A stretch of DNA of 64,000 nucleotides from Raillietiella orientalis (GCA_036172245.1 JAYWIR010000006.1:2046001-2110000), one strand, 5' to 3'. Shown: positions 1-64,000, counted from the first letter of the stretch. Program-made: numbers and translations. The notes: a model not told the origin generated them from the sequence alone.

Positions 1-609
1 TTTCCTGGAGTTGACGGGTCTGAGAGGAAACCATCAGTTTCCTGGAATGGGAGCTCCGTTCTTAGAGCACGGAAATGCTTAAAAGGAGACGCTTCTAAAG
101 GCAGTCCGCGCTCGTGTAAATTTGCGAAGGGTCTGAGGGATATTCAATTGGAAATGATGGAAATACCAGATGTGGGAAACATCGAATGGTTTCTTCTCTC
201 GTTCGGGTTGCTAATGAGGTAGCACGAATGGTTCAGCGGCTCTTAGGACTGATAAAACGTGAGGAGCAACGCTGATGAGACTTTCCCTGGAACTCATATC
301 AGCTGCTGACCACTGCAAGTCAATCTGGAAGAAAATGCTCGTCTTGCTGAGCGATGTGCGTTTTCGGCCGTGCACTGTGGCGAGGAAAATGTTGCTGTGA
401 CAGAGTTGCAAATTCGAGGTCGATCGATTTCTTCCTTATTCCCTCAGCTGTGTAACTTCGAGCGGAGAGGGAAAAAATGCGCAGTCTTACAGACTGAAGA
501 ATGGTCTATCTGATAGCATTTTTGGAGGAGACCTTCATTATCACGAAGCTGAGACGCTTGAGACGGGATGAAAAGTGAGTTGTGAGGAAAAAAGGAAAAA
601 AAAAAAAAC
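1..609 (+). mobile_element. Decayed CR1-like LINE ORF2 C-terminal fragment ending at an A-rich tract
   Basis: Collinear across frameshifts: PDVGNIEWFLLSF (~DLGV...LSF), ARMVQRLLGLIKR (~KA..MLGLIKR), LMRLSLEL..DHCKSIW (~L..LY..LEYCS.VW), YRLKNGL (~YKI.NGL). A-run at 588-608. Confidence 0.6.
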
Positions 610-664
610 ACTACATATTATGGGTAGAAATGAACGTGATTTCCACTAGAAAAGGCAGACACGC

Positions 665-1300
665 CGAGGACTTCATTAATGAATATGTTCTCATTGTGAA
701 GCAAGATGATTTATCATGGTGATGTCAGAAAAGCTTTTAAAACAAACAAAGAATTGAAAACAGGGAGTATGGAGTTACAGCGTAGCCGACAGTTACAAAG
801 CCTTAGTAAAGCCATACTCTTTGACTGTATGGCTTTATTAAACTTTTAAGGTCACAGTATCTGTACCAAGACTGGGACTGTGAAATCACATAAATTGCTT
901 TACTGCGTGTGTTTTAAGAAATAGTCTAAGAATGCTTTCCAATGATTTTGATGAGCGGATCGAGTTGCTGGGAGAATCACTAAGCTGAATTTCCGTTGAT
1001 TGACGTTGAGCCTGGAAAATGGTGTTGATCCTGAGGAAACATTAGAAGATGTCGAGTTGGCATAATCAGACAGCGCTACACCGTGATTCGGATAAAAGGC
1101 CTGACAAAGCAGGGAAGAAAAAAAACATCACCGTTATCACCAAGCGGGAATTTTATCTGAAGGTCATCGCTGTTTTTGCGCGTTGGACCTCTGAAACAGT
1201 TCGCTCAAGTAAAATCCAGAAAAAAAACTGGCCCATGAGCATTTAAAACCCTCATTTAAAGTTACTTGAAGGAGTGTCTTTTCCTAATGAGACCTCGGCC
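665..1300 (+). pseudogene. Casein kinase 1 (CK1/TTBK/VRK group)-like intronless pseudogene with internal deletion
   Basis: From 959 one frame reads IELLGESL...WKMVLIL...WHNQTALHRDSDKRPD..GKKKNITVI, compared with CK1 MELLGPSL...LKTVLLL...IHSKNFIHRDVKPD...GKKGNLVYI. Upstream NEYVLIVK/YHGDVRKAF resembles the N-lobe. Downstream SSLK*NPEKKLAHEHLKPSF resembles the C-terminal helices. Many stops; the DFG region is missing. Confidence 0.5.
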
Positions 1301-2255
1301 TCACATGAGCCTTGTCAACTCTCCAATCATCAAAAAGGGTCACGAAGGTAAAATCCTTTATGCTTTCCTTCATGGAAGAGAGACGACAGCACTAAGAATA
1401 CAATCGAGTGATGTCTTAACAGCGAAGAACACACAGATGCCGAGCATTTGACTCGACTCCATGGTCATTCAAGTTTCATATTTGAAGTCCAATATCACTT
1501 GAAACGCATGTAAGTGTTAGCAGATTCGCAGGGATGCAACCTGTGTCCGTGTTGTCTAGCGATCCCCCAAACACTATATGTAGCTGCAAAGTAATCGGAA
1601 ATTCGCCCACATGAGATTTAGTGAAAAAGAAAAAAAAGAAGAGTCAGGTTTGGAAGAAGGAATGCACGGAAGGAAATTCCCGTGGCTTCTGCCTTCTTTT
1701 CGATCTGTTCATCTCCTTCTATGTTGACGAGGTCTGGTACCTCTGGTCGGAGAATTTTCGAAGGTGACGTGGTGATGTTCCGGGGCAAGGCGAAGATGTT
1801 GGACGAGTGCAGGACCGGGATTGGATTCGTACCTGAAGCTCTTTGCCAAGCGCTGGGAGCCTTCTCCACGGAGACGGCCGCTTGCTTGATTTTCGGCGTC
1901 GCCCGCAACTTCGAGTTCCTATTGACACTCAAACTTGCAGTTCTATTCTTGTGCTTTTCAGGGTTTTCTAGACTTTGGGTCATGTAGATGTCCCTGCTTT
2001 GCTGAATATTCGACAGCATCTATTATAGTGGACTGGTTTCCGAACCGCCTGAATATTTCAAAACCCTTGCAGCACATCGTCGCTCTTGGATCAAAGAATC
2101 CCAATGATCCAACGACGGTCGCAGGAACTGATGCTTGGGGCTGCTGAGAGTGATACGGAAAGCGCGTGGCTTTCGAATCTTTCCTGTCTTTGATACTGAT
2201 GCAGGCCTTCGCCTTCCTTCCAAGTGCATTTTTTTTACCTTTCTTGTAAAGTGAT

Positions 2256-2760
2256 AAACCAATGCAGTGTGCTTCATGTGAAAAGCTATTCGATGTTCCT
2301 ATACAATGTACACAGATGTCATGCTTTGTGTGCATACAGATGCGTGGGATGCGGATCGCATCTTTGCTGCAGATCGTTAGCATTGCCTTTTCAGTGAGAC
2401 CTCTGCAACCAGAAATTTGGCAAGGAGAGACAAAGAGGGTGAAAAAATACCATCCAATCGAAACGGTTAGCGAATTTCCATATGGACCGATTTTCTGAAA
2501 TCTCGAATCCCGTTGACTCGAACTCTCTCTCATCTGAATCAGATGGACTGCACCTGGGATGCGGCTGTTTCCAGGTAGGTGAGTCGTCACTATCCTAAAC
2601 GAGCTCGAGAACCATCACCAACGGTGGAATGAACGCCTGCAAGTCATACTGGATGCACACCTGCTTGACAGAATGATTGGTTCCTGCGGCCATCCGGGTA
2701 GCGAAACCTCGAGGGGCTGAGGGAACAGCCGTCCCAAGATGGCTGCTTGTGATCACTAAT
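2256..2760 (+). mobile_element. Decayed LINE fragment: PHD-finger ORF1 remnant plus ORF2 linker
   Basis: CASCEKLFDVPIQCT/RCHALCAYRCVG with a frameshift (PHD-like Cys spacing, typical of CR1/L2 ORF1). Followed by QRWNERLQVILDAH and PRWLL (ORF2 linker-like). Confidence 0.45.
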
Positions 2761-2779
2761 TACGAGTGATCCGACGTTT

Positions 2780-3170
2780 TGCCTGCAAGTCGGCATGCGC
2801 TCCAAATCCTGTTCAGCTGTGGGAAGTCTTCTTTCTTATCCATCTGCTTTATCTGGTTCTGTGGATTCGCGTTCCAGCAAGTGATCTTCCGATGCACTGC
2901 AGAAACGGTACTTGGGTTGTCGTTGAAGCCCGGATGAACGGAATCGAAGAGTTCGGACTGCTTCTCGAAATCACTATTCGACGAGTGGCATGAATCGTAA
3001 CGGGATGCCGCGCCCCTGAAAGATGCATCACACATATTTCAGACGTGACTTTCATGCGGAGGTCGAATCCGAAAATCTCAACGGGAGTCGAGAGGGTGTG
3101 CGGATGCTTGCTCGTTAGCTGGGAGTCATCTTGCAAGTTCGAAAAGCTGCTAAGCTGCTCCATGCTCACT
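2780..3170 (-). mobile_element. Decayed LINE RT fragment (domains 2/2a)
   Basis: RHPVTI../SDFEKQSELFDSVHPGFNDNPSTVSAV resembles YRPISI..K.FEK...L...QHGFR...ST..A. Confidence 0.5.
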
Positions 3171-3339
3171 CATTTTCTCCTGAGCCACGCTCCGAAGAGG
3201 GAACACAAATAGATGGTAAGTCTAGAGACTTTTATCGGTGTGTACTTCACTCCGAACAAGAAAGCACTGATGGAGAGGAGTCCACCCTCAAAATATGTCA
3301 CCAGTTTCTAAAACTGCAAGATCCAAAAATACCTGCAAC

Positions 3340-3610
3340 GACAAGCATGTGCGCTTTTGTAAATGCACGTATGCAGGCATAAAAATGGGTGTGTGTACAA
3401 CTGCATGCACACAAATACATTTACAAAAGTGCGCCAACCCTTACATGGAAGCACACATGAGCACATGACACGACATACATTATGGATGTACACTCATTTT
3501 TAATGCACATGGACTTGTGTAGACCTCGATTTTTACGCATACATATGCTTACGTCTATGAGCACACAATGCAGACGTATAGACTTCGTTCACGTACCTTC
3601 CATATGTTCT
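3340..3610. repeat. Low-complexity alternating purine/pyrimidine tract with an imperfect inverted repeat
   Basis: Rich in ATGC/CACA/TACA. 3349-3365 gtgcgcttttgtaaatg pairs with 3418-3434 catttacaaaagtgcgc (two G-T mismatches). Confidence 0.6.
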
Positions 3611-3950
3611 GTTCCTAAGTATTTTGGCGATATCAAAGAGGACACTAATTTTCCAAAACATGAACGTTGCATTCGTCTTTTGGAGAGGATTGAGAGGGTT
3701 GTTAAGATGGCAGTTGCCAGGCAAGAACTGAAACATCCCTTGAAAGGGGAGATTTCGCCATCCATTGCGGACGGCCTACGTCCTCTGGGACCATACATCT
3801 ACTTCAAGTTTTCTTTGCATGCATGGAGCACAACGGAGGAAGATGCTTTCAGGAGTGCATCTGAACCAAAGGATGAATTTTTGCGTTTAAAGCATCGATG
3901 ATAGGAAGTGGAAGAACCGTTTTATCAGTTATCGTAACAACTCAATGCCT
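3610..3950 (+). mobile_element. Decayed LINE RT thumb-region fragment
   Basis: KYFGDIKEDTNFPKHERCI...LKGEISPSI...P..Y....W resembles KYLG..LD..L.F..H...K..IY....P...Y....W. Confidence 0.5.
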
Positions 3951-5649
3951 ATTAAAGTTTGCTTGCGTTTCTATCCATCTTTTTCCTTCTTAAAGTTTGA
4001 AGAGTGTCGTAGGAATGCTTCAGCATGCTCATCTGTTTCAGAAAGAACATCTTCTACCAACTGCAAACAAAGCATCAACACCTGCCGCTACTTCTGAGGG
4101 TGGCAAATCGTGACGTTTCACGAGTACCATGAAGTCACTCGGCTCCTGACCACCTGGACCTTCCATTCGCGGACTATGGCCGAGGACCCCCCGTGAAAAA
4201 TTGCGCCATGCGTCGGCCGGAAGTCAAGCAAACTGGAGAGCGACTTCCTGCGGCAAAGGATATCTCTCCCTGGTGCCCTGGTGTGACGGAAAACCTGCGA
4301 ACTGGGATGCTTTAGCACGGAAGGAGGGGATCTCACAAGAAGAGGATCGATCGCTCTTGAACCAAGTAGGCGGCAGTGCTCCAGCACGTCTGGCGAAGCC
4401 GCTTCCGTGAAACCGTTCCAGTGAATGGAGTGGACGCAGTCTCCTGTTCGTGACGGAAACGGCATGGCACGTCCAGCTTTAGAAGTTCCTCGCTCATCTC
4501 ACGAGTATTTTCAGATGTTAGATCCCCCGGTTATCACAGGTATCGGTTTCAGATGAATGAGAGACTGCCTCTTAAGTCAATGGCCACTTTTGTGCAGAGC
4601 CTAGATCCACACGAGTCTCGGAAATCGCATTGGCGGCACGAGTGGCATCGGCCCACTGGTTCACCCCGGCAGAACCCCTCAGCCAGTCGAACTCCGGCAC
4701 GCAGACGTGACATGGAGACGCTTGCGGATGACTCCGCACATTCCGAAACGCCGCCTTTCACCATCGAGATCACTCAGCTGTACGCGAGGGAAATCTTCCC
4801 CAGCTGTCCTCAAAAGCTGCACGAGTGGTCCCATCAACATTTGCTCGTTGTCCGCTTTTTATACTTCCTTTGCACTTCCTGGTTCCTAACGATGAGTCGG
4901 TCTCCAGTCCGCCATCAGTTCTCGTGAACTTTATGAGACGAACCGGAAGAGTTTGCGGGGTATCACAAAAGATATCAAAAGTTTGATTTGTCTCCCGTTC
5001 TCTTGTCTTTATTGACTCGTGACAAATGGAAAACAAGAAGTGGAGTTCGAAAGAAGCTGAAGGTTGAATCTTAAGCTGAGGAGTTTCCCACGCTTCTTCC
5101 GAAGCGATGGATGCTCAAAGATGCTTAGGACAGGCATTTCCCATCTTTCCTCGTTGCACTCCTAGGTGGAAAAGAAACGAAGTAGAGTTCAAAGAAACGA
5201 ACGTTGAGGATGAACAAGGATGAGATTTTCCTAATGCAAACAGTCAGGAATGAAATAAGCATGAAAGCAGCTCTGATGTCAATGCATCACACGGACCAAT
5301 TTTCTTGAGTTGGAAGCATATTGAATTCTTCTCCGAGAAGTCATTCCTTAACAGTTTCTTTCCAGATTCTTCCAGCAACGGACAAAAGTAGGGTCCACTG
5401 TTTGTGCCTCGAACTCCTTCGGCAAGCATCGCATCTACGAGAAAGTGCATCGCTCACTAGGTGAAACACTCGGCTCGTCCTTGCATTTAAGGCAACAGCC
5501 GGGAGAAAATTCTCAAGATGCAGTTGTGGGTGTGTTGCCAAGCTCGACTCTTGAAAACGAGCACTCGATGTAGCCTTGTTAAGAGATCGAAACGTGTGGA
5601 GATCATGGAGAGTGTCTCTTAGGTTCGGACTCTCTCGTCACAGGGGGCA

Positions 5650-6150
5650 CTCCAACTCGACAGGGAAAAATCAGAAACCGTTGACTCAAGAACTCTTCGC
5701 GATGCTGAGGTGGGCAGAATCCGGATATGAAACCCCACCATCCATCATCGCAGCCCCGTGTTCAGAGATTGCATCCGCACCTCAAGTCTCCTGAATCGCT
5801 TTCCTCTAGGAAATCAGTTCAGCTCCAAGGCAGATCACCTCGTGCTAATAGCGGATAATTCCCGCATGAGCCGAAACAGACGGTGAGATGAAAATAAACA
5901 GCGGAGCTCCAATAACTTGAATGCCGGTTCCATCAAAAATTTCCGTGAGATGGGTGCTTCCTGGCAGTAAAGAATTGAGAAAGCACTTTGCAAAGAGCTT
6001 GGGTTTGAAAATGGAATAATGATGCAGCTGACTCTGAAGATCGTTCGCTTCAAAAAGTATGAAGCCGTAAAAGGTAATCTCTGTTGTTGAGTCTGCAAAG
6101 AACCGTGGATTGGAAGTCATATCATTCAAGCGCTGAATGAGTTCGCGACT
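5650..6150 (+). mobile_element. Decayed LINE RT fragment (domains 4-7)
   Basis: SKADHLVLIADNS (~YADDLVLIA.S), NLNAGSIK (~L.IN..KTK) and VRFKKY (~V..FKYLG) in order. Confidence 0.55.
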
Positions 6151-7599
6151 TTGAAGCTCAGGTTGCAGCGTTGGACACTAATAATCTCCCGGAAGTGTTA
6201 CAAGTATCAGTGTAAATATAAGGATCCATATGAAATCTGCTGCCAAGCATCCGAGGGTCATGGAAACCAAAAGATAAGCGAAGAAGGCTTGACCAAGTCC
6301 CCGTCATAGCAAGGGTAGTACACCACGGCATCAACTACAAAGCATAAAACCGACTGTTGAGCATAAAAGATGAAACTGACTGTTAACAGAGATGCTTACT
6401 TTGAAAATGGATTTCTATAACCCTTGAATGTGCAGTGAAATCTTCACAGATGCATGACAACTGAATCAAAGCCGTCACATCTCATGAACGATAAATAATC
6501 AGTTTCTTACTGATATACTGTGAAGAGGAAAGGAGTTCCCTGTTGCTCTTTCTTCGAAGGAGAATCAGAAAAGACCGAAGAGTTTTATTCCAGATTTCTT
6601 CTCTCAGGGAAGGACAAATGGCACGAATGCTAAGGAACACAAGTTCTTATCGTTAGCACACATCTAAATGTATTCCTGCTATGAATAACAAGGAAAGCTG
6701 CGCAAACTCAATCGCGAAGTTTCTGGTTTTCACACGAGACTGTTTTGGAATCGCCTTAGAATGTTGTTGGCTAGATGATAGAATGCAGCCGCGCTTGTCG
6801 GCAATCCCAAAGCAGCCGAAACAGGAACGATAAAAATGTGGGAGTAGCGCAGTGAAAAATGGAATCGAAAACTAGAGTAGGAGTGACGGCAGAGATAAGT
6901 TTGAAAGCGCCCGAAGAAAAATTTGGCGATTTCCCCCGGACATACTCAGGTTCAAACCGAACCTTTAAGAAAGTCGTCCAGCAAAAATTCCTCACCTTCC
7001 CCAAAGTGCACCACCCGAATGCCACTGACACCACGCGCCAGAAGATGTTTGTCTGGATGACGCCGTGCCAATTGAATTCGAAGCATTCTAAGCCCCCTGA
7101 TCAGTCATGAACAAAGACAACGTATTAAATGTTGATGACATCGCTGATGGCATAGCGGAAGGTTCTTCATGCTTATTGCCATCTAAATTTAGATGGCATG
7201 ATGAGGTATGAAATTAAGCGGTCGCCTAATAATAGGCATTATGTCTAATAGATGCAGCTACTATTTTCAGATGCACTCTAAATATGATTCCAGGATATTA
7301 GAGGATATAATCATGCTATTATTTATAGTACTCGATAAATAATAGGTATAATGGAATCGTGCAATCTCAAGAATTTGCACATGAATGAGACTCAACAGAA
7401 GAAAGTCTTCGGCATCCCTGAATCCAATTAAGATAATGCTTCAGGTTTCATTGAAAAAGCAAAATTTGATCCAACTAATTCTGATGAACCGAATGGCGCT
7501 CACGAAAGCCATGATGATGCAGCCTGAAATGTAGGAAGATAGCACCGTTGGTCCATCGATCGCCAGTTACGAAGAAGACTTTTGTCTGCCAATTGTCCG

Positions 7600-8200
7600 C
7601 GTGCTTTTGATTAAGGCAAAAGCAATTTTTCTGTTCCTGCGTTCGCAGATGGGAAAAAAAATATTCGTTTGATTATATCGGAATAGAGATATTCCCTTTT
7701 GCTTCGCCGTCCACAGGCGTATTCGCGGATGTACATCTCGCAATGCAGTCATTTTGGAAGTGGATGCTGATAATGTTTTGATCTCACAGCATCGTGACTC
7801 GACATATAATTCAAGATGATTTCATCTATGAAGCAAGGATCGGAATGGTAGTTGAAAGCAAGAATTTCGATTCGCAGAAAAGAATCTGCGAGGGATGCCC
7901 TGGACTACCAGAGTTTATAATGGCTTCTTGAGCTAATATATCACTTTTGCACTGATAAATGGCAAGATGGAATTCTGGACTCGAATTGAAAAGGGGATAC
8001 ATGGCAAGTGTTGCCAGAGAACGAAAAGAATCAAGAGTGAGCAAGATGCACCCAGTTCCGGGGGAAGGGAGAGAGGGCATCGCATTTCGAATTATGCTAA
8101 TAACACACGCGAATATAAGGGAGGGAAAGGGGTATCTCGTTAGTCCGAACGGATCCGAAACGACGATTCAAATTCTTAATTGTTTCCGCATCTTCTGATG
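7600..8200 (+). mobile_element. Decayed LINE RT fragment
   Basis: VHRRIRGC (~V.RG.RQGC), EVDADNVLIS (~YADDVVLIS), IGMVVESK (~IGL.IN..K). Confidence 0.5.
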
Positions 8201-8339
8201 CCGATTTTTTCCATTTGTTTTGCTTATCACTGCAGGGCTCCTTTCGTAAACTCGGAAAATGGAGGTCATGTTTTTTCTTTTTGGGCCTTTCTTCGAAGTC
8301 CTCCGAAGAGCCGGGATTGAGGCCTGGGGATTCTGATGA

Positions 8340-9297
8340 CAGTTTTAATTGCACCCGCTTTTAAAAAGGAATCCCTTATCAGTGTGCAGATGCGCACGCG
8401 AAGGTGAAATAATCGCAGGTTCCAGTGGAACCGGCACTTTGTCTCGGACAGGAGGGAAATTTGCTCCCTTCTTTCCAGCTCTTTCTAGGATTCGTTTCCG
8501 TTATCTTCCAGTGTCTGCAGCCTCCTGGCTTGAGACAAAACAGAATAGCGATTTTATCTCCAAGGAGGAAAATTGCCTGCTTCTAGTCGTCTCGGACTTT
8601 CAAGAATCCGTGCCCCAGAACTGCACGTGCGAGCCTTGAATGATGCAGAGAATTTCTGTGACCTTGTGAATGACCGTTTTCACGCATCCCAAACCTGGTC
8701 GGGCGCCGTTTCCAGGATTGGCTTTAAAACTTCCCAGACGAATTCCCGATGCTCTGAATTCGAGGATGAGCAGAGCAAACACCGCAGCCGTGCTCCCTGC
8801 TTCCTGCTCTCGGAAACGGTTGTGCCCTGCATGGTGACGAGACCATTTCCGCAACCGCGATGAACGGGAATCGACTCCAAGGATCCGCTTGCCGATAGTC
8901 GAAGTTCCATTGCTCTGAGGGGCACCAGAATTCATTCCCAATGGCAGATGGTGTCCGCAGGCGAAGGTTCCCTTATTGCAGATTGGGTCTGCCCCGCTCA
9001 GCTGAAAAGAGGTGCGAAGCAGTCGTCCGACTGCAGCGAACTTTGGAAAGAAAAGCATCGGTTTTACTCGTTGCTCGGAAACCAGAAGGACGAGACTTCG
9101 CATCCGCTAGACAGCCTCCAGATAGGTAGTGAGATAGTCTGAGAACGCCGAGCACACGAAGAGTCTTATCTTCTCTCTCAACAAAGGCGATCTCATTGCA
9201 AAGCTCTTCCCAGTAGCATCAGCAGCAGGAAGCACCATTCCCATGTGTGAAAAATGCATTCTCCTGACAAGGAAACCTTTAATGTGTTTTTTGCAGC
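8340..9297 (+). mobile_element. Decayed LINE ORF2 fragment (endonuclease end plus linker)
   Basis: QVPVEPAL..EGNLL (~Q.V..PT...N.LD), ENF...QTWSGAV, HRSRAP, KHRFYSLL and KETFNVFFAA (~A..FN.FF.S) in order. Confidence 0.55.
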
Positions 9298-9381
9298 AAC
9301 TAACCTACCTAACTAGCCTAAACTAACCTAGAGTACCTGACATGACCTAGCCTCATTTACCTAATTTAACCCGACCTAACC
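9298..9381 (+). repeat. Degenerate (AACCT/CCTAA)n pentamer tract
   Basis: taacctacctaactagcctaaactaacctag...acctaatttaacccgacctaacc. Confidence 0.65.
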
Positions 9382-9539
9382 GACACCTGCTGTCGAGTGA
9401 TACGGACGAAGATGAACAACTCGAGGAAATGGGTGAGGTCCTACTCTTCATTTCTTTGCAGGATCTTTTAAATAAAGAAAGTCACAAAAGTAAGAAAGTA
9501 GTGGAAGGAATAGAGTCTTTAGCTTTTAGTGAATAAATC

Positions 9540-10300
9540 GAGTGGATGAATCCGCATTAGAGACCTTGGGATGTACATTCCCAGGGTTGCCACCAGTGGT
9601 CGCTCGAGCTAGATATCAATGTGCGTCCTCAAGAATTGTCCGTGTACCCTTGGATTTCCACTCGGACAGGAAGTGTGATGGAAGAAGGAACGAAACAAAA
9701 TCAAAGGCTCTCCAAGACACACAACTCCAGATTTCTGTCCGGGATTCCTCCGAGCATGATTGGGGGTTCAACTCAGTCAACAGCACACCAGTCGTGAAAT
9801 TTTGAGGAATTCTCGAGAACCTTAATGAAGGCGCTGCGACTACAGGAGTGATCCAACGTGGAATTGCAGGGTTACCCACCGCTCGTTTCTCGACTCGTTT
9901 TCTCCGTTCATCAGCAAAGGAAATTCGACGAGCGAATCTTTGAGGATGAGCTAAAGGTAGATGGGGCAACGCTTTTTGGTCTTTTCCGGGGTCGGAACCA
10001 ACGGTTAAGGAGGACCATCCCGTCACTTTTTGAAGCTTTTGCCCTTTCGCAAAGGCGAATCTTACGGTTTCGAGAGAGATCAGGACAATCGGAATTCAGG
10101 ACAATTCCTAAGAGACATACATTCTGGTACCCCAAAATTCAAACACTTTGGTCTTCTAGTACGGATTGTCTTTTTAATGATGGATTGCGTGGACTGCACT
10201 GGCAGCTCTCGATGCGAAAGAGGTGCAAAGGAAGCGCTTTTGGTTTCTCCTGCTCTCGTGTTCCGAGAACTACCCTCAAACCCTCCTTGAAGTCGCATGG
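9540..10300 (+). mobile_element. Probable decayed LINE ORF2 fragment (endonuclease/linker)
   Basis: HDWGFN (~GDFN) and RKFDERIFEDEL...LFEAF (linker-like). Confidence 0.4.
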
Positions 10301-10309
10301 GTGTATTTG

Positions 10310-11060
10310 AAAGCAGCAACTGCCCACACATTATCCGCAGAACTACCACATGATTTTGCCACACAGAACCACGCACAGGACTGCCATGACAGAACTGCCC
10401 ATAAAAGTGGAACGTAGCGTCCCGTTTCTCCTGTTCTTGTTTGGGTCTGCTGTACGAGAAGGCAGAGCCTCGTATCAGACCGTCCTCAATGTCCAAGCGC
10501 CTGCAGTCGCGAGCGAGCGTGCGTCCCTTGCGCCCTGACGTCAGCAGGTTCCGAGGTCTTCCAGGACCTGCTGCCATCCTGGCAGCGGCGGCGGTGCTGA
10601 AGCAGCGGCTACCACTACTTGCTCCTTCTCTTGTCCCGCGGCTGGGTTGTGGTGACGTCGGGACACATGGAGCGACCTTTCCAGCAGACTCTGCCACCTC
10701 ACCCCCATTGCTGAACCGCGGGGGAAGAGTTATACGCTGGAAGCATCCCTTCAGAATTCTCTCCGAAGGAGTTACAAGGAGCGGTTCCTTAGCGGGTTCC
10801 TTCCGGAGAAGAAATCCCAAGAGCGGATCCTTTCTGGATTCCCTTCGGAGAAGACAAAATAGAGCAGTCCCCTCTGGAGAAAATGAGAAATAGCCTTCCC
10901 TTCGGGATTTCCTCCCGAGCGTAAGTGGAACAGACTCCTTCTTCTGGAGTCCTTCCTGAATGCATAGGGTGGTCCCTCCCGGCGTACTCTCTATCTCGAA
11001 GAGTGGGGCGCGTTCTCACGCACGTGCCCTCTATCGAGGGAATTAGGGGAGCCCACGGGA
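10310..11060 (-). repeat. Unknown family copy (5' module plus diverged ORF domain)
   Basis: 10690-11060 is a reverse-complement homologue of 12730-13060. Minus frame has GRPRNLL and EKRDATFHF....W.NHVVVLR, resembling ORF 59171. Confidence 0.6.
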
Positions 11061-12704
11061 GCTGTGGTCACGCTGCTTGCCTGCCTGCTTTCCAGGACGA
11101 GCGAATCGAGATCCTCGTGAAAAAGAGAGGTCGGGAAAGTTCCTCGGAATTCGTGAGCAATCCGGAAGTCCACTCTCAACTGATGTGGCAGCAACCCATG
11201 AACTCTGAGTTGGTCAAGGGCCTCCGAACCAAGGAGAAGAACAAGAAGTTGGTGCAGTTGGCGAGGAGATGCTCTATAAAAAAGTGGATTTTTATCTCCA
11301 AGAGCGTGGAGAGCCTATTCGGCAATTAGTGACGAAAACGTTGGCACAAAACCTCCTGAACCCGAGATCCACAACGCCGCCTGGGAAGAGGAGGAGGACA
11401 GTGCCACCCACCATGAATACAGGCAATCAGTGAACCAACCTGTTGCCTGTCAGGACCGGCAGCATCATCAGCAACCTCTGGTATTCCACGATTCCTAAGT
11501 AGAACCAAACCATGGGTCGGTATGCAGGAGCAAGGAGCTTTGCAAGATCAAGAAGCAGGAGACGCAGGAGACGCAGGGAGATCCCTATAGTTCCTCCGGA
11601 GGCCTCGGCGGAGCACCCCCATGGTAATCACAGATTCTTTGGTGGACTCGCTTCCCGGCATGGATGAATTTTTCCCACTCTTCCATGTCCCCCCTCGTCT
11701 GCGTCTCTCGGCTGGTGATTATCGCACTCTTGTTGGGGTGCGAATGGTGGGTTTCTCCTGCGGCGATGCTCTCGAAGATGTCCTCTGCGAAGCTGGTCGT
11801 GGCCTTCCTCGAGACGTGCACCACCTGCTTCAGGAATCACGTAGATGAAGATGAACGCAGCTACTTTACCCCTCCTCCACGCTTCCTTCGCATCTCCTTT
11901 GCTGATTCTTCGCCGAGCTTCGCCGTATTTCTTCGCAATCTTTCCACTGCCAGACTTAAAGACCACCACGCTCTTCTGCACTTGGTACGTCTTTCATTCG
12001 CTGGGTAGCACACACGGCACGGCGCCCAGTAGCACTCAGCATGCTCAGAAATGGAAAGCGGTCGAGGCCGTACCGCTCGTAATATTTCGTATTCTATAAG
12101 CACCTGTGGATGGATTTCCCGTAATCCGAACGGGGCCACTGACATTTACATCCGTGGACATGAGCTGGATCCATAATGGGAACTTCAAGCAAGCAGTTTC
12201 TCTCCGAAGACAAGAAACGGCTCCTTCGAAAGAAAACGCCAACTTCGGCGTTCGAAAGACGCGGAGCATTCGAGGCACTCTCGAATTTCCGGTCAAGAAG
12301 TAACTTTTTACGACAAGCTCGAGGGCCGGAATACTCTCGAAGCGCATCTTCGGCATGCAGGAAGCCCAAGTGCGCGTCCCCTTCGTCGAGGAGCTGCTCG
12401 CGCAAAGAAATCGACTCCATTTGCATCCGCATTCCCACGTCTCCTCTCCCTTCCTCCTCTCGCTGCACCCCACTTGCTCCGTCGCATACTCATGAGTTGG
12501 GCCGCAGTGCAAGGCTCTTGCGCTTCGAGGAGGGGTCCTCCAGTCCGCATCAATGCAAACCCTCAGGTTACGCGAACCGTCACCCTGCGAGCAAGGAAAG
12601 ATTCAGGATGCGAAGAGACCTTCTCGGACTCTTGTCGTAATGGACAACCTTGGTAAGCACTCGAAAGCCTCCAAGGGAAATGCGGAAGCTTTTGGGTTCG
12701 CTAA

Positions 12705-13275
12705 GTACTCGAAAACCCCGTTAGAGGGGCCCATGGAGCTCTTTAAACACTGTCCACACCACCCGAGGGTGCGTGTAACTCTTTAAGTCAGGGGGTGAAC
12801 CTGGATGAACCACCCCATGAATCCAGGAAGAATCCCGGAGGAAGGAGACTTCGTTCCTCTTACGCTTGGCTGCGAGCCCCGATGGGAAACTCTCCCTTAT
12901 TCTCTCTGGACGGATCCCCCGGAAGGAGCCACTCGTTTTTTCTCCGAAGAGAACCCGGAAAGGATCCGCTGTTGGCATTGCTTCTCCACAAGAGAACCCG
13001 CAAGAGAACCGCTCCTTGTTTCCTCCTCCGAAGAGAATCCCGAAGAGAAGCTTCCCAATTTCTCTGAAGGTCGCTCTCAGAAGGGTACGGTTCTCCTTTT
13101 ACACTCTGGAAGAGGGAACCTCTGATGAAGGTATCAACCAGTTCCATGGTATGGTTCCATTTTCACAAACCGGAGGGAAACCCTGGAGGGAAGCGACTCC
13201 TTGATTCCTGGGAGATTCCGGAGGATCAACTTCCAATCCCGGCCAGTCAAAACGGACATCCGGCTTTTACCAGCG
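12705..13275 (+). repeat. Unknown family, 5' module with ~40-bp internal repeats
   Basis: Collinear DNA similarity to 33300-33895, 58690-58990 and revcomp 50190-50790. Shared words include ccatgaatccaggaag, gtatcaaccagttccatggta, gactccttgattcctgg and tcaacttccaatcccgg. Confidence 0.85.
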
Positions 13276-14049
13276 CAGCAGCGCTCTTGTCTGCTCTTCT
13301 CTCGAGTCATGGTAGCCTCAGAATAAGCCAGGAATTCCTGTGCCTTCCTTGCGCTGGCCGCATCACGCGTACGTTCATGGCAACTTCTGCCTCCCCCCTG
13401 CTACTTGCATGTGGTGCTATCAGAGATCCCAGTCGTTTCCCTCTGTCAGTTCCGCCTCATAACGGTCCGCGTTGCCTTCCGCTTCCGCTCCACCCTGAGG
13501 AGTTGCAGACTGAGCGGAGGGCGCCGTTCGCCACGAGCTGCCGATGCTCGAATCTCAGGGCGAGCCGTGCGAGCGCCAGGAACCGTTCCGGGAACGCCGG
13601 CAACGCCGACCGATGAGCATCGCCAACCGGCCGAGTTGCGTCCGCGCCAAGGCCGCGGGACTTCCCGGCCTCGGAGTTCATGGAGGAGTCCCGGGAAGAG
13701 ACGACTCGCTCGCGCGATGTGTCGAGGGATGGGAAGCATCTCCAGCAAGCCGAAGCTCCGCGCAGGAGGAGCATTCCAGGTCCGAAGGAGGCCGAAACCC
13801 GCGGGCATTGAATCGCGACAACTGCGGCCGCGCGATTGCCCACTCCTGGATCCCGAATTCGGATTCTCAATTCCGGGACAAGGAGCCAGGATGCCCTTCC
13901 TCCATTTTCCTATTCCTTCCGGTTGTTTTGCTGGTGTCCTTCAGGAAGACTGCGCTCGTCCTCTCTGTCTTGCTGGGAACTCGAGGTCTCAATTTCGGAC
14001 AGGCTGCCTCACAGATGAGGGGGAGCAGGAACGCAGGACCAGCGTTCCC

Positions 14050-14768
14050 CCTCCGGCGTACACGATGGAAGCGTCTGCCGGATGTCTTCGATGCACACAG
14101 GAGACACAGGGCATCCCTCCCCCTAAAGTGGCAGGAGTCGGCGTTCCTGCTGTTGTATTGGGGCCTCCTGTACAACACCCGCCGACATCATTGGACCCGG
14201 GGAGAAGGTGAGCTCCCACTGCAGCAGATGCGGAGAAAGAGAATCCCTCCGGCACCTGCTCCTGGATTCTGTTGCCCTTCGCCCCCAATGAGAACGCTTT
14301 TACGCATCCCTACGGATATCCGAGGGAGGCCCCAGAGACGTTTTAAAGCACCTCTTCCTGCGCAACGCCCGCATCCTCAGCAGCACTTTGCAGCCTACGC
14401 GGGACCGTGACCGCATGGAGCAACTCCAGAGGAGGCCAGGACTACAGGAACGCCATCTATTCTGCCGTCCTCTTCATGAGAATAGCGTCAAGATGGTCCC
14501 ATCTGGGAGGCTTGAAACAGAAACTTGTCAGCATCCTGCAAAGGATGCAAAGGACGTCCTCCAGCATCCGGTGATTCCTTCCGGAACCCTCCCAATTTTT
14601 CGCACATATTTTTTGTTGTTTTTCCTTCCCCTCTGCCGCCGAGGCGAACCTCGCCGGCCTGCGCGCAGGTTCTCTGTAGGTCCTTTTACTATCTTTATAT
14701 GCACTGACCTATATGTTTATTTTTTGTTTATATGAATAAACGCCCGGTGCAACCGGGTGTCAACACAG
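14050..14768 (+). repeat. Unknown family copy (ORF domain plus 3' AATAAA/hairpin)
   Basis: LPLKWQESAFLLLYWGLLYN ... ALCSLRGTVTAWS..QDYRNAIYSAVLFMRIASRWSHLGGLKQ. DNA is collinear with 59170-59890. Confidence 0.85.
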
Positions 14769-15079
14769 GAGGGAGCGTGAGTTCCTGCTTCGACCTTTGT
14801 ATCTGGCGCCTCCAGGACGATCTCTTTCTCTGGAAAGGGAAGCACGCTTCTCGCTTCGCAAACGACTCCTCAGTCTTTCACGAAGGGGACATCTCTTCAA
14901 GATGTGCTGCAGGAGTATTACGACGGTTCCTCTCCCACCATCGCTAAAGTGTCCAAGCCCTCCCTCTCGCATGCAGCTCACGGGGTGAAAGAAGGGGACT
15001 TGTCTAGAAGAAGGAGAGGGATGTGAGGCTGAAGGACTGGTGACGTAGCGATAGAGTCGCTCACACCTCACCCAGTCCG

Positions 15080-15570
15080 TGATCCATTCCCAACCGTTTT
15101 CGCCCGGGGAACGACTGCGGGCACCTGGCGGGTCCTCTGGCAGTCCGACCCGGCCACGCGCAGTGGCGCGCGGGCATACGGAAATCCTCCGCGGGGCCTG
15201 AACCCTCCTGGCTGCCACGGCGACGCAGTGATCGCGCGCTCTCTGCTGCAGCGAGCGCAGCTGATTAAAGTGTCCGGGGACCTGGAAAAGTTTCGCAATT
15301 TTTCTTCTTCCTTCCTCTCTCCTGTATCCGAAGTTGGAGATGAGCTCAAAGAGGCCATTCGCTTATCTCCTATCATCATCAAGCGTGCATGCACAAGGAG
15401 GCTGCTGCGCAACTCAAAATCGTCCCCGAGGATTTAGCGTCAGCCTCTTCCACCTTATTCCCTGTACGGAACGTCCTGCGAAAAATGCACGTGCGGTCGG
15501 CTCGGCCAAGCGGCACTGTAGGAAAGCGTACACAATAAATCCGCGTTTACATCCGGAGTGGATAATTCTG
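15080..15570 (+). repeat. Unknown family copy, diverged
   Basis: ELKEAIRLSPIIIKRACTRR resembles DYRNAIYSAVLFMRIASRW. Ends with aataaatccgcgtttacatccggag (15534-15558). Confidence 0.5.
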
Positions 15571-16479
15571 AAGACAAACGAATGGGTTTGCAGCTTCAGA
15601 GGGTAAACGGAGCGCGTTTTTTTTTTTTTTCTTCTCTAGGTTGCCGATGCCGCGAGATGCCTTTGAACTCTCCGTGACGGCAAGCGCCCGATCCCCGCTA
15701 GGCGGAAGCAAGATTCTCAGTTTTCCCTTCTTTATGGTCTGCTCCACGGAGGCGGAAGCTGTGACGCCTTACTCCGAGGTCCATCTGCGACAGCACAGGG
15801 GCCGGGGCTCTCCGGGAGTGACGGCAAAAAAAAACGAAGATCGGCGAGCACGTTTTCGACGCCGGGCACCTCGAAGCGATTGCTTTCAGCGCGTCCCGGC
15901 AGATGGGGTACGCGGGCTCTCGGCGCGCGGAAACCCTGACTGTCGGCAAGAGCAGGAGGAAAGAAAGAAAAGGCAATTCCCGAGTCCGCTCTTCCAAACT
16001 CCCCCTTCTCGAGTCTCTCTCCCAGTGCATCTCGTCGGAAAGCTGGAAAGAGGGGTGGTGGCCTTTTGGGCCACAGATGAGACTGGCTTGCCTGCTCTTG
16101 CATGGAGGCGCACCGAGCTGTGCTGGTTTTCCTCCGCACCCCGAAAGGAAAGCCACTTCCTCTTTCTCCGGGTCTGTTTAACTCGATAAGTGCGGCGGAC
16201 AGGGGCGATAATTGACCCTAATCTCGAAGGGAGTCCTGAGAAGACCCTCTCGAAATGAAGCGCGGACCCACGAGGGCGCGCACGTTCGCAGGGCCTGCTC
16301 AACCGGTATGCAGATTTCTGCTGGTCCTCTCGCGGTGTCTCTCCCGAGCTCCACGGTGCCTAACGAAGGTAGGTGTGCCAGATCGATAATTCCCTATTGG
16401 ATTCCCTGCGCGTTTCTGGGTTCCGTTCCGTGTACACGCTGTTTACACGAAATTTCAGGCGAAGCATCCTAGTCAGAGG

Positions 16480-16960
16480 GGAACATCTGCAGGAAGCCCT
16501 GCGACAACATTCGGAGGGGCGCAAGAAACCCTGCATCTGACGAACGAAAGAACAACCAAAGGGCCTGCCTTTCTGCTCCCAAATTGATCCGTGGGGAGGT
16601 GGCAGACCACTGCATAGCGTTGGGCAGTTTTTCTGAGTCTTTTCGGGAGCTCGCTATGAATCCCAGTTCGCGTGCCAAATCTTCCTCTCTGTTAGGGATC
16701 GGTCGTTCGAACCTCGGGGGCCCTTTGCAACGCTCCCTACCGCAGAACGTATCGGTTGCTGACCACAGGACGGTTGCCAGCATCCTGGAGAGACCACTGC
16801 TGCTCCAAACGCTTGCCCTTTGGGGAGAAAAAGCTTCCTCTCGGCGAGTGCCTGGATGATGGGAGCCTGCTTCTCAGGGAACATCTCCAGTACACCGAAA
16901 ACGCCAAAGAGCCCTCCTGTATCAGTGGGAAAAGGAAGAGATGCAGTCCCCCGCGGCGTG
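16480..16960 (-). repeat. Probable unknown-family upstream segment, diverged
   Basis: VLEMFPEKQAPIIQAL resembles TLDVLPEKLRPLQKL of the 54161-54556 minus frame. Confidence 0.35.
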
Positions 16961-18049
16961 GCAGGAGAGCAGGCAGGAGTTAGGTGACCTGTAAGATCAC
17001 AAGAGTTTTCAGGTTCTGATCACAATTGAACACCTCGAAGCCAGGTATGAAGCCAGGTTCCGTGCACCATGAGGAACGACTCATCTGGCAGCTCATGAAG
17101 CCAATATGGGAGAGGACGGGTATCCATGGAAGCTATTTACAGGTGTCGTCACCCCGTGCAGGGCACAGAGACGTGGCTTAAACTGGAAGGTGGAATAAAA
17201 GGGCGTCTTAGGACAATTGTAAGCGAAGTTCCCACTGGTGAAACACTCTGTCACTATTCCACTTCCTTCCTCTCCTGGCTGGACTGATGCTCACAGGAAA
17301 CCCAGAGCGGATCATCAGAACCAGTTTGTTCATCTTCCCTTATTTATTTTATTTACGGTTCAATCTTCTCCATCCTCGACCCTCTCTCCGCTTACGTCCC
17401 CAGTGAGGGTTCCAGTCCTCCCTGGCGAGCAGCCAGGCCAGACCGAGTGGCGTCCTTTTCCATTGAAAAATTTCATTTCAGATCGATGGCTTGGCACTCC
17501 AGGACGAGGTCATCGAGTGGCGGGACGGCGACCAGACCCTCACTCATTAGCGCCGGCAAGAAAGCGAGAGTTTGCCAGGCACGTTGGCTGCCTTCCACGT
17601 CTCTCTTTGCGCACGCACGCACGGAACTTCTTTCACGGCCGGAAGAAAGGGCTTTCGCCCCCGTCCAGGGAACAAGCATCGAGTGAACCAAGAGTTGGTT
17701 CCTGTTCCTGAACTCCTAGAGTTGCTGTCGCCACGTGTTCCGTCTAAGATTAGCGTCTCTCCGGCGGCATCCAAAGGCCGACGCACACCGCTTCCTTTCT
17801 TGCGTTCTTTCTCGGATCCGAAGTCCCTCCCTGCAAGCGTGCTAGCAAGATTCTCGCAATTGGGGGAAAGCCGGAAGCGATCTGCCAAATTGAGCGGAAC
17901 CCCATTCCCTGAATTTGCATATTTTCCCCCTGTTCTATTAGCTGTTCCCTCCGTGTGTGTGTGTGTGTGCTGTGCTCCCATATATGGAACTGTAGAGGAT
18001 TCTGATGCGCAAGGAAGGAACCGGGAACTGTAGAGCGTGTCCTATGAAG

Positions 18050-18900
18050 CTCCGATTCCACCCTGCTGCCCCTAAACTTCCTCAACATCTCCGAAGCGCG
18101 GTCAGCCATAGAGGTCCGGCGTCCCGGAATGTTCTTTCTCGCAAGCAAAGGAGGCAGCTCAGCAAGGTCGTTCCTAAAGAGAGCTGTGAAGAGGGCAGCA
18201 CACTTCTTGCACAAGCAGGCTTGTCTGCATTCACGAGACCGGGGTAGAAGAAAAGAGGAAGCTGAAGAATTTAAACCCCAGATGGCACCACTTCTTTTTC
18301 CAGATTTCTCACAGCACTTTATCTCGCGAACGGCCTTGGCTGCAGTCCTCAGTATCGCAGTGCAGCAATTGTCATCAGGTATCGTCAGGGACTGAACTTT
18401 CCGATGAGATGAAAAAACAGAGAATGGAAAGTCAGGAACCAGAATCTCTCTTCACTTCAAGAGGCACGTTCCCAGCGTCCTCTACATGCAAGCACCGGTT
18501 AGCCAGCCGAAGTCCCTTACCATTTCCCCCGGTGGGTGCGACGGAGCGGCAGCGACGACAAGAAACGAATGCTCCTTCGACTTCGACAGACCTCCAAAGA
18601 CCAACACAGAAGGACAGCCAACCGGAAAACAAAGATGCGCGATTGCTTGCGCCCATTTCTCAGGCAATGCTGGTACTCAACGATGCGCAGCTGCTTCCCG
18701 CAGGACATTCCGATTTCCTCAAACGGCGACGTGCCCGGCAAGGCACCCATTGCCCTTTGGCGATTCCGGACCCCATGAGCCAAAGCGACGCGTGAAACCG
18801 GGAGATCAACGAGGGAAATCAGGAAACCCTCCGCAGCGCACGCTTCCTCGGCGACCCGAAGAAAAGGAGGGGTTCGTCCTTCCTCGCGAAGCGATACGCA
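18050..18900 (-). mobile_element. Internally deleted decayed LINE (PHD ORF1 remnant joined to RT domains 2a-4)
   Basis: GWLSFCVGL...AFVSCRRC (PHD-like, ~18545-18630); DSGS*..HS (~QSGFR..HS); AILRTAAKAVRDKV..IWKK (~A.FLD..KAFDKV); LFTALFRNDL (~LF.LF.NDL). Confidence 0.55.
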
Positions 18901-19320
18901 GTTCTCCAGGCAAAGTCAGCCGACCGACCTTGGGTGACTGAGGCGCCACTCGGTTCCTCAATTTCCGGCCAGTCGCCCCGCTCGTCGTTCCCGAGGAAGA
19001 CGGGAACGACGCTCCGGAGGAGTGCTTCGGGCTTTCGCTCCACTTTCTGGGACGCGCGTCCGCCAGGCACGAAAACGACCGCGCAACTGACTGCAAGCCG
19101 ACGAGGAGCGAAGGCACGGAATGGCGAGAACGCGCCCGGCCAAGCTGCCACTGAGCGCGACTCGGCCCCATTACGGACGCGGAAGAGAAGGGAAGGCACG
19201 CGGGTTTTACAGGACGGGGCACGTAGGGAAGCCGAGGAGTGAGCGAGCACGTCAGGGTTCGTGCGGGAACGCTGTCGCACGCGGAGCCAGAGCGGCCGCG
19301 GCCGTCCTCCTCGAAGGCGG
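18389..19320 (+). repeat. Left arm of a 932-bp inverted repeat
   Basis: Reverse complement of 36659-37590 (coordinates sum to 55979). Overlapping ORF translations are identical in several frames. Mismatch occurs immediately outside both ends. Confidence 0.97.
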
Positions 19321-21229
19321 GTGCGCATCCTGACTGAGCTTCCATCGACCACCGGCTGAGGCAATCGGTTTCTTCGTTTCACATTTGCTGGCTCTTACAG
19401 CATGCTGTCTTTCATAGCTGGCTGGACCACTGCTACAAAAAACGAACCTAAAAATAGTGGGAAATCTCTGGGACTCTTTTTGTTTGTTGGAATGGTTTCC
19501 ATTTGCGTGTCTACCTCTTTGCTGATCCCGGGTCCAATAAAGCTAGAGAGGATGTTGAATCCTGGCGATGTTCATACGCTTTACTGTCTGTCTCTCCAGA
19601 ATTCACTTCCAACAAGAAGTTACTAGGCAGCCATCGCTTGGATACTGCAACTGCGGTTTTCTGTGCTCCCCGCTCGGTACTTTCTGGGATGAGTCATCCA
19701 TCATGGAGTCATGCAGCTTCCTATTTCTCTAATCGTGCAACCAACTGATACGTCACGTTTTCTGTCGTCCATCTTTGCCTGCTTCCTCTTCTGATCCAGA
19801 AGATCCCGGGGATTCCCTGAGGAGGGATCCGGAACAAGCTGAACGAGAGGAACGCGAGGTCTCCTTTAAGTACGGGCGGGGCTCTCGTGAAGAAAAGGCT
19901 TCATCTTCGTTCTCTTTCCTGCTTCGATCCAAGCACCGCTGGTCTGGAACTAACACCAGCCGAAAGGAACCTGCCCATTACGCTGGTCTTCGCCGTGAAT
20001 GGGGAAAAGAAAACAGAAGAATGACAGCAATCTCGGGAGCGTGGGGGATTCACACGGGGGGAGGGGGTAGCCCGGTCACAGGAGCCGAGGCCAAGGAAAG
20101 GAGAGGGGTGAAAGATCTGTTTCAGAAGCGACGGTGGGGTCAGCGACGATGACGGAGGGGGAATGCCAACCCTATCGGATGCGCGCAACTGGAAGCGCTG
20201 CAAGCCCGGCAGGTCGTGACGTCTTTTCGAAGAACCTCGGAGGCCACAGGTCTCTTGGGTAGCGCCTGAAGTCTCTTTGAGGTTATTTTCCACCAGTCAG
20301 GCTCCTCAGAGAGAGTTGGCTCTCCTTCGCTTCCCGGAAGAGCCTCTCTCTCTGGGTGTTGCATCTCGTTCTTTATCCGCGTGGATCCCTTCAGGCGCCT
20401 GAAAGGCCGAGCCTTCCACGCAGGTCCCGTGGGAAGTGGGTGGGTGGGCAGAAAGAGAGCTGCTTCTGGTCGCCCCTGCTATCCGAGATGGACTCTTCCA
20501 CGTTGCTGTCCCCGCGCGCCCCATTTTCCGTAGAGGAGATCTGGTAAATTGGAAACACCCTGTCTACTTCGCTCCCTCCTTGCTCTCTTCCAGTGCGCAA
20601 GGTCCGGGGTCTGAGTCCTTTCGTAGAAGAGCGAGTTGTTGCTCATCCGCAGCCAGAGGGAGGGCTGCTTGCCTTCTCCTGGGGAGAGACTGCGGAACGA
20701 GCTTGGCGTATGACGTCATCTGTCGCCATTTTGAAGAGAGGGTGGATCCGGAACTTCGAGATCGACGGAGAGCTGATGCCTTATCTCCATCTCCACCTCC
20801 TCCACCCACCAGTCTCGATTTCTCTTCATGTCCGGAGCGATTCTCGGGATGGAGCGCCTCCCCAATCGACGCGGAGACCAGCAGCGCCACTCTTGGGGAT
20901 TCAGGGATAGCTCTTCTTCCTTGGTAACCGAAGAGAACTCGGACAGGTGGTGGTGGTGGCCCATGCTCCCTCCTTCCCCGGATGAAGGATCCTTGGGGGA
21001 ACTGTGAAGCAGATCCGGTCTTCCTCCCGCTCTTCGAGAACGCCAGAGACGCCGCCACGGAAGACACCCCGCACTATGGTCCGGGAAGTCACAAGCCTCC
21101 GCAACACGGGACGAAGCGGCTCTCTGAAATGCACCACCCACCGTAAGGAAAGAGAAGGCGAAAATCCGGCGCATCGTCGGTACCGGTGACGTCGCGAGCG
21201 CTGTACATCCCGTGAGCATCGCCTTGTGG

Positions 21230-23000
21230 GGGATGAAGCTGAGCAGAGGGGAGGAGGGCAGACAAGCCTGGCCGCTGCTGGTCACGACGCCTGTCGCTTC
21301 ACGGCCCTCCCAACCCGACCACTATGCAATCCCCAAGGCGATGCGCAGGACGCACTTTGCGTCTGCGAGAGCAGCGCAGTGGCGGTGACCTCCTGGAACT
21401 GCGATGCAGCTCTCCCGCTCTCCTTGCCCATCCCTGGAAAGAGCAGCGACTGTTGTTGCTTCCTGAGCCCACGTCGCAGAGACAGCAACGGAGCATCCAG
21501 AAGATGATGCGCTGCTCCGGTCTATCTCTATGCCCGACTCCCGGGAGTACTTCCTCCTTATCTCCTCTTTCCAATGAAAACCCATCCCACCCTCATCCAT
21601 ATTCACCGTTGCTGTCCGAGGCTGCGTCTTAGCAATGGGGTCGGGAAGTGCACAATCATCTCGTTCCTCCTGGCTGCCATGTTTTTTTTTGTCCTGACGC
21701 AGCAGTATACTCGGATTCTCCCTCTTCTTCCTGAAAATGGAAGCAACGCCGAATGACAGACGTTGCGAAGAGCTTCAGAAAAACTGGAAAAAAAGAAAGG
21801 GAGTCACGTCCTGTTGACCTCTCTCTGTATTTCAGGCGACACAGACGGAGGGGAGGGGAGGGGAGAGGAAGTGGTGCACGTGCCCAGATCTCTTGCAGGG
21901 CTTTTGCTCCGGAAGGCGCCTTCCTGATCCTCATCCCTTTTTGAGGCTCAAGGGTGAAGTCAGCCTCCGCAGCAACACTCGGGAACAGCAGATGACCTCT
22001 GATTGCAGTAGAGGCGGTTGGCAACAATTCCGCAGGTCCCTCAGACACCCTCTCTCGCGGTCCCCACGCTTTGAAGGCATTCCCGAAGGAACAATTCCGC
22101 TGGTACAGGCTGCTTGCGGCAATCCCTCACTGTACGGAAGCTGGAGGAAGTTTGAAAGTCTTCTTCCCTCCTTCCTCTGTTCATTCCCCTTTGTTAGTTT
22201 TGTCAGACATTGCCGCTCGAGACTGCCGATCCGAGTTGGCAGTGGGGAAGGCAAAGCGAGCTGGGAGGAGCTGGAATTCTCTCAGGTGGGGACGAGGAGC
22301 GCGCGGTGGTGACAGCATCCGACTCGAGCTGGCCCTGCACGCGGGAGGCACTTTGGCTGGCACGGCGCAGCAGGCAGGAGAGCTGGCGTCAATCCGCAGG
22401 CGGTGACGATGAACGGCGAGGTACGCGCGTGCGTCTCTTCTAGTGCGATTGCCCACGGCCACCTTCTCCCCCCTTCTTCCTGAATCCTAGAGCAGTTGAA
22501 CTCCAAGATGGGATTGTACTCCTGGATCCCGGCTGCTTGCCGGATATACCATAGAAAGAAGCTATATTCAGATCTCCTTTCTTCTTCCTTTCTTCCTCCC
22601 CTTTTTTCTTTCCTTCTCTCTTTTTCCTTTATCCCTTCTCTCTTCCTCTTGCCTTCCTCCTCCCTTTCTCTCCTTTCTGCTTTCCTCTTCGGAAGGAAAA
22701 GTCGGTAGGAGGCGAAAGGGCAGTGGAATAGAGCAGGGTGCACCCTGGAATGGGGGAAGGGAATCGATCATTCTTCCTGCACGTTACCTCCAATCAGGCG
22801 GTTCTTCCTTCACTTGTGGAAATCGAGTGGAATGCAACGTGGGAATTCATCTCCTCTATCCATCCGGCCCTCCAGTTTATACTTCCGGAAATCGGTAGGT
22901 AAGAACGACTCCTGCTTGCTCCTCTACGTCTTGCCTGTAGCCTGCGAAACGGTAGACGCGCATTCGAAACGCGGAAGTGGCGAGGGAGTGCCTTCGGAGG
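21230..23000 (-). repeat. Probable unknown-family upstream segment, diverged
   Basis: EE*SIPFPHSRVHPALF (~22720-22775) resembles EGGSIPFYHAFSRPPLF (~38900-38950, + strand). KQQQ..GK.S..EVTATAL resembles the 29150-29250 minus frame. ATTVAALS resembles AHTVAALS (~54310). Confidence 0.4.
22574..22690 (+). repeat. Polypyrimidine tract (~115 bp)
   Basis: Almost exclusively C/T. Confidence 0.9.
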
Positions 23001-23049
23001 AGGACGACCTCGGGCGTCTGGGATAAAGGTAGTCCGAAGGGATGGGAAT

Positions 23050-23490
23050 GACATTCTCGTAGGATCCTTGGCCACAGTTTTCTAGGGAGAAAGCATGCTC
23101 TCCAATGTCCTCTACCAGGGTGTTTCCTCATCCCTGGGAGGTCGTTCGCTTTGTGTCCATCTTCGGGAGAGCAACCCTCCAAGAACAAGGAATGCTCGGC
23201 TTGCGAGGAATGGACAGATTGGTCGACCTGGAAGCCAGAGCGGAATCTGCTTGGAAATCTGCTTCTTTGAGGCATGCCTGAAGAGCTGAATGGGGTGTGG
23301 GAAGAAGAATGGAATTCACATGCAGGGAGGAAAGTGGAACTCAGGGGTTTGAGGGTGGAAAGGAGCAGCTGCAGGAGAGGAGACCTCCTGGCTGCCATTC
23401 GCTACCGGGCAGCGCAGGTCCGCCACCTACCGCAGGTTGGAGTTCGGACTTCTGTAACCACCCTGGCCACTTTTTCTACTCCCCAGAATT
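23050..23490 (+). repeat. Unknown family copy, diverged
   Basis: VLYQG...RESNPP...GRP....LEICFFEACL and DLLAAIRYRAAQVRHL align in order with ORF 59171. Confidence 0.5.
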
Positions 23491-24499
23491 AACGAAAGGA
23501 AGATACCAAGACGGTTCCTCTCTTTAGCTTCCGTTCTGCTCCAGTCCCCGGATCCAGCTTGTCTTCCCTTCACGATCTGCAAGTCTTTCCGTGATTTCTC
23601 ATCTGCATCCCCGCGAGATCCCACGAGGAACGGGATCCTCCTTTCGAACTGTCCTTTCGGCGGCTCCTTCTTGATGAACGACATCCTTTGGTGAACCAGA
23701 CGAAAAGCAGGACTGTTCTCCCCTTTCGTCCGCCAACTCCAGAGCACTCAAGGGAGCAAAGGTTGATGAAAGAAACATCTTTCGGGAGCTATGAACGAAG
23801 GAAGACGTTGGAAGCTGGAACCGCTTCCGTGAACTCATTTTCGCCGTCCAGAAGGAAAGGATGTGGGGAATCAAAATGGAGAGAAACTTCCAGAAAATCG
23901 AAACGAAAGTCGTGGAAGAAGCGGACTCTGCAAGCTGCTCGGCCTTCAAGATTGAAGAACCCTCCAAGGATGCAACACCCAGTGGCACAGCACGCGAGAG
24001 AAACAGCTCTTTGGTTTTTGCTCTACAGCTTCCTGCACCCGAGCTGAACTTACGAACAGCTCGTCGCTCGCGATGTCGGCTCGCTCATGCTGGACTGCCA
24101 TCGAGAACGTCCTTGTTGAGGGACTATGCCGTAGAACGGGATTTAGAAACTCCTGTCGCAAAAACTTGTGGCCTCTTCCCATATACCTCGACGGTTTTCT
24201 CCCGCAGGTGGCAGCACGCGGCAGCTCCCTCCTTGCGCTCGATTTGTTCCTCTCGGAGACTGGGAAAAGGGAGAGGGAGCTATCCTAGGTGTGGGGTGAC
24301 GAAACCATTCCTCTACTCACCGGTGGGCTTCCTCTGCTCACGGAAACACCCTGCTGTAGCGCTTCAGCAGCAGGATCATGGTGTCCTGCTGCTCTCAAAG
24401 CACGATGATGATGGTGGAGAGGCTCAGAACTGACTCAGCCACCAGCCAACACGAAGCAATCCACATGGAGTCTTCAAGCTGAAGAGTCTGGCAATATGG

Positions 24500-24960
24500 T
24501 CCCGTCTCGAAGGAGCAGAAAGAAAAGTGGTCAGAGTGATCTCACGCCGGCTACAGCCAGGGTTGAGTCCCAGAAAACTCATCCTTTGCATACCTATTTT
24601 TATGCATCTGTTCGTTGAGTTCTCCCCGTCTTGCCGGTGTTCGTGCGCAGCTGACCAAATCGGAGGTGTCTCCTGGATTCCTGGAGAAATTATGAGCTCG
24701 GCTCCCACTTTGCTTTATGAGAAACGCCTGGATTGGCCGAGTGGGAACTCTTATGTCTTGCTTCCGGCAGAGACGATCACCTTGAGGAGGCAGGGCTTCC
24801 GAGACGCTCCCAGACGCCAAGCACTGGGGGCAAATCACTTCCGAGTGTCACTACGCCAATTACTTCAGGAGGTCGAACTTTACTTCAGGAGCTCCAGGAT
24901 CCTGGAGACATTGCAAATCTGGTGAGTCAGAGGTGGCTCAGTCGTGGGACACGGGAACGT
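24500..24960 (+). repeat. Unknown family copy, diverged
   Basis: RKLILCIPIFMHLF (~QELILMLLHWGLLY) and RLDWPSGNSYVLL (~TLGTPGGNPSNLL). Confidence 0.5.
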
Positions 24961-27069
24961 ACGTCTGGAAAGAAGGAAATTCCTCACTCGATGACTCTTC
25001 CTGGATACTCCATGCGGAGGAACTTTGCACGACTGGTCTCATTTCGAGAGTTGGAGGAAAAATAGGCGGCGGAGTCATATGAGGGAACGTGCGCCATGCT
25101 AAGTGCTGCGGTTCGGGGGTTCCACCTGGGAGGAGCTGGAGGGAATTGTTGATCCCGTGCGGCATCCAGAATGCCACCACAGCGATCGATGGGGGAGGTC
25201 CTGAGGAGCAGAGCCAAGCTGAATATTTAAATCGCAAGAGACGCAGCAGCGAGGTGACGAACGCGGCGGAGCGTTCCTCTTCATTGATGCTGTGCGAAAC
25301 AAACGACCAAGATTACAGGATAAGCATCACTGCATCTGCACATGAGGGCAAAAAATGCCAGTCTCGGAAAACTTCATCCATCTGCCGTGACATTCTTTGT
25401 GGAAGAAGAACCAAAGTGAGAGAGGCAGGGAGACCTGGCTGTTGATGGGGGGGAAACGACTAGCAGATTCTTAAGAGACAGAAGCCCCGTGGAAAGAGTG
25501 AATCTTTGAAATGATTTTCGGTTCACTTTTTTTTTTTGTACCTTTCAAAGATTACGAATAGATGATGGAACCGTAAAAGTTAAATAATGTTTCTCCACGG
25601 ATTCGGAAGCCGAGTTAAAGACTAACGAGCAGGATGGCAGCTCTTCTAGAAAAGAAATATCTTCCTGGAGATCGCCGAATCTCGGCGTTTCGGGCTGAAC
25701 CCTCCCTCGGCACTTTGAAAAATAGTCCTCAAGGAGTAACAGGGGAGGGAGGTGTGCCTTGCAGCGCTTGAGAACTCTGATGTGAACTCCCTGGAATTTG
25801 GCTGCAGCCGTACCCGGTGTCTGGACTCGTCTCCGCAGACTCACGCCAAGAGTTTCGGTTTTGAGCAGATCCTCGATCCCGGAGTACACTTTTCTCGTGG
25901 GACGCCGGATTTCGTGACCACCATCCTCCGTCATCCACCCACCTTCCGCGCAGCCTCTTTCTTGCTCTTCCTTCCTCACGAGTGGCGTGGCGGGTGAACT
26001 GACTTGGTCAGTTTTTCGCACGAAGTCAGGTGGTCCGGGAGACGCCGCCTGCGAACCGGGGAAGGACTCGTGAGCCTGCCTTGCACGCCTGAGGGTGAGA
26101 GTGCGCCACCCTACTACCCTCGCTTGCGAATCTGCGGGGCTGCCATCCAGGCCTCTTCCCAACACGGAACTCGTGCCCTCCTTGCCTGACGCAAGAGGCG
26201 GAGGGCGGATCCCCGAAGCACACGGACAAGCTCCACCCCCTCACCTGTCCGATCGCTAATTTCACCGTGTCATCTTCCGGTTTCATCTTCTCCTCACGTC
26301 CCGATGCACCACCCCACCCGCGGGCCATCAACCTTCCATGAGCGGACGGCGCAACTGCTTCCCTGTCAAAGGACGCTGCCATAAAACCCCTTGTCTCCTT
26401 ACCCATAGCGCGTTTTCCCAGCTGCCGTTGACAGCTAGTTTGCACTTAATTCCAGACCCATTAAAAAACCCTATTAAGCTCGCGCGTGCCCTGCATCTTC
26501 CTCAGCTGGCAACACTGCTGGCAGGCACCTAGCTAGCAGTTTTTTGTGGGATTCTCATACGGATGCCTGCTGGCTCCCTCTAACCCCCCCGTCATCCTCC
26601 CCCTTTCCCTCGTCCTCTCTCTCTTTTTCCCTCAGGAAAACGAAACTCTCCGACACACCCTGGTTCCGCCTCGGGGTAAACCCGGGAAACTTCCAGGGAA
26701 GAAGCGGGCAGGTCTTGCTTCCCCGCTTGCTTCAGCGGCTGGCAGCTGGACCGGGAGCGCTGGTCGGAATGGCGATCGGAGACCCGCAGCCTTCCTGAGA
26801 TGAGGACGCGGCGAACGGCGTCTGACTGTCCCTTGGTGCCTGAAACTCCTTCCTTTGAGGAACTCCACGCGTAGCCTTGGATGCTCGTGCAAAACTCATC
26901 CTTTGAACGGAGGAAAGAGAGGAGGAGGAGGAAGAAAAGAAGAGGAGAGATGAAGAAGGAGGAATGAAGATGGTGGAGTCCCTAGCGCTCGTTATTTCTG
27001 CATTTTCCTTCATTCCCCTTCTCCCTTTCCTTTTTTTCCCTACTTTTCTGAGCTCAGGAAACACCCTTC

Positions 27070-27830
27070 TTGCATGCCTCTCCCATCCCTCTGGTCGAGC
27101 GACTGGAACTGCATCCTAGATGCGCTCATGATAAGCGCTGTCTCTAGAAGCGCGGGAGGCCGGAGTACCACAGGAAGGATCGTTCGATTTCCGAGATCAC
27201 GATCGTTTCACTACCCCGAATACCCTCAGGAAACAGGACGGAGTCCCTGTTTCGCTTCCCCTGCAGAAATGATCCGCGCGCCGCTGGAGTCCCACGTCTC
27301 GGTGTCCACTGCCGTTCCAGGATGTCACCGGTGTGACGGCCTCTCCTCATTTCCGTAATGGGGAAACCCATTAACCGACTGACTTCACAAAGGAGCGCCT
27401 AGAGTCAGATTCTTCGGCAACAAATCCCGTCCTGTTTTCGGGTACATAATGGATGTGTTGATTACCCGCTGGAGCACTCCCGCATCCCGGCCTCCGGAGG
27501 AAGGTCCCAGAGACGAGCCGCGAAAACACTTGGACGCGCGCGCGACGGCAGATGTGTCTAGGAGAACCATTAGCTGACGCGACGGTTCCCTGCAATCGTC
27601 CCTGGACAGACGGGGTGAGAGTCGCTCGCTGCCATCCCTGCTGGCAGCAGCCACACCCCGGCGCAACGAGCCCGATCGCGCCATCTTTGCCTTATCGAGC
27701 TTTCGGGAAGCAGCGAGTTCCGAATACCCGAGTAGGTTCCCTCCCCAAGGAAGAGGCATCCGTTTCCAATTGCCCTGCCTCGATGTTGGCATCCCCTATT
27801 TCTTCCCCGAGTTCTTCTCCTTGTTATGCT
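27070..27830 (-). repeat. Probable unknown family copy, diverged
   Basis: RVINTSIMYPKTGRDLLPKNLTLG resembles VLINTHTLPLEWQELILMLLHWG. Confidence 0.4.
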
Positions 27831-27899
27831 CGGAACAGCTGTAAAGCATGGAGACCGCCTCTCGTAAACGTTTGTTACAAACTGCTATGCAAATTACAG

Positions 27900-28080
27900 G
27901 AAGAAAATACATCGTGAATGTTCCCGCATTAATTTCTCCGGGAACAAGGCAGCTTATCAATACAGATGACACAAACATGCAATTCTTTCCATGATTAATG
28001 AGATCCAACAGGAATTAAATCAATACGGGTTCCTTGAAATCGTGTGTCACCAGTGTCTGCTGATCGGGCGTTCTCCCGAA
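27900..28080 (+). mobile_element. Short LINE RT fragment (catalytic domain 5 region)
   Basis: YIVNVPALISPGTRQLINTDDT (~YINDLP...LLYADDT), then IQQELNQ. Confidence 0.5.
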
Positions 28081-29589
28081 TTCCGTAATTAGTAGAGACT
28101 TTCATTAAAAAAAAAAAAAAATGAGAAAGCGAAGGAAAGAATGGAGGAGGAGAAGGGCCCCTTCTTACTCCTCCTCACATTCTCCAAGACAGCAGGTGGA
28201 ATCAAGGTGGAACCCTGACGAGCACCCTGACTCTGTGAAAGGGCAGGCGTCCACCTGAAAGCTGGAGGACCTCGCGTCCGGCGGAAGATCGAAGTAGAGA
28301 TGAGAAACGATGGCTCACTCCAGCCTCCTCTTCCCTTCGTCGTCGCTCCTCTCTCTCTCTCTCTCTGAACCCACGACACCAGAACCGCTTAACCCTTTGC
28401 TGGGATTGCAAGCAATCCTCAACTGCTCCCTGCCCCAGAACAGATGAGTTTTTTTGTTTGTTTTTTTTTCAACACAAGGGCAGGAGGAGGAAAAATAGTG
28501 GTCCAGCTGCGGTCCTGACGCCTGGACTCACATTGGTAAGCGAGACTGAGCGGCCGTCTACCGGGAAAAAAACGAACTCCTTTCCCCTCCCTTTTCTCTC
28601 CTTCTCGCTCGTCGCACGGCAAAACGTGCGGCGACGGGCGTGCGCGAAAATTCGGCGACAAATGTCTTCTTGGCTGCACACGCGAACCAAGAAGACCATC
28701 AGATTCCTCGAGTCCGAAGAAGCCCCTCCAGCTATTCCGGTGAATAGAGGGTAGGAAGTATGCGCTAGGTAAGCAGTGGACCCTTGCACAACCGCTCACC
28801 TCCCCTTGACTATCTGCAAAGAAAGGAACAGCCTTGCTATTCCTTAAGCAGGACGACTGATAACAAAAATTCCCTTGCTGCTGGGAACCTCAATGGCCCT
28901 GATTCTGGAACCTGATTATGCGTTTTCGGGAACCCTCTAAAAAATGCCATAACCTTGAGGAGCACCCGTCGGACGAATTCTTGGGGCTCCTAGCATTGCA
29001 TTCAAGACATCACGATTGTTCCCGGAAACAACAGCGACCAAGCTCGAGTTCCGGAGTGCCTCTTTTTCACTCTTTTTTTTTCCAAGCACTGCTCCAAACA
29101 TGCGCTCCTGGAGAGCTGCGTTGCATCCTCCGGACGTGGAGGGAGCGACTTGCAATGTAGCGACTGCTGTCATTTCGGAAGACTGCCTCCCGCTGCTCCA
29201 TTTGCCTGGTGACATAGACCACGTCTCCGATAGATGCCTCTGCTGCTGCTTATACTGGTGAGCACTGCCTTGCACTCCATGCGTTCTGCACATCTGTTGG
29301 GGGATGTCGAGTCTCTGTAAGACTTGGTCTCTCGTATCTCCCGATCCGAGGAGGCTACGACCAGCTCGCACACCTATGCCTGTGCTCTCTCGGAAAGAAA
29401 GGAAAAAAGCCGGTTCCTTCCTTTGCCGTGCTTCCTCCACCTCTGGCTCCGATCTTTCGAAGGTAAAATCAAGGACGGCAGTGGGTTTTTTTTTTTTTTC
29501 TGAAGCACGAGACGCTGGCCAAAGTTTTGAAGGATTGGCTGCAAGCCACATCAGTTCCACTGCTTCCAAGTTCACCACTTGGACTCGGT

Positions 29590-30250
29590 TCACCATATCA
29601 TCACGCTTCCTGGAATATCACATGCAATAATTCAGGTGGATGCTGCCATCCCATACCACGCACCTCCTGCCCGTGAGGCTTCACCTTCCCTCGTGAGGGC
29701 AAACGCGTTCAGGAGGAACCTCTCGCAGCCTCGAGTTTGCAGCGTCTTGCAAACCACCGCCAACAGACGTGCTGCACGGGTGTATCACTTCCCATGCAGA
29801 TGAGATGGAGCCTGGCCTCGGGCAACGCGCAACTCCAATAAACTTTTAATAGAAATGAGACCGGGAACTTCCCCTCTGCCGTCATCTCTCTTCTCCAAGG
29901 CAAGGAGCCTACTGGCATGTCGTACAACCCTGAAAAAGGCTTCCAGAGCTTTCCTACGTTCGCGCCGCTCATTTATTTATTTTACGAATCAATCAAGAGA
30001 ATATGAGGATCGATAATTATCTTCCGTTGCACATAATCTTGTCATGCCAGAGAAATATCGGGCAGACATGACGGATTGATGCGAATCCTCGCGCACTTTT
30101 TCAAGCGTTTCTGTACGGGGGGAACTCTCCGGCGCGAGTGTGTCTTCAGAAGGAAAAGTGGAGATGAATCCAACTGATTGCCAGAGTACGGACCCTTCGT
30201 TATTCATGGCAGCCTCACCGTGGACGAAATCGATCTTGGGGTCCTGTCAC
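29590..30250 (-). mobile_element. One or two CR1-like LINE 3' fragments
   Basis: LLKVYWSCALPE (~LL.LYKS.VRP) and QTRGCERFL (~TRGH..KL). A second piece reads RYFS...SYSLD*FVK and ends in (TAAA)n at ~29971-29984. Confidence 0.45.
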
Positions 30251-30954
30251 CCGGGTATTCTTGCTGCTTCGCAGAAAAAAGTGAAATATGAAAGGATTCC
30301 TACAGTTCTTCCTCCGCTGCCGGATTTGTTTCCTCATGGAATCAGTGGGATTGTCCGAGCCGGGCCTCTCAAGTATCGCAGGATGACGGATCCGCAACTC
30401 CCACGGCATCGGTGCTTTCTTAGACGTCTTAGAGCTCCTCGATCTCGAAGATGCAAGGCCCGCGGCACCACATCAGGCGCAAAAGCGCAAACGAGGAACT
30501 TTCTGGGTTGTTTTCTACTCTCACTTTTATGGGCAGCGCTTCGAAGCACGCTGGCGGGCATTCCATGGGAGTATTGATTACCGCAGGCACTGGTGATGCA
30601 GGCTGTACCTCGTGGCTTCTAATTTTCCAGCAGTTCGGCTCTCCGGGAGGCTGGCTCCTCAAGTAGCTCGGCGTTTGGACTCTTCAAAACACAGCACGTG
30701 GCCAAACACATAAATGCACTGCAACACACACACGCACACGCACACGCACGCAGCAACAAATCGATAGCTTTGCTGTCTCAGTTTCGTGCCTCCTACTATC
30801 AGCGCGGTAAGGGTTCAAGGGGAAACGCAGGCAGGTGACCACGCATCTGCCTCACTGCGTCGGGACAGTGCTGCTTCCCGACTAGGAAGGCAAGAACCCA
30901 GCTTCCAGTCCAGAGGCAGGGAGACTGAGCTTCAGAAGATCCTCTGTACCGGAA

Positions 30955-31150
30955 GAAGTAAGGGGTTTCAACCCGATCACTCCGGGACGTCTGTTTCGAC
31001 GAAAACAAAACACACCACAAGTTCGGGGGGGAAAGGCACTCCCTTCGAAAAAACAAGGAAAGCCAAAAAGGAAAAAAAAAAAAGAAGTTCATCAGGGATA
31101 ACCACCTGCACGCAGGCAGCCTGCCGAAAAGTAGGGAGAAGGAGGGGGTG
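30955..31150 (-). repeat. Unknown family 3' end fragment
   Basis: Revcomp matches 40130-40330: gcctgcgtgc.ggtgg.tatccctgatgaactt ... cgtcccg..gtga.cgg.tt.aaacccct. Confidence 0.75.
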
Positions 31151-31559
31151 GCAAGCACCAAAGCACTACTGCTTCCTGCTTCCAGGGAAACGGAAGTACC
31201 ACTTTGATACCTACCGTCGTTGATACCGAATTCGGTCCATCCGGTGATCACGGAAACGATGATCGGAGTGTGGAATCCGTCCGCTTCGTCGATCCCTATC
31301 GACCTGAATAGCTGCTGCAGGATCCCTCCCCTTAACCTGATATATGTCTCCTCTGGAGAATGTGAAATCGCGAAACCATCTCCTCCTGTCGTTGGGATCC
31401 CGGCTACCTACTGAAAGTTAAAATATAATTAATAGCGCATTGTAAATACATTACTGACAATTATGCTGACGTAGGAAAGATTTGTGTGTCAAGTTTTCCT
31501 CATCATGCAGGAACGAAGCTGCTCGCGCTCTTGCTCGATAGTGGATTTTATTCTGTGCG

Positions 31560-33250
31560 GAGTAACAAAACTCATTAGCAACTGCTAACAGTGCAAACAG
31601 ATGGTAACACAAAGATATTCCTTTGATTAACAGCGGATGCCAATATAGAGAGAAAGATGCTTACATCTTTCTTTCTGTATTGGCATCGGTTGTTTGCTAG
31701 GAAGAGGGATGCACCTACGATTTCATTCCCATGCTGCAGCATGGCAATTGGAGAGGGGGGGAGCATAGCTACGCGTAGCTGCGAATGGCACCTTTGCCAC
31801 TTCTTGTATTACAAAGCCTTGCATGACTCCTGTGTGGAGGAGTAACACCGTCCTTTGCAGCGTGTCTTCCAGGCTGTCCTTTAATATCGTGTGGCGCTGC
31901 TTCATCTTGGGTTTTCCTCCCGGTAAATCCGAAAGGTTTTCGATTTCGAATTTCGGGATCCGCGGAACTACCTTTCCTCCTGACGCTACCTTGCTCCTTT
32001 TCTGAGGGACACAGCTTCCAGACCGATGTCCAGTTCAGCCTAGAGTGCAAAAAAGGCAGAAGACTACCTGAAGGCCGAAGATTCGGCGAGTTTCCCATTC
32101 AGACAACTTCCCGTCCGGTGTTCAAGGACACTTCCTATCGACAAGTTTTCTTGAGATCTCTATCGATTGGAACGTCAACCCGAAAAAGCTTTCTACACGT
32201 CGATACCCCCATAAAATCCTGGTTGCTTGCGATACTGAACGTGCTTTCCCCGTCCGATGTATTTTCGCTTGTACGTTTCCTTCTTTGCAAAACTTCGAAG
32301 CATGAAGTGTCCTTCTCGAATTCCAATGAATCAAAAACACAGGAATCTGATCGTCCCGCGTTAGTGAGGAGCTTCGGATTAAACTTGAGCAGCTGAGCTC
32401 TCATTTGGGAACCACATCTTCTAGATCACCATGTAGTCTTTTCCATTCGTGGACCCGGATTTTGGACGGCAAGAAGATGACTTCTCAATGGCTTTCAGAG
32501 ACCCAAACAGTGATTGGAATTCAAGGGAAAAGCAGTCCCTGATCAAAGGCTGGCAATTCTGGTTCCAACCTTCATCGAGGGCGAGCTATTGGGAATCTCT
32601 TCACGCGGCTTTCCTTTTCCACTGTATTAATTTGAGCGTCGCCATGGGGACACACTTTCCATAAGTGATCACGTGTTTGAGCGCCTCGAGTGAAGGATCC
32701 ATTCTTCTAAATTTTACCTGCCTCTGCAATGAAAGCATGTCATCCCGGAAAGGGTTCTTGCATTTTACTCAGATCCCTGACTTCCATTCCCTCTGCTTGC
32801 TAAATCCTTCGATTCCTCAGCATCCTGAATGATTTCGGTTCCTATGGAAGTAATTGCCGTCATTGTTTCCAGCCTGACCGCCTTTCAGATGAAAATCGGA
32901 TTTGTTCCAAGAGTGACTGAGCCATGACGCAATCTATGAATGCGTTACCCAGGACAACGAGACATTCAGTTCCACCTGAGACCAAACGGCAGGATGTTGG
33001 AACTGTCTCGTACTTTTCCTGGGAACTGCTATCAGTCCTCACTACTATTTCCAGTCGCTTTTGAATGCATGTCGATGTTAGCAGTTTCTCCTGGCTTTTT
33101 CTTTGGAAACTGTAGGCTCTGACCTGATCAGCGGGTCACATCTGCTTTCGTGAGACTCAAGGAAAAATTCGCTCGCAACTCCCAGTCTACGATAAAGTCA
33201 AATTCAGAAACTCGTGGATTATGGAAATCCTTTTGGGTTCTTCTGTTCTT
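31560..33250 (+). mobile_element. Decayed CR1/L2-like LINE ORF2 (linker plus RT)
   Basis: In order: GNTKIF, EKDAYIFLSVLASV, PGKS, FSLE..GRRLPE...FPI....SYRQVFLRS (~SL..G..P..W...PI...NYRPISL.S), DFSMAFRD (~DFSKAFD), SASSEGSIL (~SGVPQGSIL). Confidence 0.7.
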
Positions 33251-33299
33251 CCTTACTTCCCTTTTTTGGAGGAGGGTGTTTCTTTTTTTTTTGGTTTTG

Positions 33300-34880
33300 C
33301 TAAGTGCTGAAGAATCGTTCGCCTCCTTGGGAGAGGCTCACGAAGCTCTTTAACCAGGTCCACATCACTTGAGGGTGCATATAACTCTTCCAGTTATATA
33401 GGGATAACCCTGGAAAGACAACCCTATGAATCCAGCAAGGCTCTGGAGGAAGGAGTCTGTTCCTCTCACGCTTGGTAGCGAGCCCCAATGGAAAGCTCTT
33501 CCTTATTCTCTCCGGAGTCCTGGAGGGGACCACTCCTCATTTCTTCTCCGAAAAGAACCCGAAAGGGAATCTCCTGGAAATTCTCCTCCGGTGGACACCT
33601 GCAAGGGAGCTAAGCGCTCCCTTTTTACTTCTCTGAGGAGAAGCTCGATGGAGTGCTCTTCGAAAGGAGCAGGGCTCTTGTTGACTCTCTGGAGAGGCAA
33701 CCCCACGAAGGGAGTATCAACCAGCTCCATGGTACTTGACGCTCCAAGGTACTGCTTTATTTTCACAATGAAGGGGAACCCCTGAGGGAAGCGATTCAGT
33801 GACTACTTGATTCCTGAAAGGATTGCGGAGGGTTAACTTCCAATCCCGGAGGCCAGTAGCAGGGGCATCCAGCTTCCGGGTTCCACCGGTGCCGTACCCG
33901 AAGCGCCTACAGGGCAACCAAAGCTATCGTGCCGGGGGCAAAGAGGAAGGGAACCCGTAAAGCATCCGCTCTTGAAAATTCTTCCCCGGAGGAAACTACT
34001 CCTTCTTTGTTTCCTACTCTGAAGGGGACCCCGAAGGGACACCTCGGAATTTCTCTCAAGGGCACTTCCTGAAGGGGGCAGAGCGCTTTTTGACACTCCG
34101 CGGAGGTTTCAACCAGCCTCATGGAACGCGATGGAGTGTCTCCACCTAGGGGGAAGGGGGAATGGCTCCATTTTTCACAACCGGAAGAAAACTCCGAAGG
34201 GAACCGACTCCTTGGTTTCTGGAAGGAACCCAGAGAGTCAACTTCCAGTCCCGGTCCGTCAAAGGGGGCATCCGGTTTCTGGCTTGCACCAGTGCTGCTG
34301 GGCATTCCAGAGGAAGACCTGTAGTCGTCCCGGGTGCTCATAAACACCTACACCCTCCCCATGGAGTGGCAGGAGTTAATATTGATGCTGCTGCACTGGG
34401 GCCTTCCATACAACGCTCCCCGGCATCTGTGGACACGGGGTGTGTGTGTGTGGACCCAAACTGTGCGAGGTGCTGGGAGCGGGAATACCTCCCACACCTC
34501 CTAGTGGACCGTGTTGCCCCCCGGCCCCTTTGGAAGCGCTTTGTCGCGACCCGTGGAACCCCCGGCGGAAACCCCAGTAACCTCTTGAAGCGCTTCTTCC
34601 TGCGCGACGCCCTCACGCCGGTCGCATCACCAGCAGCACTTTGCTGCCCACGCAGCGGGACCGTGGCTGCATGGATCAACACCAGAGATGGCCATTTATT
34701 TTGCTGTCCTCTTCATGAGCACAGCATCAAGATGGCCCCATCTGGGAGTCTTGAAACAGGAACTTGCCGGCATCCTACAAGGATGCAGAGGACACCCTCC
34801 AGCACACGGTGATCTCTTCCCGAACCCCCTCATTTTTTGACTGTATGTTTCCTGTCACATGCGGAGACCGCAGCCACACG
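33300..34880 (+). repeat. Unknown family copy: 5' module, partial tandem second module, ORF domain
   Basis: 33300-33895 resembles 12705-13275. 33950-34290 repeats the module's 3' half. 34334-34850 is close to 59171-59690 (4 mismatches in the first ~110 nt). Confidence 0.9.
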
Positions 34881-34899
34881 ACCGCCAACGCGGGCCCCT

Positions 34900-36345
34900 C
34901 CGTTTTCGTAGTTCTCCGAAAAAGTTTTCAAGTTTTCTGATTGTGGGCTACCCTATTGTAGACCACGTTGCATCGTAGGGCTTCTTGCACTCAAGTGCCC
35001 CGTCTGTGTTATCCCGAGTTGTTCAATTCCTCTGAAGCTCTACTAGTGTTTCTCTTCCCCTTCTTTCCCAAGTGCTTCGTTGCACCATAGAACATCCTGG
35101 AATTCTCTGCCGGTCCATTCTCCGTCTGCATCCATAACTTTCTCTCGTGACAAAGCGAATTAGCCGTCGCCGTGTCAACTGTTGGCTTCTTGCCGATCAC
35201 CCAGAATGGATTTCCCACGGAGAGCTTGCTGATCCGCCGATTGAAGCTGCGCTTCTCCTTCGTAAGCCCAGCTCTGGCTCGAAGAGAAGTGCTCGGAGCA
35301 AACAGGGGGCAACATGCAAACCCTCCAATCGAACGAATAAATTCTTGCGCTCTCTTGGGTCCAACTGAAAAATGCATGCTGATTCTTGGCTCCTGGGAGG
35401 AATCTGTCTTCTTCACCACCCGCAGCAACTTCAAGGGCTGAATCCATCTCCGATGACACGTCCCAGCTGCTGTCTTTTATGCATATGAGAAAGCAGTCTT
35501 CTTCTTCACTGAATTCTATTCGCTCTTTGCACCGAAGAATCGTCGGAGAATGCACGGAGCTGGCAACCCTTCCCAGGCGAACTTCGGTTCCATTCATTGC
35601 CTCAGGATGAAGAATTCCGAGCACGTTTCCGGATTACGAATCCCAACAAGTTTGCTCAGAGTGTTTTGGTGTCAGAGCGCTCCGTTCAGATCCTCCGCAG
35701 CTGTCCACGTGAAATTTTGCATTTTTCTTTTTCTTTCTTTTGATGGCTGTCTCTGTTTCCATAATTTCAATTTCGCCTGCCATCTGTGTGGTGCATGGAG
35801 GCTTGTAATGGCTTTCCTTTCCTTTCCAGATCAGATGAAGTATCTCGAGTTGCTTCGGCATCTGACCTGAAAACATCCCTAAGTGGTTTCAACATTCCAC
35901 TTCGAGAGTCGCTTTCAGCGCGCGTGACCATTTTGCTCCTTTTGTTTCTGGTTTTCAAGCTTCCGAAACAGCAAAGCTTTGCAGGAACAGTGCTGGAACA
36001 AGAACAGGTCAGGCAACAGCAGGGATCCACTCCGAACACTCGCGCCATAAGAAACGAATGCTTCCAGGAGACGAATGGCGCGACGTCACAAGTCAGAAAA
36101 GTCACACACAAAGGCAGCTTGTGCTCCACAGCTCGCAGAGCTTCCAAGTACTTCTCGAGGAGAGAAACAAAAATGCTCTCGCTGCAATTGCCCTTCAGTG
36201 ATTCTGGACCCCATGATCCAAAGCGAGCCCCCCACCGGAGAGCCAAAGCGACGCGTAAAACCGGACGATCAACGAGGGAAATCACGAAACCCTCCGCAGC
36301 GCACGCTTCCTCGGCGACCCGAAGAAAAGGAAGGTCTGCCCGAAT
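34900..36345 (-). mobile_element. Internally deleted decayed LINE (5' region/ORF1 remnant, endonuclease end, linker)
   Basis: 36040-36335 is a diverged homologue of 18550-18870. SGNVLG and ASSVHSPTIL (~GN.LD, SDH.P.IL); NSRMFYGATKHLGK (linker). Confidence 0.6.
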
Positions 36346-36658
36346 TCTTTGATCGACCCGCAACTGGGTGCATGCCGAGCGTCTCAGACTCATGAGGGAC
36401 AAGCAGTTTCTTCGAGAAAGCACGAGGGCGAGAAATCGAAGAAGCCACAACGTCTCCGTCGGAGGCATCTCCGGCATCTCTTTTGGAGTCCCTTTGCGTT
36501 CTTCTTGACCGAGGTACCAGCTCAGCCTAGCATGCTTGCATTTCGCAGTTCTCCATTCAGCATTTAAGAAACTATTCCTTCCAAGCATTGGACTCCGTCG
36601 GCAGCCCATGGAAGCGTTTTGTTGTTGTTGTTGTTTTCGAAAATTTCCATTTCTAAGA

Positions 36659-37590
36659 CCGCCTTCGAGGAGGACGGCCGCGGCCGCTCTGGCTCCGCGT
36701 GCGACAGCGTTCCCGCACGAACCCTGACGTGCTCGCTCACTCCTCGGCTTCCCTACGTGCCCCGTCCTGTAAAACCCGCGTGCCTTCCCTTCTCTTCCGC
36801 GTCCGTAATGGGGCCGAGTCGCGCTCAGTGGCAGCTTGGCCGGGCGCGTTCTCGCCATTCCGTGCCTTCGCTCCTCGTCGGCTTGCAGTCAGTTGCGCGG
36901 TCGTTTTCGTGCCTGGCGGACGCGCGTCCCAGAAAGTGGAGCGAAAGCCCGAAGCACTCCTCCGGAGCGTCGTTCCCGTCTTCCTCGGGAACGACGAGCG
37001 GGGCGACTGGCCGGAAATTGAGGAACCGAGTGGCGCCTCAGTCACCCAAGGTCGGTCGGCTGACTTTGCCTGGAGAACTGCGTATCGCTTCGCGAGGAAG
37101 GACGAACCCCTCCTTTTCTTCGGGTCGCCGAGGAAGCGTGCGCTGCGGAGGGTTTCCTGATTTCCCTCGTTGATCTCCCGGTTTCACGCGTCGCTTTGGC
37201 TCATGGGGTCCGGAATCGCCAAAGGGCAATGGGTGCCTTGCCGGGCACGTCGCCGTTTGAGGAAATCGGAATGTCCTGCGGGAAGCAGCTGCGCATCGTT
37301 GAGTACCAGCATTGCCTGAGAAATGGGCGCAAGCAATCGCGCATCTTTGTTTTCCGGTTGGCTGTCCTTCTGTGTTGGTCTTTGGAGGTCTGTCGAAGTC
37401 GAAGGAGCATTCGTTTCTTGTCGTCGCTGCCGCTCCGTCGCACCCACCGGGGGAAATGGTAAGGGACTTCGGCTGGCTAACCGGTGCTTGCATGTAGAGG
37501 ACGCTGGGAACGTGCCTCTTGAAGTGAAGAGAGATTCTGGTTCCTGACTTTCCATTCTCTGTTTTTTCATCTCATCGGAAAGTTCAGTCC
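36659..37590 (-). repeat. Right arm of the 932-bp inverted repeat
   Basis: Reverse complement of 18389-19320. Confidence 0.97.
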
Positions 37591-38599
37591 ATACGCTTGT
37601 AAGGATGCCGCTCCTCCTTTCCCTTACTGTTTCCAAAATATAAGGATCAGGAAAGAACTCGCGATCACTTGCACATTCCCACCGGAGTTGGTTGCCTGAA
37701 GAGAATGATGGACTTCGCCGTTCCCCTCCAATGCGAGGAAAGAAGACAGCTGCAGTCTCTGGGTGCAGCAGTGAAGTCTCAACACGTCGCCTTCCTTGGG
37801 TATGGAGTCCTGGTTGGGGTCCTAAGGGGTTCGATCGTCTCCGAAAGAGTAGTTTCCTGGTCGTTCCGCTCCTTTTCAGATCGGTAAAGTGCGGTCCATT
37901 CGCTCGTGGAGTCTCTCAGTGACGCGAGCAGTGAGGAGGAGGTCCGTCTCTTCTTCTCTCCCGAAGCCAGCAGCACTCAAAAGATGGCCAAGAAAAGCAT
38001 CCGTTTGGATCGAGAGATGCATCTTTGAGATGCATTAAGTGATGTTGACACGGATTTGATGGGGAATGCGAGCAGCAGCCGCGAGGAGCAGGCGGTGGAG
38101 GTGACAGCGGCGCGCAGGCTCCAGGTCTCCTTGTGAGGAGGTCTCGGAGATTCCCGACTGCTGGTCCCTATTCTCCCGTTGGCAGACTCCCAAGTTTGCG
38201 ACTCTTTCGTTCTCTTCGTTTCTCCCTCCGTTGACGAACTGCAGCTAGGATATGACGCTTCTCAGCCTCACTTCCAGACGAAGCGAGGAAGCTCCCCTGA
38301 ATTTTTGCTGACTCCCATCACGTCGTGGGACCTCCGAAAAAGCTTACTGCTTCTCCCGAGTGAGATCTCTCGTCACTTGGAGAAGGGAATTCAGGGAGCA
38401 GAACGAATCCGCGGAGCAAAATCAGTAGGGATCGCATCTTCGGAAGACGATTCCCAGTCCAACCTCGACCCTTGACCCCTTCAGGAACCGAATCAGCCTG
38501 CTCTACTATTTTCGGAGCTGTAAGGAAAATTTTTTGGGTGTGTGGTGGGACGTGCTGGCCTATTCTGACAAGTGCTCGCTCGGCTGAGGCATTTCGAGG

Positions 38600-40320
38600 A
38601 CAAAAAGAACCCGGAGGCACCTCTTCACCCGCTCCCTCCTACCCCTTGACGACGCACCAATCGGGAAGTTGCGACTCCTCACTACCCACCGTCATCATCG
38701 CCTCCTTGCTTTCGCCCTTCCGGGAAGGTCAGCGCCATCTCCAGCAGACTGTGGACGCTGAGGGGGGACTTTGGAATTCATGCCCTCGGGCACCGGACGC
38801 GGCGCGTCCTCCCACACTGCGACCTTCGGAGAGTCTTGATCGCCCCGCGGACCCGCCAAACGAGGCAGTGCTTCGAGGGAAGCCACGGACCCACCTGGAC
38901 AGAGGGAGGGTCGATCCCTTTCTACCACGCCTTTTCTCGCCCTCCCCTCTTTTTACCAAGGCTTCTGAGCGACGCGCGTTTCCCTCTCTGCGAAATTCTC
39001 ATGGAAACGCACGCGCACTGGAATGCAAGCAGGGAGACGATAGGAGAAAAAACGGTACCCATTCTGTGGCATTCCTTCTTCTCGTCCTCTTCGTCCTCCT
39101 TACTCCTGGATTCCACTCCCGCTTTCCTGGACCAGGCTCCACTCCTTTTCTGGTTCAAGGGCTTCTCTACGGAGGGGTATGGAGCATATCTTTCCACCAC
39201 CACTCCCCTTTATCCGGAAGCTTCTGGAGAAGCAACTCCTGAGAGGGGTGCAGAGGAGTCCGTTCGACTCTTCTCCCCGCCGCTGCCCTCAGCAACGATG
39301 GATCCCGCGTGCCGCGAAACCCGCGGCCATGGTGAATGCGCCCTCATGGATGCCCCCTCCTCTCCCCTCGGTCAAAATCCCGGGACCGAGAGGGAAGCGA
39401 GGGACCTTCTCTCTAGAGCCTTGGTAGCACGGGAGGCCAGAAGCTCTCGGACACGAGTTCCGAAAAGTGGAGCAAAAGGGACAAAGCGCCCTGCTTAAGG
39501 GCTGCAAGGAAGCGTTCCCGAAGCATCCGGAGAGGTCAGGGCTCAGGTCACTACCTGGATAGCTTCATGCAGAGCTGCTCCGGACCTGCCGAGGCGAAGA
39601 CTCCGAGATACTCCCTCGGAGGCTGGGACAGAGAGACCGAGGAGGTCGCCTTACGTTCGACTGCAGGGAGGAGTTGAGACTGCAACGGTTGGGAGGACTG
39701 CAGAAGAGAGAGAGAGGAAGGGAGGATCTTCCGGACGGGTTCTAGGCTTCTCTTTCCTTTCCCCCGCCCGCAGGACATGTGGTGGAGATTCGCTTCGGCA
39801 CTCCGCCAACCCCAGGACACTGCCACCAACCTGCTGCAGCGCTTCTTCACCGGATGCGGGCTGGAGAAAGGCTCCGTGGTCGCAACGAGATGTTGCATCC
39901 GCGCCATAGCGACAGTCCGCCATGTACTAGAAGCAAGTTCGCGGCGAAGAGAAGCCACCAGCATGGCAACAGCCCTCGTGAGGTCTGCCATAGTGTAGCC
40001 TCATCTACCAGAAGAAGTCGCCAAGGAGATCTCTCCGCCATCCAAAGTCTCTTCTAGAAGGAAAGGACTTCTGAAACCAAAGTTCCCTGTCCCCACCCTC
40101 CCCTCTTTTATTTATTTATTTATTGTCTCCTCCCCGTTCCCTACCTCTCGGGAGCCAGCCTGCGTGCCGGTGGTCATCCCTGATGAACTTTTTTTTTTAG
40201 GGGGGCAGGGAGGGCTCTTGTTTTTTTGAGGGCATACTCTTCTTCCCCTGAAACTTGCGGTTTGCTTTGCTTTTTGCAAAATAAACGTCCCGTCGCGTGA
40301 CCGGATTAAAACCCCTGTCG
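38600..40320 (+). repeat. Unknown family, long copy (second subfamily)
   Basis: DMWWRFASALRQPQDTATNLLQRFFTGCGLEKGSVVATRCCIRAIATV (39774-39918). DNA is collinear with revcomp 53580-53930. AATAAA/hairpin motif at 40280-40315. Confidence 0.8.
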
Positions 40321-41999
40321 TCATCCGGTGCCCATCAGCCTGTGGAGGGTAGGGATCGTGACCGCAGGCGCACATCGTCAGGGTGGGGGAAAAGAGCAGG
40401 CTCTCCCAAAAACCACTCAGCAACTTCCTGCCCCACGCTCCAGAGGAAAATGGGGGTAATCCCAGTCCGTCTACCCCTCTCCGCAAGAAGAAAAGGTGAA
40501 ACAAGGAAGGGTCCTTATCCTTCCGTCCCTTCTTTGCATAGGAGGGATGAGGACTCCTCGGTTTCCAAGGAGTTTCCCTTGCTCTTGTGTTCAGTTTCCG
40601 GAGGCTCCTGCCGTGGTCGCTCCCCCATCGCCCCTTCATTCCTGGAAAACCAGGCCTGCGTCGTCCCCTCTTAGGATGGCGGCTCCGGAAGGTCAACGGG
40701 AAGTGCGAGCCTCTTCGCACTTCGTTCCCTGGGAGGAGGGCGGGAGAGTCCTCCCTGGTGTCCGGCTCCTGGAAGGTTTCGATGTCCTCCAGGACGCCGC
40801 AGTAAATTTCTTCCCTCCCCTATCCCCTCCTCTCCCTTCCTTCCCATGTGCGTCATCTCGGCGCGCTCTCCGCAGATGCGGAGGTTTGGAGGGTCTCTCC
40901 ACAGCGCCATCACCTCTGCCGACCGGGTGAGGTGCACGCGAGCGCCAGATTCCACCTCTGGACCTGTTGCACCTCAAGAGGCTGCGCGTTCCCTCCCCTG
41001 CGTCTGAGGAGGAATCGACCGCGGAGGCGGAACCACGAGCTCCCGGGATGCGGGAACTTCGCCTTAGAGACGAAGAGCGATTGGGGGAAGGGGAGCGCAC
41101 CATCGCGCGGCAGCCAGCAGAGGCAGCGACCCCTCCGGAAACGCATGTAACTGCCAGTTGCCGCGCAACTTAACAAGGAGACGACTTCTTCCCCTTCCAT
41201 CCTCCAGAATGGATTTCGTGTGCGTGGCCGCCCTAACGGTGTCCGTCCCTCGTAAGAGAGGAGGGGATGCATCCTCTCGTAGGAGTCGTTCTGTCTACAG
41301 GGTCGCTGGCCTCGCCGGTGAGAAGAGGAGAAGAGAACCTGGGAGGCTGAGCCATTTCGATTTCACGCCACGCCCTCAAGTGCGTCTCACGTGCTCCGCG
41401 CCAGCAAGGCACGAGGGCTCACGAGGGGACCGGGAGACCAAGAGCGTGCGGAAGGCGAGAAGAGGAGAAGGGGGAGGAGGAGGAATGGAGGGGGAAAGCG
41501 CGCGGGAAACGTCCTTCTCGCTGCTTCCAGCCCGCCCCGAGCGTCCGCCGCGCTCATGCGCGCGCGCGTCCGTCGCCGGGCGGGCGGGCGGGAGAATCGC
41601 CGGATCTGCGGGCAGTCGCGCCGCTGCAGGCCGGTCGGAAAGTCGCGTCTTGCGGTGCCGACGGAGTGCTGCTTGGTGGGTCGCACGCACGCACTCACGC
41701 TGCGGGGACGCTCACCGGAGTGTGAACGAGAGGTTGTCCGAGAGCGACCCTCCTCTCGTGCCTCCACCCTTACTTTACCCCCATCTCACCCTCCCACTTC
41801 TCGGAGGTCTTCGCCTGCATTCCTGATCCACGAAGCTGCGTCCGTAGCCCATCTCCCGCCCTCCCTCCCCACACCCATCGAGTGTGCTGTGCGCGCGCTC
41901 TCGGAGAGAATGACTCCCGCGCTCCATCCTTCGTCCCGAGGAACACCAAGGAGCGCGCTCACCCCTTAACCGCCCCACTTCCCTCCCATTCCCCTTCAG

Positions 42000-43400
42000 C
42001 GGTTTCGCTCCTCCACCCTTGCTTCCTCCGCTCCCGAGTGGACAGGAACAGAGAGGACCACGGTCCGGGTTGCCTAGGAACCACCGCTTTCCCTCCCCAT
42101 CCCGCTGCCATGGTTCTCAGCGAGCCCGGAAGCACCTCCAAGAGCTTGGACGAGGTCTCGAAGACCCCGGAACCACCGCAGTGGTGGCTCTGACCGGAAC
42201 GTCGCTCCCGTCCGTGTCGCACCGTAGCGGTGGTGGCAGTGGTTGTGACAGCCCTTCTGTGGGTAATAGCGGTACCATGAAGAGGAGGGCCTGGGATCCT
42301 TGCGGAAAGGCGCGGCTCGCCTGCTGCTGCTGTTGCTGTTGCTACGTTCTGCTGGTGGCTGCTGCCGGTGTCGTCGCTGCCGCCTCGCGCGGCAAAGGAG
42401 AGAAGCGCGTAAGTGCGCCAATCGGCTTGTGACCACCTCTCGCCCCTCCTCCTGCTCCTCGGCTCCATGAGCCTTCTCCTGACCACTTTTGTTTTCCACG
42501 ACCGCTCTTTCGTCTGCGCCACCTCCCTCCTCCTCCTCCTCCCTCCTCGCCCACCTCTCTTTCCTTCTCTTCTTCGCCCTCATCCTTGCTCTGCCTCAGT
42601 AGGTGCCGCGAAACCACCGCCCGTCTCTCGGGTGGGCGCCCATTCGCTCGCCTGCACGAGGAGCTTTCGGGCGGTTTGTGGGGGAATAGGGGCAGGCTTT
42701 GGCTTTTCCGGATGGGAGAACACGGGTCCCGCGAGCGGTGGCCGTCCGAGGCCCGAGCCCCCGAGGGGGAATTCCCATCGTCGGCGAGATCTCGCTGCCC
42801 CCCCCCCCTTTTGCAAATCGAAAATGCAGTGGGAAAGAACAGCAGCCGAGAGGTGGGGCGAGCAGACGAAGCAGCGGAGGAGTCAGGGACCGCAGGGGAC
42901 ACGGACCGCGTTTCCCCGGGCGCGTGAGTTCGTCCTTACCCATCCGCGAGTGCTGCCATCACTAACGACAGCTCGCCCCACGCAAGGGGGGATGGGAATG
43001 CAGGCGTAGACTAACATCACGTGTAGGCATCATTTCTCGGGCTTCGGGATCTGCTCCGGACTGACGTAGCGACCCAGCAGGGAAAGCGTAGACGGCGGCG
43101 GTTGAGAAAGGACCCACGGGCGGGAAGGTGGGAGAGACGATCTGGAAGGTCGTCTCGGCTTGCGTTTGCCTCAGCTGCGTTCTTCTGCCCCTCTCGTAGT
43201 CCCCTGCTCCCTGTCTTCCTCGGCCGCGCTCCCGGGGAGCGAAGCTCCTCCTTCCAGGATGTCTGCCGCCGGCTTCCTCGACAAGGGGGATTTTGATGGA
43301 GCACACGGCGAAGGGCAGGTGGTGGAGGGACCTCAGGAGTGGGGTCTGCCTGTCCTGCCCGAGGTCTTCGGGAGGCGCCTTGGCCACGAGCAGGCTGCGT
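42000..43400 (-). repeat. Probable unknown-family upstream segment, diverged
   Basis: Patchy similarity of 43200-43260 to 20570-20630, and of 42050-42380 to 54020-54330. Confidence 0.3.
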
Positions 43401-45839
43401 ACGCGCGCTGGACAAAGGCTCCTGTCGGCAGGAATGGTGCGTCCTGCAGAACAGGACTTTTCTCCTCTCTCTTCCCTGGAAAACTAGGGATCGGGCTGCC
43501 CTCCTGCGCGACGTAGGGGCGGGCAGCGGTCCGGGAACCGGATACCCTCTCCCGGGGAAGCGAGCGCGTGCCCTTTGCGACGCGGAGGACGCGCGATAGG
43601 CTGGAGAGAAAACGCCGCCCCGAGTGGCAGCTGGCTCTCCCTCGTCCTGGGGCGGGAGAAACGACGGAATGGCAAGCGGGATTGGGGCCCACGGGGAAAG
43701 TGGAAGCTCACGGGAGAAGAAGAAGAGGAGGACGAAACCCTTCTGCTGACGGGGCAATCCCTTCTCCCCGCCGGGAGGTTGGGAGGCCCTGGGAACATTG
43801 CTTCCTTTCATCCTCGCGGCCTCCGGAACTCTTTCCCCTCTTCGGATGTTCATGTGGGCAGCGGCTATGGGAGCTCTTTCGCCCGGAGATCAGCGCTCCT
43901 CCGGAAAGAGCATGGAAAGGGTGCTGAAGACGGTGGGCCGAATTGAGATGACCACCATCAGCGGCAGCAGGTTTCCAGAGAGCGCTGGATCTGAACTCCA
44001 AGTTGCGCCTCCTCCACGGATCGCCCACACTGGAGTCGTCTCACCTTTCCCAAGGGAGTGGTGAATCAGCAGCAGTGCGTGAGCCCAGCTCGAGGACGGG
44101 GAAGAGCTCCAAGCCAGCAAGGACTGCCGCGAGCGACGCGCTGCTGGAAGACAAGGCAGCGGGGAGGAGATGAATCGAACTTTGTGGGGGCTGAAAAGAA
44201 GGAACAGCGTAAAGTGGGATGGCGCCTTCCCGATTTCCCTTCGTAGGAGCGGCTCCTCCGCGTAGGCCATCCGGCGTCCCCCTCACTCGAAGAGATCTCC
44301 CACCGGCGGACCTTTCCCGCGTGTTCTCGGAGACGGAGAAGAAGAAAACCCCTCTTCGTGATGCGCACCCGTTCGATTCCTTGACCACTCCATTCCTTGA
44401 CCGACATCGTGGCAGCCGGAAGCGCCGATCCCTCCACCAACCACCGTTCACTAGCTGGGATGAAGGGCTCCTGCAGCTACGTTTTTCGGAGCACATTCTT
44501 CCCTTTTCTTCCCTTTCGCTGTGGAACAGCGAAGAGGCGGAAGGAAGTTGGCTTGTTGGCTCTGTTGGCTCGCCAGTCCGGAAGAAGCGATGGCGAGAAC
44601 TTCGACCTGTCATTACCGTTGCCTTCGTCATGGAGAACGACGACGAGCCTCTCCTTGCTCCTCTCTCTCTCTTTCTCTCTCCCCTTCCGGGAAAGCGCGC
44701 GCTCACACGACAGAAAAAGCGTCCTCACCCACCTGACCACCTGTGCCGTAAGTGTCCTGGCTCTTTCCCAGAACATCTTCCTTCTCTTTCTCCTCCTCTC
44801 TTCTTCCTCCTCTCTGCTCTTCCCGCTGACAGGCAGGGAAGTGCAGAGCACTCATGCTCACTCCCTCGAGGAATCATGGTTGCGCTTCCTCCTTCTTTCC
44901 GCTTGCCGTTTCCGCCGCGGTAGGAGCGGCGGCGAGGGACTCCCCCTCGACCTGCAGCAAGGAAGCACACGCAGTGGATCTCTGGATGGGGGAGGAAGAG
45001 GAAGGAGGTGTTCCCGTCGCCGGCGCGCTCCCCCTGATGTCTCTGGCTTTCGTATTCTGTCACTTCCTTGTCCCGCCGATATTGAGAGGTGGGAGGGTGG
45101 GAGTAACAGAAGTGGGAAACGCAAACGAACAGCAAGCCCCACAATACCTCTTTCGGCTTTTTTTTACGAGGGATGCTCCCCTGGCTCAATCGCAGTTCTT
45201 TCTCATTGGGGCGAAATTTCCTCGCAGCGGAGACAACGGCTCTGCTGAGCGGACCTCGTGGTGACCGGTCATCCCTCTCGCTCCCCCTAACCCCTCTTCT
45301 TTTTTGCCTTTTTTTTCCTGATAGCCCCTTGGTCTCCTCCCGAAACGTCATCTTACCTACCTGCTTGTCATCAAGGGCACGCAAGCAAACGTTCTCTGCC
45401 TTGGAATTTGCTCTCGGCTCTTCGCCGCTTCCCTTCTCGGATGCTGCGGAGTTGCGTCGTCCTCGCGTCCCCGGGCTCTTCGCCCGGTTGCGATAATCTT
45501 GGATGGCCGTTTGGATGCATCGCGAAATTCGTCGCTTCTTTCATTAGCCGTTTGAATCTCAGTATGACACAGTTTTCCGGATTCAGGAGAGCGACGCGTA
45601 TTTTGCGATCTCCAGCCTCTTCTTCCCACTCCTCTCACTCTCAGGATCGCCTCGATTAAACGCAGAACACGGCAGCAGAATGAGGTCACAACGGGATGAG
45701 CGCCTTTTTTTTTCGTTTTTCCTTTTCCATCCTGTCAAAAAGGGAGACAAAATAACAGTAATAATAATAATTCCTGGGGCGAACCCTGTAGTAGCTCCTT
45801 CGCTCCGTATTTTTCAAACTCGGCGTCTCGCGAATGAGC

Positions 45840-46486
45840 ATCGGCAACTTGGACCCGCGTGATTTTAGGTGGGCCTCTGGGTCTGGTCAAAAGCATTTCC
45901 GGTGCAGATTCCGCTTTGTCGAGTGAATGAGAAGTGGGAGGCGGCAGGACCTCCTAAACAGTGTTTTCTATTTAGGGGAAGGAGGGAAAGAAAGGTTCCT
46001 CGAAACTGTGAGCGCAGATTCTCACCTTTCCGGCGTTGCGGCTGCCAGGGTGAGGGTGCGCACCTCGGGGGAAACCGGAAACACGGTTTCGTCTCCGCGA
46101 ACGCCGCGTGTCGCGTGCAAAGACAGGGGAGTGCATTCGAAACGAAGGGTGAAGCTTTCGTGGGGATGTAAACAGCGTAGGGAAGCGCACGTGTCCTTTG
46201 GGAAGTGGCCACACATTTTCCCCTTTCGCCAGCCATTTCCCGAACGGCGGTGACTATCCTGTCGTGATGGGCACTGGACCGCAGCATTCCGGGCACCTCG
46301 CAACGTTGCTCTCGTCGAGCCCAGGCATTCGTTGCGAGGTTGCCTGGTTACGACAGCGGACGAGGGCCCGAAGGACGGGGAATCCCCCGAACACCCGGAT
46401 CGCGATGTCACACCAACTTCACCGTTATGTTGTGTCTCGATGTCACCATTGCGGTGATGCCCGAGTGGCGACGAGGATTCGGTTAA
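45840..46486 (+). mobile_element. piggyBac transposase C-terminal remnant
   Basis: RVNEKW, DLLNSVFY..ERFLE, then PRVACKDRGVHSKRRVKLSWGCKQ..AH (Cys-rich C-terminal domain-like). Possible right end GGTTAA at 46481-46486. Confidence 0.45.
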
Positions 46487-46583
46487 CGCATTTCCGCACA
46501 CCCGGGTCACTTTTAAAGGACACTCGGAGAGCCAGGTTGCAGTTTCATTCTTCCAGGAGCGCTCTATTTGCCGGCGGTATCGT

Positions 46584-47200
46584 TTGTTTTTGATCTTTCT
46601 GCTTATTCCTGACGCGACTGAAAATTTTCATGGATTTGGTTTTCAGGTCTCGGACGTGATTTCCGAAAGGCAGGCAGTTTCTCCGCGCATCCACGATAAA
46701 AAAAGGGAGAATTTTTTTCACCACTTGTACCGTCACATCAGTAAAGTGAACAAGAACAAGTTAATCAGAGGAGAAAAGAGACTGCATTCTAAAATCGCAC
46801 ACCCCTATCGAGCTGTAACACCTAAGCGGACGAAGCCCTCTATGCAACATTCTATCAAGAGCATCCCCCAGCGTCTGTTAGGTAATTTGTCAGAACCTCG
46901 AAATTCTTCCCAGAAATTTCATTCTGAACGCGAGAACTGTGCGTTGAAGGAGGAGACGACGATTGCCATCTTAAAAAGGACTTTAGGCTTTGATAAGCTC
47001 TATGAAGAAATAGACATACTCTTTGGCAGCAATCAGAAGAGGGCGAACAACTTGTTTGGTGGCTTCCGGTTGGACGAAAATCTGAAATACTCGCTTGTGA
47101 GGGATGGCTCTCCACTTTGGAGAAAATTCCATCGTAAAATCAAACTCTGATCCCTTCGCACCACTCTCATCAAGCAGCGGTGTCAAAGGGGGAAGAAGAA
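46584..47200 (+). mobile_element. 188-aa open frame, probably a LINE ORF2 endonuclease-end/linker remnant
   Basis: PKR......IKSI, GFDKLYEEIDILF...ANNLFGGF. Resembles the 9858-10310 frame. No complete domain. Confidence 0.35.
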
Positions 47201-47311
47201 GAAGAGGAAAAAAATGTCTTTCATTAACTACTGAGGTGAAAAACTGAGGATATGATTTACCTCTCCATCTGACTTTTACAACCAGTCGTAAAATATTTTG
47301 CTCTTAATCCA

Positions 47312-47750
47312 GTTTTGAACGGTCCAGTAATTGTGTTTATTTCGAATCCCGAGTCCCCGATAAAAGCGTGTCGTCCCCATGTCGAAAAAACTAAAAATAA
47401 AAATAAAAAAGTGCAGTTTTTATGGATGCAGGCAGTTTCTTGATACCCGTTGCCTTGCAGAGGGAGGCGGAAGAATTTATGCTCATCACCGTAGTCTTCC
47501 GCGGGTTCCCTGCCCGAGCCGATGTGGCCGTTACACCGCGGCCACATCGGCTCAGAGGATTCCTCTCCGGATTGTCAGTTCTTTTAGTGTTAAATGTGCC
47601 GGACTTCCATCTGGAGCCTTGTTAAGAACTTTGCTACATAATTGGGGTTTTGCGAATGCAGATCGTAAATTGCATCTGGAGATCCCGGGACCCCTGTGCC
47701 GTCTCGTGCTTCTGCCACCGCTCATCCGCATTCCCAGCCCAGAACATGGG
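47312..47750 (-). repeat. Unknown family copy, diverged
   Basis: KAPDGSPAHLTLKEL (~GTPGGNPSNLLKRF) and EDYGDEHKF. 3' motif aataaacacaattactggaccgttcaaaac at 47341-47312. Confidence 0.55.
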
Positions 47751-49739
47751 ACATCCAAATTTTTTGACAAACGCCGCCTTTCCCGAGCGAGGGGTTCCAC
47801 CCTGTGGGCTTCGGAACGAGACGGAACGCACGTGACGCTCGCTCGCAACCTCTTGCTCGGCACCTCCGCGAGCCGGGAACAGTCTTCGAAACTTTTAAGC
47901 GAGGACCGGCCAGGAGTTTCCACGATATTTCATCCCCTTGGCAACATTTTATTCCTTTCTGCTTTGAGCGGGGAGGGAGCGGGGTGAAGAGTAAGGGGAG
48001 GGGAGCTCTCTCACAGGACACGCTGCAGGTTGCCATGGAAAGTCCTGACACGACCAGCCTCCTCTTTTTCCTTTTTCGCGTGCGCGCGCGCCTCGCCGCG
48101 GCTCGGGAAGACGGGCGCACCTCTGCGAAGACTGCGTGCGCGCACCACCACCCACTCGACCAAGCCCTTCCTCCCGCCGGCAGGTGGGAGAAAAGGTCGT
48201 GCGTGTGCCCCCATGGACACACGCCGCATCCGACGCTCTCAGCAGCACGGCGTTTCGCGCGAGGAGGAGGATCGCTGCGAAGTGGAAGCTGCATCTTGCG
48301 AATTCGGAGCAGCCCTTGAAAACTGCGAGCTCCGCGCCTCCAGCAGTCGGACGGGTTGATCTTCTGGACCCCGTTCAGCAAAGTCTGTACCGCGACGGAT
48401 AGTCGCAACAGAGGGGGAGGGGGTATCCCTTCGCTTTTGTATTGCAGTTCTGTCGATGTCCCGGGAATGGGCTCTCCCCGCTTATGCAGGTGCAGGAAAG
48501 CCCCGTTGCATGCCGCATCGGTCTAAAAGCATCGCGGGCCTCGTACGCGAAGCCAGTAAAGGCCGGAATGGCGGAGCGTTTTCACTCCATCATCATCACT
48601 GTCGTCTGAAATTCGAGATGCCGATTCTTGCGCCTGATGGCGAAGCGGATGCTGCAAATCCATTCCTCCAGGCTCCTGAAGTCTCAAACGACTTCCCAAT
48701 GGCGTCCCAGAGGGAAACTCAGTTCCGAACGACGGCGGTGGACCAGCGAGCGCACTCCCGCCGCCGCGCCGTGAGCCCTGCAAAAAACGAGACGCACGTT
48801 ACCCTCTGGGGATCGCGCAGGGCGCCCTCCCATCTCCTCCGGAGCGATCCGTCCGTGCTCCCTCGTCCCGCCTGCGGGTGCGCGCGCGAGATGCGTCGGG
48901 TGAGCGGTTGAGCATGAGGAACGAACGGCAGGAACCCAGCGAAGCTTGCGAGGACTCCTCGAGAGTTGAGAGGGAACAGAGCGAGGGAAACACCTGGGGA
49001 GAGGCGGTGGAGGAGCAGGAATCCCCACTCATCGTTCACCCGGGGATCCGTTCTTTCGCGCGCGTGACCTTCGTTCGCCATTGCAGAGGCGGCTGGGCTC
49101 ATCTGCTGGAGGCCAGGAAGAAAATGAATGCCGAACGCTCGGGCCTGCATCTCGATGATCCTCGCCTCCATTTTGTTATCACTGATGATAAACTATATGC
49201 GTGTGTAATGAGTTACCTCTTCATTCCTGATGCAGCCCCGACGTAGCCGTCGAAACCTTGGAGCACGTCCGCCGGAGGTGTTTTCATTTCCCCCCCCCCC
49301 CGTCTCTCCCTCTCTCCTTTTGTTCCGTCCCTCTCGTTTGTTTACGCGGGTGCGACCTCCTAAGGAGGGGAGGAAACGCGTGGCAGCAGCGTGTTTGTCC
49401 TGCTCTTCGCTGCCTCTGCGACCGCCGTTCAGTGGTCTCGGTCCGCGCCGCTCGTAGGGCGCACGCCGCTCGTGCAGCCGCGGGGCTCCGGCGAACGGCG
49501 AAACGCGCGCTACAGCCTGCAGTCAGTCTGCTCCGAAACAGGAAGATTCGTCCGCAACCCCTCTTGCATCTTGCCAGATCCGGGAATGCGTCCAGGCCGA
49601 GCTGAAGTGGTCGGTGGTCGGAGCAAGGGACCGAACAGCTCCCTCCCCCCCTCGAGTCGGCGCGGAACGCGAGCAGGAAAACTCACGCGACCCTTCCACC
49701 CTCCTGTCGCTGCGCGCCGACCACCTTCTCCCGTTCCCC

Positions 49740-50790
49740 TCGTCTCAAGCACGGCGGAGCCGCTCCAGAATTCTTCGAGTTGCGCAACTCGCGGGAGCGG
49801 ACGCGAGGGAACAAGGTGCAGTCGGTGCGGCGCGGGAAGCAGGGACCCCCGACAAGGCTGCCTTGGGGCGCAGCCCTTGTCGGAGTCCTCTGTCCCTCAG
49901 GGGTTTGGTCTGGTCTCCTCCGGAAGGCAGGAGCGGCGCTCGCACCCTTCCGGGAGTGGCCCAGCCTTGAGCGTCGGGACAAGCCTCCGTCTGGAGAGTC
50001 AGCGTCGCCCCGTTTCCCCGGGCCCTTGTTTTTGGCTCTCGCTGCAGGAGGCAAGACGAACGGGCGGCCTACTGAGCAAAGCGGTGCCAGGGGGCACCGC
50101 AGGGGAGGCGAAGGTTTCTTCTCGGAGATTTCGTGGTCCCACGAATGGGGACTCCTGGTGAAATCCATCAGCGTTTTCTCTCCTCGCGGCTCTCCGGCAC
50201 TTCCCGGATGTGCGAAGCGGGGACTTCCGAAGGAGCCGTCGAATTCCAGATCGGCCTGTAGGCCTCGGGTGCACCGGTGGAATCCAGAAACCGCCGGATG
50301 CCCCATTTGGCAGCCGGGATGGGAAGGTGGTCCTCCGAGGTCCTTCCAGGAATCAAGAGTCGGCTTCCTTCTGGGATTCCTCTCTGGTTGTGCAAATGGA
50401 GCCGTCCCGCCCCTCCTCCAAGTGAGAACCCTCTATCTTGCACCATGAAGCTGGTGGGTTGATGCCTCTTCAGGGTGTGAAGTGCGCTGCTTCCTTCTGG
50501 GATCACCCTTCAGAGGAGCGCTTCCCTTCCGGGTTCCCTCCGGAAAGGAAACGATGAGCAGCTCCCTCCGGGAGGTCTCTCCGGAAGAAATAAGGAAGAG
50601 GTTCTCTCAAAGGATAACCAGGGTGGAAGATTCCCTTCGAAGCTCCCTCCCAAGCGCGCGAGAGGAGCGGACTCCTTCTTCCGGAGTCCTTCCTGGATTC
50701 ATGGGGCGGTCCCCCTCCTGGGTACTCCCTATCTTGAAGAGTTGACACGCACTCTCGGGTGGCGTGGATAGCCTCAAATAACTCTGTTAG
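49740..50790 (-). repeat. Unknown family copy (5' module plus ORF domain)
   Basis: 50190-50790 is a revcomp homologue of 12725-13275, then EISEKKPSPP/PWHRFAQ*AARSSCLLQR. Confidence 0.8.
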
Positions 50791-51949
50791 CCCCCTCTGC
50801 CCCCCTTCCCCCCTCCCAAGTAGGCGAGCGTTTCTTCAGCACTTGGAGGACCCCCAAAAAACTCGAATTCCAGATCTGGGATGCTCCTGCGTCACAGAGA
50901 GGTGTGCCACGAACAGGGGCGCACAAAACTCGTCTACCCCTTTTTCCTCCCGGAAAGCGGGACAAGCCCTAGATCCAGTGCGCTGCTGTAACGTCCTCGC
51001 TCGAGCAGGTTCTCCAAGCCGTACGTCTGCACATACGTGCCAACCCCTCGAAGCCGGCTCGCCTCCGGCCTGGCCTCGCGGCGAAGAGTGGGTGGTGGAA
51101 TGCACATGCGAGAAACCACAACCTCGTGGCTCTTCGGCATGACCCCTGCCGGCTTTTGGTTGCTCCTCCTCCAGGCGGCTGCAGCGGGAACCCAACTCTG
51201 GGATGGATTTCCTCCGCTGCGTCGCTTCCTGCTCACCTCGGAGCCCTCAACGCGGATCTTCTGGGCGAGGAGGGAAGGAACTTCCGAAAGGAACCATGAT
51301 GCTTGGAGCTTCCCCTTCGAATGCCTGCGGCGGATGAAGACGCTCCGCGGAAGCGGGGCGCGCATTCCCGCCGCCGACCTTCCTCCTCCTGCGGATCGAC
51401 CGTCTGTACGGTGCTGCTGTCACACGTGGGCGTCCAGCCGATCGAAGATTCCGCCGCAGACCTTCGCTAGCGCACTCCCTCCTTGCGGGAACCGGTGGAA
51501 GCAAAGGAGGGGCATCCCGGTGGGCGACGGCTGCACCGATCCTCGAGCCTCCTCCCAAGATTCGAGAGGATTGCGCTCGCGGCGGAGGCGTCAGCGCGTC
51601 CGGGGAGGACGCCCTCTGCTCTTCCTAAATGCCACATCCCGAAGGAGAAAGCTGGTGCTCCGTGACCCTCTACCGCGTTTTAGGTTCGCCACGCTGACCT
51701 TCACTACGATCGGGATTCTCCGATTCTGGAGGTCTACGTTTCGCCCAGGAATCGTTTCTTTCTGGGAACGTGTCTTCCTCTGATCCATCAACTTCAGACA
51801 TCTTTCGCGAGCTTCTCCTCGTCTCCCTCAGGCGGCTCAGCACGCGGCAGCGCTTCTCTTGCACTGGGCGTCTTCCATGCACCAAACTCCCGAATTGCCG
51901 AGAGAGCGGAACGCGGTAACCCCAAGGGGGGGGGGGGGGAATCGGGATA

Positions 51950-52350
51950 CTTTCAGCAGCTGCTATCGGACAGCGGAGCAGTACGCAGCTGGCAATCCCT
52001 TGTGGAGTTGCTGCTCATATCCACCACACCTGGACGACACCTTTGCCGCGGGCCTCTTCTCGCAAGACAGACTGCCTCAACTGCCTCAAGCGACCTCAAC
52101 GCTCTATTGCCGCCACAGGGGAGGCGGTGGCGGCTGAACGCCCCGACGGAGTCGCTCGAGCAGCCTCGGCGAGTCCCATCCACGTAACCACTTCCACGCG
52201 GAGGACAGCAACTAAGCAGTGTCACTCGGACGGAAGAGTAAATACCATCGCCCGAGTTACACACAGAATGCAGAAGATGAGGTGCTGTTAATTTGACGCT
52301 TTCTGCTTCTAACTCCCTCGTTCCTTCATTTCTATTTTCCTATTTATTGA
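51950..52350 (+). repeat. Unknown family copy, diverged
   Basis: PLW.....HLDDT....LFSQDRL.......LYCRHR resembles HLEGT....IFTQDQL.....RCCIR of the 53.8-kb copy. Followed by a T-rich trailer. Confidence 0.55.
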
Positions 52351-52484
52351 TCGCTTTCTTCGAGTCGTGCCAGCAGCCTGCTTCTGCGAGAAGGCTTCTG
52401 CCGCTGCCACCTACCGAAATCCGGTAGGAACCAGTCACCTAGGAACGCGTCATTACTGTTACTACTGAGCAATCCAGAACATCT

Positions 52485-53200
52485 TTCTCATCCCGGATGT
52501 ACATAACCGTTTATTTAAAATAAGTACATAAATAAACAACTACAAAACAGAGGATGATTGACTTGCCGGCACCAAACGAAAGGGTCCGAGACTGGGGATT
52601 TCACTAGGTAAGAGGAGAAGAGTGGATGAAAAGATGGTTAATAAAGAGACAAGTAGGTGGTGGCACGAGCCGGCTCCACGCTGATTGACGAGGATTGGCA
52701 AAAATCCAAGTCGGGTTTCAGCTCTACTCCATCCCTCGACCCAAATGAGGCGCCCTTTCTCTCTGCTTCTCATTTTGGGCCAGTTGTAACCACGTCGCAT
52801 GAGACCGATCGCCGCGGCTACCGCGAACGGCTGCTCTGAATGCTTCGCAGCTACGCCTTTCTTGCATCTTGGGTGCTGTTCTGTTGCTTCCTTCGGGTGG
52901 CAGAAGGTGGCCAGTCAGGAGTCAGCTCACGGTCCCGAATTCCTCGGATCACGTCATGGAGGGGCACTGCTGGGGAGTTAAGAGCGCCCCTGAGATGCGG
53001 GTCCAGAAGTCCGACGCACACTGGTTCGTCCCAGAAGCGCTTGCGCAAGGGTTGGCCACGACTGCGCGGAGGATACTTTCCTTGGGCATCATCGTCTCCG
53101 CGAGTGCGTGGCGGAGTTTCTCGCTGTGGTGCATGGGGGCTCCGTGCGCCGGCGGCAGGGTGGGCGGCTCCAGTAGAGAAGCACGAGGTCCCGAGGTCTT
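52485..53200 (-). repeat. Unknown family copy, diverged
   Basis: DFWTRISGALLTPQ (~DMWWRFASALRQPQ). 3' aataaacggttatgtacatccggga. Confidence 0.6.
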
Positions 53201-53470
53201 CTTGGCGAATCCTGACAATTCCCCCCCTCCTCCCTTCCCTGTGATCCCTGATCAGAGTCCTTGGGTGTAACGAGAAGAGGAGGATGGAGAACGAGGGTGT
53301 GGAGCTAGAAATTTCTCAATCGCGCAGGTCGCTTCACACGCTAAAAGACAACCCATTTCTTCCTCTTTTTACCTGAGTGAAGAGAGCGCAAGGCTCCCAT
53401 ACTCCTTAGGAAGCGAGGTCGCCCATGGTCCTTGCCATCGGAGAGTTTCCCTAAATAGCAAGGGCGTGCA

Positions 53471-54900
53471 TGGTTTGCAACCGGTCACGTCGGGATGTTT
53501 ATTTAAAAATAAATTGCAAGTCAAAAAAGAGAAGCTCAATAGGGATGGCCACCTGCCCCAGACCGGCTTCTAAAGAAGTCATGAGCGGGGTGAGAGGACA
53601 GTAAACAAATATAAAAAGACGGAAGGGTAGGGACAAGAGTCTTTGGTTTCAGCCACTCCTTTCTTCCTAGAGCTTGCGCTGAATGCTGGCGATCTCTCTG
53701 GAGACTTCTTGCAGGTGAGGCGCCACCTCGTTGGCATCCTCGTCCAGGCGGCTGCTATTCGGGTGACTCCATCCTGGAGCTGATTATCCCTATGACGCGG
53801 ATGCAGCATCTCGCCGGGATCACGGAGCCTGCCGTCAGCTGGTCTTGCGTAAAGATGCGCTACAGCAAGTCCGAAGCGGTGCCCTCCAGGTGGCGGACCG
53901 GCAGAGCGAGTCTCCGTCACATGTCCTCCAGGGTGCTGTAGTCCAATACAGCACGGTTCGGAGGACAGTTCAGGGAGGCGACTTCCCCGAAAACCCGGCG
54001 CCTGCTTTGGTTGCAGTGGAATCCCCAGTACAGAGACAGCAGGATATCCCGTGGTTTCCACCGCTGCAGAGGTGACACCGTCGTGTCTAAGCACAGGGGA
54101 GGGACCGTGAATTCTTCGGGGGCACATCAAGTAGGTCACTCCACTGGAGGAGTCCCTTTGTCAGGGAACAGTAGCACTGTGGCGTCCATCAACTCGCTCG
54201 TACTTACAGCCATCGAGGACTGGCAAGCGGCAGGACAGCTCCCGCCCCGCTGGCTGGCTACTGTCATCGTTTGCCCTAGGACGCTTCCTGCCCTCAGGGC
54301 AGACAGTGCTGCGACAGTGTGTGCGACGGCTATCCGGGGACCACTGCATCCAGTACTTCAGGAGATCTCCTAGCGGCTTGCATGGGAGTTTCTGAAGCGG
54401 ACGGAGTTTCTCCGGAAGCACATCCAGAGTGGCAACCCAAGACTCCAATTCTTCCTGCCGCCGTGCATGGAAGCGATGTGGGAGAGGGTGCACTTCTGGT
54501 GGGAAAGCGCCTCGGGAACCCCGAGGCGCTTTCATCCACCCTGAGTGACTGGGCAAAAAGCGTCGTCTCTCCTTCCGGTCAGACCGCTACCATCTTTTCG
54601 GAGCTTCAGAAGGTACGGACTGTCCTCGCATCGCTGCACCATCGCGGATCGGATTTTTCGTATCCTCTGAGCGCTCGTAACACCTCTCTCGATGAGAACA
54701 CAGCGCCATCCTTACTCTCTTTGCAGACGACCTCCGGGCAGTCCGAGTCTACCTCTGTCAACGCCGTCGCCGCTTCTATCCCACAGCGGACGCGCGCTGT
54801 GGTGGTGACGGAGAGGAAATATCGGCCCTATGGACCACCCGTTTCTGAGGGACGCCGCTCGGTCCTCAAGAGATCAATTCTTCGCTTTCGAGGCGGTTGG
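53471..54900 (-). repeat. Unknown family, long copy (second subfamily)
   Basis: LDTTVSPLQRWKPRDILLSLYWG...DM*RRLALPVRHLEGTASDLL*RIFTQDQL..GSVIPARCCIR. 3' motif AATAAACATCCCGACGTGACCGGTTGCAAACC (53503-53472). Confidence 0.8.
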
Positions 54901-55257
54901 TTACGCGTGGTGCGGGACTCCTGTTCCCCGAATCCTGATCTCCTTCCCCTCCCCTCTCCCTTTACCTCCCGTTTTCCAAATGTCGCCGATAAGAGCGTCC
55001 CACTTGACATATCGGTGGCAGTTGCGTCGTTGCCTTCTCACGATAACCGAGGAACGTTCCCGCCGTGAGCGAAGAAGGCTCCGTGCTCGCTCCGCACGGG
55101 AAGAGCTTGCGTCCGTCCCCCTCTCCATCAGCTCACGATGCTGTCGCGCTCCCCCAGGATTCGATTGCAGCAGCGTCTCGGAGCGACTCAAGCGTCGGGA
55201 TGCACTCCTAGCTCTCCCTTCCCGACGCGTGCGTGAGGGCGGGAGGGCGAGAGCCTC

Positions 55258-56240
55258 TTAACTCCTTTCGCGGGCCTCCCCGACTTTCTCTTTTCGCTCC
55301 CGCTCGCGCTCTGGGGGGTTTCCGACCTCCCTCCCTCCCAGGAAAGTAGGGAAATCAGAGCGCGCACCCGTAGAGTTCGGGTCCCAAACGGGTTCGGAAC
55401 GCTTGCTGGTCGCCTTTGTCCTCGATAAACGGAGCAGTGCCTGCCGGAGCAATTCGACCCCCCAGTGCACCGCCAGGAAGCAATCCCTCAGTGATTGATG
55501 ACGACGAAAAGTGCTCGGGTCCGTGATTACAGCCATGGGGGAGGAAGGGGGTACCTCGTTTGCAGCCCGCGGTTCCGTGCACCAGACGACTCTTCAAGAA
55601 CGCCTGAGTGCAGCGACGTCATTCACGCGTTCTCGGTCGTGGACGCGATTCGTGTACATGACGGACGGAAACACGCGGGGCGTGCACGTGACGGACATCC
55701 GCGTGCGAGCGAGAGGAAGAACGTGCTGTCGCCAGCGGTCGCACCTGCGTCTGCGTTCCGGTTGCGTGGAAGTCTATGCGTTCGACGGAGATGAGGTGAT
55801 CTGAGGTGGATGCAGCTCGGGTCAGGAGGTGCTCTCCGAAAAACAAGCAAACAAATGCGGTGCGGTTCCAATGGCACGAGTTCCGAGAATCGCGGCAGGT
55901 GCTTTGGCAACACTGGCAAGGCGAGGAAGCGCGCAAATACCGAGAAATTCATCCGGAGCGCGGAGGTACGGACGGAGGAGGACGCTGGACGCGTGATGGT
56001 ACGAGTCGCAGCGCCACCTTAACGTGTGCTCATGAAACACACACACATACACGCACGCAAAATTACGCGCACGTTCGGCTGAGGTGCGAAGTCTTTGCAA
56101 AGGCTTCGCAAGCGCTAAGAACGGAACTGGCGATTATGCAGGTAATCCACCGGAAGTTCACGGGGCGTATCTACCGGAAGTGCAAGACACGACACTTGTG
56201 TGAGCTGCATCGCTTGAACATTCGCTGCCCTGTGTAATCC
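55258..56240 (+). mobile_element. Internally deleted piggyBac remnant
   Basis: TTAA-CTCCTTTCGC possible left end. LDKRS...NST (~W.DKR.V..LST); KSARVRDYSHGGG (~KP..V.DYN..MGGVD); SVVDAIRVH (~SVVNA.ILY); AFRL; RLRCEV....RKFT...RKCK..LCELH (Cys-rich tail). No right TIR found. Confidence 0.6.
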
Positions 56241-56429
56241 TTCCGCCCTTTGTCTCCAGTGAGCGCTTTCCCTGGAGCTCGCTCGGATCTCCGGCGTGGC
56301 CGAGATCAAAACGGAACCCGCCTAATGATGTTTGCAAGCTGGATAACTGAGGTCTTTAGCGCCCATTGTGATGATTTAACGTGAAATTTGGATCAGCTCC
56401 GATTCCACAGTTCCTTGGTTGCTTTTTTT

Positions 56430-56455
56430 TTGTGTGTGTATGTGTGTGTGTGTGT
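56430..56455 (+). repeat. (TG)n microsatellite
   Basis: Direct reading. Other simple repeats at ~17953 (GT), ~28349 (CT), ~30725 (CACACG), ~36618 (TTG), ~56036 (CA). Confidence 0.9.
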
Positions 56456-57249
56456 CTGTTTCTCCGGAAAGGCGACCTGGTCTCTTGATGACACATTGAT
56501 TTTTTAACCCCTCGAAACTCTCTTTCTGCAGCCAGTTCTGCGCCAGCCGTTTGACGAGATTCGGAGGTCGTCTCGGAATCTCCCACAGATCATTCGGTGT
56601 GCGTGCGTTCCTTTGGCTTGTTTTCCTTTGTGTACCTCGGAAAAAGAGGCCGCGATGGTTCGCGAAACTGTCGCGTCTCCATCCGACCTTCAAGTGGGGG
56701 CTGACCTGACCTGTGTTTCCTGAGGTCGGTGGCTCTTGCAACGCCTTTGTCACCTCGCCTCTCTGCCGCCTAAAAGAAATTCCCGGATGTACGAAGAAAC
56801 GCCCAGGAAGATTTCAGGAAAAGAGACGTCACCGACTTTGACCCTCGCTAGTGCTCACGACCTCGCTCCTCAAACCTGAGCCGTCGATGGCGCGGTGGGA
56901 AGCCGGACTCCTCTCCCTGATCGCGCCGAAAAAGTGCGCGGGATCTAGAGATGGCGTCCCGCCTACCATGTCGGGCAGACTGCTCGCTGCTCTTCCGCCC
57001 TGCCTTCCGGAACAGCACTGGTTAGCCGGCGTTATTTCACAAGTGACTGAGAGCCACGTCAGAGTGCTATAACGGGACACGGGATACAGATGACTATCCA
57101 GGGGCTTTGCCGTGCTATTCGGAATTCGCGGTGGCTGAAGGAACAAGGAGTCTCCTCATCTGACCTCCTTAAAGGGGAAATGTTCCCATCAGTTTCTCGT
57201 TGATTTGCAAGAAAAAAAAAAAAATTTCCTGACGTTTCCTGGTAACGAA

Positions 57250-58560
57250 ATATTGATGAGGCTGAAGAAGCGTCTCAGTCAATTATTCTCTGTTTATCTA
57301 GCGTGAAGTACATCAGACTATTAGGCAAAGAGACATTCCAGCCTCATGAGCTACACAAAGTGCAGCCCACTAATAATTACCTGCTCTTGCATCGGTTCTG
57401 GTATTGCTTTCACCGCCTTAAAATGGTAGGAAGCTGTGTCGTGAGGAAAAATTATCAGTGATGCATCTTGGGAGGAGGCACAAGGAAGAAGGAATCGCAT
57501 GCCTTGCGTTGGCTCTCGTTCCGATATTCGGGCAGGCTGGAAGGATAAAAGGAGAAGAAGGAATAGGAAAAAAAGCTCTCCTCGTCTCGGGAAGACCGTG
57601 CATTAAAAAAATGAGGAGTTTCAGAGCCCACGTTGCCAAGTCGCAAGTTTCATTATCATCCTCGTCGTCATTATCATCGTGCCGGCGATGATGGATTCCA
57701 GGATTAATAAAGCAGGGGAGAGAGACAAACTGCCGCCGATGTTCGCCTACTCTCGCTCCCTGATGCAGCTTCGATTTCTTTTGCATTCCAGAGTTCCTAT
57801 TCATGAGCTCTTCAATTTGTCCCCCTCCCCCTTTTTTTTTTCTCGGGGAGCATCCTCAGATGATTGAGTTTCTCGAACTCGATGCGGGGAAGGAGGAAAA
57901 ACGTATCATTTCGTCAAAGCCCAGAAGATTTGGCTCTTCCTCCTCTTAATTAATGAATTCCGCGACCAAATTGACTCTTATCTCAGGCGTCTGTAAATAT
58001 TTATTCATCAAGCATTTTCCATTACCTTGGAGCTCCTCGTGTTGCCTTCAATTTGTGAGATAATTTCAATCACCGCCCTGCAATTGCTTTTCCCTCTCGC
58101 GGAATCCGGCCTGAGGTGCTGCTGCCTGGAACATCCTGGAAGGCTATCTGGTTTTCCCGTGCGGGGAAGGTCCGACCACTTCTGCACAGGCGTCGTCCGT
58201 TCGAGTTTTGACCGGTGCGCGCTCTTAGACGAGAACCCGCTCGCCTCTAGGCACCAATCCCCTCTTCGCCCTGTGTCCGGGAATAAGGCAGGGATTTTTT
58301 TTTCTTGGAGGGGGGTGGGGATGGGGGATGGGTAGGGAAGAACTCAGGTGGACTACAACCGATTCTTCTTTGCCTGAAAACTCTCAGCGGGTTGGGTTCG
58401 ATCGCTTGCGTTCCTCCGCGCAGCTTTGATGCCTTCCGTACATCCAACAGTGAGACCGTAACCAAGAGACAAGAAGAATTGTCAGAGACCCTTTCTCGAA
58501 CTTCCAACGGCAACAAGCGACTTTCCACAAGGCCGCGAGAGTGAAGAGCGGTTTCCCGTA
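57250..58560 (-). mobile_element. Decayed LINE ORF2 (linker plus RT)
   Basis: IEIISQIEGNTRSS (~EI..II..L...KSS), SLIK....IFWALTK*YVFP (~SL..G..P..W..AKV.P), WALKLLIFL. Confidence 0.5.
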
Positions 58561-58689
58561 ACACGGTTCGGCAGCTTCATCTCAGATCTCCAGAAAGATT
58601 TCCTCGTCTCCGGACCTGCTTCCCCAGAGGCTTCTTTCCCTCGTGATGCCACCTGATGGTATCTCACTGCCGATCTGGGTTCAGCTCGA

Positions 58690-59890
58690 CAATGGTCTTC
58701 GAAGGGAACTCCGAAGGGAACCTCTCCTTTTTACCCCTCTGAAGAGAACCCCGAAAGGAACCCCGAACCCTTCCCAATTTCTCTGAAGGGAGCTCCCCGA
58801 AGGGAGCAGAGCGCTTATTACGCTCTAGAGAGGTAAACCCTCCGATGGAAGTATCAGCCAGCCCCATGGTACGGCTTCACTTTCACAACTGGAGGAAACC
58901 CCGTGGCTCCTTGATTCCTGGAAGAATCCCGGAGCGTCAACTTCCAATCCCGGAAGTTCACGCGACGGAGGTATCCGCTTTCCGGCTTCCACCACTGCCA
59001 CACTCTGTGTCACCAGTGCTCCAGTGGAAATCTCCAGAAGGTGAAGAGGACTGGGCGAGTGGATGGCGGGCCAGCTCACGAACACTGCGACCCCGAGAGC
59101 TCGATCTCGTATACTTTTGCGCTTGGGTGTGTTACTGGGTATTCTGGAGGGAGACCTGCAGTGACACCTGGTGCTCATAAACACCCACACCCTCCCCTTG
59201 GAGTGGCAGGAGTTAATATTGATGCTGCTGCACTGGGGCCTTCTGTACAACGCTCCCCGGCATCTGTGGACACGGGGTGTGGGTGGACCCAAACTTAGCA
59301 AGGTGCTGGAAGAGGAAATCCCTCCCGCACCTCCTAGTGTTGCCCTCCGACCCCTTTGGGGACGCTTCGCCGCGACCCTTGGAACCCCTGGCGGAAACCC
59401 CAGTAACCTCTTGAAGCGCTTCTTCCTGCGCGACACCCTCACGCCGGTCGCATCCCCAGCAGCACTTTGCTGCCCACGCGACGGGACCGTGGCTGCATGG
59501 AGCAGCGCCAGATGCCAGGACGACAGGGACTCCATCTATTTTGCTGTTCACTTCATGAGGACAGCATCAAGGTGGTCCCATTTGGGAATCTTGAAACAGG
59601 AATTTTCCGCCATCCTTACAAGGATTCAGAGGACATCCTCCAGCACACAGTGATCCCTTCCCGAACCCCCCCATTTTTTTGACTGTATGTTTTATGTTTT
59701 ATTTTTTTTTTCTTTTTGTTTGTCTTCCCTCCCCCTGTGCTGCCGAGGCGAACCCCGCTGGACTGCGTGCCGCTTCGCGGCAGGTTCCTTCTCGTAGTTA
59801 TAAGCAACGTGGCAGGATCAAACGTTCTGCCACAGTCCTGCCTGTGTTTATTTCATTTATAAGGTCCCCGGGGTGACCGGGTGTCAACCA
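58690..59890 (+). repeat. Unknown family copy, best preserved (5' module, ORF, 3' hairpin)
   Basis: Collinear with 12940-13270 plus 14100-14768, and with 33950-34850. Confidence 0.9.
59171..59653 (+). CDS. 160-aa open reading frame of the unknown family (hypothetical; true start unknown, probably the C-terminal part of a longer ancestral ORF)
   Basis: The only copy where the family-conserved frame is uninterrupted. The same residues recur in copies whose DNA similarity is weak. GTG start, so present-day expression is doubtful. Confidence 0.4.
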   Translation: MLINTHTLPLEWQELILMLLHWGLLYNAPRHLWTRGVGGPKLSKVLEEEIPPAPPSVALRPLWGRFAATLGTPGGNPSNLLKRFFLRDTLTPVASPAALCCPRDGTVAAWSSARCQDDRDSIYFAVHFMRTASRWSHLGILKQEFSAILTRIQRTSSSTQ

Positions 59891-60294
59891 CTGCCGCAGC
59901 CGAAGACAACCGAGGTCCACCAGCTCCATCCTGCGCGGGAACTTCGAAAACAACGACGCACCCATCAGTTTCTCGGAGTCGATCCTCCACGTGCGGATTC
60001 GAACCCGCAGCGCTTGGCACCATGCGTGGAGACCGCAGCCACACACAAGATTCACATCGAAAATTCGAGGTCACACAAAGATATCGAAGGAAGGGATTTT
60101 GCACAGCTCGAGCCGCTTTGTCCATTCTGCAGCTTTGTGGCTGTTTCAAACTCGGTTGCGCGGAGCCGTTTGTTTAAGGCAAACAAACGCGCACTGCATG
60201 CCCTGAGGGCACGAGGCGGGGAATGCCAACAACACGCAGCTCGGCTCTCCCCGACCAAGAGGGAAGACGCGCTCAGCACAGAGGGGTTGAGGGA

Positions 60295-60745
60295 ATAAAA
60301 ATAAATAAATCAATGAATATGCGGTATGGGGAAACACCGGGCGCACAACATTCCCTGTTTCCGGGAAATGGAAGAGGAGGGAAGGCAAGGAATGGTGTCA
60401 GTCCCGCGTCTTTCTCGCAGCCTTCCCGCGGTTTGGGAGGCATCCTCGGTGATACCGGGACGGAGGTGAGGCCACCCTCCGCGTCACGTATGGGATGAAG
60501 CGACTGGCCGTCCTCCGGAACCGCCTCGGCCCCACCGCGCGGCGATTCGCGGCCACCGCCCAGACTCAACGAGACGTCGTTGCCAGCGGTGTGGGCGGCC
60601 GACAGCCCCCGCGACATGAAGAACCGCCGCAGAAAGCTGCCGTCGAGGGGAGTCCTCTGGGTGCAGGAGGGGTGCTGTCAGTCGTTGCCACCCGCCGCGG
60701 AGGAACTCGTAGCTTCTTGGTTGTGGTTGAAGGACCGTCTTTGAC
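60295..60745 (-). repeat. Unknown family copy, diverged
   Basis: WQRLTAPLLHPED / SFLRRFFMSRGL (~WWRFASALRQPQD..NLLQRFFTGCGL). Confidence 0.65.
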
Positions 60746-60759
60746 GAGTGTTTCTTGTC

Positions 60760-61200
60760 TCCTTATCTAGCCGAAGACTTTGTAGTTGGGTGAATTCACC
60801 TCTGCAGTTTGAACTCCCAACCTTTCATGAGGCACAGACGTTCTTCGCTGTTTTTTGCACGCCAAGTCCTCTCCCTAGATTTTCCGTGTTGCGCGGATGG
60901 AAATGTTGGTGCTCTCCTTGCGGATCGACTAGATTGGTAGGTATCTCTCCGTGGTTTGAAGGATGCATGTCGGAAGACGCCGGCATCATCGGGGAGACCA
61001 ACGCCACGATGCATGGCAGCAGGATGAACATTTACAGATGAAGATTTGCAAATGGTCACCGTAGGCGTTAATGCATTCGGTCCAACCGTGAAGAATAAGT
61101 TGGTATCAAGTGCTCGGCCACCAGTGTGCTCAGGTGCACCTGATAAGAACAACCTTCTGATCTCAGATAACAAGACCATTTGAATAAATAAATAAATAAA
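60760..61200 (+). mobile_element. 5'-truncated CR1-like LINE 3' end with a (TAAA)n tail
   Basis: EFTSAV*TP (~EYAS.VWSP), EAQTFF, RMEMLVLSL (~RL..L.L.SL), TMHGSRMNIYR (~TRGH.MKL), then aataaataaataaataaa at 61183-61200. Confidence 0.65.
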
Positions 61201-62100
61201 GGCAGGTACAGTGAGAGGTCGACATGAGTCTGTCCGTACCCAAAGAGACTTGAGACGGAACTAGGGGACGGAGGAGACAGTTAATAAATAGGGAATGGGG
61301 TGGAGCGCCCTCACGCCAATGAACGCGATTCCCGAAGGCCTGTGCCGGACAGGGAAGGGAGTGCGTTCGCCGTTTTCGGGTCGGTCGTCCTACAGTCGCC
61401 TGAAGGTTCCCTTGTACTCTGCATCCCGGGCTGGGACACTTCGCTGCCCTCCTTCCGCATGCAGGCGATGGTTCCTTGAGATGGCTGCCACGCTCTTCCT
61501 GCGGTTTGACGAACATTTCTCCTCTCATGTAGCAGGGGATCGCCGAAGTGGAGGAGGCAGCTGGCAAGACTGGAGAAGTGGACAGCTCTCTCAGAAGGCC
61601 CTTTGGGGCAGCATCGGCGGACTGAGGTGCTTCTGGGATTTGCTTCCGTCCCTGACCCAGCCCTTCACGTTCAGAAAGCACGTGCGGAAGAGTCTCCACT
61701 GTGCCACAGAGGACACTTTCCTTACTCTCCCCGTTGAGGCGTGGTGGTGTTCCTTATTACCGGGGAAACCAGAAAGGCCAGGGAAGAGCCACGCTGTGCA
61801 TTGGATTGCACGGGAGCTCCTGCTGCTTCCTCAGCACAGGGCACATTCAATTCTCGGATGATAGATTCATTCGTGCTGCTGCCCGGCTCGTCGTCCTCGT
61901 CGTCAGAGGAATTGCATATCGCTAAGAGAACGGTAGCTGCGGAAGACGTCGAGCTCCGAATGAGACGCTGCCTCGTGTGCTGAATCGCGGCTTGGCGCTG
62001 TTTGCCCTCCAGCACGTTCGGCGACCCGAACGCACTGTTCCACCGGTTGAAGACGGCGACAAAAGGGAGCTAGGAAGTGGTCTCTTGCGGTGAGCTCATC
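61200..62100 (-). repeat. Unknown family copy, diverged
   Basis: VIRNTTTP, QWRLF, APKGLLRELSTSPVLPAASSTSAIPCYMR. Trailer ccacccc..ccctatttatt..tgtctcctcc matches 40092-40135. Confidence 0.65.
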
Positions 62101-62159
62101 CCTGAAGACCTCTTGTCCCCGTTCGGATCTGGCTCTGCCTAAGGGAAGGAGTGTGGTCA

Positions 62160-64000
62160 TCCTGGACTTTGCCTGCCCCCTTCGAGAGCGCCCCTGACGC
62201 GTTTCAAAGCGTCCGAGAAAGAAAGGAGGTCTGGCTGCCTCCCTGCCAATGAGGGATGTTCAAGTGGCCTCCAAGAGTGTAGTTGCTGATGGCCGCGTGA
62301 TCTACAAATTAAGGAGATGATGCTTGTAGTTGAGACCTTGCGACTGTAGCTCGACAAAACAGGAGCCTTGAGGGAGGTTACCTCCAACATCAAATATGGC
62401 TTCGAGGTATACTGGATCCACAGATTGGGGCATCCTTCTATGACAAAAATGACCTCTACACCAGGGTCCAAGAAGAACCACACCAGGATTCCACCACCAG
62501 GGTCCAAGAAGAACTGGTACCAACCGATGATGATGTGGACGGAGGCTTTTTGAAAGTGATGCTGAATCCTCATGCGATTCCACAACCTTATACGCAAAAA
62601 ACAAGTTACACAGAACTTGCAGATGAAGATGAAGAAAAGGATGATCTTTGACCTGCTTTATTCTGCGTAAGAAACGCGTGCGCTCTCTTTGAATTTCCAG
62701 TTCTTTCGGAACATCGTCGTTCTTGGGATTACGGGATCCCAACTCCCTAACGATGGTCCCTCGAGTTGACTCTTGGGTTCCCGAGAGCACAAGAAGAGTT
62801 CGCCATTTGAAGACTTTCCTTCCTTCCTTCTTTGAGATTTCCTGGAGAATTCCACGTGATTTCGAATGGTCAGCTCGCGTCCAGGACAATGGCGAGATGA
62901 TTGTGCTTAAGACGAGGTCATGTCACAGTTGCAACCAGTGCAGCCGGATGACCATGATCTCCCACGTTCCCTGAGTTGTCTACTTAGTGCTGTCGATCAA
63001 GGACTCCTCCTACTGCCTCTGATGTGTAGCTGAAAGTCTTCTCGTCAGTATTTAATACGTGTGGCAGCATTTCATCCCATTTCTGACTTTGACAGCTAGA
63101 TGGATCTCTTGTCTCTTCCCTAATCGGTGATCAGATGGGCGGAAGATCGGATATTCTGCGTCCGCTCCGGACGGCGCGCTCTCCAAAGCAGCTGACAGTG
63201 CCTAGCCTGCAGCCCGGCTGCTCCTGAAGGATACTCCCTGAGCTTTTCCGTAGTTCTTCTTCTCTGAAGACCAGCCTTTCTCCTGCTGGGATGCTCGCAA
63301 CTCTGCATTGGATAGCAGAGGCGTGTCGTGGCGTGGGCTCGCTGTCGCAGCAGAGTCGTTCCTCCAGAATCACGAGAAGCCATCTCCATCGCTGCCTCCA
63401 CGATGAAGAGGGGTGAAGAGTCACAAGTGGACAGGAGAATGGAGGAGGATTTTTTGCTATCACAAACGGGACGTGGACCAAGATGTAGCGAAGCAACTCG
63501 TTGTTTCTTCCCACCCTTCCGTGTATTTTACGCATTTGTTTTTATGGAACAGGAAGGAGTTGTGCTCCGGGCACACAGCATGAAATGAGAGGAGGAATGG
63601 AATCAGAAGGCAGCAGTGAGGATGGCGGCGGTGACGGCGACGACTGCTATGGTCGCTCCCACACCGCCGTCTTCGCAGTCGATCTGAGTGTCCGCAGATC
63701 TTCTTGCAGGATCAGTCAGGATGTAGTTGGGAGAATGTCTCTTGCGTGCATTTGTGTAAGCGAACTCCTCCAGCGCGATCGAGTAGGAGGTCACGTGCTC
63801 CGAACCGCCCATCTTGAGATCTCGCGTGTCCTCGGATTCTCAAACAATCAGGTGCATTGCGTCAAACGGACCCTCTTGACATTCCGACCTCGTCATTCAC
63901 CCGCCTAAATAAGAATATCATTTTTCATCCACCTGGAAAAAATGGGAACTCTGGCGTTTGATGGAAAAAAGGGGACTGAAGACCAAGAAAGGAGCACCGG
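62160..64000 (-). mobile_element. Decayed RTE-like LINE ORF (APE endonuclease, linker, RT)
   Basis: In order: NYILTDPARRS and CGSDH (~63650, EN end); GDHGHPAAL (~G.DGIPAE); KKEG...KWRTLLVLS; RERTRFLR....KDHPF (~EEQ.GFR....DHIF); GNLPQGSC; FVDHAAI (~FADD). Confidence 0.75.

Follow-up and report, generated by a model that had tools for sequence, protein, structure and literature searches.

A decayed two-module repeat family with a recurring reading frame in a 64-kb stretch of eukaryote-like DNA

One reading frame recurs on both strands of the 64-kb stretch of DNA analysed here (the window), raising the question of what kind of sequence carries it and whether it encodes a protein. A sequence-only reading had counted about 20 copies of an ORF-bearing element and described them as dominating the window. 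Profile searches of the 64 kb with reversed-sequence controls recovered eight copies of the ORF-bearing unit (module B, ~0.6-0.75 kb) and one 3' fragment of it, i.e. eight or nine members in place of about 20. In addition, six pieces of an upstream module A (~0.4-0.6 kb) were found with the same type of search and controls; A consists in part of 41-43-bp units and lies directly upstream of B at three places. By the sum of their coordinates, the A and B pieces amount to at most ~8.7 kb, or ~14% of the window. The A/B family is the main repeat of the window without dominating it. The module B sequences were as follows:

14103..14779 (+), copy c14: blastn identity of 70% to c34 and c59; leave-one-out nhmmer E 1.3e-56.
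34341..34903 (+), copy c34: 85% identity to c59 over 575 bp; nhmmer E 3e-115 as seed.
39592..40328 (+), copy c39, second subfamily: 66.5% identity to c53 over 436 bp; tblastn match to c59 at E 2e-5; leave-one-out nhmmer E 2.7e-25.
51809..52496 (+), copy c52, strongly diverged: Smith-Waterman z 5.8 against c34; leave-one-out nhmmer E 6.8e-11 over 51931-52388.
53464..54108 (-), copy c53, second subfamily: self-BLAST and translated comparison; leave-one-out nhmmer E 4.7e-26.
59178..59899 (+), copy c59, the best preserved: self-comparison and profile matches.
59165..59653 (+), 162-codon stop-to-stop frame within c59, the sole uninterrupted one of the family and the query suggested by the earlier reading.
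60145..60878 (-), copy c60, strongly diverged: Smith-Waterman z 6.2 against c39; leave-one-out nhmmer E 2.7e-6 over 60272-60701.
63001..63687 (+), copy c63, strongly diverged: five-seed nhmmer profile E 2.5e-5; leave-one-out E 3.4e-11 over 63177-63543.
30950..31140 (-), 3'-terminal B fragment of the c39 type (~200 bp) with the terminal block: 70% identity to 40123-40329; nhmmer E 6e-10; terminal motif at 30965-30986.
23936..24751 (+), candidate copy c24: Smith-Waterman z 3.8-4.7 in two incompatible registers; no leave-one-out match.

For leave-one-out nhmmer, the tested copy was taken out of the profile before the search. The best reversed-sequence control in the runs on c52, c60 and c63 had an E-value of 0.015-1.3, and in the final eight-seed profile search the reversed-sequence control reached at best E 0.63. 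Self-BLAST and translated self-comparison grouped the copies at 14.1(+), 34.3(+) and 59.2(+) kb (70-85% DNA identity) and paired 39.8(+) with 53.9(-) kb (66.5% identity). The copies at 52.0(+), 60.6(-) and 63.2(+) kb were found by profile methods only, in registers that are consistent across three to four different seed copies (four for both c52 and c60). Note that c60 lies tail to tail with c59 and gave collinear tblastx matches.

Seven of the 16 loci listed by the sequence-only reading were confirmed (14.1, 34.4, 39.8, 52.0, 53.9, 59.2 and 60.6 kb), two, at 10.4(-) and 50.0(-) kb, lie just downstream of A pieces, and seven lacked support. Among these last, 24.6(+) kb, the site of c24, stays unconfirmed. 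The others (15.1, 23.1, 27.4, 47.6, 53.0 and 61.6 kb) gave nothing above controls, with Smith-Waterman z at most 2.1, and were absent from jackhmmer with decoys and from the final eight-seed profile at E<0.1. At 60.3 and 61.2 kb, some of the apparent matches were only (TTTA)n-like simple sequence. Two members came in beyond that list, at 63.0-63.7(+) kb, outside the interval then considered, and at 30.95-31.14(-) kb. The three peptides quoted as examples do sit where they had been placed, at 59348, 39771 and 60676/60618, the last on the minus strand and in two parts that lie in different frames. Similarity had been thought to persist in the protein where the DNA was hard to align. This is not supported: the DNA profile reaches the diverged copies, with E-values from 1e-6 to 1e-11, whereas protein jackhmmer with decoys ends at five loci.

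Module A was represented by the following pieces:

12719..13321 (+), upstream partner of c14: nhmmer E 4e-156 as seed; blastn identity of 67% to 33289-33875.
33325..33928 (+), full copy upstream of c34: self-comparison and nhmmer.
33946..34321 (+), second, partial copy directly abutting c34: self-comparison and nhmmer.
58595..59034 (+), partial copy ~100 bp upstream of c59: self-comparison and nhmmer.
10616..11059 (-), beside the proposed 10.4(-) kb locus: self-comparison and nhmmer.
50247..50793 (-), beside the proposed 50.0(-) kb locus: self-comparison and nhmmer.

The piece at 12719..13321 contains the 41-43-bp units, with direct repeats spaced 43 and 41 bp, and is separated from c14 by ~0.73 kb of unique DNA. 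By eye, three A copies start at a common TTTTGG... boundary. No B was detectable downstream of the pieces at 10616..11059(-) and 50247..50793(-) by Smith-Waterman or the eight-seed profile. Members of the family are dispersed over both strands and clustered within 54 kb; their flanks are unrelated and homology ends at common boundaries. Their 5' extents differ, from the 0.2-kb fragment through B alone and partial A plus B to full A plus B. Divergence is uneven between the modules, with the B sequences of c34 and c59 being 85% identical and the adjoining A pieces only 66%. The earlier description of an old, deeply diversified interspersed element on both strands is supported.

The 3' part of module B has a recurrent anatomy: a conserved TGA, a pyrimidine/T-rich tract, TATA-like runs 40-90 nt upstream of an AATAAA, the AATAAA itself and a conserved terminal block. 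A fixed 3' end comprising the T-rich tract, AATAAA and terminal block is common to five copies, with homology ending ~25 nt past AATAAA; c34 is without the terminal AATAAA block. The block occurs in two forms:

59867..59888 (+), 3'-terminal block of c59, with the same block at 40289-40312(+), 53473-53494(-) and 30965-30986(-).
14736..14765 (+), 3'-terminal block of c14, a variant in which ATAAAC is followed by CCCG..GTGCAACCGG..AACA and at which homology to the other copies stops.

The terminal-block pattern had four exact matches in the window, compared to none in 100 shuffles. By eye, three copies start with TGG and three or four end in ..AAC(C)A, and an imperfect inverted match of ~9-10 nt relates the 5' start (TGGTTTTGC..) to the 3' end (..GCAAACCA), only between different copies. 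The copies lack a poly(A) or simple-repeat tail after the 3' end; past the terminal block, their sequences show no relationship to one another and no enrichment in A. At the sole copy with both ends, bounded by 12651/12693 and 14765, no target-site duplication was seen by eye; the copies are ~70% identical, so that a duplication may have decayed. Helitron ends (5' TC, 3' CTRR and a hairpin 10-12 nt before the end) are absent; the ends read ..AAC(C)A, and a small five-pair hairpin shows no covariation.

We next consider whether the frame codes. Inspected by eye, the 162-codon frame is open in one of the eight B copies, c59, with stops or frame changes in the rest. In c14, an in-frame TGA falls at the first conserved Trp and the frame changes twice compared with c59; at least two frame changes are needed for c34 to track the c59 frame. 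The core of c39 is covered by a 106-aa ORF and then meets a stop, c52 shows a TGA at its second conserved Trp, c53 at least three in-frame stops, c60 a frame change inside the core and c63 three in-frame stops. There is no conserved start codon; the TGA stop is kept in c14, c34 and c59.

The substitution pattern is near neutral. In the claimed frame, dN/dS was 0.93 (59.2 versus 34.3 kb), 0.59 and 0.72, compared to 0.62-1.05 in the other two frames; values being similar in those frames, the claimed frame is not singled out. A family once under clear coding constraint, as had been proposed, is not supported; values near 1 between subfamilies had been named in advance as speaking against it, and the results largely fall that way. 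Between c39 and c53, divergence is greatest at codon position 1 (0.55 versus 0.76 and 0.76). Across subfamilies, identity by codon position was 0.412/0.468/0.401, highest at position 2 (p ~0.04-0.05), and the most conserved 60-bp bin falls just past the stop codon (0.516 versus 0.37-0.47 inside the ORF). Four of the seven windows with the strongest 3-base periodicity lie in B copies, and the positions conserved in the frame are W, C and F.

Long open frames are common in this DNA, which is GC-rich and TpA-poor (TpA observed/expected 0.45 in the window). ORFs of at least 100, 162 and 220 aa numbered 280, 77 and 26, compared to 244, 60 and 19.5 under a local second-order Markov null; the 59165-59653 frame is one of the 77. 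Pfam gave no credible match in the 681 stop-to-stop ORFs of at least 60 aa (none at all in the 401 of 60-99 aa and only three below cutoff in the 280 of at least 100 aa), in agreement with the earlier statement that RT, DDE, Rep and capsid signals are lacking. The best E-value in a PDB search was 0.33, AlphaFold2 returned no confident fold (mean pLDDT 52, pTM 0.37), and the protein-language-model recognition score was within the range typical of shuffled sequences. One metagenomic ORF of 87 aa, P0002, matches in the same frame with 52% identity across 85 aa (E 1.2e-7), and its end coincides with that of c14, c34 and c59; it is a singleton, the sole relative found among 1.84 billion representatives. 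A single IMG/VR match was a chance one, lying antisense inside a 1050-aa ORF and based on one seeded peptide.

The evidence for coding is weak. What recurs as a frame is for the most part DNA homology, viewed against a composition rich in long open frames, and within the window it does not amount to a working gene family. A short ancestral ORF may have left the frame as its relic, a possibility about evenly balanced with its contrary. It is doubtful that the product of B is a real and so far undescribed protein of ~140-160 aa with a helical C-terminus and conserved Trp, Cys-Cys and Arg-Phe-Phe; the repeat would then be a new mobile-element family of a poorly sampled eukaryotic lineage, in which the 59.2-kb copy and P0002 would be the first pair of intact members, the remaining copies being pseudogenes.

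On balance, we consider it probable that a single unclassified, mobile-type interspersed repeat, likely retroposon-like and non-autonomous, left these dead and anciently diverged copies in eukaryote-like DNA. The unit consists of A (~0.6 kb, partly of 41-43-bp units) followed by B (~0.7 kb) with the recurring frame. As the most likely mechanism within this reading, we tentatively propose copy-and-paste spread through an RNA intermediate, with a reverse transcriptase encoded elsewhere and neutral decay of the copies afterwards. The unit may have been a non-autonomous retroposon, or the copies may derive from the 3' ends of a longer non-LTR element, truncated on the 5' side. A common 3' end, variable 5' shortening, dispersal over both strands and deep decay recall the 3' ends of LINEs and their dependents, as do the lack of a polymerase of its own and the conserved 3'-terminal block, a candidate recognition site. 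One example of such systems is degenerate retroposons, as in the SIDERs of trypanosomatids. No reverse transcriptase is present anywhere in the window, and none of the 681 ORFs matched a reverse transcriptase or endonuclease; this is no bar to a non-autonomous member, since such members need none. Unlike non-LTR retroposons, the family is without a poly(A) or microsatellite tail and visible target-site duplications. Also against a retroposon are the discrete 5' end common to three copies and the two A pieces that lack the 3' module, which 5' truncation cannot yield.

Some of these features would suit solo LTRs, an explanation that we regard as unlikely. The A+B units (1.4-2.1 kb) would then be U3-R-U5, with the TATA-like runs and AATAAA as promoter and polyadenylation signals and the frame either incidental or an LTR-borne accessory ORF. 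Single scattered copies on both strands, of a size (1.4-2 kb) that suits LTRs, are consistent with this, as are the TATA-like runs ahead of an AATAAA near the 3' end and ends resembling TG..CA, i.e. the TGG starts, ..AAC(C)A ends and ~9-nt imperfect inverted match seen by eye. However, the sole complete copy has no 4-6-bp target-site duplication, no direct pair surrounds a gag-pol internal region, and the 681 ORFs contain no gag, RT, integrase or protease domain. Moreover, the ~25 nt after AATAAA would make a very short U5, and the common B-only truncated copies and the 0.2-kb 3' fragment would require extra deletions.

Somewhat less probable still is a host multigene family without introns and with numerous pseudogenes, spread by local duplication and inversion, of which the 59.2-kb copy would be a live member (~140-160 aa) with A as its upstream region and AATAAA as its polyadenylation signal. 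The open 59165-59653 frame, the in-frame match to P0002 with its shared end, the TGA stop kept in three copies, the gene-like layout (ORF, ~0.2 kb, AATAAA), the weak codon periodicity and the clustering within 54 kb point in this direction. Set against them are the single intact copy among eight, the dN/dS of c59 versus c34, the lack of a conserved start codon, the low-confidence structure and shuffled-like language-model score, and a lone singleton relative. Furthermore, segmental duplication explains discrete boundaries with unrelated flanks less well than insertion does.

It is improbable that the family is a DNA transposon, MITE-like or larger, moved non-autonomously by cut-and-paste and bounded by short terminal inverted repeats: the inverted match between 5' start and 3' end, the discrete unit ends and the absence of a polymerase from the window would fit, but that match is short and confined to different copies, no duplication surrounds the complete copy, and the class does not typically combine a common 3' end with variable loss at the 5' side. 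Least credible is an endogenous viral gene, captured and amplified, whose sole support is an ORF without cellular relatives; Pfam found no viral hallmark domain (capsid, Rep, polymerase or integrase) in any ORF, and a second viral scan with P0002 as query found nothing.

De novo repeat finders report lineage-specific 'unknown' interspersed repeats in protist genomes. The present family resembles these as a multi-copy, decayed unit of 0.5-2 kb with spurious or relic ORFs and no protein-family match; the category is a descriptive bin rather than a family and is silent on mechanism. In conclusion, a decayed family such as A/B is fairly ordinary for a repeat-rich, eukaryote-like genome.

The window contains a real, old, two-module interspersed repeat, the copies of which are mostly dead. 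Its members are an ORF-bearing part (module B, ~0.6-0.75 kb) and an upstream part (module A, ~0.4-0.6 kb), located as follows:

14103-14779, plus strand: module B, copy c14
34341-34903, plus strand: module B, copy c34
39592-40328, plus strand: module B, copy c39
51809-52496, plus strand: module B, copy c52
53464-54108, minus strand: module B, copy c53
59178-59899, plus strand: module B, copy c59
60145-60878, minus strand: module B, copy c60
63001-63687, plus strand: module B, copy c63
30950-31140, minus strand: 3' fragment of module B
12719-13321, plus strand: module A piece
33325-33928, plus strand: module A piece
33946-34321, plus strand: module A piece
58595-59034, plus strand: module A piece
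11059-10616, minus strand: module A piece
50793-50247, minus strand: module A piece

Self-blastn identified three clear copies of the ORF segment (14.1, 34.3 and 59.2 kb; identity 70-85%) and a diverged pair at 39.8(+) and 53.9(-) kb (identity 66.5%). When 1384 frame fragments were compared in translation with the window, 341 non-self matches were obtained at E<=0.01, versus 16 for the reversed window. The matches at E<1e-4 reduced to 15 region pairs, all of which represented five B loci, module A, a perfect inverted duplication or one 3' fragment. The 17 weak matches left outside the repeat families were close to the control number. Protein jackhmmer searches with decoys converged on the loci at 14.1, 34.3, 59.2, 39.8 and 53.9 kb. 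Smith-Waterman alignment under permissive settings, judged against Markov shuffles (positive control z 3.8-5.9), added four candidates, at 52.0(+), 60.6(-), 63.3(+) and 24.6(+) kb. The first three had mutually consistent registers against three or four seeds and were recovered by a leave-one-out DNA profile (E 6.8e-11, 2.7e-6 and 3.4e-11, respectively). The 24.6-kb candidate showed two conflicting registers, was not recovered by this profile and is thus unconfirmed. What looked like matches at 60.3 and 61.2 kb is partly (TTTA)n-like simple sequence. The final 8-seed profile detected the eight B copies and the 3' fragment (E 6e-10), with no other match below E 0.1 in the window (best reversed control 0.63); neither a DNA profile built from 3 seeds nor a protein profile of the 51-aa core added any copy. 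Thus, the repeat proposed in the sequence-only reading is present but smaller than the ~20 diverged copies described there: the family comprises eight B copies, one fragment and six A pieces, at most ~14% of the window. Seven of the 16 loci listed in that reading were confirmed, seven were unsupported and two lie beside module A pieces, and two members absent from the list were added.

Facing, tail-to-tail pairs of B copies occur twice, c52/c53 ~1 kb apart (51809-54108) and c59/c60 ~0.25 kb apart (59178-60878). In both, the plus-strand copy scores best against the 34/59-kb type and the minus-strand copy is of the 39/53-kb type. This may be coincidence or reflect an old duplicated pair.

Module A consists partly of degenerate 41-43-bp units of CTCCGAAGAGAACCCGGAA type (12942-13044; 33539-34202). 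Note that the reversed-sequence control was not clean for this module, because its purine-rich units match their own reversal. Three A copies have a common TTTTGG... start boundary (by eye). A lies upstream of B at three sites, abutting it at 34.3 kb, ~100 bp away at 59.1 kb and ~0.73 kb away at 13.3-14.05 kb. The sequence separating the modules in the last case (13322-14050) is unmatched in the other copies and holds a pair of overlapping ORFs (294 and 298 aa) without Pfam match. In module B, the order is frame, TGA, pyrimidine/T-rich tract, TATA-like runs, AATAAA and terminal block. The TGA ending the frame is conserved in c14, c34 and c59, and the pyrimidine/T-rich tract is the 60-bp bin with the highest conservation across subfamilies (0.516). 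The terminal block, CCCG..GTGAYCGG.T...AAC, gave four exact pattern matches compared to 0 in 100 shuffles, with a variant in c14. A small hairpin in this block has invariant pairs without covariation and is therefore uninformative in either direction. Homology between copies stops ~25 nt past AATAAA, and the flanks are unrelated.

The window contains no N, has a GC content of 45% over the first 8 kb and 50-62% beyond, and yielded zero matches in tRNA and Rfam scans. Observed/expected ratios show no depletion of CpG (0.89) and a strong one of TpA (0.45); AA/TT and GA/TC are enriched, and this dinucleotide composition makes long open frames common. Stop-to-stop ORFs of >=100, >=162 and >=220 aa numbered 280, 77 and 26, and a local second-order Markov null gave 244, 60 and 19.5 for the same lengths. 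Composition accounts for most of this surplus of long ORFs. Of the 280 ORFs of >=100 aa, none reached the Pfam cutoff (three sub-cutoff matches, E 8e-4 to 8e-3) and none of 401 ORFs of 60-99 aa matched Pfam at E 0.001 or better, leaving no credible Pfam domain among 681 ORFs of >=60 aa. A stretch of 64 kb without any recognisable protein domain is unusual; the DNA has the appearance of eukaryotic sequence with few genes. Microsatellite-like polypyrimidine/polypurine tracts and a (TG)14 run are found at 22574-22687, 26909-26970, 44776-44822 and 56431-56459. An ORF at 62334-62648(+), which includes a short in-frame tandem repeat, has the strongest 3-base periodicity in the window (5.4-fold the background) and is the most protein-like in composition; a search for its relatives found none, and ESM Atlas gave no usable match.

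The coding evidence for the B frame is mostly negative. Its 162 codons (59165-59653, plus strand) are open in the 59.2-kb copy only, with stops or frame changes in the other copies (by eye), and this ORF is one of the 77 of >=162 aa. The sequence-only reading had proposed a conserved ORF, with dN/dS as a check for coding constraint. Nei-Gojobori values in the claimed frame were 0.93 (c59-c34), 0.59 (c59-c14) and 0.72 (c34-c14), compared to 0.62-1.05 in the two other frames; dN/dS thus does not single out the claimed frame and reveals no frame-specific constraint. Between c39 and c53, divergence is greatest at codon position 1. The DNA profile was more sensitive for B copies than the protein profile, contrary to expectation for a constrained protein. 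AlphaFold2 modelled the 59.2-kb ORF (10-row alignment) with a mean pLDDT of 52 and a pTM of 0.37, predicting helices only at residues ~120-160 (pLDDT 71-76). In the ESM Atlas protein-language-model analysis, recognition was 2059 (best score 0.81), which lies where shuffled sequences usually fall. PDB and Pfam searches with this ORF gave zero matches.

Among 1.84 billion representatives, all scanned with HMMER, there was one true relative, P0002, an 87-aa ORF from a 2870-bp JGI metagenome contig (singleton cluster), which was also the sole match of the A3 profile search. P0002 is 52% identical to the B frame over 85 aa, with matching frame and end point. Its support is weakened, however, since it was ascertained through being open. 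The representative search also gave P0003, P0004 and P0005, repetitive or low-complexity proteins that were rejected as chance matches. With the 59.2-kb ORF as query, a word-indexed protein search found none at near lengths, a band that excluded the 87-aa P0002, and zero relatives came from scanning metagenome, prokaryote-genome and viral contigs with either ORF. Across subfamilies, identity peaks at codon position 2 (0.412/0.468/0.401, p ~0.04-0.05), a pattern absent from the post-stop control region, and B copies hold 4 of the 7 strongest 3-periodicity windows. Between c34 and c59, B is 85% identical and the adjoining A pieces 66%; in c14, A and B are equally diverged. On this evidence, there is a roughly even chance that B once encoded a protein, and it is improbable that B is a working gene family within the window.

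Two conserved Trp positions carry in-frame TGA in four decayed copies, and a conserved Gln position carries TAG in c53 (by eye). The TGA sites, also placed by eye and approximate, are:

14289-14291: in-frame TGA
53917-53919, minus strand: in-frame TGA
about 63190: in-frame TGA
about 52130: in-frame TGA

The pattern fits ordinary one-step nonsense decay, as no nonsense changes reachable in one step are more common than these. A code with TGA as Trp and TAG as Gln would fit as well but was not adopted: it has no other support here, and neither the intact copy nor P0002 requires any reassignment.

The discrete common boundaries and unrelated flanks favour insertion as a unit over segmental duplication. 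A fixed 3' end ~25 nt past AATAAA, combined with varying 5' extents, fits copy-and-paste via RNA; the element may be a non-autonomous retroposon, or the copies may be 3' ends left by 5' truncation of a longer non-LTR element. Against a retroposon, the copies carry no tail at the 3' end, inspection revealed no target duplications, two pieces are A without B and three copies have a common discrete 5' end. Solo LTRs are possible, in view of the unit size, ends resembling TGG..CCA and the arrangement of TATA and AATAAA, but duplications, paired copies and gag-pol are lacking. Less probable are a DNA transposon with short TIRs and a cluster of host pseudogenes. Nothing supports an endogenous viral gene, as the match to an IMG/VR locus is a chance one (antisense in a 1050-aa ORF and seeded by one peptide) and the viral contig scan with P0002 returned no relative. 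We leave the two-module repeat unclassified and do not claim that it is new, as curated TE families were outside the comparison.

Separately, the window holds a 932-nt inverted repeat with 100% identical arms 17.3 kb apart (18389-19320 and 36659-37590), and an additional 95-nt piece of 95% identity (36240-36334 and 37108-37202). No protein domain was found between the arms. Either an inverted duplication that happened very recently or an artefact of assembly could explain this repeat.

In conclusion, the two-module repeat is nothing out of the ordinary in a genome rich in repeats. If our reading is right, it amounts to routine repeat annotation, defining a maskable repeat with a fixed 3' end, and the abundant open frames of the region should not be annotated as genes. 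If intact, selected copies of the frame existed genome-wide, they would represent a new element-borne protein family.
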